A stretch of DNA of 64,000 bases from Macrostomum hystrix (Eukaryota; Animalia; Platyhelminthes): positions 806,001 through 870,000 of the forward strand of contig CATNEN010000015.1 of NCBI GenBank assembly GCA_950097015.1, given 5' to 3'. Position numbers and translations under genes: made by a program. The stretch's first letter is position 1; every line of letters begins with the position of its first letter. Positions 1 through 64,000 of this stretch are shown one piece after another. The notes under the pieces were generated by a model. The model was given only the letters and a program-made list of their open reading frames with translations. It ran no database searches and had not been told where the DNA came from.

Positions 1-3000
1 ATCTGCACTGCGATCCTAGTTGCCGAGACAGCGGATTCACTGAGGTGCGCTTGACTCTGCCGCAGCTGAAGTTAGTAGATGGCGAAACCTATCAGGTTGG
101 AGGTGAGTGCAAATCATTGCTTCATCTGTCTGCTTCCTTCTGCTTCCTTCCTTCCTGTCTGAATATTAAAAGAAGCAGAGTGTTTCTTCCGCTGCAAGAC
201 ATTGCATTAATCGTAAGCTTTAGCTTTTGAATACAAACAATTTTTTTCAGTCAAAGCTACCCAAGCGAACGGTGAGTCGTCAGTTTCTTTCAGCTCAGGG
301 CAGCTTGTAGACACGACGCCTCCAGAGGTGGACAAAGAGGCCCCTCTGTTCTACAATGATCCCAGTTCGCCATATCCGTTTGCACCCACGAATTACACGG
401 CTTCACTGACCTCAATCGGAGTTGTCTGGCTCATTACCGACAATGAGTCACTCATTAATGTAAGTTGCAAACAAATGTTGATATTAAAATCGCTAATTCT
501 ACGAGTACTTAAGAAAAGACACTTATGAGCAATAATGTGGCATCTTTCTACACGACAGGAACACTTCTGGGCCCTTGGAAGCGCCCCAAAAGGCACTGAC
601 TTGCAGCCGTGGACGTCAACAGGTGCAATTCCCGGCGGTTTAAACACTGAGCTGGTTTTGATCAACGGCCGAAAGTACTTTGCCAGCGTGCGATCCATCA
701 ATAATGCAGGGCTTGCCACCACCTACTACGATCATCTAGGACTAACCGTAATGACAGATCCGCCAAACCTGGACAGTGTCAACGCCAGTCTCGTTGGAGT
801 CTCCGACTTCGACTTTGACGTGTCTCCTTCTGACGCAAAGAAGCAAACGGACCAAAGTGTGCTTGGCGCCCGCTTGACGTTTGATCTCGACAGAAGTGTT
901 GAGTACTACGGTGAGCACCATTTTGTCGTGATTTTAGCGACTGTTATAAATCTCTAGAACCTATCTTCAAGCCAATACTTAGCATTGGAAATAGTTTAAG
1001 TCTGCTCCCATTCTAGAGTTCTGCATCAGCAGCGCAGAAGGCCAGCTCGACGATGTTCTGCCGTGCGTCCCGGCGCCGAAAATGAACGATTCTGATGCCG
1101 GTGTAACCGTACAGATCAGGAACAACACCATCCAGTGGAATGACTTTGACGGTGCGGAGCAGAACTTCACCTTATCTAGTCTGAACAGAAACACGTCAGC
1201 TGAATCCGTGAGAAATAGATTCTACTTGGAGCCTGGAAAGTAAGTATACTTCAAGCGGCTTTGTTCTATTCAACTTTGGCTATATGTTTTCTTATGAATC
1301 ATTTTTTTAGTTTATTAGGCTAAGGTTTTTGCATCCCTGTCATTTTATGTTCAAAGGAGACTTAAGTTCTTTTTTTCGCATTGCGTTATAAAGCAACCAA
1401 GCTGTCAGTGTTAATGCTCTTCACACACAAAAATCCCTCCCCAGGACAATCTTCATCAACCTTCACGCCTGTACAAAGGCATACGTGTGCGCCAGCCGAA
1501 CGCTCAGCAAGCAGACGATTGTCCCGGATGACTCGTTGGTAATTCAGATTGCCCGGCTGAATTCGCAAGCCCTGCCCATGCAGTACAACTCAGAAAAGCT
1601 GGGCATGCCGGAGGTCAGAGCTATCGGCGCCTATCCAAACGGCACAGCCTTGTACTTTGAGCAGCTGACAGATGAGCGAACAAAGGCGGACTACGACTCA
1701 TCGGCTGCCGCACCGTACAAGCCGTACATTGTACACCCGGAGTGGACCAAGCACCGCACAGGTCGACTTTTGACGCGACGCATTCGGGAGTTTGGCAGCG
1801 TCTTTGCCATCTCGCCGATCGGTAGGGCAAGCGTTAAGCTGCAGGTCAAGAAGAGTCAGCTGCTGGCCCCTCCAGTTGATGACGGCTCAGGTGCACGGAG
1901 CCGACGAAGTGCGGATGAGGACGATGCGGTGGACAGCCTGATATACTGGGACGCGGGTGCGTTGCTTTCGCAATTATAATTCCGTTTTGTGTAATGGACT
2001 GATTTTGACCATTCATGTGATTGAGCTTTTAATTTGTTGGATTAGGTATTTGTGAGTTTTAGTATATTGGATGAACGTTTACACCGGCTAAATGCTTGTT
2101 CAGAGTGCTATGAGCGCGTAAAATAAAAAATTCATTTAGACAAAAGGGGCTGCTAAATTTATTTTCCAATTCTAGACCCTAACTGAGGACTGCTATAACA
2201 GCTTAAGCAACGTCTTTGTTAGTGTTTTAATGACGAGAATGCTAAAGTTGAGGGCTAAAAATGAACTGCCAGTCAGGGAAGATGGTTGACATTCTAATGT
2301 ACTTTACTAGTAGCCCATCTTGTGTTTAATAAAATTTGTCGTGGAAAATTTGTTCATTATTACAAACTTTTTCAGATGAGCAACTGTGGCAGCTGGCAGG
2401 CGTCTTTGACTCAGCCGGAGCTGCGACAGGACTACCGGTCAACCTGACACAGGAGCGATTGTTTGCCATGAGCAGCATTTCAAAGCAGCCGTTCAACTCT
2501 GCGCCTATCATTGTATCGGAGATGTCCGGCTCGCTGAGGATTCGTGAAGATTCGCCAGGTGAGAAACTTCCGAATGATTAAAATGCGATGCTTTGCTGAA
2601 CATGTACTTTTGTTCCCCAGAAAAAAACTGTCTGGGACGCTTTCCGACGAGGACCGCTGAAAAAATCTCAAGAATTTCAACAATTTATTGCTAGATATCA
2701 ACATGTTTATTGGCCTTTAAAAGCATTAAGAGTCTCTACGAATTGTCAAATTTTACTTCTCAGTGGAATTCAAGCGGCAGCTGGTTGCAACTGACCCGGA
2801 AGATGATCCCATTGTGTGGGATCTGCGAAGCGACGCCAAGTTCGGCCAGGTCAGCCTGTCAGCTGACGGCCTGCTGATCTACCGACCCTCCGCCAACCTA
2901 GACGAGCTGGAATGGATGGAGAGGCTGCCGATTGTGATCACCGACATGCCGCCTGCCGGAGTGTCGCCGAAGCAGGCGCGTGGCATCTTCGAGCTCAGCG

Positions 3001-4364
3001 TGAGCGGAGGCCAGTTCCGAACCGATATCTTCTTCGTAAAAGACGGAACTGCTCTGAAAGGACCGCTTTTTACCGTGGTGAGTATGGCTTTGAATGCATT
3101 CGTAAATAAACTTCGCTTTGTTTTCGCAAAAACTGTCCTGTCCTTTGAATTCTTTAGATCAAGCAAGAGGAGATCGACTCGAACCACATCGAGTTTGCCA
3201 TCAGCTGCGCAACTTCAGCCAGAGCTGCTGCCAAGCTGAGCCTCAAGAGTCTAGGTGGCCATGAGCTGGTCCTGCTGAACTCAAGCTCCGAGCCTCCGTC
3301 AGGAGTGGACGGCATGCCTCAGGCAAAGTGGCTCACCCACGTGTATCAGTTCCAACCTCAGGGCCGCGGTCACGGTCGCTACAACTTCGAGTTCGCTGGT
3401 GTGTTTGAGCTTGATGGTTCAGTGCGCGGCTCACAGACCGTGGAGCTCACAGTGGCATTGTTAGCCATGCCATGCCTCAACGACGGCACCTGCCGCGGGC
3501 CGGAGTGGGACAAAACCTGCATCGACGTCCGCCGTGCAGACGGGTTTGAGGGCTACTGGTGCCGCTGCCCAGCTGGCTGGTTGGGAGACCGCTGCGAGCG
3601 CGCAGACCCTTGCGCCCTGCTGCGCTGCGACCCGCCGCTCATCTGCAGTGTGGGCAGCGGGGGCAGCGCCTCCTGCATCTGTCCCCCGGGTGCCGAGTGT
3701 GAGCCGCCACCGCCGGGCATCTCCACAATAGACTGGCTGATGCCAACGCTAGTAGCCCTAGGCTTGGCCCTCGTGCTTGCGGGTGTCATCCTTGGGGCTG
3801 TGGTGCTGCGGTCGAGGGCGCGGTAAATACTTATTGCTTAATTAAATTGCATGCCTTGGTTAGCAGTGATGTTCGCTTGAAACTTTATATTTCCATACTT
3901 CTGCACATGATCTGAACTATACCCCAGTTCAGTCTCTTAAGCCTCGGTAATTACTTTATACAAAAGGCTGTCATCAAATGTTAATTTGTTTTTTTCTAAG
4001 CATCTGTTCCCATTCAGAGTCAGAAGCAACCCTGTCTGAAAAAAACATTTTCAGCTCCAACCGCCTCGTGGCCCCCGTGGGCGCAGCCTCAGCTGCGGAA
4101 GGCCTGGAAATGAGCGAGCGACCATCCAGCAGCGGCTCACGCGGGGTTCGGACCGAGACTGCTGGCCAGGATGCTGACGTCAGAGAGGAAACAGAGGAGG
4201 CCTTGGATAGCAACGACCCCGAAGACCTGGTGCAGCCTCGTGAAGCCGCCTCAACGCGGGCGAGCCCCCCGCTGCCAGTGTTCGACGCGTGGGATGAGGA
4301 CCAGGCGGTGGTCAAGGGGCACGCGGCTGACCAGAAGGACGCAAAAGAAGCTTTCAACTTTTAA
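1..4364 (+). CDS. 3' part of a large type-I membrane protein: FN3-like repeats, furin-type site, cadherin/Ig-like domain, 2 EGF-like domains, TM helix, acidic cytoplasmic tail (5'-partial, 9 exons visible)
   Basis: Phase-consistent GT-AG exon chain read by hand: <1-102, 251-459, 559-910, 1017-1239, 1445-1956, 2376-2558, 2764-3077, 3158-3822, 4055-4364 (TAA). Motifs: YQVGVKATQANG..S..G..VDTTPP and WALGSAPKGTDLQPW / YFASVRSINNAGL (FN3-like); RSRR at 1896-1907; VATDPEDDPIVWDL (cadherin-like); PCLNDGTC...CRCPAGWLGDRCE (EGF); hydrophobic LVALGLALVLAGVILGAVVL followed by RSRAR. Confidence 0.88.
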
Positions 4365-5198
4365 TGGAAAACTGAAATTCCGATTTTTAATTCTGAAATT
4401 CGGTATCATTTGAGAGAATAATTTGATCTATTTTCATCCGTTCAAACTAATAAAATAGTTTTTCAATGTCGTTTTTAAATTTTGTCACACATTCGCCTTT
4501 CACACTGGCCACATCTCAGTTTCAGATTGAATAGTTTCAGTGCCAAAATCAACAAAAACCTGCGTAATTCTCAAAAATTCAATTGAGTATGGTTTAATAC
4601 CTTAGGTTACGAGTATTAAAGAAAAACATAAAACTAAAGTGACAGCAAACTGAGATGTTGTACAGTCCGCACTATTTATTGTAAGCTCAGACGTCGAGCA
4701 CAAATATAAACAAATTTATTGATGAATACACATTATGCAAAAAAGGTTATTGGAATCAAGCTATGCAAAAACTATGATTCGCACTATGATTGGTGTTCGT
4801 TTTCAGTCAAGGCAAGTTCAGCAAACACAACGTACTTCTACTGTATGATATATGCGCTGTACGATCATACAGATTGTATGATGTATGAAGGTATGAACGT
4901 CTACTTAGGACCGACTATCGGAATGATATTTTCTAGGAAAACTATTTTTTTGTAGAACTTTTTACACTAGTTAATATCCAAAACAGCAAATTTTTAGAGA
5001 ACTTCGTATAAATCATCGAGTAATATCTTATTGTAGAAGTACTCAGACTTCGCACTCAAATGATTCTTATTAAAAAGTCTATTAATTTTTTTCACCTGAA
5101 AACGGATAGTATGTGCCTGTCCAATGGCTGCAAAGTTAAAAAACTGCTGCAAAGTTGAAAACTCGGTACAAAATAGTGAATGAAAGGTGATTTTTGTT

Positions 5199-5876
5199 TT
5201 AGTCGTATCCAATAACAACTGGGATGTCGCCGTTTGATCGGCCTGCTAAGTGCAGCAACCCTGGGGATGCGTGAGGCTGCGGCTGCTGCCCCTGCGGCCG
5301 CGCCGGCTGGAGCTCCTGCAGCCTGCAGGCGCAGTTCTCCAGCCGCAGAGGCCTCAACTCGAGCTGGTCACCGGAGCAGATGGCGGCGCAGAGGTGGTAA
5401 GCTTTGCGGATGAGACGCACGGAGAGGCCGCCGAGGGCGCCACAGAACAGCAGGTTGACACCAAAACCGGCCACGCACAGGTAGAGCTGGTTCCGCTTGG
5501 CCTGTCTCTCGCGGTTGTGCATCACTGTTGTGGTCACAAAGTAGAACAGCGCGATAAGGCTCATGATCAGCTGCACGAGGAGGCAGGGCACGGCCATGGA
5601 GTTGAATAGCAGAGTTTTGAGCAGTCCGGAGACGTAACTCGAGCCGTAAGGCGTCATCTTGAACAGCACAACCGCTGTGATGCCGGAGCCAACGTAGGCT
5701 ACGCCGAATGCAAAGGCGATGAGGCTGAGCGTGAAGCTGACAAAATAATAGGCATAGTTGCTGCCAGGATCTTGATCGAAGCTGATCTGCGTGAACAGCC
5801 GGAACAGGACAAGGATCACGAAGGTGAGGGCCGAGATGCCCAGCACCAACTGCAGGTAGGCGAGCGGCCGGTCCAT
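5199..5876 (-). CDS. Intronless 225-aa predicted four-transmembrane protein of unknown family
   Basis: ATG-to-TAA ORF with GC-rich codon usage like the other genes. Four hydrophobic segments (approx. residues 8-28, 44-72, 88-115, 131-153) and a Gln/Pro-rich cytoplasmic tail. No family recognised. Confidence 0.75.
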   Translation of the reverse strand: MDRPLAYLQLVLGISALTFVILVLFRLFTQISFDQDPGSNYAYYFVSFTLSLIAFAFGVAYVGSGITAVVLFKMTPYGSSYVSGLLKTLLFNSMAVPCLLVQLIMSLIALFYFVTTTVMHNRERQAKRNQLYLCVAGFGVNLLFCGALGGLSVRLIRKAYHLCAAICSGDQLELRPLRLENCACRLQELQPARPQGQQPQPHASPGLLHLAGRSNGDIPVVIGYD

Positions 5877-8800
5877 GATTCACACGAGCACGCAGTCAGC
5901 TCTGCAGCCGATGTGAGCAGAGTCTGTGGGACGGGGGTAGGCTTTAATGCAGGATTTCAATCTGGAGTGGGTTTCTCGATCAGGGACGCTCATTCTCTCC
6001 GGAAGAGTTCCTGTTTGCTAAGCTAGGGCTCGATGCCGCTTGCTCAACGAGTTGTTAGCAGAGACCGGTCTGCTGCAGCTCTCTGTTGGCCGATCAGTCC
6101 CTGACGAACAAGACCCACAATGAGAGCTGCTGGCCTCAGAGCACAGCCGCGGCCCGCGACTGCTGAGAGCCGTCAAATGAAGAGGCAGAGACAGACTGCG
6201 AGCTGACGCGTGCTGATTTCCCGCTTCTCCCAATCTAGGCTGCAAAACTCGACCCGATTCCGATTTGAACTCAATCTGCTCGCTTCTTGCAGCTGCTATC
6301 AATCAACTCCACTCACTCCAGGACCAGTGACATCGCCTGGTTTTTCTTCCTCCAGCGCATGGCACTCGAAAACTTTACAATATGCAACGGGTGTATACAA
6401 CCCTATAAATGTTGGTCTGATACTATTTTGAGCAGTCAACGGTTAGTTCAAAGCTTCCACAAGTTGGATTCGGTGTGAAGTGAAGCCCAGACATGGACAT
6501 GAACGCAAAAGCACAGGTACTTACTCTCACATTCGAGAACTCGCAGCCAGGTAAGTGAGCAACTTGGCTCGAAGATTTGGCCAACTCGAAGAATGGAAAT
6601 TGGCGGCTAATTTGGCTAAAGAGGTCAACTTGGACGGAGCTAATTTTCTAGTCCGCTTAGCTTGGCCAATCACTTTTAGAGCTGGAAAATGAGAGCACTC
6701 GGCGGCCTTCTCAACCGAGCTGTGCTCATGATCGTCTTCCGCTGATCGCGCCCGCCTGCTGTAAGTGATCTGGCGCAGAAACAGGCCCTTCACGCCAACG
6801 CAATGCTCTCAGCCAGCAGACCTGCCAAACACATACACACTCCTCCTCATAGGCTGTCTCTCCCTCCAACCCTCCCTCTGCCTCCTCCCAACCCTGGGCA
6901 GAGGGTGGAGACGCAGAAGGGTCACAGAGAGGCAGCTGCTGAGTCTTAATTTATTGGACCGGCCAGACTTAAAGGGCGGGTGATGGTGGGAAAGACGGCA
7001 GTTGCGCCTGCGCGTGTTGGGGGTGAGGCTGGGAGCCTGGGACTTGGGAGTCTGGGACGCAGAAGGCTGCGCGTAGAAAGGAGAACGGAAAGAGGCCGGA
7101 GGGAGGCGGCACCACCGGTTCAGTGGCGCACAATGGGCTGGAGGACTTGGGAGCGCCAAAATTGAATCCCAAGAGTATAGGGCGAGGAGGGCAGGACGGT
7201 GGCCCCCACCTTCCTCGGCCGCCGGAGTCCCTGGCGCCCACCTCACGGCTCCTCCGCTTTTCTCACTCTGCTTTGCTTTAGCATGCTGCGGTGCGGTATG
7301 AGCGACTCCAGAAATGTTCCAGCAACGCGCGCCCCCCTGCAGTCCATTCAGTCTTGCCAGCTACCTGATTCCTAGGAGCTTGTTCATCCGATCTCGGGAG
7401 TGGTCCTCATCACTGCTTGCCCACTGGGACTCTGGGGATACGGCTAGATGTCAACTGCAGGCTCCCTTCAGTCCTTACTTTTTGCTAAAAATATAGCAGT
7501 CCATCCGATACGGCTTACGGCCCAGACTCGAGCCCAGACTGATTGTCAGACGCCAAGCCTTTGTTCTTTCTAGCCTGAAATACTAATGAAATTTGCGTTT
7601 AGCTCCTAGCTGTGTAATCCATCCTGCTCCTGCATCCGTTTTATGACTGGCAGAAAATAATAGTAAAAAACATTGAGAAACAAAGCAGTTAGATATAGTC
7701 ACCCACTGTATATTTTTGTCATTTATGAATAATTTTGCATGTCATGCAATATGACTTTCAAAAGGCAAAAAAAATTTACATCGTTGATACTCGCTGACTT
7801 CAAAACGTTTGACCCCTTTGAAGCCTTTCTAAGAAGTCTAACATTTTTTACTTCCAGAATTGCCTTGAAAATGACAATCCTGTGAGGTGTGCGTTCCAGG
7901 GTGCAGACTTGCGAGTTTGAACAAGACGGCACCACAATGGCAGTGAGATGGGCTGTGCATTGCATATTGCATACTAATTGATTTTACTCTCCTGACAAAA
8001 CTGTCATGGTTCCTGCTCTGGTGTGCTATTCGCAGAGTTCTGTCCTATAATAGCTTAGATAAAGTATCTATAGAAATTTATCTAAGCAGACTGCACCTTA
8101 TGGAATCTTACAAGCCATTGTGTTTGGTCTATTTGGTTCTCTAAATGCAGCATTACTTATATTCTCGCAAGCTTTCAAGACTACTTAGACTGGCGCGTCA
8201 TCCTTGAGCACAATGTGAGGATCGTTGAGAATCGGAAACTAGCGCCGCAGCTTTGAAAATGCGATCACAAATTTGGACTGGAGTTATTTGAGCAGGATTT
8301 CACTTAGAGACGTACTGGCTGGCCGTACTCACGAATTGAGGAAACGAAATGCCTGGCCAGGTGCCACCTTAGTTAAGCATCTCTTTGAGTTGAACGGACT
8401 GCGCCCAGGGGAGCCTGTCCAATTTACCTGCTAAGCCCGCATCCGCTTTGAGCAGCAAGAGCTCATTACCTGGGCTGTGGCGGGCAGCCAAGGCACAGAT
8501 TTCGCCACAGACAAGGAAGCAGAAGCTGCTTTTGAGGCTCAAAGAGTTCAGGGGCCAGTGAGGTACAGAAGTGGGAGAAAATGGGGTTGATTTGCTCTGG
8601 GTGAATGGTGAATAGGCACGCCCTCGTTTTGATCGAATCGACTAAAGCTAAATCATATTTCGACTAAAAGTTGCCGAATCGGCTCTTTGAGTCCATTCTT
8701 ATAAATTTTCTGCGGCACTGTTTGGATTTTAATTCCATCGAAAAGATAGAGCTAAGGACTTAACTAAATTCTGAAAATGGAGCTTTGTTTTTTTTTAGTT

Positions 8801-9402
8801 TGTCAGCAGTTAAAGCAGTGCTACATTGGGAGTTGCACATTCTATGCGATGCTTTTCCTAAAAGTTTGTTTCCCTAATGGCTGACTCAGGCATTGTACTG
8901 AGGCCTCCTCCAATGGTCCATTCACTGACTGCAGCTGCAGAGTCGCTGCAGGTCTTGCTTGCACTCAGACAGAGGGGTCGGTGATGAAGTGAGGCAGCGA
9001 CAGGGGGAGACGCATCCTGCTCCAGCCAGCCAGCATATGCAAATCAGGCAGGCACTGACCTCTGCTGAGCGGCTTTCAGCTCATCAATTACAGTGCGCCA
9101 GAACCCGCCGACATCTGCGGGCCAAGCCCACTCGCTCTGAAATCTTTGCATTCTGAAAAGCGTTTCGCGCCCCCTAAAGTCAGTGACAGGACCGGTGCTC
9201 AACTCTGACATCCGATCCGGTGAGAAGTTCTCACACTGTCGGTGGGGCTGAAGCATAAATCAACAATTGCGGACGACATTATGCTGAGAGAGTGAAATTC
9301 ATTATTCAAACAGAAGCTGTAATATCTGCATTTCTACAGCAGTACGTATGAAACTGCTCATAACACGCGCATTTTCCGCTCATGCTTGAGCCTCTCTCAG
9401 CG

Positions 9403-10152
9403 TCAGTTCTCCCGGATGCAGTAAGATTCCAGCCGTTGGAAATCCGACAGTTGGAGAATTATAGCGCTCATTCCATAGCAGTAGACTGAACCATTCAGGC
9501 TGTTCGCACTCGCTGAGGAGTACCCAATTCGCAGGCATTCAAACACAGACGAGTCCGCTTTAGCACCCAGGTCCATTGGGTAGGCCCTCTGAAACCGGCC
9601 ATAGAGGGTGCCGTTGAAGTAGTAGTGCTGGTAGGCGGTCCTGTTGTACGCGCAGCCGGCAGACAGCAGGGTTGGCTCCGTGGTTGCCGGCAAGAAGGTG
9701 TCTGATTCGGCCAGGTATTTGCCGTAGCCACCCTGAGTCCAGTGGGTGTAGCCGTACAGAAAATTGCTACGCTTGGCCAGCATGTTACCAGTCCTGTACG
9801 GGGAGCTGCAGGCCCTGAATACATGATAGAACTGGTACCTGAAATATGCGATTGCAGATTCTAGTTGCATTCCGCTGATCATAGAGTTCTAAAATGGTAT
9901 GAACTTACTCGCAATTCATTACGTGCCGCGCAAGCATATAGAATGAGTACACTTTTCCATAGTCCAAGTACTGCTGAAATCCAGGAGTCTCGGTACTCAG
10001 ATATGAGCTCGGACTTCCCTTGAGTACAGCGCCGTCGCTTCCCACAGATGCATCACTGGCAGTAAGGTAGTGCTGTCTCGGATTCACTTCGTTCACCAGG
10101 CCACTCTTCTTAAACCTGTAGAACAGCTTCATCTGCAGCTCAGTGAGCAGAT
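9403..10152 (-). CDS. LamG/concanavalin-A-like domain exons (10152-9909 and 9838-9403); probably exons 2-3 of a PAN-LamG secreted protein
   Basis: Acceptor ttttgtag before 10152 (phase 1). GTAAGT donor at 9908 and atttcag acceptor at 9839 give a 70-nt phase-2 intron joining ...RHVMNCE|YQFYHV.... Pattern LFYRF..SG.VNE...G.VLKGSPSSYL...YTHW...YYFNGTL...LRIG...NSLNGSV...LSDFQRL resembles Laminin_G_3/ConA-like domains. Confidence 0.7.
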
Positions 10153-10643
10153 CTACAAAAGGAGATTTAATTTTGTCTGCTGCAAGTTTATCGGTGCGCA
10201 GTAATTTCAGAAGCTTTTGTTAGCATATTCTACGCGTCAATAGCAGAGCCACTAGTGAGAGGCAACTCGTCTTCCCCTGTACCTCACTTCAAACCGCCTC
10301 TGCAACAGCAACAGCACTGATGAATGCGTCGGCTTCGCCAAAAGCACGCTTTGGTCAGAGTTTTTGCTGGACCATTGTGTGTTAGTAAGTTCGTTCCCCT
10401 ATAGTAGATAAAATTAATATGTGTGATGACTTCATATATCCCCAAATCAAAAGCAATTTTTCACCATGACATTGCACAAGACTCATTCTCTAACTCTCAG
10501 TGCTGCTTAAGTCTCTGATAAAGTGAGTTGTGTCCATAGATCTTATATATAGGTATAGGTTGCGTCACTCGTCCCGTAAGTAATTACGAGTAAGATCAAA
10601 GAACTTTACGTTTGCTAGGGTGTTATGTAACGACAACATACAA

Positions 10644-12301
10644 TCTCTCTCTAAATATACTAATTTTCACGTGTTGTTTGTCTGTCTGTGTGTGTGTGTG
10701 TGTGTCAGTTCGACATCTCCTACTAGAATACTGACAAGTCAACTTTGAAACTTATATGGGAAAATGGGAAATTTTCCGAGGAAGGCTATAGGCTATTTTA
10801 ATTCTGAAATTTCAAATTCTATGATCCTCAAAAAAGCAGAAAGGCTATTAAGTAGTATATAGTAGGCAAATGTCCTTCCCGCTGTGATGAAATTGGCCTC
10901 GGTTAAATGAGTTGCGTCAACATTTTGTGCCTATCTGTTTAGTGTATTTTCTCTCCAGTGGAGGGTTGGCAGTCGGTTTGAAAATGGGGCGGAGAGTTGG
11001 CCGTACGCACATTCTAACTGTCCCTGTGTATTGGCGGAGAGAGGGTGCCGCGAGTTATTTCTATTGAGGGGTCTGATTTGTTCAATATTGAAGTGCGTAC
11101 AATGGGCAGGGCAGAGTTGGCTGGGTTAAAATTCAATTGATAAAATTTGAATTGGGCCTCTCAGTGTAGGCGGAGAAGAATGTACTTACTAAAAAACTGG
11201 CTGCCCTTTGCGCTAAAGGCAATGAAATTTCAACTGTGAATTATTATTTTGCTTTTTAACATTTGAAAAGAACTGAGGCGATTTGAGATCAGGCAATGGG
11301 AGATCAGGCGATGGGAGATCAGGCAACGGGAGATGAGCCGATGGGAGATCAGGCGATGGGAGATCAGGCGATGGGAGATGTGGCGACGGGAGATGAGGCA
11401 ATGAGAAATGAGGCGATGGGAGATCAGGCGATAGGAGATGTGGCGACGGGAGATGAGGCGATGGGAGATCAGGCGATGGGAGATCAGGCGATAGGAGACG
11501 AGGCGATGGGAGATTAGGCGATGGGAGATCAGGCGATAGGAGATGAGGCGATAGGAGATGAGGCGATGGGAGATCAGGCGATGAGAGATTAGGCGATGGG
11601 AGATGAGGTGATGGGTGATCAGGTGATGGAAGATGAGGCGATGGGAGATGAGGCGATGGGAGATGAAGCGATGGGAGATGAGGCGATAGGAGATGAGGCG
11701 ATGGGAGATGAGGCGATGGGAGATCAGGCGATGGGAGATCAGGCGATGGGAGATCAGGCGATGGGAGATCAGGCGATGGGAGATGAGGCGATGGGAGATC
11801 AGGCGATGGGAGATCAGGCGATGGGAGATGTGGCGACGGGAGATGAGGCAATGAGAAATGAGGCGATGGGATCAGGCGATGGGAGATGAGGCGATGGGAG
11901 ATTAGGCGATGGGAGATCAGGCGATAGGAGATGAGGCGATGGGAGATGAGACGATGGGAGATGATGCGATGGGAGATCAGGCAATGGGAGATGAGGCGAT
12001 GGGAGATCAGGCGATGGGAGATCAGGCGATGGGAGATGAGGCAATGGGAGATGAGGCGATGGGAGATCAGGCAATAGGAGATGAGGCGATGGGAGATGAG
12101 ACGATGGGAGATGATGCGATGGGAGATTAGGCGATGGGAGATGAGGCGATGGGAGATAAGGCGATTGGAGATGAGGCGATGGGAGATGAGGCGATGGGAG
12201 ATCAGGCGATGGGAGATCAGGCGATAGGAGATGACGCGATGGGAGATCAGGCGATGGGAGTTCTCTCCCCTCAACCTCCTCCGGAGGAGGAGTTTAGCTC
12301 G
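10644..12301 (+). mobile_element. Non-autonomous Helitron-like family A, unit 1 (short form)
   Basis: Starts after A with TCTCTCTCTAAATATACTAA; (GTCT/GT)n microsatellite near the 5' end; ~630 bp unique body; 15-bp array ~11275-12260; palindrome CCTCCTCCGGAGGAGG at 12275-12290, then 7 nt and CTCG (12298-12301). Confidence 0.75.
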
Positions 12302-13864
12302 TAAATATACTAATTTTCACGTGTTGTTTGTCTGTGTGTGTGTCTGTGTGTGTGTGTGTCAGTTCGACATCTCCTCCTAGAATACTGGCAACTCAGCGTT
12401 GAAACTTATATGGGAAAATGGGAAATTTTCCGAGGAAGGCTATAGGCTATTTTAATTCTGAAATTTCAAATTCTATGATCCTCAAAAAAGCAGAAAGGCT
12501 ATTAAGTAGTATATAGTAGGCAAATGTCCTTCCCGCTGTGATGAAATTGGCCTCGGTTAAATGAGTTGCGTCAACATTTTGTGCCTATCTGTTCAGTGTA
12601 TTTTCTCTCCAGTGGAGGGTTGGCAGTCGGTTTGAAAATGGGGCGGAGAGTTGGCCGTACGCACATTCTAACTGTCCCTGTGTATTGGCGGAGAGAGGGT
12701 GCCGCGAGTTATTTCTATTGAGGGGTCTGATTTGTTCAATATTGAAGTGCGTACAATGGGCAGGGCAGAGTTGGCTGGGTTAAAATTCAATTGATAAAAT
12801 TATCGGGCCTCTCAGTGTAGGCGGAGAAGAATGTGCTTACTAAAAAACTGGCTGCCCTTTGCGCTAAAGGCAATGAAATTTCAACTGTGAATTATTATTT
12901 TGCTTTTTAACATTTGAAAAGAACTGAGGCGATTTGAGATCAGGCAATGGGAGATCAGGCAATGGGAGATCAGGCGATAGGAGATCAGGCGATAGGAGAT
13001 GAGGCGATAGGAGATCGGTCGATGGGAGATCAGGCGATGGGAGATCAGGCGACGGGAGATGAGCCGATGGGAGATGAGGCGATGGGAGATCAGGCGATGG
13101 GAAATCAGGCGATGGGAGATGAGGCGATGGGAGATCAGGCGATGGGAGATCAGGCGATGGGAGATGTGGCGATGGGAGATGAAGCGATGGGAGATGAAGC
13201 GATGGGAGATGAGGCGATGGGAGATCAGGCGATGGGAGATGAGGCGATGGGAGATTAGACGATGGGAGATGATGCGATGGGAGATTAGGCGATGGGAGAT
13301 GAGGTGATGGGTGATCAGGTGATGGGAGATGAGGCGATGGGAGATGAGGCGGTGGGAGATGAAGCGATGGGAGATGAGGCGATGGGAGATCAGGCGATGG
13401 GAGATGAGGCGATGGGAGATGAGGCGATGGGAGATGAGGCGATGGGAGATGAGGCGATGGGAGATTAGGCGATGGGAGATCAGGCGATGGGAGATGAGGC
13501 GATGGGAGATGAGGCGATGGGAGATCAGGCGATGGGAGATCAGGCGATAGGAGATGACGCGATGGGAGATCAGGCGATGGGAGATGATGCGATGGGAGAT
13601 TAGGCGATGGGAGATGAGGTGATGGGTGATCAGGTGATGGGAGATGAGGCGATGGGAGATGAGGCGATGGGAGATGAAGCGATGGGAGATGAGGCGATGG
13701 GAGATCAGGCGATGGGAGATGAGGCGATGGGAGATGAGGCGATGGGAGATGAAGCGATGGGAGATGAGGCGATGGGAGATGAGGCGATGGGAGATGAGGC
13801 GATGGGAGATGAGGCGATGGGAGTTCTCTCCCCTCAACCTCCTCCGGAGGAGGAGTTTAGCTCG
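12302..13864 (+). mobile_element. Helitron-like family A, unit 2 (short form)
   Basis: Same body as unit 1; starts TAAATATAC (no TC); 15-bp array ~12925-13823; same palindrome + CTCG end. Confidence 0.75.
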
Positions 13865-16507
13865 TAAATATACTAATTTTCACGTGTTGTTTGTCTGTGT
13901 GTGTGTCTGTGTGTGTGTGTGTGTGTCAGTTCGACATCTCCTCCTAGAATACTGGCAACTCAGCGTTGAAACTTATATGGGAAAATGGGAAATTTTCCGA
14001 GGAAGGCTATAGGCTATTTTAATTTTGAAATTTCAAATTCTATCATCCTCAAAAAAGCAGAAAGGCTATTAAGTAGTATATAGTAGGCAAATGTCCTTCC
14101 CGCTGTGATGAAATTGGCCTCGGTTAAATGAGTTGCGTCAACATTTTGTGCCTATCTGTTTAGTGTATTTTCTCTCCAGTGGAGGGTTGGCAGTCGGTTT
14201 GAAAAAAAATGGGGCGGAGAGGTGGCCGTACGCACATTCTAACTGCCTCTGTGTATTGGCGGAGAGAGGGTGCCGTTAGTCAGTTCTATTGAGGGGTCTG
14301 ATTTGTTCAATATTGAAGTGCGTACAATGGGCAGGGCAGAGTTGGCTGGGTTAAAATTCAATTTATAAAATTTGCGGGCCTCTCAGTGTAGGCGGAGAAG
14401 AATGTGCTTACTAAACTGGCTGCCTTTTGCAGAAATTTCAACTGAGAATTATTAATTTGCTTTTTTAAGATTTGTGGATAAAATTTGTACTGCTGGAGAG
14501 AACTTGAAGTTCTAAATCCAGAGATATAAATTTCATTGCTGAATTCCGAAAATTGGGGATGCCAAGGGCAAATAAAGTTTTTATACTTTTGCAATGCTTT
14601 CAGCTGAGTGTACAGTGTCTCGGCGAGATTGCTAAGGAGAGAGAATTCGCCACAATACAGTTTCACACATTCCTATTCTCGAAGGCGGACTGTTGAATTT
14701 TATTTATTGAAATTCGCACCTCTGACTGAGCGGGGCCCGGAGAACTCGCTGTTGTCAATATTAATGGCTCGGACTTCACCTGTTTTAACGGGTGGGGTTT
14801 AATTTAAAGTTGATGGAGTTCGCGCGATATGATTTCTAGCCCCTCAATCTTATCCGAAAGTTGTCGTCTATTTTAATTCTGAAGATTCTGGGCATGGTAG
14901 CTAAAGAAAAATTGGTCAATTTTGAATTGTTTTCAACAGTTTAGTCGGACAAAAGGCGGTTTACGCACATTGCTACTTTCAGACATCATTGGGTGAGGAG
15001 TTTTTGGTTAGATGAGGCGATGGGAGATGTGGCGACGGAAGATGAGGCAATGGGAGTTTAGGCGATGAGAGATGAGGCGATGGGAGATGAGGCGATGGGA
15101 GATGAGGCGATGGGAGATGAGGCGATGAGAGATGAGGCGATGAAAGATGACGCGATGGGAGATCAGGCGACGGGAGATGAGGGGATAGGAGATCAGGCGA
15201 TGGGAGATGAGGCGATGGGAGATCAGGCGACGGGAGATGAGGGGATGGGAGATCAGGCGATGGGAGATTAGGCGACGGGAGATGAGGGGATGGGAGATCA
15301 GGCGATGGGAGATCAGGCGATGGTAGATGAGGCGATGAAAGATGAGGCGATAGGAGATGAGGCGATGGGAGATTATGCGATGGGAGATGAGGCGATGGGA
15401 GATGAGGCGATGGGAGATGAGGCGATGGGAGATCAGGCGATGGGAGATGTGGCGACTGGAGATGAGGTGATGGGAGATCAGGCGATAGGAGATGACGCGA
15501 TGGGAGATGAGGCGATGGGAGATGAGACGATGGGAGATCAGGCAATGGGAGATCAGGCGATGGGAGATTAGGCGATGGGAGATTAGGCGATGGGAGATGA
15601 GGCGATGGGAGATCAGGCGATTGGAGATCAGGCGATTGGAGATGAGGCGATGGGAGATCAGCCGATGGGAGATCAGCCGATGGGACATTAGGCGATGGGA
15701 GATCAGGCAATGGGAGATCAGGCGGGGGAAGATCAGGCGATGGGAGATCAGGCGATGGGAGATCAGGCGATGGGAGATCGGGCGATGGGAGATGAGGCGA
15801 TGGGAGATCAGGCGATGGGAGATGAGGGGATGGGAGATCAGGCGATAGGAGATGAGGCGATGGGAGATGAGGTGATGGGAGATGAGACGGTGGGAGATCA
15901 GGCGGGGGAAGATCAGGCGATGGGAGATCAGGCGATGGGAGATGAGGCGATGGGAGATTAGGCGATGGGAGATCAGGCGATAGGAGATGAGGCGATGGGA
16001 GATGAGACGATGGGAGATGATGCGATGGGAGATTAGGCGATGGGAGATGAGGTGATGGGTGATCAGGTGATGGGAGATGAGGCGATGGGAGATGAGGCGA
16101 TGGGAGATGAAGCGATGGGAGATGAGGCGATGGGAGATCAGGCGATGGGAGATCAGGCGATGGGAGATCAGGCGATGGGAGATGAGGGGATGGGAGATCA
16201 GGCGACGGGAGATGAGGCGATGGGAGATGAGGCGATGGGAGATGAGGCGATGGGAGATGAGGCGATGGGAGATGAGGCGATGGGAGATGAGGCGATGGGA
16301 GATTAGGCGATGGGAGATCAGGCGATGGGAGATTAGGCGATGGGAGATGAGGCGATGGGAGATGAGGCGATGGGAGATGAGGCGATGGGAGATGAGGCGA
16401 TGGGAGATTAGGCGATGGGAGATCAGGCGATAGGAGATGACGCGATGGGAGATCAGGCGATGGGAGTTCTCTCCTCTCAACCTCCTCCGGAGGAGGAGTT
16501 TAGCTCG
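13865..16507 (+). mobile_element. Helitron-like family A, unit 3 (long form)
   Basis: Same termini; extra ~580-bp block ~14428-15009; 15-bp array ~15010-16466. Confidence 0.75.
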
Positions 16508-17897
16508 TAAATATACTAATTTTCACGTGTTGTTTGTCTGTCTGTGTGTGTGTGTGTCAGTTCGACATCTCCTCCTAGAATACTGGCAACTCAGCGTTGA
16601 AACTTATATGGGAAAATGGGAAATTTTCCGAGGAAGGCTATAGGCTATTTTAATTCTGAAATTTCAAATTCTATGATCCTCAAAAAAGCAGAAAGGCTAT
16701 TAAGTAGTATATAGTAGGCAAATGTCCTTCCCGCTTAGACGAAATTGGCTTTGGTTAAATGAGTTGCGTCAACATTTTCTGCCTATCTGTTCAGTGTATT
16801 TTCTCTCCAGTGGAGGGTTGGCAGTCGGTTTGAAAATGGGGCGGAGAGGAGGCCGTACGCACATTCTAACTGTCCCTGTGTATTGGCGGAGAGAGGGTGC
16901 CGCGAGTTATTTCTATTGAGGGGTCTGATTTGTTCAATATTGAAGTGCGTACAATGGGCAGGGCAGAGTTGGCTGGGTTAAAATTCAATTGATAAAATTT
17001 GCGGGCCTCTCAGTGTAGGCGGAGAAGAATGTACTTACTAAAAAACTGGCTGCCCTTTGCGCTAAAGGCAATGAAATTTCAACTGTGAATTATTATTTTG
17101 CTTTTTAACATTTGAAAAGAACTGAGGCGATTTGAGATCAGGCAATGGGAGATCAGGCAATGGGAGATCAGGCGATGGGAGATCAGGCGATCGGAGATGA
17201 GGCGATGGGAGATCAGGCGATGGGAGATCAGGCGATGGGAGATCAGGCAACGGGAGATGAGCCGATGGGAGATCAGGCGATGGGAGATCAGGCGATGGGA
17301 GATCAGGCGATGGGAGATGAGGCGATGGGAGATCAGGCGATGGGAGATCAGGCGATGGGAGATGAGGCAATGGGAGATGAGGCGACGGGAGATGAGGCGA
17401 TGGGAGATCAGGCGATGGGAGATGAGGCGATGGGAGATGAGGCGATGGGAGATGAGGGGATGGGAGATCAGGCGATGGGAGATGAGGCGATGGAAGATGA
17501 GGCGATGGGAGATGAGGGGATGGGAGATGAGGCGATGGGAGATGTGGCGACGGGAGATGAGGCAATGGGAGATGAGGCGATGGGAGATGCGGTGATCGGT
17601 GATCAGGTGATGGGAGATGAGGCGATGGGAGATGAGGCGATGGGAGATGAGGCGATGGGAGATCAGGCGATGGGAGATGAGGCGATGGGAGATGAGGCGA
17701 TGGGAGATGAGGCGATGGAAGATGAGGCGATGGGAGATCAGGCGATGGAAGATCAGGCGATAGGAGATGAGGCGATGGGAGATGAGGCGATGGGAGATGA
17801 GACGGTGGGAGATCAGGCGGGGGAAGATCAGGCGATTGGAGATCAGGCGATCGGAGTTCTCTCCCCTCAACCTCCTCCGGAGGAGGAGTTTAGCTCG
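16508..17897 (+). mobile_element. Helitron-like family A, unit 4 (short form)
   Basis: Same termini and body; 15-bp array ~17123-17856. Confidence 0.75.
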
Positions 17898-20135
17898 TAA
17901 ATATACTAATTTTCACGTGTTGTTTGTCTGTCTGTGTGTGTGTGTGTCAGTTCGACATCTCCTCCTAGAATACTGGCAACTCAGCGTTGAAACTTATATG
18001 GGAAAATGGGAAATTTTCCGAGGAAGGCTATAGGCTATTTTAATTCTGAAATTTCAAATTCTATGATCCTCAAAAAAGCAGAAAGGCTATTAAGTAGTAT
18101 ATAGTAGGCAAATGTCCTTCCCGCTGTGATGAAATTGGCCTCGGTTAAATGAGTTGCGTCAACATTTTGTGCCTATCTGTTCAGTGTATTTTCTCTCCAG
18201 TGGAGGGTTGGCAGTCGGTTTGAAAATGGGGCGGAGAGGAGGCCGTACGCACATTCTAACTGCCTCTGTGTATTGGCGGAGAGAGGGTGCCGTTAGTCAG
18301 TTCTATTGAGGGGTCTGATTTGTTCAATATTGAAGTGCGTTTAATGGGCAGGGCAGAGTTGGCTGGGTTGAAAATAAATTTTAAAATTTGCGGGCCTCTC
18401 AGTGTAGGCGGAGAAGAATGTGCTTACTAAACTGGCTGCCCTTTGCGCTAAAGGCAATGAAATTTCAACTGTGAATTATTATTTTGCTTTTTAACATTTG
18501 AAAAGAACTTAGGCGATTTGAGATCAGGCAATGCGAGATCAGGCAATGGGAGATCAGGCGATGGGAGATCAGGCAATGGGAGATCAGCCGATGGGAGATT
18601 AGGCGATGGGAGATGAGGCGATGGGAGATCAGCCGATGGGAGATCAGCCGATGGGAGATTAGGCGATGGGAGATGAGGCGATGGGAGATCAGGCAATGGG
18701 AGATCAGGCGATGGGAGATTAGGCGATGGGAGATTAGGCGATGGGAGATGAGGCGATTGGAGATGAGGCGATGGGAGATGAGGCGATGGGAGATTAGGCG
18801 ATGGGAGATCAGGCGATGGGAGATCAGGCAATGGGAGATCAGGCGATGGGAGATTAGGCGATGGGAGATTAGGCGATGGGAGATCAGGCGATGGGAGATG
18901 AGGCGATGGGAGATTAGGCGATGGGAGATGAGGCGATGGGAGATGAGGCGATGGGAGATGAGGCGATGGGAGATGAGGCGATGGGAGATTAGGCGATGGG
19001 AGATCAGGCGATGGGAGATCAGGCAATGGGAGATCAGGCGATGGGAGATTAGGCGATGGGAGATTAGGCGATGGGAGATGAGGCGATGGGAGATTAGGCG
19101 ATGGGAGATGAGGCGATGGGAGATGAGGCGATGGGAGATGAGGCGATGGGAGATGAGGCGATGGGAGATTAGGCGATGGGAGATCAGGCGATGGGAGATC
19201 AGGCAATGGGAGATCAGGCGATGGGAGATTAGGCGATGGGAGATTAGGCGATGGGAGATGAGGCGATGGGAGATTAGGCGATGGGAGATCAGGCGATTGG
19301 AGATGAGGCGATGGGAGATCAGCCGATGGGAGATCAGCCGATGGGAGATTAGGTGATGGGAGATGAGGCGATGGGAGATCAGGCAATGGGAGATCAGGCG
19401 ATGGGAGATGAGGCGATGGGAAATCAGGCGATGGCGATGGGAGATGTGGCGATGGGAGATGTGGCGATGTGAGATTAGGCGATGGGAGATTAGGCGATGG
19501 GAGATGAGGCGATGGGAGATTAGGCGATGGGAGATGAGGCGATGGGAGATGAGGCGATGGGAGATGAGGCGATGGGAAATCAGGCGATGGCGATGGGAGA
19601 TGAGGCGATGGGAGATGAGACGATGGGAGATGATGCGATGGGAGATGAGGCGATGGGAGATGAGGCGATGGGAGATGAGGCGATGGGAGATCAGGCGGGG
19701 GAAGATCAGGCGATAGGAGATGAGGCGATGGGAGATGAGGCGATGGGAGATCAGGCGACGGGAGATGAGGCGATGGGAGATCAGGCGATGGGAGATGAGG
19801 CGATGGGAGATCAGGCGATGGGAGATTAGGCGATGGGAGATGAGGCGATGGGAGATGAGGCAATGGGAGATGAGGCGATGGGAGATGAGGCGATGGGAGA
19901 TCAGGCGATGGGAGATGTGGCGACGGGAGATGAGGCAATGGGATATTAGGCGATGGGAGATCAGGTAATGGGAGATCTGGCGATGGGAGATCAGGCGATA
20001 GGAGATGAGGCGATGGGAGATGAGGCGATGGGAGATGAGACGGTGGGAGATCAGGCGGGGGAAGATCAGGCGATTGGAGATCAGGCGATGGCAGTTCTCT
20101 CCCCTTAACCTCCTCCGGAGGAGGAGTTTAGCTCG
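17898..20135 (+). mobile_element. Helitron-like family A, unit 5 (short form)
   Basis: Same termini and body; 15-bp array ~18510-20094. Confidence 0.75.
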
Positions 20136-20160
20136 TCTAAATATACTAAAATTCACGTGT

Positions 20161-20195
<35 letters not shown>

Positions 20196-22590
20196 TGGTT
20201 ATCTCCTCCTAGAATACTGACAAGTCAACTTTGAAACTTATATGGGAAAATGGGAAATTTTCCTGGTCAGGCTATAGGCTATTTTAATTCTGAAATTTCG
20301 AATTCTATGATCCTCAAAAAAGCAGAAAGGCTATTAAGTAGTATATAGTAGGCAAATGTCCTTCCCGCTGTGATGAAATTGGCCTCGGTTAAATGAGTTG
20401 CGTCAACATTTTGTGCCTATCTGTTTAGTGTATTTTCTCTCCAGTGGAGGGTTGGCAGTCGGTTTGAAAATGGGGCAGAGAGGAGGCCGTACGCACATTC
20501 TAACTGTCCCTGTGTATTGGCGGAGAGAGGGTGCCGTTAGTCAGTTCTATTGAGGGGTCTGATTTGTTCAATATTGAAGTGCGTACAATGGGCAGGGCAG
20601 AGTTGGCTGGGTTAAAATTCAATTGATAAAATTGCGGGCCTCTCAGTGTAGGCGGAGAAGAATGTGCTTACTAAACTGGCTGCCTTTTGCAGAAATTTCA
20701 ACTGAGAATTATTATTTTGCTTTTTTAAGATTTGTGGATAAAATTTGTACTGCTGGAGAGAACTTGAAGTTCTAAATCCAGAGATATAAATTTCATTGCT
20801 GAATTCCGAAAATTGGGGATGCCAAGGGCAAATAAAGTTTTTATACTTTTGCAATGCTTTCAGCTGAGTGTACAGTGTCTCCGCTAGATTGCTAAGGAGA
20901 GAGAATTCGCCACAATACAGTTTCACACATTCCTATTCTCGAAGGCGGGCTGTTGAATTTTATTTATTGAAATTCGCACCTCTGACTGAGCGGGGCCCGG
21001 AGAACTGGCTGTCGTCAATATTAATGGCTCGGACTTCATCTGTTTTAACGGGTGGGGTTTAATTTAAAGTTGATGGAGTTCGCGCGATATGATTTCTAGC
21101 CCCTCAATCTTATCCGAAAGTTGTCGTCTATTTTAATTCTGAAGATTCTGGGCATGGTAGCTAAAGAAAAATTGGTCAATTTTGAATTGTTTTCAACAGT
21201 TTAGTCGGACAAAAGGCGGTTTACAAACATTGCTACTTCCAGACATCATTGGGTGAGGAGTTTTTGGTTAGTCAGTTTGGACACTGAGGTCTGAACTCTC
21301 TGAATTGAATATAAAATGACTGTACATTCACGCAAGATCGCACGGGGTGATGAGGCGATGGGAGATCAGGCAATGGGAGATCAGGCGATGGGAGATTAGG
21401 CGATGGGAGATCAGGCGATGGGAGATGAGGGGATGGGAGTTTAGGCGATGGGAGATGAGGCGATGGGAGATGAGGCGATGGGAGATGAGGCGATAGGAGA
21501 TGAGGCGATAGGAGATGAGGCGATGGGAGATGTGGCGACGGGAGATGAGGCGATGGGAGATGAGGCGATGGGAGATGAGGCGATAGGAGATGAGGCGATT
21601 GTAGATGTGGCGACGGAAAATGAGGCAATGGGAGTTTAGGCGATGGGAGATGTGACGACGGGAGATGAGGTGATGGGTGATCAGGTGAAGGGAGATGAGG
21701 CGATGGGAGATGAGGCGATGGGAGATGAGGCGACGGGAGATGAGGGGATGGGAGATCAGGCGATGGGAGATGAGGCGACGGGAGATGAGGGGATGGGAGA
21801 TCAGGCGATGGGAGATGAGGCAATGGAAGATGAGGCGATGGGAGATGAGGGGATGGGAGATGAGGCGATGGGAGATGAGGCGATGGGAGATGAGGCGATG
21901 GGAGATGAGGGGATGGGAGATCAGGCGATGGGAGATGAGGCGATGGGAGATGAGGCGATGGGAGATGAGGGGATGGGAGATGAGGCGATGGGAGATGAGG
22001 CGATGGGAGATGAGGCGATGGGAGATGAGGTGATGGGAGATGAGGCGACGGGAGATGAGGGGATGGGTGATCAGGCGATGGGAGATGAGGCGATGGAAGA
22101 TGAGGCAATGGAAGATGAGGCGATGGGAGATGAGGGGATGGGAGATGAGGCGATGGGAGATGAGGCGATGGGAGATGAGGCGATGGGAGATGAGGGGATG
22201 GGAGATCAGGCGATGGGAGATGAGGCGATGGGAGATGAGGCGATGGGAGATCAGGCGATGGGAGATCAGGCGATAGGAGATGAGGCGATGGGAGATGAGG
22301 CGATGGGAGATGTGGCGACGGGAGATGAGGCAATGGGAGATCAGGCGATAGGAGATCAGGCGATGGGAGATGAGGCGATTGGAGATGAGACGGTGGGAGA
22401 TGAGGCGATGGGAGATGTGGCGACGGGAGATGAGGCAATGGGAGATCAGGCGATAGGAGATCAGGCGATGGGAGATGAGGCGATTGGAGATGAGACGGTG
22501 GGAGATCAGGCGGGGGAAGATCAGGCGATTGGAGATCAGGCGATGGGAGTTCTCTCCCCTCAACCTCCTCCGGAGGAGGAGTTTAGCTCG
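20136..22590 (+). mobile_element. Helitron-like family A, unit 6 (long form; intact TC 5' end)
   Basis: Junction reads CTCG|TCTAAATATAC; extra block ~20687-21343; 15-bp array ~21344-22549; palindrome + CTCG end. Confidence 0.75.
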
Positions 22591-22613
22591 TAAATATACT
22601 AAAATTCACGTGT

Positions 22614-22648
<35 letters not shown>

Positions 22649-24662
22649 TGGTTATCTCCTCCTAGAATACTGACAAGTCAACTTTGAAACTTATATGGGA
22701 AAATGGGAAATTTTCCTGGTCAGGCTATAGGCTATTTTAATTCTGAAATTTCAAATTCTATGATCCTCAAAAAAGCAGAAAGGCTATTAAGTAGTATATA
22801 GTAGGCTAATGTCCTTCCCGCTGTGATGAAATTGGCCTCGGTTAAATGAGTTGCGTCAACATTTTGTGCCTATCTGTTTAGTGTATTTTCTCTCCAGTGG
22901 AGGGTTGGCAGTCGGTTTTAAAATGGGGCGGAGAGTTGGCCGTACGCACATTCTAACTGCCCCTGTGTATTGGCGGAGAGAGGGTGCCGCGAGTTATTGC
23001 CGCTATTGAGGGGTCTGATTTGTTCAATATTGAAGTGCGTATAATGGGCAGGGCAGAGTTGGCTGGGTTAAAATTCAATTGATAAAATTTGCGGGCCTCT
23101 CTGTGTAGGCGGAGAAGAATGTACTTACTAAAAAACTGGCTGCCCTTTGCGCTAAAGGCAATGAAATTTCAACTGTGAATTATTATTTTGCTTTTTAACA
23201 TTTGAAAAGAACTGAGGCGATTTGAGATCAGGCAATGGGAGATCAGGCAATGGGAGATCAGGCGATGGGAGATCAGGCGATGGGAGATGTGGCGACGGGA
23301 GATGAGGCAATGAGAAATGAGGCGATGGGAGATCAGGCGATGGGAGATCAGGCGACGGGAGATGAGCCGATGGGAGATCAGGCGATGGGAGATCAGGCGA
23401 TGGGAGATCAGGCGATGGGAGATGAGGCGATGGGAGATCAGGCGATGGGAGATCAGGCGATGGGAGATGTGGCGACGGGAGATGAGGCAATGAGAAATGA
23501 GGCGATGGGAGATCAGGCGATTGGAGATGTGGCGACGGGAGATGAGGCGATGGGAGATCAGGCGATGGGAGATGTGGCGACGGGAGATGAGGCAATGAGA
23601 AATGAGGCGATGGGAGATCAGGCGATAGGAGATGTGGCGACGGGAGATGAGGCGATGGGAGATCAGGCGATGGGAGATGAGGCGATGGGAGATGAGGCGA
23701 TGGGAGATTAGGCGATGGGAGATGAGGCGATAGGAGATGAGGCGATGGGAGATGAGACGATGGGAGATGATGCGATGGGAGATTAGGCGACGGGAGATGA
23801 GGCAATGGGAGATTAGGCGATGGGAGATCAGGCAATGGGAGATCTGGCGATGGGAGATCAGGCAATGGGAGATCTGGCGATGGGAGATCAGGCGATAGGA
23901 GATGAGGCGATGGGAGATGAGGCGATGGGAGATGAGACGGTGTGAGATCAGGCGGGGGAAGATCAGGCGACGGGAGATGAGGCGATGGGAGATGAGGCGA
24001 TGGGAGATCAGGCGATGGGAGATGAGGCGATGGGAGATGAGGCGATGGGAGATGAGGCGATGGGAGATGAGGCGATGGGAGATTAGGCGATGGGAGATCA
24101 GGCGATAGGAGATGACGCGATGGGAGATCAGGCGATGGGAGATCAGGCGATAGGAGATGACGCGATGGGAGATCAGGCGATGGGAGATCAGGCGATGGTA
24201 GATGAGGCGATGAAAGATGAGGCGATGGGAGATCAGGCGATAGGAGATGAGGGGATGGGAGATCAGGCGATGGGAGATCAGGCGATGGGAGATCAGGTGA
24301 TGGGAGATCAGGCGATGGGAGATCAGGCGACGGGAGATGAGGGGATGGGAGATCAGGCGATGGGAGATCAGGTGATGGGAGATCAGGCGATGGGAGATGT
24401 GGCGACGGGAGATGAGGTGATGGGTGATCAGGTGAAGGGAGATGAGGCGATGGGAGATGAGGCGATGGGAGATTAGGCGATGGGAGATGAGGCAATAGGA
24501 GATGAGGCGATGGGACATCAGGCGATAGGAGATGAGGCGATGGGAGATGAGGCGATGGGAGATGAGACGGTGGGAGATCAGGCGGGGGAAGATCAGGCGA
24601 TTGGAGATCAGGCGATGGGAGTTTTCTCCCCTCAACCTCCTCCGGAGGAGGAGTTTAGCTCG
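22591..24662 (+). mobile_element. Helitron-like family A, unit 7 (short form)
   Basis: Starts TAAATATAC; 15-bp array ~23213-24621; palindrome at 24636-24651; CTCG at 24659-24662. Confidence 0.75.
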
Positions 24663-24722
24663 TAATATACTAAAAATGAAAATCTTTCTAATATACTAAA
24701 AATGAAAATCTTGCTTGTCTTA
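24663..24722 (+). repeat. Two truncated tandem copies of the family-B Helitron 5' terminus
   Basis: 24663-24686 TAATATACTAAAAATGAAAATCTT (TC missing) and 24687-24722 TCTAATATACTAAAAATGAAAATCTTGCTTGTCTTA precede the full-length 5' end at 24723. Confidence 0.8.
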
Positions 24723-25318
24723 TCTAATATACTAAAAATGAAAATCTTGCTTGCTTGTTCGTAATTGATTTTCTCCCGAACGGCTCAACCGATTTTCACC
24801 ATTTCTTCACCAAAAGATGCCAAATATGGGGACAATTATACACGTATTTTTATTAAGCTTAACTTTATTGCTAAAGGGATTAAATATTCGAAAAACAAGA
24901 TTTTTCAAAGGTCAAACATCTTGGCCTATTGAGAATTTTACTCACTGCCACTGAATTAGAATTGCATCGTCAAATTGCGCAACAACCCCTAGCTGATTGA
25001 ATTTGAAGCCTGCACTCTGGAGACAAATTGGAAATAAATGTACACAACCAACCGCGAGACTGAGTGTACTCTATTTTCTTACTTCATTGTACAAAGCCAG
25101 AACTTTGAGAATTCATTTTATAAGGCTGATTTTTGCACCCACTAACCAACAGTCGGAATAGCCGATGTGTAGGCACTAGGAATAAGGTTAGGCTAGGCTA
25201 GGGTTCGATTCTGCACTGCGTCAAATCATTTAGACTAATTTTCAGCCAGTAGTGATTGAAGACTATTTTAATTTATTTTTTTCATTTCGTAAATAAAATA
25301 TCATAAATCATAGCACAC

Positions 25319-28300
25319 CGGCTAAAACAGAGTTTGAATCATGGCTAAACCAGAGTCTGAATCATGGCTAAACCAGAGTCTGAATCATGGCTAAACCAGA
25401 GTCTGAATCATGGCTAAACCAGAGTCTGAATCATGGCTAAACCAGAGTCTGAATCATGGCTAAACCAGAGTCTGAATCATGGCTAAACCAGAGTCTGAAT
25501 CATGGCTAAACCAGAGTCTGGATCATGGCTAAACCAGCGTCTGAATCATGGCTAAACCAGAGTCTGAATCAAGGCTAAACCAGAGTCTGAATCATGGCTA
25601 CACCAGAGTCTGAATCATGGCTACACCAGAGTCTGAATCATGGCTACACCAGAGTCTGAATCATGGCTACACCAGAGTCTGAATCATGGCTAAACCAGAG
25701 TTTGAATCATAGCTAAACCAGAGTCTGAATCATGGCTAAACCAGAGTCTGAATCATTGCTACACCAGAGTCTGAATCATGGCTCATAGCTAAACCAGAGT
25801 CTGAATCATGGCTAAACCAGAGTCTGAATCATGGCTACACCAGAGTCTGAATCATGGCTAAACCAGAGTTTAAATCAAAGCTAAACAAGCGTCTGAATCA
25901 TGGCAAAACCAGAGTTTGAATCATAGCTAAACCAGAGTCTGAATCATGGCTAAACCAGAGTCTGAATCATGGCTAAACCAGAGTCTGAATCATGGCTAAA
26001 CCAGAGTCTGAATCATGGCTAAACCAGAGTCTGAATCATGGCTAAACCAGAGTCTGAATCATGGCTACACCAGAGTCTGAATCATGGCTAAACCAAAGTC
26101 TGAATCATTGCTACACCAGAGTCTGAATCATGGCTCATAGCTAAACCAGAGTCTGAATCATGGCTAAACCAGAGTCTGAATCATGGCTACACCAGAGTCT
26201 GAATCATGGCTAAACCAGAGTTTGAATCATAGCTAAACCAGAGTCTGAATCATGGCTAAACCAGAGTCTGAATCATTGCTACACCAGAGTCTGAATCATG
26301 GCTCATAGCTAAACCAGAGTCTGAATCATGGCTAAACCAGAGTCTGAATCATGGCTACACCAGAGTCTGAATCATGGCTAAACCAGAGTTTAAATCAAAG
26401 CTAAACAAGCGTCTGAATCATGGCAAAACCAGAGTTTCAATCATGGCTAAACCAGAGACTAAATCATGGCTACACCAGGGTTTGAATCATGGCAAAACCA
26501 GAGTTTTAATCATGGCTAAACAAGAGTTTGAATGATGGCTAAACCAGAGTTTGAATCATGGCTAAACAAGCGTCTGAATCATGGCTAAACCAGAGTCTGA
26601 ATCATGGCTAAACCAGAGTTTGAATCATAGCTAAACCAGAGTCTGAATCATGGCTAAACCAGAGTCTGAATCATGGCTAAACCAGAGTCTGAATCATGGC
26701 TAAACCAGAGTCTGAATCATGGCTAAACCAGAGTCTGAATCATGGCTAAACCAGAGTCTGAATCATGGCTAAACCAGAGTCTGAATCATGGCTACACCAG
26801 AGTCTGAATCATGGCTAAACCAAAGTCTGAATCATTGCTACACCAGAGTCTGAATCATGGCTCATAGCTAAACCAGAGTCTGAATCATGGCTAAACCAGA
26901 GTCTGAATCATGGCTACACCAGAGTCTGAATCATGGCTAAACCAGAGTTTAAATCAAAGCTAAACAAGCGTCTGAATCATGGCAAAACCAGAGTTTCAAT
27001 CATGGCTAAACCAGAGACTAAATCATGGCTACACCAGGGTTTGAATCATGGCAAAACCAGAGTTTGAATCATGGCTAAACCAGAGTCTGAATCATGGGTA
27101 AACCAGAGTCTGAATCATGGCTAAACCAGAGTCTGAATCATGGCTAAACCAGAGTCTGAATCATGGCTAAACCAGAGTCTGAATCATGGCTAAACCAGAG
27201 TCTGAATCATGGCTAAACCAGAGTCTGAATCATGGCTAAACCAGAGTCTGAATCATGGCTAAACCAGAGTCTGGATCATGGCTAAACCAGCGTCTGAATC
27301 ATGGCTAAACCAGAGTCTGAATCAAGGCTAAACCAGAGTCTGAATCATGGCTAAACCAGAGTCTGAATCATGGCTACACCAGAGTCTGAATCATGGCTAC
27401 ACCAGAGTCTGAATCATGGCTACACCAGAGTCTGAATCATGGCTAAACCAGAGTTTGAATCATAGCTAAACCAGAGTCTGAATCATGGCTAAACCAGAGT
27501 CTGAATCATTGCTACACCAGAGTCTGAATCATGGCTCATAGCTAAACCAGAGTCTGAATCATGGCTAAACCAGAGTCTGAATCATGGCTACACCAGAGTC
27601 TGAATCATGGCTAAACCAGAGTTTAAATCAAAGCTAAACAAGCGTCTGAATCATGGCAAAACCAGAGTTTGAATCATAGCTAAACCAGAGTCTGAATCAT
27701 GGCTAAACCAGAGTCTGAATCATGGCTAAACCAGAGTCTGAATCATGGCTAAACCAGAGTCTGAATCATGGCTAAACCAGAGTCTGAATCATGGCTAAAC
27801 CAGAGTCTGAATCATGGCTACACCAGAGTCTGAATCATGGCTAAACCAAAGTCTGAATCATTGCTACACCAGAGTCTGAATCATGGCTCATAGCTAAACC
27901 AGAGTCTGAATCATGGCTAAAACAGAGTCTGAATCATGGCTACACCAGAGTCTGAATCATGGCTAAACCAGAGTTTGAATCATAGCTAAACCAGAGTCTG
28001 AATCATGGCTAAACCAGAGTCTGAATCATTGCTACACCAGAGTCTGAATCATGGCTCATAGCTAAACCAGAGTCTGAATCATGGCTAAACCAGAGTCTGA
28101 ATCATGGCTACACCAGAGTCTGAATCATGGCTAAACCAGAGTTTAAATCAAAGCTAAACAAGCGTCTGAATCATGGCAAAACCAGAGTTTCAATCATGGC
28201 TAAACCAGAGACTAAATCATGGCTACACCAGGGTTTGAATCATGGCAAAACCAGAGTTTGAATCATGGCTAAACCAGAGTCTGAATCATGGCTAAACCAG

Positions 28301-31300
28301 AGTCTGAATCATGGCTAAACCAGAGTCTGAATCATGGCTAAACCAGAGTCTGAATCATGACTACACCAGAGTCTGAATCATGGCTAAACCAGAGTTTAAA
28401 TCAAAGCTAAACAAGCGTCTGAATCATGGCAAAACCAGAGTTTCAATCATGGCTAAACCAGAGACTAAATCATGGCTACACCAGGGTTTGAATCATGGCA
28501 AAACCAGAGTTTTAATCATGGCTAAACAAGAGTTTGAATGATGGCTAAACCAGAGTTTGAATCATGGCTAAACAAGCGTCTGAATCATGGCTAAACCAGA
28601 GTCTGAATCATGGCTAAACCAGAGTTTGAATCATAGCTAAACCAGAGTCTGAATCATGGCTAAACCAGAGTCTGAATCATGGCTAAACCAGAGTCTGAAT
28701 CATGGCTAAACCAGAGTCTGAATCATGGCTAAACCAGAGTCTGAATCATGGCTAAACCAGAGTCTGAATCATGGCTAAACCAGAGTCTGAATCATGGCTA
28801 CACCAGAGTCTGAATCATGGCTAAACCAAAGTCTGAATCATTGCTACACCAGAGTCTGAATCATGGCTCATAGCTAAACCAGAGTCTGAATCATGGCTAA
28901 ACCAGAGTCTGAATCATGGCTACACCAGAGTCTGAATCATGGCTAAACCAGAGTTTAAATCAAAGCTAAACAAGCGTCTGAATCATGGCAAAACCAGAGT
29001 TTCAATCATGGCTAAACCAGAGACTAAATCATGGCTACACCAGGGTTTGAATCATGGCAAAACCAGAGTTTGAATCATGGCTAAACCAGAGTCTGAATCA
29101 TGGCTAAACCAGAGTCTGAATCATGGCTAAACCAGAGTCTGAATCATGGCTAAACCAGAGTCTGAATCATTGCTACACCAGAGTCTGAATCATGGCTCAT
29201 AGCTAAACCAGAGTCTGAATCATGGCTAAACCAGAGTCTGAATCATGGCTACACCAGAGTCTGAATCATGGCTAAACCAGAGTTTAAATCAAAGCTAAAC
29301 AAGCGTCTGAATCATGGCAAAACCAGAGTTTGAATCATAGCTAAACCAGAGTCTGAATCATGGCTAAACCAGAGTCTGAATCATGGCTAAACCAGAGTCT
29401 GAATCATGGCTAAACCAGAGTCTGAATCATGGCTAAACCAGAGTCTGAATCATGGCTAAACCAGAGTCTGAATCATGGCTACACCAGAGTCTGAATCATG
29501 GCTAAACCAAAGTCTGAATCATTGCTACACCAGAGTCTGAATCATGGCTCATAGCTAAACCAGAGTCTGAATCATGGCTAAACCAGAGTCTGAATCATGG
29601 CTACACCAGAGTCTGAATCATGGCTAAACCAGAGTTTGAATCATGGCTCATAGCTAAACCAGAGTCTGAATCATGGCTAAACCAGAGTCTGAATCATGGC
29701 TACACCAGAGTCTGAATCATGGCTAAACCAGAGTCTGAATCATGGCTAAACCAGAGTCTGAATCATGGCTAAACCAGAGTCTGAATCATGGCTAAACCAG
29801 AGTCTGAATCATGGCTAAACCAGAGTCTGAATCATGGCTAAACCAGAGTCTGAATCATGGCTAAACCAGAGTCTGAATCATGGCTAAACCAGAGTCTGAA
29901 TCATGGCTAAACCAGAGTCTGGATCATGGCTAAACCAGCGTCTGAATCATGGCTAAACCAGAGTCTGAATCAAGGCTAAACCAGAGTCTGAATCATGGCT
30001 AAACCAGAGTCTGAATCATGGCTACACCAGAGTCTGAATCATGGCTACACCAGAGTCTGAATCATGGCTACACCAGAGTCTGAATCATGGCTAAACCAGA
30101 GTTTGAATCATAGCTAAACCAGAGTCTGAATCATGGCTAAACCAGAGTCTGAATCATTGCTACACCAGAGTCTGAATCATGGCTCATAGCTAAACCAGAG
30201 TCTGAATCATGGCTAAACCAGAGTCTGAATCATGGCTACACCAGAGTCTGAATCATGGCTAAACCAGAGTTTAAATCAAAGCTAAACAAGCGTCTGAATC
30301 ATGGCAAAACCAGAGTTTGAATCATAGCTAAACCAGAGTCTGAATCATGGCTAAACCAGAGTCTGAATCATGGCTAAACCAGAGTCTGAATCATGGCTAA
30401 ACCAGAGTCTGAATCATGGCTAAACCAGAGTCTGAATCATGGCTAAACCAGAGTCTGAATCATGGCTACACCAGAGTCTGAATCATGGCTAAACCAAAGT
30501 CTGAATCATTGCTACACCAGAGTCTGAATCATGGCTCATAGCTAAACCAGAGTCTGAATCATGGCTAAAACAGAGTCTGAATCATGGCTACACCAGAGTC
30601 TGAATCATGGCTAAACCAGAGTTTGAATCATAGCTAAACCAGAGTCTGAATCATGGCTAAACCAGAGTCTGAATCATTGCTACACCAGAGTCTGAATCAT
30701 GGCTCATAGCTAAACCAGAGTCTGAATCATGGCTAAACCAGAGTCTGAATCATGGCTACACCAGAGTCTGAATCATGGCTAAACCAGAGTTTAAATCAAA
30801 GCTAAACAAGCGTCTGAATCATGGCAAAACCAGAGTTTCAATCATGGCTAAACCAGAGACTAAATCATGGCTACACCAGGGTTTGAATCATGGCAAAACC
30901 AGAGTTTGAATCATGGCTAAACCAGAGTCTGAATCATGGCTAAACCAGAGTCTGAATCATGGCTAAACCAGAGTCTGAATCATGGCTAAACCAGAGTCTG
31001 AATCATGGCTACACCAGAGTCTGAATCATGGCTAAACCAGAGTTTAAATCAAAGCTAAACAAGCGTCTGAATCATGGCAAAACCAGAGTTTCAATCATGG
31101 CTAAACCAGAGACTAAATCATGGCTACACCAGGGTTTGAATCATGGCAAAACCAGAGTTTTAATCATGGCTAAACAAGAGTTTGAATGATGGCTAAACCA
31201 GAGTTTGAATCATGGCTAAACAAGCGTCTGAATCATGGCTAAACCAGAGTCTGAATCATGGCTAAACCAGAGTTTGAATCATAGCTAAACCAGAGTCTGA

Positions 31301-34300
31301 ATCATGGCTAAACCAGAGTCTGAATCATGGCTAAACCAGAGTCTGAATCATGGCTAAACCAGAGTCTGAATCATGGCTAAACCAGAGTCTGAATCATGGC
31401 TAAACCAGAGTCTGAATCATGGCTAAACCAGAGTCTGAATCATGGCTACACCAGAGTCTGAATCATGGCTAAACCAAAGTCTGAATCATTGCTACACCAG
31501 AGTCTGAATCATGGCTCATAGCTAAACCAGAGTCTGAATCATGGCTAAACCAGAGTCTGAATCATGGCTACACCAGAGTCTGAATCATGGCTAAACCAGA
31601 GTTTAAATCAAAGCTAAACAAGCGTCTGAATCATGGCAAAACCAGAGTTTCAATCATGGCTAAACCAGAGACTAAATCATGGCTACACCAGGGTTTGAAT
31701 CATGGCAAAACCAGAGTTTGAATCATGGCTAAACCAGAGTCTGAATCATGGCTAAACCAGAGTCTGAATCATGGCTAAACCAGAGTCTGAATCATGGCTA
31801 AACCAGAGTCTGAATCATGGCTAAACCAGAGTCTGAATCATGGCTAAACCAGAGTCTGAATCATGGCTAAACCAGAGTCTGAATCATGGCTAAACCAGAG
31901 TCTGAATCATGGCTAAACCAGAGTCTGGATCATGGCTAAACCAGCGTCTGAATCATGGCTAAACCAGAGTCTGAATCAAGGCTAAACCAGAGTCTGAATC
32001 ATGGCTAAACCAGAGTCTGAATCATGGCTACACCAGAGTCTGAATCATGGCTACACCAGAGTCTGAATCATGGCTACACCAGAGTCTGAATCATGGCTAA
32101 ACCAGAGTTTGAATCATAGCTAAACCAGAGTCTGAATCATGGCTAAACCAGAGTCTGAATCATTGCTACACCAGAGTCTGAATCATGGCTCATAGCTAAA
32201 CCAGAGTCTGAATCATGGCTAAACCAGAGTCTGAATCATGGCTACACCAGAGTCTGAATCATGGCTAAACCAGAGTTTAAATCAAAGCTAAACAAGCGTC
32301 TGAATCATGGCAAAACCAGAGTTTGAATCATAGCTAAACCAGAGTCTGAATCATGGCTAAACCAGAGTCTGAATCATGGCTAAACCAGAGTCTGAATCAT
32401 GGCTAAACCAGAGTCTGAATCATGGCTAAACCAGAGTCTGAATCATGGCTAAACCAGAGTCTGAATCATGGCTACACCAGAGTCTGAATCATGGCTAAAC
32501 CAAAGTCTGAATCATTGCTACACCAGAGTCTGAATCATGGCTCATAGCTAAACCAGAGTCTGAATCATGGCTAAACCAGAGTCTGAATCATGGCTACACC
32601 AGAGTCTGAATCATGGCTAAACCAGAGTTTGAATCATAGCTAAACCAGAGTCTGAATCATGGCTAAACCAGAGTCTGAATCATTGCTACACCAGAGTCTG
32701 AATCATGGCTCATAGCTAAACCAGAGTCTGAATCATGGCTAAACCAGAGTCTGAATCATGGCTACACCAGAGTCTGAATCATGGCTAAACCAGAGTTTAA
32801 ATCAAAGCTAAACAAGCGTCTGAATCATGGCAAAACCAGAGTTTCAATCATGGCTAAACCAGAGACTAAATCATGGCTACACCAGGGTTTGAATCATGGC
32901 AAAACCAGAGTTTTAATCATGGCTAAACAAGAGTTTGAATGATGGCTAAACCAGAGTTTGAATCATGGCTAAACAAGCGTCTGAATCATGGCTAAACCAG
33001 AGTCTGAATCATGGCTAAACCAGAGTTTGAATCATAGCTAAACCAGAGTCTGAATCATGGCTAAACCAGAGTCTGAATCATGGCTAAACCAGAGTCTGAA
33101 TCATGGCTAAACCAGAGTCTGAATCATGGCTAAACCAGAGTCTGAATCATGGCTAAACCAGAGTCTGAATCATGGCTAAACCAGAGTCTGAATCATGGCT
33201 ACACCAGAGTCTGAATCATGGCTAAACCAAAGTCTGAATCATTGCTACACCAGAGTCTGAATCATGGCTCATAGCTAAACCAGAGTCTGAATCATGGCTA
33301 AACCAGAGTCTGAATCATGGCTACACCAGAGTCTGAATCATGGCTAAACCAGAGTTTAAATCAAAGCTAAACAAGCGTCTGAATCATGGCAAAACCAGAG
33401 TTTCAATCATGGCTAAACCAGAGACTAAATCATGGCTACACCAGGGTTTGAATCATGGCAAAACCAGAGTTTGAATCATGGCTAAACCAGAGTCTGAATC
33501 ATGGCTAAACCAGAGTCTGAATCATGGCTAAACCAGAGTCTGAATCATGGCTAAACCAGAGTCTGAATCATGGCTAAACCAGAGTCTGAATCATGGCTAA
33601 ACCAGAGTCAGAATCATGGCTAAACCAGAGTCTGAATCATGGCTAAACCAGAGTCTGAATCATGGCTAAACCAGAGTCTGGATCATGGCTAAACCAGCGT
33701 CTGAATCATGGCTAAACCAGAGTCTGAATCAAGGCTAAACCAGAGTCTGAATCATGGCTAAACCAGAGTCTGAATCATGGCTACACCAGAGTCTGAATCA
33801 TGGCTACACCAGAGTCTGAATCATGGCTACACCAGAGTCTGAATCATGGCTAAACCAGAGTTTGAATCATAGCTAAACCAGAGTCTGAATCATGGCTAAA
33901 CCAGAGTCTGAATCATTGCTACACCAGAGTCTGAATCATGGCTCATAGCTAAACCAGAGTCTGAATCATGGCTAAACCAGAGTCTGAATCATGGCTACAC
34001 CAGAGTCTGAATCATGGCTAAACCAGAGTTTAAATCAAAGCTAAACAAGCGTCTGAATCATGGCAAAACCAGAGTTTGAATCATAGCTAAACCAGAGTCT
34101 GAATCATGGCTAAACCAGAGTCTGAATCATGGCTAAACCAGAGTCTGAATCATGGCTAAACCAGAGTCTGAATCATGGCTAAACCAGAGTCTGAATCATG
34201 GCTAAACCAGAGTCTGAATCATGGCTACACCAGAGTCTGAATCATGGCTAAACCAAAGTCTGAATCATTGCTACACCAGAGTCTGAATCATGGCTCATAG

Positions 34301-37300
34301 CTAAACCAGAGTCTGAATCATGGCTAAACCAGAGTCTGAATCATAGCTAAACCAGAGTCTGAATCATGGCTAAACCAGAGTCTGAATCATTGCTACACCA
34401 GAGTCTGAATCATGGCTCATAGCTAAACCAGAGTCTGAATCATGGCTAAACCAGAGTCTGAATCATGGCTACACCAGAGTCTGAATCATGGCTAAACCAG
34501 AGTTTAAATCAAAGCTAAACAAGCGTCTGAATCATGGCAAAACCAGAGTTTGAATCATAGCTAAACCAGAGTCTGAATCATGGCTAAACCAGAGTCTGAA
34601 TCATGGCTAAACCAGAGTCTGAATCATGGCTAAACCAGAGTCTGAATCATGGCTAAACCAGAGTCTGAATCATGGCTAAACCAGAGTCTGAATCATGGCT
34701 ACACCAGAGTCTGAATCATGGCTAAACCAAAGTCTGAATCATTGCTACACCAGAGTCTGAATCATGGCTCATAGCTAAACCAGAGTCTGAATCATGGCTA
34801 AACCAGAGTCTGAATCATGGCTACACCAGAGTCTGAATCATGGCTAAACCAGAGTTTGAATCATAGCTAAACCAGAGTCTGAATCATGGCTAAACCAGAG
34901 TCTGAATCATTGCTACACCAGAGTCTGAATCATGGCTCATAGCTAAACCAGAGTCTGAATCATGGCTAAACCAGAGTCTGAATCATGGCTACACCAGAGT
35001 CTGAATCATGGCTAAACCAGAGTTTAAATCAAAGCTAAACAAGCGTCTGAATCATGGCAAAACCAGAGTTTCAATCATGGCTAAACCAGAGACTAAATCA
35101 TGGCTACACCAGGGTTTGAATCATGGCAAAACCAGAGTTTTAATCATGGCTAAACAAGAGTTTGAATGATGGCTAAACCAGAGTTTGAATCATGGCTAAA
35201 CAAGCGTCTGAATCATGGCTAAACCAGAGTCTGAATCATGGCTAAACCAGAGTTTGAATCATAGCTAAACCAGAGTCTGAATCATGGCTAAACCAGAGTC
35301 TGAATCATGGCTAAACCAGAGTCTGAATCATGGCTAAACCAGAGTCTGAATCATGGCTAAACCAGAGTCTGAATCATGGCTAAACCAGAGTCTGAATCAT
35401 GGCTAAACCAGAGTCTGAATCATGGCTACACCAGAGTCTGAATCATGGCTAAACCAAAGTCTGAATCATTGCTACACCAGAGTCTGAATCATGGCTCATA
35501 GCTAAACCAGAGTCTGAATCATGGCTAAACCAGAGTCTGAATCATGGCTACACCAGAGTCTGAATCATGGCTAAACCAGAGTTTAAATCAAAGCTAAACA
35601 AGCGTCTGAATCATGGCAAAACCAGAGTTTCAATCATGGCTAAACCAGAGACTAAATCATGGCTACACCAGGGTTTGAATCATGGCAAAACCAGAGTTTG
35701 AATCATGGCTAAACCAGAGTCTGAATCATGGCTAAACCAGAGTCTGAATCATGGCTAAACCAGAGTCTGAATCATGGCTAAACCAGAGTCTGAATCATGG
35801 CTAAACCAGAGTCTGAATCATGGCTAAACCAGAGTCTGAATCATGGCTAAACCAGAGTCTGAATCATGGCTAAACCAGAGTCTGAATCATGGCTAAACCA
35901 GAGTCTGGATCATGGCTAAACCAGCGTCTGAATCATGGCTAAACCAGAGTCTGAATCAAGGCTAAACCAGAGTCTGAATCATGGCTAAACCAGAGTCTGA
36001 ATCATGGCTACACCAGAGTCTGAATCATGGCTACACCAGAGTCTGAATCATGGCTACACCAGAGTCTGAATCATGGCTAAACCAGAGTTTGAATCATAGC
36101 TAAACCAGAGTCTGAATCATGGCTAAACCAGAGTCTGAATCATTGCTACACCAGAGTCTGAATCATGGCTCATAGCTAAACCAGAGTCTGAATCATGGCT
36201 AAACCAGAGTCTGAATCATGGCTACACCAGAGTCTGAATCATGGCTAAACCAGAGTTTAAATCAAAGCTAAACAAGCGTCTGAATCATGGCAAAACCAAA
36301 GTCTGAATCATTGCTACACCAGAGTCTGAATCATGGCTCATAGCTAAACCAGAGTCTGAATCATGGCTAAACCAGAGTCTGAATCATGGCTACACCAGAG
36401 TCTGAATCATGGCTAAACCAGAGTTTAAATCAAAGCTAAACAAGCGTCTGAATCATGGCAAAACCAGAGTTTCAATCATGGCTAAACCAGAGACTAAATC
36501 ATGGCTACACCAGGGTTTGAATCATGGCAAAACCAGAGTTTGAATCATGGCTAAACCAGAGTCTGAATCATGGCTAAACCAGAGTCTGAATCATGGCTAA
36601 ACCAGAGTCTGAATCATGGCTAAACCAGAGTCTGAATCATGGCTAAACCAGAGTCTGAATCATGGCTAAACCAGAGTCAGAATCATGGCTAAACCAGAGT
36701 CTGAATCATGGCTAAACCAGAGTCTGAATCATGGCTAAACCAGAGTCTGGATCATGGCTAAACCAGCGTCTGAATCATGGCTAAACCAGAGTCTGAATCA
36801 AGGCTAAACCAGAGTCTGAATCATGGCTAAACCAGAGTCTGAATCATGGCTACACCAGAGTCTGAATCATGGCTACACCAGAGTCTGAATCATGGCTACA
36901 CCAGAGTCTGAATCATGGCTAAACCAGAGTTTGAATCATAGCTAAACCAGAGTCTGAATCATGGCTAAACCAGAGTCTGAATCATTGCTACACCAGAGTC
37001 TGAATCATGGCTCATAGCTAAACCAGAGTCTGAATCATGGCTAAACCAGAGTCTGAATCATGGCTACACCAGAGTCTGAATCATGGCTAAACCAGAGTTT
37101 AAATCAAAGCTAAACAAGCGTCTGAATCATGGCAAAACCAGAGTTTGAATCATAGCTAAACCAGAGTCTGAATCATGGCTAAACCAGAGTCTGAATCATG
37201 GCTAAACCAGAGTCTGAATCATGGCTAAACCAGAGTCTGAATCATGGCTAAACCAGAGTCTGAATCATGGCTAAACCAGAGTCTGAATCATGGCTACACC

Positions 37301-40300
37301 AGAGTCTGAATCATGGCTAAACCAAAGTCTGAATCATTGCTACACCAGAGTCTGAATCATGGCTCATAGCTAAACCAGAGTCTGAATCATGGCTAAACCA
37401 GAGTCTGAATCATAGCTAAACCAGAGTCTGAATCATGGCTAAACCAGAGTCTGAATCATTGCTACACCAGAGTCTGAATCATGGCTCATAGCTAAACCAG
37501 AGTCTGAATCATGGCTAAACCAGAGTCTGAATCATGGCTACACCAGAGTCTGAATCATGGCTAAACCAGAGTTTAAATCAAAGCTAAACAAGCGTCTGAA
37601 TCATGGCAAAACCAGAGTTTGAATCATAGCTAAACCAGAGTCTGAATCATGGCTAAACCAGAGTCTGAATCATGGCTAAACCAGAGTCTGAATCATGGCT
37701 AAACCAGAGTCTGAATCATGGCTAAACCAGAGTCTGAATCATGGCTAAACCAGAGTCTGAATCATGGCTACACCAGAGTCTGAATCATGGCTAAACCAAA
37801 GTCTGAATCATTGCTACACCAGAGTCTGAATCATGGCTCATAGCTAAACCAGAGTCTGAATCATGGCTAAACCAGAGTCTGAATCATGGCTACACCAGAG
37901 TCTGAATCATGGCTAAACCAGAGTTTGAATCATAGCTAAACCAGAGTCTGAATCATGGCTAAACCAGAGTCTGAATCATTGCTACACCAGAGTCTGAATC
38001 ATGGCTCATAGCTAAACCAGAGTCTGAATCATGGCTAAACCAGAGTCTGAATCATGGCTACACCAGAGTCTGAATCATGGCTAAACCAGAGTTTAAATCA
38101 AAGCTAAACAAGCGTCTGAATCATGGCAAAACCAGAGTTTCAATCATGGCTAAACCAGAGACTAAATCATGGCTACACCAGGGTTTGAATCATGGCAAAA
38201 CCAGAGTTTTAATCATGGCTAAACAAGAGTTTGAATGATGGCTAAACCAGAGTTTGAATCATGGCTAAACAAGCGTCTGAATCATGGCTAAACCAGAGTC
38301 TGAATCATGGCTAAACCAGAGTTTGAATCATAGCTAAACCAGAGTCTGAATCATGGCTAAACCAGAGTCTGAATCATGGCTAAACCAGAGTCTGAATCAT
38401 GGCTAAACCAGAGTCTGAATCATGGCTAAACCAGAGTCTGAATCATGGCTAAACCAGAGTCTGAATCATGGCTAAACCAGAGTCTGAATCATGGCTACAC
38501 CAGAGTCTGAATCATGGCTAAACCAAAGTCTGAATCATTGCTACACCAGAGTCTGAATCATGGCTCATAGCTAAACCAGAGTCTGAATCATGGCTAAACC
38601 AGAGTCTGAATCATGGCTACACCAGAGTCTGAATCATGGCTAAACCAGAGTTTAAATCAAAGCTAAACAAGCGTCTGAATCATGGCAAAACCAGAGTTTC
38701 AATCATGGCTAAACCAGAGACTAAATCATGGCTACACCAGGGTTTGAATCATGGCAAAACCAGAGTTTGAATCATGGCTAAACCAGAGTCTGAATCATGG
38801 CTAAACCAGAGTCTGAATCATGGCTAAACCAGAGTCTGAATCATGGCTAAACCAGAGTCTGAATCATGGCTAAACCAGAGTCTGAATCATGGCTAAACCA
38901 GAGTCTGAATCATGGCTAAACCAGAGTCTGAATCATGGCTAAACCAGAGTCTGAATCATGGCTAAACCAGAGTCTGGATCATGGCTAAACCAGCGTCTGA
39001 ATCATGGCTAAACCAGAGTCTGAATCAAGGCTAAACCAGAGTCTGAATCATGGCTAAACCAGAGTCTGAATCATGGCTACACCAGAGTCTGAATCATGGC
39101 TACACCAGAGTCTGAATCATGGCTACACCAGAGTCTGAATCATGGCTAAACCAGAGTTTGAATCATAGCTAAACCAGAGTCTGAATCATGGCTAAACCAG
39201 AGTCTGAATCATTGCTACACCAGAGTCTGAATCATGGCTCATAGCTAAACCAGAGTCTGAATCATGGCTAAACCAGAGTCTGAATCATGGCTACACCAGA
39301 GTCTGAATCATGGCTAAACCAGAGTTTAAATCAAAGCTAAACAAGCGTCTGAATCATGGCAAAACCAGAGTTTGAATCATAGCTAAACCAGAGTCTGAAT
39401 CATGGCTAAACCAGAGTCTGAATCATGGCTAAACCAGAGTCTGAATCATGGCTAAACCAGAGTCTGAATCATGGCTAAACCAGAGTCTGAATCATGGCTA
39501 AACCAGAGTCTGAATCATGGCTACACCAGAGTCTGAATCATGGCTAAACCAAAGTCTGAATCATTGCTACACCAGAGTCTGAATCATGGCTCATAGCTAA
39601 ACCAGAGTCTGAATCATGGCTAAAACAGAGTCTGAATCATGGCTACACCAGAGTCTGAATCATGGCTAAACCAGAGTTTGAATCATAGCTAAACCAGAGT
39701 CTGAATCATGGCTAAACCAGAGTCTGAATCATTGCTACACCAGAGTCTGAATCATGGCTCATAGCTAAACCAGAGTCTGAATCATGGCTAAACCAGAGTC
39801 TGAATCATGGCTACACCAGAGTCTGAATCATGGCTAAACCAGAGTTTAAATCAAAGCTAAACAAGCGTCTGAATCATGGCAAAACCAGAGTTTCAATCAT
39901 GGCTAAACCAGAGACTAAATCATGGCTACACCAGGGTTTGAATCATGGCAAAACCAGAGTTTGAATCATGGCTAAACCAGAGTCTGAATCATGGCTAAAC
40001 CAGAGTCTGAATCATGGCTAAACCAGAGTCTGAATCATGGCTAAACCAGAGTCTGAATCATGGCTACACCAGAGTCTGAATCATGGCTAAACCAGAGTTT
40101 AAATCAAAGCTAAACAAGCGTCTGAATCATGGCAAAACCAGAGTTTCAATCATGGCTAAACCAGAGACTAAATCATGGCTACACCAGGGTTTGAATCATG
40201 GCTAAACCAGAGTCTGAATCATGGCTAAACCAGAGTCTGAATCATGGCTAAACCAGAGTCTGAATCATGGCTAAACCAGAGTCTGGATCATGGCTAAACC

Positions 40301-43300
40301 AGCGTCTGAATCATGGCTAAACCAGAGTCTGAATCAAGGCTAAACCAGAGTCTGAATCATGGCTAAACCAGAGTCTGAATCATGGCTACACCAGAGTCTG
40401 AATCATGGCTACACCAGAGTCTGAATCATGGCTACACCAGAGTCTGAATCATGGCTAAACCAGAGTTTGAATCATAGCTAAACCAGAGTCTGAATCATGG
40501 CTAAACCAGAGTCTGAATCTTTGCTACACCAGAGTCTGAATCATGGCTCATAGCTAAACCAGAGTCTGAATCATGGCTAAACCAGAGTCTGAATCATGGC
40601 TACACCAGAGTCTGAATCATGGCTAAACCAGAGTTTAAATCAAAGCTAAACAAGCGTCTGAATCATGGCAAAACCAGAGTTTGAATCATAGCTAAACCAG
40701 AGTCTGAATCATGGCTAAACCAGAGTCTGAATCATGGCTAAACCAGAGTCTGAATCATGGCTAAACCAGAGTCTGAATCATGGCTAAACCAGAGTCTGAA
40801 TCATGGCTAAACCAGAGTCTGAATCATGGCTACACCAGAGTCTGAATCATGGCTAAACCAAAGTCTGAATCATTGCTACACCAGAGTCTGAATCATGGCT
40901 CATAGCTAAACCAGAGTCTGAATCATGGCTAAAACAGAGTCTGAATCATGGCTACACCAGAGTCTGAATCATGGCTAAACCAGAGTTTGAATCATAGCTA
41001 AACCAGAGTCTGAATCATGGCTAAACCAGAGTCTGAATCATTGCTACACCAGAGTCTGAATCATGGCTCATAGCTAAACCAGAGTCTGAATCATGGCTAA
41101 ACCAGAGTCTGAATCATGGCTACACCAGAGTCTGAATCATGGCTAAACCAGAGTTTAAATCAAAGCTAAACAAGCGTCTGAATCATGGCAAAACCAGAGT
41201 TTCAATCATGGCTAAACCAGAGACTAAATCATGGCTACACCAGGGTTTGAATCATGGCAAAACCAGAGTTTGAATCATGGCTAAACCAGAGTCTGAATCA
41301 TGGCTAAACCAGAGTCTGAATCATGGCTAAACCAGAGTCTGAATCATGGCTAAACCAGAGTCTGAATCATGGCTACACCAGAGTCTGAATCATGGCTAAA
41401 CCAGAGTTTAAATCAAAGCTAAACAAGCGTCTGAATCATGGCAAAACCAGAGTTTCAATCATGGCTAAACCAGAGACTAAATCATGGCTACACCAGGGTT
41501 TGAATCATGGCAAAACCAGAGTTTTAATCATGGCTAAACAAGAGTTTGAATGATGGCTAAACCAGAGTTTGAATCATGGCTAAACAAGCGTCTGAATCAT
41601 GGCTAAACCAGAGTCTGAATCATGGCTAAACCAGAGTTTGAATCATAGCTAAACCAGAGTCTGAATCATGGCTAAACCAGAGTCTGAATCATGGCTAAAC
41701 CAGAGTCTGAATCATGGCTAAACCAGAGTCTGAATCATGGCTAAACCAGAGTCTGAATCATGGCTAAACCAGAGTCTGAATCATGGCTAAACCAGAGTCT
41801 GAATCATGGCTACACCAGAGTCTGAATCATGGCTAAACCAAAGTCTGAATCATTGCTACACCAGAGTCTGAATCATGGCTCATAGCTAAACCAGAGTCTG
41901 AATCATGGCTAAACCAGAGTCTGAATCATGGCTACACCAGAGTCTGAATCATGGCTAAACCAGAGTTTAAATCAAAGCTAAACAAGCGTCTGAATCATGG
42001 CAAAACCAGAGTTTCAATCATGGCTAAACCAGAGACTAAATCATGGCTACACCAGGGTTTGAATCATGGCAAAACCAGAGTTTGAATCATGGCTAAACCA
42101 GAGTCTGAATCATGGCTAAACCAGAGTCTGAATCATGGCTAAACCAGAGTCTGAATCATGGCTAAACCAGAGTCTGAATCATGGCTAAACCAGAGTCTGA
42201 ATCATGGCTAAACCAGAGTCTGAATCATGGCTAAACCAGAGTCTGAATCATGGCTAAACCAGAGTCTGAATCATGGCTAAACCAGAGTCTGGATCATGGC
42301 TAAACCAGCGTCTGAATCATGGCTAAACCAGAGTCTGAATCAAGGCTAAACCAGAGTCTGAATCATGGCTAAACCAGAGTCTGAATCATGGCTACACCAG
42401 AGTCTGAATCATGGCTACACCAGAGTCTGAATCATGGCTACACCAGAGTCTGAATCATGGCTAAACCAGAGTTTGAATCATAGCTAAACCAGAGTCTGAA
42501 TCATGGCTAAACCAGAGTCTGAATCATTGCTACACCAGAGTCTGAATCATGGCTCATAGCTAAACCAGAGTCTGAATCATGGCTAAACCAGAGTCTGAAT
42601 CATGGCTACACCAGAGTCTGAATCATGGCTAAACCAGAGTTTAAATCAAAGCTAAACAAGCGTCTGAATCATGGCAAAACCAGAGTTTGAATCATAGCTA
42701 AACCAGAGTCTGAATCATGGCTAAACCAGAGTCTGAATCATGGCTAAACCAGAGTCTGAATCATGGCTAAACCAGAGTCTGAATCATGGCTAAACCAGAG
42801 TCTGAATCATGGCTAAACCAGAGTCTGAATCATGGCTACACCAGAGTCTGAATCATGGCTAAACCAAAGTCTGAATCATTGCTACACCAGAGTCTGAATC
42901 ATGGCTCATAGCTAAACCAGAGTCTGAATCATGGCTAAACCAGAGTCTGAATCATGGCTACACCAGAGTCTGAATCATGGCTAAACCAGAGTTTGAATCA
43001 TAGCTAAACCAGAGTCTGAATCATGGCTAAACCAGAGTCTGAATCATTGCTACACCAGAGTCTGAATCATGGCTCATAGCTAAACCAGAGTCTGAATCAT
43101 GGCTAAACCAGAGTCTGAATCATGGCTACACCAGAGTCTGAATCATGGCTAAACCAGAGTTTAAATCAAAGCTAAACAAGCGTCTGAATCATGGCAAAAC
43201 CAGAGTTTCAATCATGGCTAAACCAGAGACTAAATCATGGCTACACCAGGGTTTGAATCATGGCAAAACCAGAGTTTTAATCATGGCTAAACAAGAGTTT

Positions 43301-46300
43301 GAATGATGGCTAAACCAGAGTTTGAATCATGGCTAAACAAGCGTCTGAATCATGGCTAAACCAGAGTCTGAATCATGGCTAAACCAGAGTTTGAATCATA
43401 GCTAAACCAGAGTCTGAATCATGGCTAAACCAGAGTCTGAATCATGGCTAAACCAGAGTCTGAATCATGGCTAAACCAGAGTCTGAATCATGGCTAAACC
43501 AGAGTCTGAATCATGGCTAAACCAGAGTCTGAATCATGGCTAAACCAGAGTCTGAATCATGGCTACACCAGAGTCTGAATCATGGCTAAACCAAAGTCTG
43601 AATCATTGCTACACCAGAGTCTGAATCATGGCTCATAGCTAAACCAGAGTCTGAATCATGGCTAAACCAGAGTCTGAATCATGGCTACACCAGAGTCTGA
43701 ATCATGGCTAAACCAGAGTTTAAATCAAAGCTAAACAAGCGTCTGAATCATGGCAAAACCAGAGTTTCAATCATGGCTAAACCAGAGACTAAATCATGGC
43801 TACACCAGGGTTTGAATCATGGCAAAACCAGAGTTTGAATCATGGCTAAACCAGAGTCTGAATCATGGCTAAACCAGAGTCTGAATCATGGCTAAACCAG
43901 AGTCTGAATCATGGCTAAACCAGAGTCTGAATCATGGCTAAACCAGAGTCTGAATCATGGCTAAACCAGAGTCAGAATCATGGCTAAACCAGAGTCTGAA
44001 TCATGGCTAAACCAGAGTCTGAATCATGGCTAAACCAGAGTCTGGATCATGGCTAAACCAGCGTCTGAATCATGGCTAAACCAGAGTCTGAATCAAGGCT
44101 AAACCAGAGTCTGAATCATGGCTAAACCAGAGTCTGAATCATGGCTACACCAGAGTCTGAATCATGGCTACACCAGAGTCTGAATCATGGCTACACCAGA
44201 GTCTGAATCATGGCTAAACCAGAGTTTGAATCATAGCTAAACCAGAGTCTGAATCATGGCTAAACCAGAGTCTGAATCATTGCTACACCAGAGTCTGAAT
44301 CATGGCTCATAGCTAAACCAGAGTCTGAATCATGGCTAAACCAGAGTCTGAATCATGGCTACACCAGAGTCTGAATCATGGCTAAACCAGAGTTTAAATC
44401 AAAGCTAAACAAGCGTCTGAATCATGGCAAAACCAGAGTTTGAATCATAGCTAAACCAGAGTCTGAATCATGGCTAAACCAGAGTCTGAATCATGGCTAA
44501 ACCAGAGTCTGAATCATGGCTAAACCAGAGTCTGAATCATGGCTAAACCAGAGTCTGAATCATGGCTAAACCAGAGTCTGAATCATGGCTACACCAGAGT
44601 CTGAATCATGGCTAAACCAAAGTCTGAATCATTGCTACACCAGAGTCTGAATCATGGCTCATAGCTAAACCAGAGTCTGAATCATGGCTAAACCAGAGTC
44701 TGAATCATAGCTAAACCAGAGTCTGAATCATGGCTAAACCAGAGTCTGAATCATTGCTACACCAGAGTCTGAATCATGGCTCATAGCTAAACCAGAGTCT
44801 GAATCATGGCTAAACCAGAGTCTGAATCATGGCTACACCAGAGTCTGAATCATGGCTAAACCAGAGTTTAAATCAAAGCTAAACAAGCGTCTGAATCATG
44901 GCAAAACCAGAGTTTGAATCATAGCTAAACCAGAGTCTGAATCATGGCTAAACCAGAGTCTGAATCATGGCTAAACCAGAGTCTGAATCATGGCTAAACC
45001 AGAGTCTGAATCATGGCTAAACCAGAGTCTGAATCATGGCTAAACCAGAGTCTGAATCATGGCTACACCAGAGTCTGAATCATGGCTAAACCAAAGTCTG
45101 AATCATTGCTACACCAGAGTCTGAATCATGGCTCATAGCTAAACCAGAGTCTGAATCATGGCTAAACCAGAGTCTGAATCATGGCTACACCAGAGTCTGA
45201 ATCATGGCTAAACCAGAGTTTGAATCATAGCTAAACCAGAGTCTGAATCATGGCTAAACCAGAGTCTGAATCATTGCTACACCAGAGTCTGAATCATGGC
45301 TCATAGCTAAACCAGAGTCTGAATCATGGCTAAACCAGAGTCTGAATCATGGCTACACCAGAGTCTGAATCATGGCTAAACCAGAGTTTAAATCAAAGCT
45401 AAACAAGCGTCTGAATCATGGCAAAACCAGAGTTTCAATCATGGCTAAACCAGAGACTAAATCATGGCTACACCAGGGTTTGAATCATGGCAAAACCAGA
45501 GTTTTAATCATGGCTAAACAAGAGTTTGAATGATGGCTAAACCAGAGTTTGAATCATGGCTAAACAAGCGTCTGAATCATGGCTAAACCAGAGTCTGAAT
45601 CATGGCTAAACCAGAGTTTGAATCATAGCTAAACCAGAGTCTGAATCATGGCTAAACCAGAGTCTGAATCATGGCTAAACCAGAGTCTGAATCATGGCTA
45701 AACCAGAGTCTGAATCATGGCTAAACCAGAGTCTGAATCATGGCTAAACCAGAGTCTGAATCATGGCTAAACCAGAGTCTGAATCATGGCTACACCAGAG
45801 TCTGAATCATGGCTAAACCAAAGTCTGAATCATTGCTACACCAGAGTCTGAATCATGGCTCATAGCTAAACCAGAGTCTGAATCATGGCTAAACCAGAGT
45901 CTGAATCATGGCTACACCAGAGTCTGAATCATGGCTAAACCAGAGTTTAAATCAAAGCTAAACAAGCGTCTGAATCATGGCAAAACCAGAGTTTCAATCA
46001 TGGCTAAACCAGAGACTAAATCATGGCTACACCAGGGTTTGAATCATGGCAAAACCAGAGTTTGAATCATGGCTAAACCAGAGTCTGAATCATGGCTAAA
46101 CCAGAGTCTGAATCATGGCTAAACCAGAGTCTGAATCATGGCTAAACCAGAGTCTGAATCATGGCTAAACCAGAGTCTGAATCATGGCTAAACCAGAGTC
46201 TGAATCATGGCTAAACCAGAGTCTGAATCATGGCTAAACCAGAGTCTGAATCATGGCTAAACCAGAGTCTGGATCATGGCTAAACCAGCGTCTGAATCAT

Positions 46301-49300
46301 GGCTAAACCAGAGTCTGAATCAAGGCTAAACCAGAGTCTGAATCATGGCTAAACCAGAGTCTGAATCATGGCTACACCAGAGTCTGAATCATGGCTACAC
46401 CAGAGTCTGAATCATGGCTACACCAGAGTCTGAATCATGGCTAAACCAGAGTTTGAATCATAGCTAAACCAGAGTCTGAATCATGGCTAAACCAGAGTCT
46501 GAATCATTGCTACACCAGAGTCTGAATCATGGCTCATAGCTAAACCAGAGTCTGAATCATGGCTAAACCAGAGTCTGAATCATGGCTACACCAGAGTCTG
46601 AATCATGGCTAAACCAGAGTTTAAATCAAAGCTAAACAAGCGTCTGAATCATGGCAAAACCAGAGTTTGAATCATAGCTAAACCAGAGTCTGAATCATGG
46701 CTAAACCAGAGTCTGAATCATGGCTAAACCAGAGTCTGAATCATGGCTAAACCAGAGTCTGAATCATGGCTAAACCAGAGTCTGAATCATGGCTAAACCA
46801 GAGTCTGAATCATGGCTAAACCAGAGTCTGAATCATGGCTAAACCAGAGTCTGAATCATGGCTAAACCAGAGTCTGAATCATGGCTAAACCAGAGTCTGA
46901 ATCATGGCTAAACCAGAGTCTGGATCATGGCTAAACCAGCGTCTGAATCATGGCTAAACCAGAGTCTGAATCAAGGCTAAACCAGAGTCTGAATCATGGC
47001 TAAACCAGAGTCTGAATCATGGCTACACCAGAGTCTGAATCATGGCTACACCAGAGTCTGAATCATGGCTACACCAGAGTCTGAATCATGGCTAAACCAG
47101 AGTTTGAATCATAGCTAAACCAGAGTCTGAATCATGGCTAAACCAGAGTCTGAATCATTGCTACACCAGAGTCTGAATCATGGCTCATAGCTAAACCAGA
47201 GTCTGAATCATGGCTAAACCAGAGTCTGAATCATGGCTACACCAGAGTCTGAATCATGGCTAAACCAGAGTTTAAATCAAAGCTAAACAAGCGTCTGAAT
47301 CATGGCAAAACCAGAGTTTGAATCATAGCTAAACCAGAGTCTGAATCATGGCTAAACCAGAGTCTGAATCATGGCTAAACCAGAGTCTGAATCATGGCTA
47401 AACCAGAGTCTGAATCATGGCTAAACCAGAGTCTGAATCATGGCTAAACCAGAGTCTGAATCATGGCTACACCAGAGTCTGAATCATGGCTAAACCAAAG
47501 TCTGAATCATTGCTACACCAGAGTCTGAATCATGGCTCATAGCTAAACCAGAGTCTGAATCATGGCTAAAACAGAGTCTGAATCATGGCTACACCAGAGT
47601 CTGAATCATGGCTAAACCAGAGTTTGAATCATAGCTAAACCAGAGTCTGAATCATGGCTAAACCAGAGTCTGAATCATTGCTACACCAGAGTCTGAATCA
47701 TGGCTCATAGCTAAACCAGAGTCTGAATCATGGCTAAACCAGAGTCTGAATCATGGCTACACCAGAGTCTGAATCATGGCTAAACCAGAGTTTAAATCAA
47801 AGCTAAACAAGCGTCTGAATCATGGCAAAACCAGAGTTTCAATCATGGCTAAACCAGAGACTAAATCATGGCTACACCAGGGTTTGAATCATGGCAAAAC
47901 CAGAGTTTGAATCATGGCTAAACCAGAGTCTGAATCATGGCTAAACCAGAGTCTGAATCATGGCTAAACCAGAGTCTGAATCATGGCTAAACCAGAGTCT
48001 GAATCATGGCTACACCAGAGTCTGAATCATGGCTAAACCAGAGTTTAAATCAAAGCTAAACAAGCGTCTGAATCATGGCAAAACCAGAGTTTCAATCATG
48101 GCTAAACCAGAGACTAAATCATGGCTACACCAGGGTTTGAATCATGGCAAAACCAGAGTTTTAATCATGGCTAAACAAGAGTTTGAATGATGGCTAAACC
48201 AGAGTTTGAATCATGGCTAAACAAGCGTCTGAATCATGGCTAAACCAGAGTCTGAATCATGGCTAAACCAGAGTTTGAATCATAGCTAAACCAGAGTCTG
48301 AATCATGGCTAAACCAGAGTCTGAATCATGGCTAAACCAGAGTCTGAATCATGGCTAAACCAGAGTCTGAATCATGGCTAAACCAGAGTCTGAATCATGG
48401 CTAAACCAGAGTCTGAATCATGGCTAAACCAGAGTCTGAATCATGGCTACACCAGAGTCTGAATCATGGCTAAACCAAAGTCTGAATCATTGCTACACCA
48501 GAGTCTGAATCATGGCTCATAGCTAAACCAGAGTCTGAATCATGGCTAAACCAGAGTCTGAATCATGGCTACACCAGAGTCTGAATCATGGCTAAACCAG
48601 AGTTTAAATCAAAGCTAAACAAGCGTCTGAATCATGGCAAAACCAGAGTTTGAATCATAGCTAAACCAGAGTCTGAATCATGGCTAAACCAGAGTCTGAA
48701 TCATGGCTAAACCAGAGTCTGAATCATGGCTAAACCAGAGTCTGAATCATGGCTAAACCAGAGTCTGAATCATGGCTAAACCAGAGTCTGAATCATGGCT
48801 ACACCAGAGTCTGAATCATGGCTAAACCAAAGTCTGAATCATTGCTACACCAGAGTCTGAATCATGGCTCATAGCTAAACCAGAGTCTGAATCATGGCTA
48901 AACCAGAGTCTGAATCATGGCTACACCAGAGTCTGAATCATGGCTAAACCAGAGTTTGAATCATAGCTAAACCAGAGTCTGAATCATGGCTAAACCAGAG
49001 TCTGAATCATTGCTACACCAGAGTCTGAATCATGGCTCATAGCTAAACCAGAGTCTGAATCATGGCTAAACCAGAGTCTGAATCATGGCTACACCAGAGT
49101 CTGAATCATGGCTAAACCAGAGTTTAAATCAAAGCTAAACAAGCGTCTGAATCATGGCAAAACCAGAGTTTCAATCATGGCTAAACCAGAGACTAAATCA
49201 TGGCTACACCAGGGTTTGAATCATGGCAAAACCAGAGTTTTAATCATGGCTAAACAAGAGTTTGAATGATGGCTAAACCAGAGTTTGAATCATGGCTAAA

Positions 49301-52300
49301 CAAGCGTCTGAATCATGGCTAAACCAGAGTCTGAATCATGGCTAAACCAGAGTTTGAATCATAGCTAAACCAGAGTCTGAATCATGGCTAAACCAGAGTC
49401 TGAATCATGGCTAAACCAGAGTCTGAATCATGGCTAAACCAGAGTCTGAATCATGGCTAAACCAGAGTCTGAATCATGGCTAAACCAGAGTCTGAATCAT
49501 GGCTAAACCAGAGTCTGAATCATGGCTACACCAGAGTCTGAATCATGGCTAAACCAAAGTCTGAATCATTGCTACACCAGAGTCTGAATCATGGCTCATA
49601 GCTAAACCAGAGTCTGAATCATGGCTAAACCAGAGTCTGAATCATGGCTACACCAGAGTCTGAATCATGGCTAAACCAGAGTTTAAATCAAAGCTAAACA
49701 AGCGTCTGAATCATGGCAAAACCAGAGTTTCAATCATGGCTAAACCAGAGACTAAATCATGGCTACACCAGGGTTTGAATCATGGCAAAACCAGAGTTTG
49801 AATCATGGCTAAACCAGAGTCTGAATCATGGCTAAACCAGAGTCTGAATCATGGCTAAACCAGAGTCTGAATCATGGCTAAACCAGAGTCTGAATCATGG
49901 CTAAACCAGAGTCTGAATCATGGCTAAACCAGAGTCAGAATCATGGCTAAACCAGAGTCTGAATCATGGCTAAACCAGAGTCTGAATCATGGCTAAACCA
50001 GAGTCTGGATCATGGCTAAACCAGCGTCTGAATCATGGCTAAACCAGAGTCTGAATCAAGGCTAAACCAGAGTCTGAATCATGGCTAAACCAGAGTCTGA
50101 ATCATGGCTACACCAGAGTCTGAATCATGGCTACACCAGAGTCTGAATCATGGCTACACCAGAGTCTGAATCATGGCTAAACCAGAGTTTGAATCATAGC
50201 TAAACCAGAGTCTGAATCATGGCTAAACCAGAGTCTGAATCATTGCTACACCAGAGTCTGAATCATGGCTCATAGCTAAACCAGAGTCTGAATCATGGCT
50301 AAACCAGAGTCTGAATCATGGCTACACCAGAGTCTGAATCATGGCTAAACCAGAGTTTAAATCAAAGCTAAACAAGCGTCTGAATCATGGCAAAACCAGA
50401 GTTTGAATCATAGCTAAACCAGAGTCTGAATCATGGCTAAACCAGAGTCTGAATCATGGCTAAACCAGAGTCTGAATCATGGCTAAACCAGAGTCTGAAT
50501 CATGGCTAAACCAGAGTCTGAATCATGGCTAAACCAGAGTCTGAATCATGGCTACACCAGAGTCTGAATCATGGCTAAACCAAAGTCTGAATCATTGCTA
50601 CACCAGAGTCTGAATCATGGCTCATAGCTAAACCAGAGTCTGAATCATGGCTAAACCAGAGTCTGAATCATGGCTACACCAGAGTCTGAATCATGGCTAA
50701 ACCAGAGTTTGAATCATAGCTAAACCAGAGTCTGAATCATGGCTAAACCAGAGTCTGAATCATTGCTACACCAGAGTCTGAATCATGGCTCATAGCTAAA
50801 CCAGAGTCTGAATCATGGCTAAACCAGAGTCTGAATCATGGCTACACCAGAGTCTGAATCATGGCTAAACCAGAGTTTAAATCAAAGCTAAACAAGCGTC
50901 TGAATCATGGCAAAACCAGAGTTTGAATCATAGCTAAACCAGAGTCTGAATCATGGCTAAACCAGAGTCTGAATCATGGCTAAACCAGAGTCTGAATCAT
51001 GGCTAAACCAGAGTCTGAATCATGGCTAAACCAGAGTCTGAATCATGGCTAAACCAGAGTCTGAATCATGGCTAAACCAAAGTCTGAATCATTGCTACAC
51101 CAGAGTCTGAATCATGGCTCATAGCTAAACCAGAGTCTGAATCATGGCTAAACCAGAGTCTGAATCATGGCTACACCAGAGTCTGAATCATGGCTAAACC
51201 AGAGTTTAAATCAAAGCTAAACAAGCGTCTGAATCATGGCAAAACCAGAGTTTCAATCATGGCTAAACCAGAGACTAAATCATGGCTACACCAGGGTTTG
51301 AATCATGGCAAAACCAGAGTTTGAATCATGGCTAAACCAGAGTCTGAATCATGGCTAAACCAGAGTCTGAATCATGGCTAAACCAGAGTCTGAATCATGG
51401 CTAAACCAGAGTCTGAATCATGGCTAAACCAGAGTCTGAATCATGGCTAAACCAGAGTCAGAATCATGGCTAAACCAGAGTCTGAATCATGGCTAAACCA
51501 GAGTCTGAATCATGGCTAAACCAGAGTCTGGATCATGGCTAAACCAGCGTCTGAATCATGGCTAAACCAGAGTCTGAATCAAGGCTAAACCAGAGTCTGA
51601 ATCATGGCTAAACCAGAGTCTGAATCATGGCTACACCAGAGTCTGAATCATGGCTACACCAGAGTCTGAATCATGGCTACACCAGAGTCTGAATCATGGC
51701 TAAACCAGAGTTTGAATCATAGCTAAACCAGAGTCTGAATCATGGCTAAACCAGAGTCTGAATCATGGCTAAACCAGAGTCTGAATCATGGCTAAACCAG
51801 AGTCTGAATCATGGCTAAACCAGAGTCTGAATCATGGCTAAACCAGAGTCTGAATCATGGCTACACCAGAGTCTGAATCATGGCTAAACCAAAGTCTGAA
51901 TCATTGCTACACCAGAGTCTGAATCATGGCTCATAGCTAAACCAGAGTCTGAATCATGGCTAAACCAGAGTCTGAATCATGGCTACACCAGAGTCTGAAT
52001 CATGGCTAAACCAGAGTTTGAATCATAGCTAAACCAGAGTCTGAATCATGGCTAAACCAGAGTCTGAATCATTGCTACACCAGAGTCTGAATCATGGCTC
52101 ATAGCTAAACCAGAGTCTGAATCATGGCTAAACCAGAGTCTGAATCATGGCTACACCAGAGTCTGAATCATGGCTAAACCAGAGTTTAAATCAAAGCTAA
52201 ACAAGCGTCTGAATCATGGCAAAACCAGAGTTTGAATCATAGCTAAACCAGAGTCTGAATCATGGCTAAACCAGAGTCTGAATCATGGCTAAACCAGAGT

Positions 52301-55300
52301 CTGAATCATGGCTAAACCAGAGTCTGAATCATGGCTAAACCAAAGTCTGAATCATTGCTACACCAGAGTCTGAATCATGGCTCATAGCTAAACCAGAGTC
52401 TGAATCATGGCTAAACCAGAGTCTGAATCATGGCTACACCAGAGTCTGAATCATGGCTAAACCAGAGTTTAAATCAAAGCTAAACAAGCGTCTGAATCAT
52501 GGCAAAACCAGAGTTTCAATCATGGCTAAACCAGAGACTAAATCATGGCTACACCAGGGTTTGAATCATGGCAAAACCAGAGTTTTAATCATGGCTAAAC
52601 AAGAGTTTGAATGATGGCTAAACCAGAGTTTGAATCATGGCTAAACAAGCGTCTGAATCATGGCTAAACCAGAGTCTGAATCATGGCTAAACCAGAGTTT
52701 GAATCATAGCTAAACCAGAGTCTGAATCATGGCTAAACCAGAGTCTGAATCATGGCTAAACCAGAGTCTGAATCATGGCTAAACCAGAGTCTGAATCATG
52801 GCTAAACCAGAGTCTGAATCATGGCTAAACCAGAGTCTGAATCATGGCTAAACCAGAGTCTGAATCATGGCTACACCAGAGTCTGAATCATGGCTAAACC
52901 AAAGTCTGAATCATTGCTACACCAGAGTCTGAATCATGGCTCATAGCTAAACCAGAGTCTGAATCATGGCTAAACCAGAGTCTGAATCATGGCTACACCA
53001 GAGTCTGAATCATGGCTAAACCAGAGTTTAAATCAAAGCTAAACAAGCGTCTGAATCATGGCAAAACCAGAGTTTCAATCATGGCTAAACCAGAGACTAA
53101 ATCATGGCTACACCAGGGTTTGAATCATGGCAAAACCAGAGTTTGAATCATGGCTAAACAAGAGTTTGAATCATGGCTAAACCAGAGTTTGAATCATGGC
53201 TAAACAAGCGTCTGAATCATGGCTAAACCAGAGTCTGAATCATGGCTAAACCAGAGTCTGAATCATGGCTCAACCAGAGTCTGGATCATGGCTAAACCAG
53301 AGTCTGAATCATGGCTAAACCAGAGTCTGAATCATGGCTAAACCAGAGTCTGAATCATGGCTAAACCAGAGTCTGAATCATGGCTAAACCAGAGTCTGAA
53401 TCATGGCTAAACCAGAGTCTGGATCATGGCTAAACCAGAGTCTGAATCATGGCTAAACCAGAGTCTGAATTATGGCTAAACCAGAGTCTGAATCATTGCT
53501 AAACCAGAGTCTGAATCATGGCTACACCAGAGTCTGAATCATGGCTACACCAGAGTCTGAATCATGGCTAAACCAAAGTCTGAATCATTGCTACACCAGA
53601 GTCTGAATCATGGCTCATAGCTAAACCAGAGTCTGAATCATGGCTAAACCAGAGTCTGAATCATGGCTACACCAGAGTCTGAATCATGGCTAAACCAGAG
53701 TTTGAATCATAGCTAAACCAGAGTCTGAATCATGGCTAAACCAGAGTCTGAATCATTGCTACACCAGAGTCTGAATCATGGCTCATAGCTAAACCAGAGT
53801 CTGAATCATGGCTAAACCAGAGTCTGAATCATGGCTACACCAGAGTCTGAATCATGGCTAAACCAGAGTTTAAATCAAAGCTAAACAAGCGTCTGAATCA
53901 TGGCAAAACCAGAGTTTGAATCATAGCTAAACCAGAGTCTGAATCATGGCTAAACCAGAGTCTGAATCATGGCTAAACCAGAGTCTGAATCATGGCTAAA
54001 CCAGAGTCTGAATCATGGCTAAACCAGAGTCTGAATCATGGCTACACCAGAGTCTGAATCATGGCTACACCAGAGTCTGAATCATGGCTAAACCAAAGTC
54101 TGAATCATGGCTCATAGCTAAACCAGAGTCTGAATCATGGCTAAACCAGAGTCTGAATCATGGCTACACCAGAGTCTGAATCATGGCTAAACCAGAGTTT
54201 AAATCAAAGCTAAACAAGCGTCTGAATCATGGCAAAACCAGAGTTTCAATCATGGCTAAACCAGAGACTAAATCATGGCTACACCAGGGTTTGAATCATG
54301 GCAAAACCAGAGTTTTAATCATGGCTAAACAAGAGTTTGAATGATGGCTAAACCAGAGTTTGAATCATGGCTAAACAAGCGTCTGAATCATGGCTAAACC
54401 AGAGTCTGAATCATGGCTAAACCAGAGTTTGAATCATAGCTAAACCAGAGTCTGAATCATGGCTAAACCAGAGTCTGAATCATGGCTAAACCAGAGTCTG
54501 AATCATGGCTAAACCAGAGTCTGAATCATGGCTAAACCAGAGTCTGAATCATGGCTAAACCAGAGTCTGAATCATGGCTACACCAGAGTCTGAATCATGG
54601 CTAAACCAAAGTCTGAATCATTGCTACACCAGAGTCTGAATCATGGCTCATAGCTAAACCAGAGTCTGAATCATGGCTAAACCAGAGTCTGAATCATGGC
54701 TACACCAGAGTCTGAATCATGGCTAAACCAGAGTTTAAATCAAAGCTAAACAAGCGTCTGAATCATGGCAAAACCAGAGTTTCAATCATGGCTAAACCAG
54801 AGACTAAATCATGGCTACACCAGGGTTTGAATCATGGCAAAACCAGAGTTTGAATCATGGCTAAACAAGAGTTTGAATCATGGCTAAACCAGAGTTTGAA
54901 TCATGGCTAAACAAGCGTCTGAATCATGGCTAAACCAGAGTCTGAATCATGGCTAAACCAGAGTCTGAATCATGGCTAAACCAGAGTCTGGATCATGGCT
55001 AAACCAGAGTCTGAATCATGGCTAAACCAGAGTCTGAATCATGGCTAAACCAGAGTCTGAATCATGGCTAAACCAGAGTCTGAATCATGGCTAAACCAGA
55101 GTCTGAATCATGGCTAAACCAGAGTCTGGATCATGGCTAAACCAGAGTCTGAATCATGGCTAAACCAGAGTCTGAATTATGGCTAAACCAGAGTCTGAAT
55201 CATGGCTAAACCAGAGTCTGAATCATGGCTACACCAGAGTCTGAATCATGGCTACACCAGAGTCTGAATCATGGCTACACCAGAGTCTGAATCATGGCTA

Positions 55301-56075
55301 CACCAGAGTCTGAATCATGGCTAAACCAGAGTTTGAATCATAGCTAAACCAGAGTCTGAATCATGACTAAACCAGAGTCTGAATCATTGCTACACCAGAG
55401 TCTGAATCATGGCTCATAGCTAAACCAGAGTCTGAATCATGGCTAAACCAGAGTCTGAATCATGGCTACACCAGAGTCTGAATCATGGCTAAACCAGAGG
55501 TTAAATCAAAGCTAAACAAGCGTCTGAATCATGGCAAAACCAGAGTTTGAATCATAGCTAAACCAGAGTCTGAATCATGGCTAAACCAGAGTCTGAATCA
55601 TGGCTAAACCAGAGTCTGAATCATGGCTAAACCAGAGTCTGAATCATGGCTAAACCAGAGTCTGAATCATGGCTAAACCAGAGTCTGAATCATGGCTACA
55701 CCAGAGTCTGAATCATGGCTAAACCAAAGTCTGAATCATTGCTACACCAGAGTCTGAATCATGGCTCATAGCTAAACCAGAGTCTGAATCATGGCTAAAC
55801 CAGAGTCTGAATCATGGCTACACCAGAGTCTGAATCATGGCTAAACCAGAGTTTAAATCAAAGCTAAACAAGCGTCTGAATCATGGCAAAACCAGAGTTT
55901 CAATCATGGCTAAACCAGAGACTAAATCATGGCTACACCAGGGTTTGAATCATGGCAAAACCAGAGTTTGAATCATGGCTAAACCAGCGTTTGAATCATG
56001 GCCAACCAGCGTCTGAATCATGGCTAAACCAGAGTTTGAATCATGGCAAAATCAGAGTTTGAATCATAGCTAAAT
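25319..56075 (+). repeat. 23-bp satellite array (~30.7 kb, roughly 1,300 monomers), consensus CATGGCTAAACCAGAGTCTGAAT, with higher-order repeats
   Basis: 23-bp periodicity (e.g. TGAATC at 25381 and 25404); recurrent variant monomers in fixed order; a 30-bp variant (GGCT-CATAGCT-AAACC); degenerate monomers at both edges. Confidence 0.98.
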
Positions 56076-56078
56076 CGG

Positions 56079-56875
56079 AACTGGGGGATAATCGTCAACT
56101 GTGGGATAATTGTAAACTGGGGAATCATCATCAAATGGGGGATCATGGTCAACTGGGGATCATTGTCAAATGGGGATCATCATCATTTGGGAGTCATCAT
56201 CAAAGGGGGGATCATGGTCAACTGCGAGATCATTGTCAACTGGGTGATCATCATCAACTGGGGGATCATTGTCAACTAGGGGGATCATTGTCAACTGGGG
56301 TATCATTATCAACTGGGGGATCATCATCAACTGGGTGATCATTGTCAACTGGGGGATCATTGTCATCTGAGGGATCATTGTCAACTGGGGGATCATTGTC
56401 AACTGTGAGATCATTGTCAACTGGGTGATCATTGTCAACTGGGGGATCATTGTCAACTGGGGGATCATTGTCAACTGTGGGATCATTGTCAACTGTGAGA
56501 TCATTGTCAACTGGGGGATCATTGTCAACTGGGGGATCATTGTCAACTGGGTGATCATTGTCAACTGGGGGATCATCATCAACTGGGGGATCATTGTCAA
56601 CTGTGGGATCATTGTCAACTGGGGGATCATTGTCAACAAGGGGATCATTGTCAACTGGGGGATCATTGTCAACTGGGGATCATTGTCAACTGGGGGTTCA
56701 TTGTCAACTGGGGGATCATTGTCAACTGGGGGATCATCATCAACTGGGGGATCATTGTCAACTGGGGATCATTGTCAACTGGGGGTTCATTTTCAACTGG
56801 GGGATCATTGTCAACTGGGGGATCATCATCAACTGGGGGATCATTGTCAACTGGGGGATCATTGTCAACTGGGGG
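56079..56875 (+). repeat. 18-bp minisatellite, consensus CTGGGGGATCATTGTCAA (some 17-bp variants)
   Basis: Periodicity read directly; gives the WGIIVN / QLTMIP / GGSLST repeat ORFs. Confidence 0.95.
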
Positions 56876-56947
56876 TTTATTTTAGCTTTAAAAAGCTGTA
56901 AATTCAGCTGCTAAACAGTATATACAAGACGAATTAAAAATATTTCT

Positions 56948-56976
56948 GCTCCCCGAAGGGGGGCAAAACATGCTAG
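56948..56976 (+). other. Helitron 3' terminal signature: hairpin + CTAG
   Basis: GCTCCCC GAA GGGGGGC stem-loop (one T-G pair), spacer AAAACATG, CTAG, followed by T. Matches the canonical Helitron 3' end (hairpin about 10 nt upstream of CTRR). Confidence 0.75.
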
Positions 56977-56987
56977 TATATACTAAA

Positions 56988-57344
56988 TTACATACTGCTG
57001 TCTGAAAGACCCAATCGAGTGTACACGAAAGCCACACAAGGTCCGTCAGTCCATTGCGTTGCCGCTGAACGAGCGTCTCCTAGGTAGCACAATCGTTTGA
57101 CAATGTCCATGTAGAAAGCATTGCAGCTAGGTATGGCGCTGCACACTCCAGCGCATTGCAGCAGGCTGCTTCTCTGATACTGCTTAGTGTTGGCTGTTGG
57201 ACACTGCTGAGACCTACGGAAATTGTGCATCTCTGCTGCTACCGTACACGAGCTCTCTGTAATTACGGCGGCTGGCCATACCAAGAGAACCCAGTACTTC
57301 AGTGCCGTTCCGACTTTTGAGTTCAACTGGGTAGGCATTCTCAT
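56988..57344 (-). CDS. Signal-peptide-like + PAN/apple domain exon; probably exon 1 (57344-56996) of the PAN-LamG gene, or a stand-alone 118-aa protein
   Basis: Hydrophobic N-terminal stretch (ALKYWVLLVWPAAVI); PAN-type cysteine motif SSLLQCAGVCSAIPSCNAFYMDIVKRLCYL; phase-1 GTATGT donor at 56995, just before the in-frame TAA at 56990-56988. Confidence 0.72.
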   Translation of the reverse strand: MRMPTQLNSKVGTALKYWVLLVWPAAVITESSCTVAAEMHNFRRSQQCPTANTKQYQRSSLLQCAGVCSAIPSCNAFYMDIVKRLCYLGDARSAATQWTDGPCVAFVYTRLGLSDSSM

Positions 57345-58608
57345 GCTTGCATTAAGCTATCCAGTTTGCTAGGGCAATTGTGGCGATGGACTAGATCTCA
57401 GACGTTTAAATACGCGCTCTAAAGAAATTCTAAATTTAAAAGCGACTTTATATAAATATGTTCTTTTTTTCAATTGAGTTTGAGCTTGAGTTTTGCATTT
57501 CAATTCCTTCGTATTGAAGGGATTCCTTTGTGACAACTTCATTCATGCGAACTTATTATGATACATTCAAGGAACACTATAGTTAATAGTCTACTTTAGA
57601 AGCCCTTAAATAAATAAAGCTCCTTGTTACTGTACGCAAAAAGAAAAGGTTCTTTATTCCTATTTTGAAGAACTACTGACAACCAATTTGACAAACAATA
57701 GCCACTTGCATCAGAGCTGCCAGCACTTGTGCCAGGTGTGGAGCTTACGTGTTTCCTGTCATGCAGTTGTGTTCAAAGACACTGCAAAAACACTTCATCA
57801 GTCCGGTCGATGGTTCGACACAAAAGATAAAGGATCGATTGCGTCTCTTAACATGCAAAGCAAAAAACTTCAAAGCCTTGCGAGAAACTTAAAACTATAG
57901 CACGACGTAACGCATTCATGATAGCTCGTGCATAAATCTACATATGTATATGTAATGCCTCATTTTAGAAATAGGCATCTTGTTTAATGTCCACTGAGCT
58001 GCGGCCGCACTGCGCAGCAAATGCAAATAGTAAAGGTGAGAATACTGTACAATCGCTAATCCTGAGCATGCACATGCAAACTGCAGCAACGCTTACACAC
58101 AAACACGCACAAACGACACAAATTAAATGTTGTCGGTTCAATTCAATTCAAAATATGCTCACACGACACCTTGATGCGATAATAGGGCGCTTAGGGGGCA
58201 CGCTAGATTTAGATTTATGATGTACGACTTTCAGGTCCAGGCGCTCATGTCTAAAACATAATTATTTTAATAATTAGGTTAAAATAAAATTTGCGCTTTT
58301 ACAGTTTGTTCGATGAAATCAAGTGATTAACAATTAAATTTATTTTCTTTGTTTAAATGACTACAATATTTTAAATTAGGTCATTTCTTCAAATTCCACA
58401 GGGCCGAATCAAATTAAAAATCGAATATAAACGCTTGATTTAAAGACAGCTTATTTCTTAGGGTTTGCAGGATGGCATAGCTAAACAATCAATGACAATG
58501 TGTATTTTGCTGCACAATTCAATCAGGTTGATATAACTGTTCAATTAGGCCGTGAGGCGATGACAACTAGTTGGCTAATGGGTCTAAATTGTTGTCCTTG
58601 TCTATGTA

Positions 58609-58928
58609 CTGGAATATAACCAGAGGTTGTAGCCTAGTGGTTAGGGCGTCGGACTAACGACTTGAAGGTCGGGGGTTCGATTCCCGACTCCACTGAAACA
58701 ATTTGTGTCCTTTAGCAAGACACTTAACTCTGCATTGCTTCAGTTCACCCAGCTGTTAAATGGGTACCAGCATCAGCTGGGATAATTGAAGGTGGGTGTG
58801 GCGTCCCCCCAGTCCATGGACTGAACAGCTGTACGCAGCCTTCAGATGCGCCGCGCATTAGCTGCGGCTGTGCTGTCGGCTGCACATCTGACCCGATTGG
58901 GGCAGGTGTAATCAATTATTATCAATTA
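58609..58928 (+). mobile_element. tRNA-derived SINE with CORE-like domain and 11-bp target-site duplication
   Basis: Box A TAGCCTAGTGG (58630-58640); box B GGTTCGATTCC (58674-58684); 58704-58764 TGTGTCCTTTAGCAAGACACTTAACTCTG...CAGTTCACCCAGCTGTTAAATGGG resembles the MIR/CORE consensus as recalled; tail (ATCAATTATT)x2; direct repeat TTGTCTATGTA at 58598-58608 and 58929-58939. Confidence 0.85.
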
Positions 58929-59869
58929 TTGTCTATGTAAAAAAAGCTTTGGTAATATTGATCTGAGCTACTATTTTAACATTATAATTACATTATATTC
59001 TAGTTTTCGATTTTTAAGATGTACATTTAGAAATAAGCCTATATATTTATCTATCTATTTATATATTTATATAAGCCTATACTATTGGCATATAGGCCTA
59101 GTCTTGTAGATTTTCATTAGAGCATAGTTTATTGTGAATTTGTTAAGTAAATCTGCAAATTTTTCATTTTAATTTATCTTGTTTTTACATTTCCTTACTT
59201 ATTGACCATACTTTCTGGATTGCCTTATAACTGTTTCCAGTCTTTTTGTCTCCCCTATTGGAATAAGTTGACAAATTGTGTCCGACTGTCCATTGCATTT
59301 TCAGAGTATTTTGGTGTCGTGTCACATGCAGGGCATTGCCAGGTCATCACGCTGCAGCGTCGCTTTGCTGATTAATAATTAATAATTAATTAATCATGGT
59401 TAGTTGGTTAGGTTATTATAGCATTTCGTGTCGCGTTGCGCTTTGGAGCCACATTTTGACACCCTTGTTGTGCATCTGCAGGTTTTGAAATTTATTCCAA
59501 TAGGGGCTATCTCATCTGCTATAAACTTTAATTTAATGAAACTGTACAAACTTATCTGCCATATGGACAATAGAAACAATGTCATCTGCTATGGCTTTAT
59601 ACAAATATTTGTAGAACATATTTGTAGGCCTAATACAAATATTATTGTGTGGTTGCCATTAAAAATTGTATGTTCAACTGGGATAGGCCAAAAATTGTGG
59701 ATGACAAATGGCCTAATAACTAAATAATAAAAATAAATTCTTTACAAATATGTTAATACCCAAGGAAGTAATTGATAAGGAAGCATTACTTGATCTAGAG
59801 GGTTGAGGCCTAAAGTGCTGATGTCAGTTAGAAGAAATTTACAATTAGTTAATACATAACACTAAGAAT

Positions 59870-60098
59870 CATATATGCGCAACACCTGGCCGGGTGAAAC
59901 AAGGGCCAAGCAAGGTAAGTCGCAAAAACCAATCAACCAAGCACAAAAAAACAAAGGGGGGACCAAGGGACAACAAACTAAGTCGCAAATGAGAGCAAAC
60001 TAAGTCGTTAATAGAGCAATTAATGAATATATGTTGCATTTTAGGCTTAAAAACTAAGTCGCACGGCCGGTTAAGATTTGGGAGGTTGCACATGTATG
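59870..60098. mobile_element. 229-bp MITE with 14-bp imperfect TIRs and 8-bp TSD (hAT- or P-superfamily type)
   Basis: Left TIR CATATATGCGCAAC; right TIR reverse complement CATACATGTGCAAC (12/14 match); TSD CTAAGAAT at 59862-59869 and 60099-60106; four internal TAAGTCG motifs (59916, 59979, 60001, 60055). Confidence 0.8.
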
Positions 60099-61571
60099 CT
60101 AAGAATACCAAATTGTAAATCCATTACAATTGTGAATAAAAAGAAAATGGATTCCTTTTTGTTTATGGTAAGATTTATAGCATTAAATAGGTAAAAAATT
60201 ATCAATGGTCCTATGGTTAGTTCTAAATCCAAAAATCCATATTCATTTAGTTCTAAATGTTATTTGAATATTGGGTAGTTATGATAGACACAACTTTCAA
60301 GCCTGGTTTTCATTAGTAAGTAGTTGACCTTACACTGTTTGAATGTAAATACATGTATAGTTTTGCCAAAAAGAAAAAAATATTTCCTAAGATATTTTGG
60401 CAACATAGTGGCAGACAAAGAGACAGGAATGAGGCATTGAAATTTCTGAAGTCTTTAGGGGCTTGAGTTTGTATTGAATTTTCATGTTTCTATCACTATC
60501 TATTTCTATATATTTTGTCTCTGTGCTGTTTGTTTTACTTGCTTTATTGCAAGCTTAATTTGAGAACTCAAGACATAGAAACTAGATATAAGAAACAATA
60601 GTTCCCATAACCATATCCATATCTGTAACTTTTGTCCAAAAAGCTTTATATCTGTAACTTCCTATAGCCATATCTGTAGCTACAGTGAAAGTCTTCTTTC
60701 ATTGCCTTAACAAAATAAAAATGACAACTTATTTGTACTATTAATTAAGAGTATACCAACTTTCTAATGCTATTCAGCTTGAACTATATTATATTGTTTG
60801 ACCCTAACCATAGTCTATATTGTATTTTTATTATCTGAAAAAGTTTAATTTTTCGAGCATAATATAAATATAATATTGCAGTTTTTTGTTTTGACAATTT
60901 AATTTTTTAAATAGGGAATTATTATTAAAAAAATTGTTGCACATGCTCAGTTTTCTATACCATCTGCTACCAGTGATAGCAGTAGCAAATTACTGAAAGT
61001 CTGTAGGCTGTGTCAGACTTGTTGAGCAGAGAATTGCCTTATCAATAGGCATCAACAATAATGCTTTTGTCAGGTAGTGTGGCACCATCATGAAGCCCCT
61101 AGGATATGAGGTGATAAGTTTGTTGTAGCAAGCAGCTGGCCAAACAGCCAATAACCATTGAATAGAGTAAAAACTTATATATATAATTTAGTGTATGTGT
61201 AATCATGAAGATGCCAGTTTCTTGAGGTAATTGAGGTAATATCTTTGAGGGTTAGGTGACTGGCTGTGGAGGGTAATGACTGAGCAAAGAGGGGTTAGAT
61301 CAAGTGAGTCTTTAAAAGAAACTTTGTGCTCAAGGAAGACTTAAATACAATGAATCTGTCCAGTCTGTAGTTTGTTTTTTCAAATAGAATTTTTTCTGGT
61401 ATATAGGCCTACTATATACACAACATTTATTAGTTCAGGCTTGTGAAGTGTATTCATCATAGCTTTTAGTAAAAATCCTACTGTTTGCCAGTTTTCAATT
61501 CACAAACATAGAAAAGAAGATATTTATTTACTATTATGTTTCTTCTCTGCAGCAGTAAAGAAACGCCAAGC

Positions 61572-63972
61572 ATGTTCTCAGACGAGAGTCAAGCTGTAGT
61601 GGACTGTCCGTCTGTTTGGCGCATCGAGGTGAAGACCAAAGACCGCGAAACTGAGACTCCGGCCATCACCCGCTACCAGCGCGGCCTGCAGACCACGAGG
61701 CGCCGAGAGGCTGAGTGTCAGACCGACAGCTTCATGTATGTACAGGAGGAGCTCAGTGTGGACTCCAGCGAGCTGGACCCCGAGATGCTCAGAGTGAGGC
61801 GAACTCTAATGCTTCTTTACTGCCTTCTGATCTGATGGGTAATGCTGGACTAGGGTTGGGTAATCACTGAGTAGAGATGGGTAATCACTTACTGCGGATG
61901 GGTAATCACTGACTAGGGATGGGTAATCACTGACTACGAATGGGTAATCACTGACTACGGATGGGTAATCACTGACTAGGGATGAGTAATCGCTGACCAC
62001 GGATGGGTAATCACTGACTACGAATGGGTAATCACTGACTAGGGATGGGTAATCACTGACTAGGGATGAGTAATCGCTGACCACGGATGGGTAATCACTG
62101 ACTACGAATGGGTAATCACTGACTAGGGATGGGTAATCGCTGACTAGGGATGGGTAATCACTTACTGCGGATGGGTAATCACTGACTACGAATGGGTAAT
62201 CACTGACTACGGATGGGTAATCACTGACTACGGATGGGTAATCACTGACTACGAATGGGTAATCACTGACTACGGATGGGTAATCACTGACTACGGATGG
62301 GTAATCACTGACTACGGATGGGTAATCACTGACTAGGGATGAGTAATCGCTGACCACGGATGGGTAATCACTGACTAGGGATGGGTAATCACTGACTAGG
62401 GATGAGTAATCGCTGACTACGAATGGGTAATCACTGACTAGGGATGGGTAATCGCTGACTAGGGATGGGTAATCACTTACTGCGGATGGGTAGTCACTGA
62501 CTACGGATGGGTAATCACTGACTACGGATGGGTAATCACTTACTGCGGATGGGTAATCACTGACTACGAATGGGTAATCACTGACTACGGATGGGTAATC
62601 ACTGACTACGGATGGGTAATCACTGACTACGAATGGGTAATCACTGACTACGGATGGGTAATCACTGACTACGGATGGGTAATCACTGACTACGGATGGG
62701 TAATCACTGACTACGGATGGGTAATCACTGACTAGGGATGAGTAATCGCTGACCACGGATGGGTAATCAAAGACTCAGTGATTCCTAGGAATTGGTAATC
62801 ACTGACTAGGGATGTGTTACTGAGGGTAATAAGTGAGCTCTAAGGGTTAGCGACTGACTCTCAAGAAGTAACTTGTTGCTCCTGGCGATCTAAAACGATT
62901 TCAATATTCGTCACTCTTCAGTCGCTGCGTCGCCTCGAGCCGCTGATGTGCCGCGAACTCGAGCGCGCCTCCCGGAGCACCGCGTTCGAGGGCCGCGGCT
63001 TCGGCGGCCGCGGCGGCGTCGGCAGCGTCGGCGGCAGCTCCGACACGGCACCGCTTCGCCTGTCGGTGGCGTGCGCCGGTGGCAGTCCCGAGCACGACTC
63101 CATGCCGGTGTCCGCCCTGAGCTGGAGCGCTACCGGGGCCTTCGTGGCCGCCGCTCTCGGCCGCTCCGATCATCAGGACTGGTGCCTGCACAGGGGCGCC
63201 GTCTGTGTCTGGAATGCCGCCTCCGCGCGTGGCCAGGTGAGCAGATGAGATCTGGTACTCGAATTGAGACCAGTTGAGTAGTAGAATGGCTATGGGGTTA
63301 TTAATAATAAGAATAATATTGATTGCAGGAGGGCTGGGGGCAAGGGCACATCATTTGCTGACACTAGGCCCGCAGCCAGCGAGGAGGCAAATCTGCCCAT
63401 TTCGCTGACTCCTGAGCACACACGCACACACATATACAGTTCGCAGGCACACGCTCACATATGTGTGTACATCTAGCCTGAATTTCTCATCGTCAGGCTC
63501 TGTAGACTTTCACGATGCCTTGCCTTGGAAGTTGGCCCTCAAGGGCGTAAATTGCACGACAAGCCCCCAGGACTTCTCTACGCGGCTGCGCCCCAAAGAA
63601 ATGTGGCCTCGCCGTAGTGCCAGAGGCATACGTGTCAACCATTCTGCCACTCACCTTCCATTTGATTGGTTTCATTGAAGTTTAAAATAACCACTTTTAC
63701 TGCAGGATCGCCAGCAGCAGCAGCAGCAGAAGCCGCACGCAGTACTGGAGACCTCCAGCTGCGTCACATCGGTGCAGTATCATCCCAGCAATGCGTCCCT
63801 GCTAGCTGGCGGCAGCTTCACCGGCGAGTTGCTAATCTGGAATGTCTCAGTTGGCGATGAAGCTGAGCAGCTCATTGTCAGCTCGCTGGGCAAAACTGCA
63901 GCTGCCACCGCTCCCGACGCCGAGTCTGCCGCTGGCGGACTGGAGGTTGCTCACCGAGAGCCCATTGTGGAA
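61572..63972 (+). CDS. WDR34: WD repeat-containing protein 34 / cytoplasmic dynein-2 intermediate chain 2 (3'-partial)
   Basis: Exons 61572-61793, 62922-63236, 63706-63972, all phase 0 with GT-AG introns. Translation carries WDR34-type motifs: EAECQT, LRRLEPLMCREL...AFEG, VSALSWSATGAFVAAALGRSDHQDWC..GAVCVWN, KPHAVLETSSCVTSVQYHP...LAGGSFTGELLIWN, HREPIV. The gene continues beyond the window. Confidence 0.9.
61833..62815 (+). repeat. 21-bp minisatellite in WDR34 intron 1, consensus GGGTAATCACTGACTA(C/G)G(G/A)AT
   Basis: 21-bp periodicity, filling most of the 1128-bp intron 61794-62921; source of the VSDYPSV-repeat ORF. Confidence 0.96.
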
Positions 63973-64000
63973 GTGAGTACTGTTGGATGACGATATCACA

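Follow-up and report, generated by a model that had tools for sequence, protein, structure and literature searches.

The window, by which we mean the whole 64,000-nt stretch of the Macrostomum hystrix assembly analysed here (GCA_950097015.1, CATNEN010000015.1:806001-870000), carries on its minus strand three exons, the first of which is separated from the other two by a giant intron composed almost entirely of repeats (Table 1). With lengths of 349, 244 and 436 nt the exons join into 1029 nt of open frame (342 aa), without a single stop or frameshift and with GT/AG signals at both introns, and the codon across the junction of exons 1 and 2 is AAT (N). This is the model that the initial annotation had put forward on the strength of a phase-1 donor and a phase-1 acceptor, and all of its coordinates were verified. 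When four homologues from Macrostomum lignano were searched against the window (tblastn), matches were confined to these exons, in order and on one strand, so that the arrangement is not due to chance; the three exons tile the homologue chain exactly, with no gap and no overlap. The predicted product is a secreted-type protein in which a signal-like segment is followed by a PAN/apple-like domain and then by a ConA/LamG-like beta-sandwich. Retention of the first intron would instead yield the PAN-only product of 118 aa that had been anticipated, with S-M-stop as the added reading; an exact look-up of these 118 residues returned no record.

Table 1. Features of the locus, in coordinates of the window.
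Feature	Position	Strand	Remarks
Exon 3: remainder of predicted ConA/LamG-like domain	9403-9838	-	TGA at 9403-9405
Intron 2	9839-9908	-	70 nt; GTAAGT...CAG, phase 2; position as in M. lignano paralogue
Exon 2: start of predicted ConA/LamG-like domain	9909-10152	-	acceptor ttttgtag before, donor GTAAGT after
Intron 1	10153-56995	-	46,843 nt
Single-copy remainder of intron 1	10153-10643	-	491 nt, with acceptor ttttgtag; X1 contig
Seven A-type Helitron-like units	10644-24664	+	head to tail, 1.4-2.6 kb each
B-type Helitron-like element	24665-56976	+	short 5' stubs, one at 24665 and one at 24691
B-type head	24727-25319
B-type 23-bp satellite	25320-56074		30.7 kb, ~1315 copies
B-type 18-bp array	56079-56875
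AATAAA on the gene's strand, inside element 3' tail	56876-56881	-	115 nt downstream of exon-1 donor
B-type 3' tail: hairpin	56948-56964		terminal CTAG at 56976
T and 15-nt stub like Helitron 5' end	56977-56992	+	between insert 3' end and donor
In-frame TAA, 6 nt inside intron 1	56988-56990		read only upon intron retention
Exon-1 donor GTATGT	56990-56995	-
Exon 1: start codon, signal-like segment, PAN/apple-like domain	56996-57344	-	116 codons + 1 nt, phase 1
Exon-1 ATG	57344

Relatives of this protein are rare, with only five found among 1.84 billion public representatives, and the family that combines PAN with this C-terminal domain is publicly known from M. lignano alone. In P0001 (UPI0007A367C3, PAN-LamG part), P0002 (A0A1I8GWZ0) and P0003 (A0A1I8FMH4), all from that species, a single chain carries PAN followed by the same C-terminal domain, with domain order, intron positions and phases as in the window gene; exon 1 is matched by tblastn to these three as well as to P0007 and P0008. 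The M. lignano paralogue locus L001 is likewise built of three exons, with introns at matching positions in phases 1 and 2, a PAN exon of 328 nt that ends in phase 1 at a GTAAGT donor, and a second intron, also in phase 2, at the shared x/Y(N/Q)FYH position (the slash marking the intron). Because the homologues share this architecture and the paralogue shares both intron positions and phases, the proposal that a single gene comprises the PAN exon together with both downstream exons is supported. L001 also provides the relative with a short first intron that the initial annotation had suggested looking for: its intron 1 measures ~330-348 nt, as against 46.8 kb in the window gene, with the caveat that L001 is the one locus readable and a paralogue, not an orthologue. 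Exact look-up returned no M. lignano contig encoding P0001, P0002 or P0003, and a search of NCBI returned no protein for the PAN-LamG part of P0001.

At the level of domain models the assignments are less sharp. Scored against the Pfam PAN/Apple models (PF00024 and PF14295, gathering thresholds), exon 1 falls short of both cut-offs (PAN_4, 21.2 bits vs 27; PAN_1, 14.8 vs 21.4), and the M. lignano homologues, which UniProt calls Apple-domain proteins, also score just under the PAN threshold at 18-21 bits. Six aligned Cys of the PAN part are kept; where every M. lignano homologue has a seventh, the window protein has Arg. Over the whole chain 12 of 14 Cys positions are common to the window protein and P0001; exons 1 and 2 have each lost one, and both of these occur in every M. 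lignano homologue, a paired absence that fits the loss of one disulfide pair within a single polypeptide. Neither exon 2, nor exon 3, nor the C-terminal part of P0002 or P0003 matched any Pfam family, LamG, Laminin_G_3 and pentraxin included, and language-model features of this part lean to Laminin_G_3 clusters. An AF2 model of the homologue P0003 (pLDDT 69.8, pTM 0.67) is all-beta across residues 77-273, and Foldseek related it to clostridial neurotoxin binding domains, namely their lectin-like subdomain (probability 1.0, E ~1e-8, TM 0.5-0.56), and further to the lectin domains of trans-sialidases and to TSPN/LamG domains in NELL1 and in collagens V and XI, at 9-16% identity; the likeness is one of fold only and does not imply toxin function. 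Judged by this modelled fold, the C-terminal domain is predicted to be a ConA/LamG-like jelly-roll beta-sandwich, so the original "LamG" label holds at fold level and fails as a Pfam family assignment. Exons 2 and 3 show orthologue signal to P0001 (69% and 58-59% identity, respectively), unlike the PAN exon, which is 37% identical to P0001 vs 46% to the paralogue P0002; this lack of orthologue signal in the PAN exon counts against a single, still-spliced gene.

Both flanks of the giant intron correspond to one M. lignano neighbourhood. The C-terminal part of P0001 maps to a second M. lignano locus, L002, which is matched by window positions 5284-5876 and 1-3808; residues 300-411 of P0001 match 63194-62865, upstream of the PAN exon and on the same strand; and a 225-aa neighbour in the window is 75% identical to BOX15_Mlig030314g1. 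For checks of junctions and depth we used contigs of sequencing run X1, which is probably the source sample. These cross both edges of the insert with 0 differences (9000-10669 and 56958-58400), which confirms both junctions as genuine, and the flanks are single-copy at depths of 85 and 74. Element parts reach summed contig depths of thousands to ~200,000, with thousands to ~40,000 for the A-type units (vs 85 in the flank) and ~1,700-2,800 times unique depth for the B-type 3' tail. Two other runs, X2 and X3, were checked for an empty allele; their coverage is thin, with holes over the exons.

The insert itself (10644-56976) spans 46,333 nt, or 98.9% of intron 1, and tandem arrays detected by Tandem Repeats Finder (TRF) make up 42,461 of the 46,843 nt (90.6%), in good agreement with the earlier description of a 46.8-kb intron that is ~99% Helitron and satellite. 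All elements lie antisense to the gene. Each A-type unit, with ATATACTAA as its 5' motif and a head of ~620 nt, carries a G-rich array of 15-bp repeats and a palindromic hairpin, and ends in AGTTTAGCTCG; a repeat search and a blastn comparison of the arrays returned 15-bp periodicity only. No large internal duplication, which would hint at mis-assembly, was found in the 23-bp array. The heads of the A-type units are 90.6-98.3% identical (differing by 1.7-9.4%) and array repeats in the insert match at 72-88%, so the insert is not brand new. Nonetheless, no exon has acquired a stop or a frameshift, an observation that counts for a single, still-spliced gene. As for the single-copy remainder of the intron, it was considered as the source of a first exon for the downstream exons and rejected, the segment containing only short ATG pieces that end in stops; a 22-nt ATG...G/GTGAAA piece there (slash at the splice position), in phase 1, is regarded as chance. 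An alternative first exon near exon 2 was likewise rejected, the window holding no other PAN-like coding piece by tblastn.

Several features identify the elements as probable non-autonomous, Helitron-like rolling-circle elements. The B-type 3' hairpin is followed by 12 nt that end in CTAG, in agreement with the CTRR terminus of Helitrons, which lies 10-15 nt beyond a short GC-rich hairpin; at the A-type 3' end a 16-nt palindrome is followed by 11 nt, and the terminus reads CTCG, which is not CTRR. The TC with which Helitrons begin precedes ATATACTAA only in the first unit (10644, TCTCTCTCTAAATATAC) and in the unit at 20141, the remaining A-type units beginning TAA-ATATACTAA. The insert is bordered by A at 10643 and T at 56977, the A/T site of Helitrons, the T leading into an element-like stub that makes the true host edge uncertain. 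No target-site duplication (TSD) occurs at the insert edges, where the flanks are not repeated, and no Rep/helicase ORF is present in the window. In X1 contigs many different sequences follow the element 3' end, which indicates a dispersed multi-copy family. The view that antisense Helitron-like elements fill the intron is upheld by the 3' hairpin with CTAG, the A/T flanks, the lack of a TSD and the very high copy number. The attribution of intron growth to stacked elements survives in part: elements do fill the intron, but because 91% of it is tandem array inside those elements, array growth added more length than stacking.

On the donor side, the initial annotation had taken the 19 nt between insert and donor as native, which does not hold. 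Positions 56978-56992 match the A-type 5' end at 13 of 15 nt, and the donor context past GTA may for this reason be element-derived; at the loose ends of X1 contigs the stub motif likewise follows the element 3' end. Capture of the PAN exon by a Helitron whose 5' stub reads rightwards from 56977 was considered and rejected, 56958-58400 being single-copy in X1 and syntenic with M. lignano. Farther into the intron, the 18-bp array presents 23 acceptor-like CCCCCAG sites on the sense strand, of which the first three at least are in frame with exon 1, and with a sense-strand AATAAA so close to the donor it is plausible that a truncated PAN-only transcript is made. Introns in Macrostomum genomes average 0.56-1.1 kb (PMC10468722), so that this one is ~40-80 times the mean. 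These sense-strand hazards (AATAAA and CCCCCAG sites) and the sheer size of the intron count against a live gene.

Nevertheless, we consider it rather probable that transcription of the gene still runs through the array and that, at some level, splicing joins 56996 to 10152. The three exons are open, the four splice signals intact and the other 12 Cys kept, which argues against a gene recently disabled, in which the insertions would have ended productive splicing, exon 1 would give at most a truncated PAN-only transcript and the LamG-like exons would be silent and not yet decayed. Moreover, if the 1.7-9.4% divergence among units arose in place, one would expect frameshifts or stops in a dead coding sequence of 1 kb, and the two Cys losses, paired across the intron, are closer to compensated change than to decay. 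Such an inactivation, which we regard as unlikely, would be in keeping with the AATAAA and the in-frame TAA just past the donor, the element-like context beyond GTA, the many acceptor-like sites of the 18-bp array, and the loss of a conserved PAN Cys from an exon unusually diverged from P0001. It is important to note that the insertion itself is of uncertain age, since divergence among the units may predate their arrival, and the intact frames are therefore moderate evidence of function only.

It is also conceivable that the locus holds two transcription units, a PAN-only secreted protein and a LamG-only message produced by spliced-leader (SL) trans-splicing at 10152 or from a promoter in the 491-nt segment. 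SL trans-splicing affects 10-30% of Macrostomum genes (PMC10468722), the segment 10153-10643 contains a TATA-like motif and short pieces that begin with ATG, and exon 2 has an in-frame Met at MKLFYRF. However, an SL ending in ATG (PMC10468722) joined at 10152 would reach a stop 8 codons later; no signal peptide would be present on a LamG-only product, though it is Cys-rich with N-x-T sites; PAN is fused upstream in every homologue; and the acceptor shares phase 1 with the PAN donor, as in L001, all of which makes this arrangement very improbable. Also very improbable, in our estimation, is an assembly artefact in which high-copy Helitron and satellite sequence led to misjoined flanks or an inflated array length, perhaps with two PAN-LamG paralogues mixed. 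Element parts do occur at hundreds to thousands of copies, and the interior of the 30.7-kb satellite is beyond the reach of short contigs; but the flanks, both syntenic with one M. lignano region, carry complementary halves of one gene in correct order, strand and phase, and error-free contigs run over both junctions between flanks of similar single-copy depth.

For a single gene still spliced across the insert, the reading we prefer, we hypothesize the following history. The first intron would originally have been ordinary, at ~0.35-0.5 kb, until non-autonomous Helitron-like elements, antisense to the gene, entered a host A/T site a few nt downstream of the donor; seven units arranged head to tail, plus one more element, would have accumulated at that site, and their internal 15-, 23- and 18-bp arrays would then have expanded in place to give the 46.8-kb intron. 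Some transcripts are probably lost to AATAAA polyadenylation 115 nt into the intron, or to retention that yields the 118-aa PAN-only product. A preference of the family for A/T sites resembling its own 5' end (ATATACTAA) would account for the head-to-tail stacks and for the 5' stub in the donor context; that such a preference exists together with continued splicing across a 47-kb, 91%-satellite intron is a doubtful combination, and we put it forward tentatively.

The locus is a striking instance of an event type already known, the repeat-inflated intron. Maize genes contain large intronic Helitron insertions, for example sh2-7527, placed within a host-gene intron as in the window gene, and these alleles are known as mutants with disturbed transcripts. 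The Drosophila Y-linked fertility genes kl-3 and kl-5 have satellite-filled gigantic introns on the megabase scale (PMC6508621), and like them the window gene is a coding gene whose intron is almost all tandem satellite that must be transcribed through to join the exons. It differs in that its intron is 47 kb and not megabases, that transcription through the array is here inferred, that it is a flatworm gene, autosomal as far as can be told, and that its satellites lie inside Helitron-like elements. The elements themselves recall Cg_HINE of Crassostrea gigas and DINE-1 of Drosophila, non-autonomous Helitron/Helentron elements carrying tandem repeats (PMC7492417): they too are short, non-autonomous and rolling-circle, with a central tandem array of variable length, no TSD and high copy number, and act as seeds of satellite arrays. 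In contrast to those, the ends in the window resemble the classic Helitron (A/T site, 3' hairpin and CTAG) and not the Helentron (T-rich or TT sites), one element bears a 30.7-kb array, and units follow one another head to tail, accompanied by extra 5' stubs.

In practical terms the locus is a warning for annotation: automated gene prediction will probably report a PAN-only stub here and, separately, an orphan LamG fragment. It also offers an apparently dated case in which Helitron-borne arrays have grown, within a gene, into a satellite of 30 kb. Should the gene be dead, the locus would be an ordinary transposon knock-out. If the junction is still made, it would be a compact natural test of how a spliceosome used to introns of ~0.5 kb copes with 47 kb of satellite, where the donor is closely followed by a premature poly(A) signal and by decoy acceptors in their dozens, and would represent a small-scale case of intron gigantism outside Drosophila.

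The initial annotation had joined a PAN/apple-like exon to two distant 'LamG' exons on the minus strand, and its coordinates all match our minus-strand reading of the window (table below). Scripted joining of the exons in silico reproduced the proposed open frame of 342 aa across 1029 nt, with AAT as the junction codon, while conceptual translation of a transcript that keeps intron 1 reads S-M-stop, confirming the 118-aa product expected on intron retention. That the PAN exon and exons 2 and 3 form one gene is borne out by homologue chains, tiling alignments and the structure of a paralogue. When exon 3 was run with HMMER against 1.84 billion representatives, only five relatives came back; the best, P0001 of Macrostomum lignano (UPI0007A367C3), matches at 59% in exon 3, 69% in exon 2 and 41% in the PAN part, collinearly with the three exons and within residues 441-745. 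Two M. lignano 'Apple domain' proteins, P0002 (A0A1I8GWZ0, 377 aa) and P0003 (A0A1I8FMH4, 292 aa), combine a PAN domain with the C-terminal domain of the window gene on a single chain. In tblastn, the M. lignano homologues hit no part of the window other than 57350-57018, 10150-9908 and 9840-9418, and in the alignments these three pieces tile the homologue chain with zero gap and zero overlap. A paralogue whose first intron is short, as proposed with the initial annotation, also speaks for the model: M. lignano locus L001 (contig NIVC01004936.1) has the same gene structure, with a 328-nt PAN exon ending in phase 1 at a GTAAGT donor, a first intron of ~330-348 nt, an exon 2 starting at most three codons from the start of exon 2 in the window, and a phase-2 intron 2 at the same position, x|Y(N/Q)FYH.

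Exons of the gene and elements of its first intron (positions within the window)
Feature	Position	Strand	Description
Exon 1	57344-56996	minus	349 nt; ATG at 57344; GTATGT donor next
Exon 2	10152-9909	minus	244 nt; ttttgtag before, GTAAGT after
Intron 2	between exon 2 and exon 3	minus	70 nt
Exon 3	9838-9403	minus	436 nt; TGA at end
A-type units	10644-24664	plus	seven, head-to-tail, 1.4-2.6 kb each
B-type element	24665-56976	plus	two short 5' stubs, then complete element

The domain labels stand with reservations. PAN scores under Pfam thresholds in the window gene as it does in the homologues, even though the latter are named for an Apple domain. No Pfam family was detected in exons 2-3 or in the C-terminal parts of the homologues, so that 'LamG' holds at the level of fold: language-model features point to Laminin_G_3, and the AF2 model of P0003 is a beta-sandwich (pLDDT 69.8) for which Foldseek returns the lectin-like subdomain of clostridial neurotoxin binding domains, trans-sialidase lectin and TSPN/LamG at 9-16% identity. 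On this model the C-terminal domain has a concanavalin-A-like fold, and nothing beyond the fold is assigned. A shell matrix protein fragment of Mytilus californianus (P86860, 294 aa) also aligns, along almost all of the fragment, with the P0003 model (TM 0.48), and the two may have a two-domain layout (PAN plus beta-sandwich) in common.

A mis-assembly across the repeat could have joined the two flanks falsely. This seems very improbable, given that the gene halves match in phase, that synteny holds on both sides and that the junction contigs are clean. The neighbouring minus-strand gene at 5199-5876 (225 aa) shares 75% identity with BOX15_Mlig030314g1 of M. lignano, which places the window in a relative of that species rather than in M. 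lignano itself. The locus of BOX15_Mlig030314g1, L002, has in-order matches to window 1-3808, 5284-5876 and 9033-9098, and the P0001 model has its C-terminal part there too. On the other side of the intron, minus-strand sequence at 63194-62865, upstream of exon 1, matches P0001 residues 300-411. Both flanks of intron 1 thus have their counterpart in one M. lignano neighbourhood, a strong argument against a false join. Reads were checked in three DNA runs from a single study (X1-X3). X1, probably the source sample, yielded contigs over 9000-10669 and 56958-58400, with zero differences in each, that cross the junction between single-copy DNA and element at the two insert edges; coverage in X2 and X3 was thin, with holes over exons. 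Nor is it probable that there are two transcription units, the downstream one using the 10152 acceptor for a spliced leader. A leader with ATG at its end (PMC10468722), joined at 10152, would meet a stop after eight codons, and a LamG-only product would lack a signal peptide.

Several features of the neighbouring sequence were observed alongside. At 1-3826 a plus-strand multi-exon gene, in synteny with an M. lignano gene of 1174 aa, has an EGF-like, Cys-rich segment and a transmembrane segment at its end, and the 225-aa product is a four-helix membrane protein; no Pfam family was found in either. From the LamG stop it is only ~300 nt (9098-9403) to the nearest block of synteny, whereas in M. 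lignano the interval compared with it (L002 14-6474) has an ankyrin/ion-transport gene, set between the PAN-LamG part of P0001 and the 225-aa-gene orthologue, indicating gene gain or loss, or rearrangement. P0001 carries a WSC domain as well. The GC-rich stretches 62865-63277 and 63772-63990 have open frames on either strand. Their minus strand matches residues 312-411 of the merged P0001 model (46%, with a stop in the match); since the plus strand has WD40-looking ORFs, this segment of the model may be an antisense artefact. A 21-bp array at 61834-62769 (~45 copies, 90% matches) contains an open minus-strand ORF of 316 aa with VVSDYPS-type heptads. Finally, 58625-58863 matches L002 15811-16055 (246 nt, 86% identity) non-syntenically and within the span of another gene, and is probably a repeat common to both species.

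Intron 1 is 46,843 nt long, of which the insert at 10644-56976 makes up 46,333 nt (98.9%); 510 nt remain without it. All its elements are antisense to the gene. The view that stacked rolling-circle elements inflated the intron is right as to the insert, but most of the extra length came from growth of the arrays, not from stacking: tandem arrays (Tandem Repeats Finder) account for 42,461 nt, or 90.6% of the intron. Each A-type unit runs from a ATATACTAA start through a ~620-nt head (90.6-98.3% identity among heads), a G-rich 15-bp array whose length varies among units and a 16-nt palindromic hairpin to a AGTTTAGCTCG end. The B-type element has a 590-nt head and, after it, a 30.7-kb array in which a 23-bp unit is repeated ~1315 times with 88% matches; next come an 18-bp array and a tail of 100 nt with a hairpin and a CTAG terminus. 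Across the window the ATATACTAA motif is present at 12 places, where 0.31 would be expected. On either side of the insert the host base is A (10643) or T (56977), and the site lacks a target-site duplication. In X1 contigs, element parts reach summed depths of thousands to ~200,000, against 74-85 in the flanks, and many differing sequences follow the CTAG end, which together mark dispersed high-copy families. Hairpin, CTAG end, A-T insertion site, missing duplication and copy number are consistent with non-autonomous Helitrons. Non-canonical are the CTCG terminus of the A-type units and 5' ends that mostly read TA rather than TC.

The 19 nt between insert and donor had been taken for plain native intron, a reading that did not survive: after the T at 56977, 13 of the 15 positions in 56978-56992 agree with the A-type 5' end, the first ten nucleotides match the B-type 5' end too, and outside this stub lies only the GTA of the exon-1 donor. 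Because the stub is element-like, the insertion point is probably 3-4 nt from exon 1, and the donor context would be partly element-derived. Bodiless 5' ends (ATATACTAA...), solo or in tandem, also occur at 24665-24740, where stubs of 26 and 36 nt (at 24665 and 24691) precede the B-type element, and on the minus strand at 2059-2067, where 15 of 16 positions equal the A-type end. About half of the sequences after the CTAG 3' end in X1 open with the same 5'-end motif. The stub at the donor may mean that the family targets sites resembling its own 5' end, or that a donor array was read through.

On the sequence features weighed here we predict, with modest confidence, that intron 1 is spliced at present. 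All frames and the four splice signals are intact, and 12 of the 14 Cys positions of P0001 are retained. The A-type units differ by 1.7-9.4%; had this built up after insertion, 1 kb of dead coding sequence would be expected to carry indels or stops by now, though the units may have diverged before arrival. The two lost Cys, which each of the four M. lignano homologues has, lie in exon 1 (~57068, GD[AS]C to GDAR) and exon 2 (~10080, [FY]CL to HYL, in RQHYL), with the giant intron between them; the paired loss resembles what removal of one disulfide, putatively interdomain, from a single polypeptide may leave. Against present function count an AATAAA on the sense strand 115 nt past the exon-1 donor and, in the sense (minus) direction of the 18-bp array at 56079-56875, 23 acceptor-like CCCCCAG sites, of which the first three at minimum keep the frame of exon 1 and are predicted to add (DNDPPV)n, giving products of at most 182 aa. 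The genus mean intron is 0.56-1.1 kb (PMC10468722), against 46.8 kb here. The PAN exon, unlike exons 2-3, also lacks orthologue signal to P0001 (37%, against 46% to P0002). A gene recently disabled, its productive splicing ended by the insertions and its exons still undecayed, is accordingly a serious, if unlikely, alternative to the spliced gene that we favor.

In maize, Helitrons have inserted in introns, and these insertions are among the cases nearest to the window locus. So are the giant introns, filled with satellite, of Y-linked genes in Drosophila (PMC6508621) and the non-autonomous Helitron/Helentron elements with tandem repeats of oyster and Drosophila (PMC7492417). The locus is a flatworm example of these known kinds and implies no new mechanism; it is notable for the scale of its intron against the normal introns of the genome.

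Follow-up and report, generated by a model that had tools for sequence, protein, structure and literature searches.

The window analysed here, a stretch of 64,000 nucleotides from Macrostomum hystrix, contains a head-to-tail stack of eight elements (positions 10644-56976), namely seven units of one family (family A, units A1 to A7) and one 32-kb unit of a second family (family B). The stack lies antisense within an intron of a host gene, and the 46-kb insert stands 19 nt from the splice donor, the exact position of which is predicted. Homologues of the adjacent coding exon were found down to an E-value of 1e-15, with alignments reaching residue 111-112. The coordinates of all features are given in Table 1.

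Table 1. Features of the array and of its right flank. Positions refer to the window; slashes mark joints.
Feature	Position	Strand	Remarks
(TC)4	10644-10651	+	between flank ...CATACAA and unit A1; exact match in the contig from run X1
A1	10652-12301	+	head of ~625 nt with (GT)n tract, 15-bp minisatellite, hairpin CCTCCTCCGGAGGAGG, end CTCG
A2	12302-13864	+	CTCG directly upstream, without TC
A3	13865-16507	+	head of the long type (~570 nt extra); without TC
A4	16508-17897	+	without TC; variant cluster otherwise known from related organism B
A5	17898-20135	+	without TC
TC	20136-20137	+	sole internal joint retaining TC: CTCG/TC/TAAAT
A6	20138-22590	+	head of the long type; first ~170 nt as in A7 except for one base
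A7	22591-24662	+	without TC
Two family-B mini-heads	24663-24724	+	26 nt and 36 nt, TC at the end of each
Family-B element	24725-56976	+	head of ~600 nt, two satellites, hairpin, CTAG end
23-bp satellite of family B	25320-56074	+	~1315 copies
18-bp satellite of family B	56079-56875	+	
Hairpin of family B	56947-56965	+	CTAG end at 56973-56976
Right flank TATATACTAAATTACATAC	56977-56995	+	resembles a Helitron start, without TC
PAN-like coding exon of host gene	56996-57344	-	ORF; Pfam PAN matches weak

The stacked units are best read as non-autonomous Helitrons of the canonical type, each loaded with satellite. Of the 5' ends, the free left one carries TC, there as (TC)4, as does the start at 20136; six internal starts lack it. 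At the 3' end, the CTAG of family B fits CTRR, and the CTCG shared by all seven A units lies outside it. Both families possess a GC-rich hairpin near the 3' end, where one is expected about 10-15 nt before the terminus. In family A, the stem comprises 7-8 bp and is located 9 nt from the end (or 7 nt with the perfect 8-bp palindrome included); in family B, it comprises 8 bp and is located 11 nt from the end. The array as a whole is inserted between a host A and a host T (...CATACAA and TATATAC...) without target duplication. No RepHel is encoded within the window. Membership in the Helentron/Helitron2 group was rejected, because the first 40 and the last 150 nt of families A and B share no inverted match of at least 8 nt and the flanks are A and T.

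On the forward strand, TAAATATACTAA occurs seven times (10652, 12302, 13865, 16508, 17898, 20138 and 22591), the chance expectation being 0.16. The letters upstream of five of these starts (12302, 13865, 16508, 17898 and 22591) read ...GAGTTTAGCTCG, which makes five joints between A units devoid of TC. The start at 20138 is preceded by ...GCTCG plus TC, and the outer left one at 10652 by ...CATACAA plus TCTCTCTC, i.e. A/(TC)4/TAAAT. At 24663, where A7 meets family B, the joint reads CTCG/TAATATAC and TC is again absent. An earlier note on this DNA had reported five of the six A-A junctions as CTCG/TA and one with TC (20136), an A-B junction without TC, and surplus TCs at the outermost left end; all of these were found at the positions it had given. 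Thus, six of the seven joints that follow an A unit lack TC, and the exact succession of 3' end and TC is seen at 20136 only. Beyond the list of the earlier note, family B displays a nested series of three 5' starts (24663, 24689 and 24725). The 26-nt mini-head corresponds to the first 26 nt of B with one mismatch, and the 36-nt mini-head to the first 36 nt with four mismatches. The TCs preceding 24689 and 24725 align with positions 25-26 and 35-36 of B itself and are therefore ambiguous. In total, TC is missing in eight of nine joints between a 3' end and a start, and the start types are TAAA-, TAA- and TA-TATACTAA. No special secondary structure was found across the joints.

A 7,054-nt contig derived from reads of run X1 is identical to positions 9900-10669, including (TC)4, with zero differences; the alignments of read contigs end at the (GT)n tract 10670-10714. 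Two 31-letter words were sampled from a 60-nt stretch in which each word crosses a TC-less joint, and both were detected in eight runs that two studies had generated from the same organism, although some of these runs may themselves underlie the assembly. The occurrence of such words in eight runs from two studies argues against an assembly error. It is hardly conceivable that the array is an assembly artefact, or else the single rolling-circle concatemer of one element. Long repetitive arrays are indeed difficult to assemble, but independent runs also contain the junction words, and a contig backs the left end; moreover, the units differ by 5-9%, in blocks common to dispersed copies, by which this reading is already contradicted.

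Each A unit is a mosaic, in blocks, of variants that are widespread in a family of roughly a few hundred copies. The differences between their heads are arranged in blocks, and no pair exceeds 92.6% identity over long stretches. In run X1, the depth of the family-A head is several hundred times that of single-copy DNA, and the block variants of the A units hold 10-63% of the summed contig depth of the family. The cluster private to A4 matches a variant found in the related organism. Judged from their sequences, the A units are neither one concatemer nor the result of recent local amplification. A single rolling-circle concatemer was rejected, since the units are 90-92.6% alike in subfamily blocks and six of the seven joints following A units lack TC. 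A period-3 higher-order repeat (A1-3, A4-6, A7) was also rejected, its fit being limited to A3/A6 and a few columns. The earlier note had named a single 2-bp deletion, followed by tandem amplification, as the case that would speak against its proposal. One recently amplified deletion does not fit units that belong to different lineages of the family, and the three start types among the TC-less joints are too many for a single deletion to account for all of them.

At the right end, the CTAG of family B directly adjoins native intron DNA starting with TATATACTAAAT. On the minus strand, this flank reads GTATGTAATTTAGTATATA and constitutes the opening 19 nt of an intron. A scan of the 35,202 positions outside the array (both strands) gave a single occurrence of the strict motif T-A(1-3)-TATACTAA, precisely at the 3' junction of B; this test was framed after the data had been seen, and a looser alignment test gave p ~0.007. 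The resemblance of the native right flank to a decapitated 5' end, which is predicted if the cut falls immediately 5' of the motif, is supported. The idea that B is followed on its right by the remains of a Helitron body was rejected, as there is no convincing 3' end and the flank consists of a conserved exon plus 19 intron nucleotides.

Beyond the sequences of the joints, the mosaic of lineages and the native-flank motif, which are observed, we infer the position of the cut, the succession of events and the part played by the transposase. We tentatively favour, at somewhat less than an even chance, insertion immediately 5' of a T-A(n)-TATACTAA core, with the TC of the resident left behind on the left side. 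The stack would have grown as elements inserted separately and repeatedly, each at the very 5' end of the element then in place. The transposase would cut immediately 5' of the T that opens the core T-A(1-3)-TATACTAA, irrespective of the preceding base. The first element to arrive would have found such a site in the native intron (A^TA-TATACTAAAT), and those that followed would have found the motif in residents, namely TC^TAA-TATAC in B and TC^TAAA-TATAC in A. Each event would join the 3' end of the newcomer to a TC-stripped start, and the stripped TC would end up beside the TC of the newcomer. The joint CTCG/TC/TAAAT could have arisen if the insertion fell one T to the left, or if it hit an internal start that was devoid of TC beforehand. 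If every N^T position of (TC)n-TA were equally open to insertion, the last one would not be taken nearly every time, which speaks for this mechanism.

The number of TCs, 4 + 1 = 5 as opposed to eight elements, counts against one TC per insertion; one extra assumption is therefore needed: the TC run might have contracted, unequal crossing-over might have occurred to some extent, or newcomers might have originated from internal copies without TC. Furthermore, A1, supposedly the youngest unit, bears several private changes, which likewise counts against this reading. The self-targeting insertion at TC^TA proposed in the earlier note is supported in part, by the recurrence of TC-less joints, the different lineages of the units and the start-like native flank, but not by its bookkeeping of TCs. 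Its further proposal, insertion across families (A into B), agrees with the TC-less A7/B joint and would be exemplified at this one locus. It is possible, albeit doubtful, that the lineage chooses its target by sequence: the core T-A(n)-TATACTAA would be recognised in single-stranded DNA and cut immediately 5', in native DNA as well as in residents of several families, so that starts would act as homing sites. At the one locus that provides the evidence, the pattern is compatible with insertion of new copies a little way inside a resident's start.

Alternatively, a few accidental 2-bp losses at canonical CTCG/TC joints might have been spread by unequal crossing-over, gene conversion or the transposition of several units at once. 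A start without TC would be unable to initiate, the odd CTCG may terminate poorly, and the spare TCs on the left would be due to microsatellite slippage. Across the A/A joints, the tail and the initial ~30 nt of the head hardly vary, so that the joints may share a common descent; A2 and A3 have a microsatellite layout in common, as do A4 and A5; a TC-less joint occurs in many runs, as is the case for an inherited structure; and the mismatch between TCs and elements also fits. Nevertheless, we regard this explanation as rather unlikely. At least three separate losses are required (A/A, A/B and B/native flank), A6 and A7 have near-identical starts, yet TC is present at A6 only, and the array contains no long near-identical duplicates. 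Slippage from one TC to four is unlikely, and the start-like native flank is left unexplained.

The transposase might also remove or skip TC where a 3' end meets a 5' end, so that TC-less joints would be processing products and not target sites. This could happen if a canonical joint were cut at G^TC and C^TA and resealed, or if imprecise joints of circles or concatemers were later integrated. The absence of TC coincides exactly with a 3' end ahead of the start, whereas the free left end has it, and about half of the Helraiser circles from cells have aberrant junctions (PMC5876387). Such processing explains neither the spare TCs on the left nor the motif in the native flank, where no TC need ever have stood, and the different lineages of the units exclude one concatemer; we consider it distinctly improbable.

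According to a further explanation, TC lies outside the moving unit: the element would start with TA, insert 3' of a target TC, comparable to IS608 with its TTAC, and generate CTCG/TA as the precise joint, (TC)4 being native. The 3' ends of six of the seven A units (five A/A joints and A7/B) and the joint of B with the native flank then require no extra assumption, and the problem of the TC bookkeeping vanishes. The free ends, in contrast, carry more than one TC in two of two cases. One is the (TC)4 of this array, and the other belongs to a copy at another locus (run X7), the only 5' end from another locus among the matches listed, which starts ...AACGG/TCTC/TAAATATAC and has a flank other than A. 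The surplus TC and the non-A flank of the X7 copy speak for the favoured reading as well; against it, many plant Helitrons start with TCTCTA, and the TCTC may be the ordinary start of the family. On the minus strand, at ~2071, a related start that appears to stand alone is canonical (A/TC-CAATATACTAAAAC), and CTCG/TC/TAAAT at 20136 would be an anomaly. The circles of active Helitrons carry the TC (PMC4778049, PMC13286980). We judge this explanation to be very unlikely. Searches for further copies by exact pattern yielded none in metagenome contigs and none in contigs of prokaryote genomes. A protein search with an ORF spanning a junction gave low-complexity CVCV matches only, the flanking 159-aa ORF (9406-9882, minus strand) had no match, and no exact-protein record was found for either flanking ORF. 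A literal search for the termini in the literature returned unrelated matches only.

Helitrons are usually said to insert at A^T within AT-rich DNA, and rolling-circle concatemers are the usual explanation for head-to-tail arrays. If the favoured reading is true, the transposase reads beyond a dinucleotide at its target, C^T is usable as a Helitron target, and stacks archive their own history as leftover TCs. Dispersed elements that carry satellites could, moreover, turn into composite arrays of tens of kilobases inside genes by a simple route. If one of the rivals holds, the locus is an ordinary Helitron array with a minor junction oddity. In prokaryotes, IS608 (IS200/IS605 family) has TTAC as its target, which is its own left-end cleavage site, and always sits 3' of TTAC. 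The mechanism proposed here would be analogous in that an HUH enzyme has a target mirroring its own left end, by which new copies are sent beside old ones. The IS608 enzyme differs in having a single tyrosine and no helicase, and recognises its target by base pairing with the element end.

Drosophila DINE-1/Helentrons (PMC4067079) and oyster Helentrons with satellite-like repeats (PMC7492417) resemble the units described here in being short and non-coding with an elastic internal tandem repeat. They possess subterminal inverted repeats and insert at T^T, whereas here none of at least 8 nt is present and the array is flanked by A and T. The array has several traits in common with Helraiser (PMC4778049, PMC5876387) and wheat Xuan-Feng (PMC13286980): TC opens its free 5' end, a hairpin is located ~10 nt ahead of the 3' terminus, the outer flanks are A...T without target duplication, and the DNA on the 3' side is AT-rich. 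In contrast to these elements, family A ends with CTCG and not with CTRR, the internal targets would be C^T, and the joints differ from the exact RTS-LTS junction of their circles. For Helraiser, non-AT targets are tolerated (46 of 1,751) and AT-rich DNA 3' of the insertion is preferred (PMC4778049), which is in keeping with the favoured reading; CT is absent from its reported alternative target dinucleotides, which counts against C^T.

The closest parallel is the maize r1 region (Du et al. 2008, PMC2267711), where, as here, different Helitrons lie in the same orientation, with a 3' end abutting the next start. There, consecutive head-to-tail insertion at an A^T recreated by the first T of the resident was proposed, and thus, as here, re-use of a site at the resident's 5' end as the cause (PMC2267711). 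Head-to-tail Helitron arrays of bats are attributed to Pritham and Feschotte 2007 in the same paper (PMC2267711). Consecutive insertion of the maize type with exact joints between 3' end and TC was rejected for the present array, since such a joint is found at 20136 only and a two-base shift elsewhere. Unlike at maize r1 (PMC2267711), the joint lies two bases further in, the resident lacks its TC, TCs gather on the left, and up to eight units are stacked. Homing to the 5' ends of residents and the growth of stacks by consecutive insertion are therefore already known; the shift of the target by two bases would be new.

The window contains a Helitron array on the plus strand: seven family-A units (A1-A7) and, after them, a single family-B unit. 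The first part of the block shows a strong G-over-C skew; the second part is a uniform satellite. An inverted repeat linking the starts and ends of the elements was looked for and not found; both families are therefore canonical-type Helitrons and not Helentrons. Family A breaks the CTRR rule, ending in CTCG.

Coordinates and anatomy of the array and of neighbouring features
Feature	Position	Description
Helitron/satellite block	10644-56976	46.3 kb
A1	10652-12301	
A2	12302-13864	
A3	13865-16507	
A3, extra head segment	14440-15010	~570 nt
A4	16508-17897	
A4, private cluster	16750-16800	corresponds to 10884-10927 of A1
A5	17898-20135	
A6	20138-22590	additional 78 nt ahead of minisatellite
A6, extra head segment	20700-21345	~570 nt
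A7	22591-24662	
A unit, start		TAAATATACTAA
A unit, after start		(GT)n/(GTCT)n tract
A unit, head		~600 nt, excluding extra segment
A unit, minisatellite		15-bp repeat, 0.7-1.6 kb
A unit, hairpin		CCTCCTCCGGAGGAGG
A unit, end		AGTTTAGCTCG
Family B	24663-56976	
B, mini-heads	24663-24724	two, in tandem
B, start		TAATATACTAAAAATG
B, 23-bp repeat		~1,315 copies
B, 18-bp repeat		~44 copies
B, 3' end	56976	hairpin + CATGCTAG
Right flank, with putative donor of PAN-like exon	56977-56995	GTATGT, minus strand
Start-like sequence	2050-2075	minus strand
21-bp satellite	61834-62769	~45 copies, 90% matches
GC-rich coding stretches	~61550-61800, ~62890-63240	

The junctions listed in an earlier note all match the sequence (a slash separates the 3' end of one element from the start of the next). 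Five A/A joints read CTCG/TAAAT and a single one, at 20136, reads CTCG/TC/TAAAT; the A7/B joint at 24663 is CTCG/TAATATAC, and the outer left end of the array is CATACAA/TCTCTCTC/TAAAT. The TC-less joint was queried as a 60-nt stretch, each 31-letter word crossing the joint; both words sampled were present in eight runs of this organism, which come from two studies. Over (TC)4 and the flank to its left, a 7-kb read-derived contig was identical to the window. With the joint words in eight runs and the left end reproduced, an assembly error is ruled out. Contigs from runs X7-X13 (possibly RNA) contain A-head sequence (9900-11270) and words of the TC-less joint; transcription of the array, or of other copies of the family, is possible.

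The 5' end of family B comprises three nested starts, the mini-heads preceding the full one. The first mini-head copies 26 nt of the B start and the second 36 nt; each terminates in TC. Because positions 25-26 and 35-36 of B itself are GC and TC, the "TC" before the second and third starts is not scorable as a dedicated 5' TC. The mini-heads may stem from events that aborted or ended too early, or from a template switch at TC.

The units are not copies of one founder. Long unit-to-unit matches show 90-92.6% identity throughout, except for the extra segment common to A3 and A6 (~98%), which none of the five other units has. Head differences are arranged in blocks with conflicting groupings: the first 150 nt set A6 and A7 against all others, further along A3, A5 and A6 stand against A1, A2, A4 and A7, and A4 and A5 contain private clusters. 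In sequencing run X1, A-head depth was several hundred times that of single-copy flank, a ratio which, by the caution attached to the depth tool, is not a copy number. Depth shares were ~63% for the A2-5 type, ~10% for the A6/7 type and 17-32% for the A3/5/6 type; the array's block variants are common across the whole family. A related organism yielded a single matching contig, and its variant is identical to A4 at five of the six changes of the private cluster, which suggests an old sublineage of family A shared between species. Over ~290 nt A2 and A5 are identical, whereas a later stretch of 110 positions has 10 differences, so that the 5-9% divergence reflects subfamily mixing rather than age.

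Unit divergence and family-wide variants disfavour both a single concatemer and recent local amplification of one mutated joint, and separate arrivals of the units are favoured because the units do not derive from one founder and their variants occur family-wide. Together with the eight runs and the contig, this leaves an artefact or concatemer with a negligible probability. The earlier note's alternative, one 2-bp deletion amplified in tandem, is disfavoured by the block-mosaic units if recent; an old amplification followed by gene conversion is possible. Evidence for local duplication is thin: microsatellite layouts are common to A2/A3 and to A4/A5, and the downstream parts of these pairs do not follow the pattern predicted for unequal crossing-over.

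The first 170 nt of A6 and A7 differ at one position, and A6 alone has the TC. The presence of TC is therefore not simply inherited with the head, which speaks against inherited or accidental loss of TC, a reading we consider unlikely. Of the nine joints between a 3' end and a start, eight lack TC, and the starts concerned are of three types: TAAA-, TAA- and TA-TATACTAA. The number of independent events required is three or more.

The flank right of family B is native DNA. Directly after CTAG it reads TATATACTAAATTACATAC, which is start-like and again lacks TC. The strict motif T-A{1,3}-TATACTAA, formulated post hoc with the data already seen, has a single occurrence among 35,202 positions outside the array (both strands), namely the 3' junction of B; a looser alignment test of the flank's likeness gave only ~0.7%. 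On the minus strand the flank is GTATGTAATTTAGTATATA, a good splice-donor context. The adjoining ORF has weak PAN-domain matches and homologues down to E 1e-15, aligned up to residue 111-112 of 118. Because the native flank thus reads as a splice donor after an ORF with homologues, the entire array lies antisense inside an intron, ~19 nt from its putative donor site. The 21-bp satellite, which has no adjoining Helitron ends, looks like part of an intron between the two GC-rich coding stretches.

As the origin of the stack we tentatively propose homing into the resident start, a reading held with somewhat less than even confidence. The simplest single rule would be a target cut directly 5' of the T opening T-A(n)-TATACTAA. 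At the native intron site this would be a canonical A^T event; at a resident start it would be the TC^TA insertion of the earlier note, by which the resident would lose its TC and TCs would pile up on the left. The TC-bearing joint would then stem from an insertion at the next T to the left, or from one into an internal start that had lost its TC before. That proposal agrees with the TC-less joints, A/B included, but the TC tally is short: eight elements face five TCs (four outer, one inner). The proposal thus needs a further assumption, be it that the TC run contracted, that unequal crossing-over took place to some extent, or that donors were TC-less. The several private changes of A1, the youngest unit under homing, also count against it.

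That TC belongs to the target and not to the element appears quite improbable. One copy at another locus (run X7) reads AACGG/TCTC/TAAATATAC; it has a pair of TCs, and the flanking base is not A. A weak point for homing is that TCTC could be the ordinary start of the family. The minus-strand sequence GTTCA/TC-CAATATACTAAAACTCAC has a canonical A/TC left junction and resembles the A6 start (TC-TAAATATACTAAAATTCAC) over ~21 nt. The likeness is gone after ~24 nt and a 3' end was sought there and not found; the sequence may be what decay or truncation has left of a solo start, from a related family.

Bats and plants are known to have Helitrons in tandem arrays. Helraiser prefers A^T, with other dinucleotides in 46/1,751 insertions, and favours AT-rich DNA 3' of the insertion (PMC4778049); about half of its circles from cells have aberrant junctions (PMC5876387). 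Processing of the present joints by transposase seems rather improbable to us. In an active wheat family, junctions are exact and the A^T preference holds (PMC13286980). Judged against this published work, homing-type behaviour would be plausible, yet it is undocumented there. In maize, different Helitrons lie head-to-tail, which was ascribed in 2008 to consecutive insertion at an A^T recreated by the resident's first T (PMC2267711). Compared with the maize type, what would be new here is a shift by two bases, TCs left behind, use across families, and a native target resembling the start.

Follow-up and report, generated by a model that had tools for sequence, protein, structure and literature searches.

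The window analysed in this study is a 64,000-nucleotide stretch of the Macrostomum hystrix genome (GCA_950097015.1 CATNEN010000015.1:806001-870000), read 5' to 3' on one strand, and Table 1 gives the positions of its main features. A 46-kb train of mobile elements occupies one site, comprising seven head-to-tail copies of one Helitron family (hereafter the second family) and, as the 3' member, a single element of another family whose interior is a long array of a 23-bp repeat. The upstream flank (10100-10650) and the downstream flank (56977-57500) are both single copy, and the train therefore sits at one site. In each copy of the second family, the 5' terminus is succeeded by a unique segment, then by a 15-mer array and a GC-rich palindrome, and the copy ends in ...GCTCG; the 3' ends lie at 12301, 13864, 16507, 17897, 20135, 22590 and 24662. 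The 3' motif occurs in seven exact copies where none is expected, the next 5' terminus begins 0-3 nt past each 3' end, and the 5' motif lies at 3-6 nt. Directly upstream of the 23-mer element are two stubs of that element's own 5' terminus (24663-24686 and 24687-24722), the first of which lacks the TC; a comparable pair of 5'-terminus stubs lies ahead of another copy of the element on contig C1 (L025). The sequence-only reading of this DNA had described a gene-dense, euchromatic-looking context. The flanks are single copy and carry coding-like open reading frames, of whose domain matches one (EGF) lies at Pfam's own threshold and the others are weak (PAN); the gene-dense part of this description is therefore borne out only in part.

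Table 1. Positions of the train members, of the parts of the 23-mer element and of its downstream target flank, counted from the first letter of the window
Feature	Position	Strand	Basis
Seven head-to-tail copies of the second Helitron family	10650..24662	+	Junction sequence, motif searches
Two stubs (24 + 36 bp) repeating the 5' terminus of the 23-mer element	24663..24722	+	Sequence, 26/36-bp tandem rows, motif search
5' terminus (TC...) and unique 5' segment of the predicted non-autonomous Helitron	24723..25319	+	Full-length matches, marker count, 5'-end alignment with differing flanks, ORF list
23-bp array, uninterrupted, ~1,315 units, 35 variant types, ~15 higher-order blocks	25320..56074	+	Tandem Repeats Finder, unit splitting
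18-bp array, holding the lineage switch at ~56265-56283	56079..56875	+	Tandem Repeats Finder, unit-string and exact-extension comparison
3' terminal segment: AT-rich with small palindromes, 19-nt hairpin, CTAG	56876..56976	+	Fold, ~50 aligned 3' ends, marker count
Host target flank: T, five bases, CTAAA; mimics the element's own 5' end	56977..56990	+	

The 23-mer element opens with TC at 24723-24724, which is followed in the window sequence by 596 bp of non-repetitive DNA; the ORF list shows no open reading frame longer than 55 aa in this 5' segment (24723-25319). Tandem Repeats Finder reported the 23-bp array (25320-56074) as 30,755 bp and 1315 copies with 88% matches, and the 18-bp array (56079-56875) as 44.5 copies over approximately 0.8 kb. 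On the 3' side the 18-mer array is succeeded by approximately 70 bp of unique sequence, a hairpin and CTAG at 56973-56976; the hairpin (8-bp stem and 3-nt loop, 19 nt) closes 11 nt before the end of the element, and the fold of the terminal 101 nt gave z = -2.35. This arrangement matches base for base the anatomy first claimed for the locus, namely a TC at 24723, about 600 bp of unique sequence, the 23-mer, the 18-mer, about 70 bp of unique sequence and a hairpin with CTAG. The window contains 1256 matches to the 23-mer with up to three mismatches, compared to none in shuffled sequence. When the array was cut at a fixed anchor, 1280 pieces were obtained whose spacings were 23, 30 or 46 bp with only three exceptions, and the array is therefore uninterrupted.

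Within the 23-mer array the units are organised in higher-order blocks of 73-111 units (1.75-2.2 kb, most often 1,753 bp), and periodicity is strongest at 1,753 bp and at a super-period of 10,364 bp. The starts of the blocks are marked by a recurring three-unit motif and lie 27-129 units apart. Duplication is nested at several scales, with 3.0-kb blocks approximately 3.1 kb apart and 6.1-kb blocks 10.4 kb apart; a segment of 6,142 bp occurs twice without change (30157-36298 and 40521-46662), and further exact duplicates of 3,207 bp and 3,046 bp also show zero differences. The array is thus a long homogeneous tandem array with higher-order structure (30,755 bp, 35 unit types, ~15 blocks), the form by which a classical satellite is recognised. 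Its 23-bp unit is minisatellite-sized. The same exact 6,142-, 3,207- and 3,046-bp duplicates could also have arisen had the assembler looped through near-identical blocks, in which case the true array would be 3-6 kb or of intermediate length. Such an artefact is very unlikely: the blocks are non-uniform, with variable start spacing, scattered singleton variants and distinct indel versions, a pattern that anchors reads, unlike a simple loop, and the array lies in the interior of its contig with single-copy DNA on both sides. The exact 6-kb duplicates inside the array nevertheless leave its assembled length open to an error of several blocks.

Both ends of the element are abundant in its own genome. 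At least 40 near-full-length matches to the 5' segment (96-100% identity) and at least 40 matches to the 3' segment (92-100% identity) were found, and genome-wide counts gave 451 matches to a 5' marker and 556 to a 3' hairpin marker, with none for the reversed control of either. At all 30 sampled 5' loci the 5' segment leads into the 23-mer, at all 30 sampled 3' loci the 18-mer precedes the 3' end, and four complete small copies display the complete order of 5' segment, 23-mer, 18-mer and hairpin end. In a normal member of the family the 5' segment measures 0.6 kb, the 23-mer array 0.4-4 kb and the 18-mer array 0.6-1.4 kb, and the hairpin-CTAG end completes the element. The 5' segment and the hairpin-CTAG segment of the window thus belong to one young, high-copy Helitron family. 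Element lengths were estimated by pairing exact-match 5' and 3' markers on contigs C1 and C2, among the matches listed. Of the 36 pairs, 25 spanned 2.3-7.4 kb, six enclosed a Rep match (10-24 kb) and five, at 11-53 kb, are unexplained; the median span was 4.5 kb among the 30 pairs without a Rep match, and the window element is seven times as long as this median for the matches listed on the two contigs.

The difference lies in the 23-mer array, which usually comprises tens to approximately 165 units in the family whereas the window copy has approximately 1,315. Genome-wide, 36,957 matches to the 23-mer with up to three mismatches account for approximately 0.85 Mb, or 0.39% of 220 Mb, and 1,256 of them lie in the window. 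A 53-bp marker composed of two adjacent variant units is more selective, with 69 of its 117 genome-wide occurrences falling within the window array; no other locus holds more than 11 among the matches listed, and 17 matches are outside those listed. The window array is therefore the largest of its subtype among the matches listed.

The termini indicate the type of element. More than 30 aligned 5' ends, from copies with different flanks, start with TC(C/T)A(C/A)TATACTAAAAATG, and all of approximately 50 aligned copies end in ...TGCTAG; where copies abut, CTAG is directly followed by TC, and the likeness of the window element to other copies ends at 56976-56978. The marks of canonical Helitrons, as quoted in PMC4067079, include a palindrome of 16-20 nt about 11 bp from the 3' end, and the window element carries a 5' TC, a 3' CTRR (as CTAG) and a 19-nt palindrome 11 nt from its end. 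Of 24 solo flanks on the 3' side, 23 have T as the host base; on the 5' side of eight solo copies the host base is A in four (including the coding copy described below), G in two and T in two, with ragged TC/TCC stacks. Because the 5' host base is variable and TC/TCC stacks are present, the exact 5' boundary and an A-T target are tentative. Judged by its ends, the window element is very probably a non-coding Helitron derivative of the canonical type.

A relative that may supply the transposition proteins was found on contig C1. This copy (L064+L065, ~18.8 kb) has a 5' segment 96% identical to that of the window element and a 3' end that is 88.6% identical over 70 nt and ends in the family hairpin; between them, the 5' segment leads into a 1-kb 23-mer array and then into open frames that match Helitron_like_N (6.9e-46), PIF1 (3.5e-39) and the Pif1 2B domain. 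The Rep portion of this copy is a match to Helraiser, the bat Helitron transposase (1.8e-46). No endonuclease family was found among the six open frames scanned in this one coding copy, and no open reading frame of at least 60 aa lies between the end of its helicase and a 31-mer array. L064+L065 is a predicted autonomous relative with Rep and PIF1 helicase that has its ends in common with the window element, and at least six further Rep matches are enclosed by pairs of family markers at distances of 10-24 kb.

These observations also bear on whether the window element derives from a Helentron of the DINE-1/HINE type, as do DINE-TR1 and the oyster HINEs with which it is compared below. Such an origin would agree with the central tandem repeats and the 5' motif, both reminiscent of DINE-1, and with a 3' subterminal 12-mer, approximately 49 nt from the end, that matches the 5' terminus imperfectly in inverted orientation. 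In Helentrons the subterminal inverted repeats are 12-15 bp long and are expected at a distance of 2-4 nt from the 5' terminus and of 38-60 nt from the 3' terminus; the match found here is about 9/11 with a 2-nt indel. For the TT target of Helentrons, T is general on the 3' side, and on the 5' side it is present in only two of the eight solo copies. In addition, the TC...CTAG ends with a hairpin 11 nt from the terminus, the similarity of the partner Rep to Helraiser and, in the one coding copy, a 31-mer array in place of an endonuclease domain or of any open reading frame of at least 60 aa past the helicase all argue against a Helentron, which is a very improbable source for this element. Helentron/DINE-1 membership was rejected on the termini and the partner protein.

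To compare copies within the family, unit types were lettered and arrays were compared as strings; for the long repetitive 3' part, where BLAST gave short fragments only, exact-extension and unit-string comparison were used. The closest relatives by 5' segment are copies on C38, C34, C7 and C5 (98.3-98.6% identity), and the opening variant string of the window array is the same as in all four, while its closing variant string is exactly that of the C38 and C34 copies. The 3' flanks of the four relatives all differ, and they are therefore separate insertions. Across the junction of the 23-mer and 18-mer arrays, 763 bp (55442-56204) are identical to the C38 copy. Further to the right the affinity changes: the 18-mer unit strings track the siblings (L070/L071) to ~56264 and follow the most abundant sublineage of the family from ~56284, the last 184 nt of the element are an exact match to that sublineage, and over its final 101 nt the element shares 100% identity with 22 other copies and only 93.9% with the C38/C34 siblings. 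The element is thus a recombinant whose two contributing sublineages meet inside the 18-mer array, and this lineage switch means that exchange between family members within arrays has occurred.

Since the last 0.7 kb comes from another sublineage, two copies contributed to the element, and it could be supposed that two unrelated partial elements happen to surround an independent satellite. This is exceedingly improbable: both sublineages belong to one family with one layout, the switch is located within the 18-mer array and not at an element end, and the junction of the two arrays is 100% identical to that of complete siblings. Moreover, 5' segments invariably lead into the 23-mer and 3' ends invariably follow the 18-mer at the sampled loci, and marker pairs at 2.3-7.4 kb are common among the matches listed on C1 and C2. 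That both termini come from one element, as the sequence-only reading held, is upheld by the co-occurrence of the markers as a rule (30/30 and 30/30 loci; 25/36 pairs). Unrelated elements around a satellite were rejected on marker co-occurrence, pairing and junction identity.

The siblings also provide a measure of how much the array has grown. The C38 array has approximately 165 units and the C34 array approximately 125, against approximately 1,315 in the window, and the small siblings already hold about three higher-order blocks. While the sibling 5' segments differ by 1.4%, the duplicated 6.1-, 3.2- and 3.0-kb blocks within the window array do not differ at all; these duplications therefore arose well after the copy had separated from its siblings. 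The suggestion that the array is carried as cargo of the element is supported by sibling insertions at unrelated sites that have a common variant order and arrays one tenth of the size. The locus had also been read as a snapshot of satellite birth, of which the expansion within this element stands; the repeat itself is older and was already dispersed over ~0.85 Mb, so that local expansion, and not birth of the repeat, is the appropriate description. The window locus very probably holds one terminally complete Helitron copy whose 23-mer array was amplified about ten-fold, to 30.7 kb, with both ends intact. The comparison of copies points to an amplification that would have been recent, local and confined to one element.

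A plausible course for this amplification starts from a 23-mer array that was already arranged in higher-order blocks. In the simplest reading, the pre-existing higher-order pattern would have provided the register for repeated unequal exchange, and once the copy had parted from its siblings, blocks may repeatedly have exchanged out of register or slipped during replication, which would have enlarged the array at this locus and left both ends untouched. It is also conceivable, although unlikely, that growth took place during rolling-circle transposition, when re-replication or a switch of template could occur on a circular intermediate, or else in a source copy, so that the array was already full-sized on arrival. 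Rolling-circle models have been published for tandemised parts of Helitrons (Xiong et al. 2016, as summarised in PMC12628747), a locus at C2:7.18-7.19 Mb holds units of 5' segment plus array six times with a single 3' end, and the mosaic 3' part could be a product of template switching. However, no 5' segment is repeated within the window array, the nesting of its duplications at several scales suggests several rounds, and no comparable array of this subtype is present at any other locus among the matches listed. Growth in place by exchange or slippage between blocks is thus the preferred reading. With intact TC and hairpin-CTAG ends and with coding relatives in the same genome, the 32-kb copy might still be a working transposition unit, although this is unlikely. 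A model in which long arrays reduce the mobility of their element is discussed in PMC7492417.

Helitron and Helentron elements commonly show expanded versions of their short internal arrays (2025 review, PMC12628747). DINE-TR1, from the virilis group of Drosophila (Dias et al. 2015, cited in PMC12628747), and DINE-1-like elements (PMC4067079) are likewise non-autonomous rolling-circle elements that enclose a central tandem repeat between conserved ends, and according to these accounts a repeat dispersed by the element has, as here, been locally expanded into satellite-like arrays. As described there, they differ from the window element in being Helentron derivatives with subterminal inverted repeats, a TT target and endonuclease-coding partners, and their repeats of approximately 150 bp are enriched in heterochromatin, whereas the units here are 23 and 18 bp long and the flanks are single copy and gene-bearing. 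Compared to DINE-TR1, the window array is still framed by both termini, and these are canonical Helitron ends. In the Pacific oyster, hundreds to thousands of Cg_HINE elements (PMC7492417) similarly have a conserved flank on the left and on the right with satellite-like repeats arrayed between them, some of the elements with two consecutive arrays like the 23-mer and 18-mer here, and the genome share of the arrays is below 1% in both cases (0.85% for Cg_HINE, 0.39% for the 23-mer of the window family). Unlike the window element, Cg_HINE elements are of Helentron type, and most of their arrays have at most five units of ~166 bp, the longest having 29, compared to ~1,315 units in the window copy (PMC7492417).

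Tandem multiplication of Helitrons themselves is also known. Tandemised or truncated Helitrons form arrays in plants (Xiong, Dooner & Du 2016, as summarised in PMC12628747), and in bats and flies Helitrons are likewise arrayed head to tail (Pritham & Feschotte 2007, as cited in PMC9248874); the 46-kb train of seven plus one elements, with its base-precise junctions, shares this head-to-tail joining. In those plant, bat and fly arrays, as reported in the citing papers, it is the whole element or its 5' part that recurs, whereas here the satellite-scale repeat is the internal 23-mer and no element end is repeated inside. Minisatellites with short units inside Helitrons are likewise reported from Caenorhabditis elegans (bioRxiv 10.64898/2026.08.08.743475), where the abstract of the study deals with repeat remodelling and chromatin insulation and not with ten-fold expansion of a single copy. 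Literature searches that combined Macrostomum with either Helitron or satellite DNA yielded no paper about repeats carried by Helitrons in this genus.

Satellites are widely held to originate from short arrays within transposons, and to our knowledge it is usually only the two extremes that are available, namely short arrays within elements and long arrays without recognisable ends. The window locus is a preserved intermediate, in which a long array is present with both termini and with its higher-order blocks still readable. One lineage in the same genome offers both the state before expansion (125-165 units, in independent insertions) and the state after it (~1,315 units). The expansion of repeats internal to Helitrons and Helentrons is already published and the window locus adds one more case; the concept, which is already found in reviews (PMC12628747), is unchanged, and what distinguishes this case is the size of the array within intact ends together with the survival of small siblings. 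The published idea that arrays grow block by block through unequal exchange once a higher-order pattern exists can now be checked directly in a laboratory animal, as can the reduced mobility of long arrays proposed in the model discussed in PMC7492417. If the 32-kb copy were mobile, one round of rolling-circle transposition could bring a complete 30-kb satellite array to a new site in the genome, and satellite loci would then be founded through the transfer of cargo and not through slow local growth.

Upstream of the 23-mer element, the window holds a train of a different Helitron-like family, characterized by a 15-mer array, whose copies have 3' ends consisting of a GGAGG-type palindrome plus GCTCG instead of the usual CTRR. 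A TC stack is found at the outer 5' end of this train (10644-10651), and most of its inner junctions are without TC. The same type of 3' end also occurs directly upstream of a 23-mer family copy on another contig (L012 on C25).

In each of six tandem units of the 23-mer family on contig C2, a 5' segment and a 23-mer array abut the next 5' terminus with no 3' end between them; this layout of many 5' ends to one 3' end is the pattern that rolling-circle read-through models predict. In addition, runs of short units that match the first 175 nt of the family's 5' segment at 77-85% terminate in a different hairpin plus CTAG, with full copies directly downstream, and these runs look like trains of mini-derivatives. 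The coding relative on C1, which carries Rep and PIF1 helicase frames, contains further arrays as well as an inverted 23-mer fragment between two of its Rep frames (L064 3593-3695); the 23-mer family gathers several unrelated minisatellites.

Coordinates of repeat arrays, trains and the neighboring reading frame
Feature	Location	Strand	Loci
Seven head-to-tail 15-mer family copies, 1.4-2.6 kb each, with 15-mer array	window 10650-24662		
118-aa cysteine-bearing ORF, weak PAN-domain match	window 56988-57344	minus	
21-bp array, 44.6 copies, 90% matches	window 61834-62769		
Six tandem units, about 2.0-2.2 kb each	G000:C2:7179946-7190429		L008, L009, L014-L017
Runs of about 330-bp units	C2:7190615-7192805; C1:7928864-7930748; C9:271961-272463		
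Additional arrays (31-mer and 22/44-mer) plus second 23-mer array in coding 19-kb copy	L064 7373-9587; L065 5888-6909 and 6908-7257		L064, L065

A gap of just 12 nt separates the stop of the 118-aa ORF from the Helitron 3' end, so the 46-kb train in the window may lie within a host gene or just beyond the 3' end of one. The 21-bp array is possibly intronic, as the coding-like ORF immediately before it runs up to a GT donor-like site. The sequence beside this array showed no Helitron termini.

Host DNA directly 3' of 23-mer family insertions resembles the element's own 5' end, both in the window (56977-56990) and in the 3' flanks of sampled loci L037-L073. The 5' start of the 23-mer element reads T, eight bases, then CTAAAA. 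Of 24 independent solo 3' flanks, 20 have CTA(A/T)A or CTAAT beginning 7-11 nt past CTAG|T. Among 1,205 control windows taken from these flanks, only 2.7% contained the motif, which was picked post hoc (binomial p about 3e-28). A target preference for sites resembling the 5' end would explain how new copies come to insert ahead of resident 5' ends, thereby building trains.
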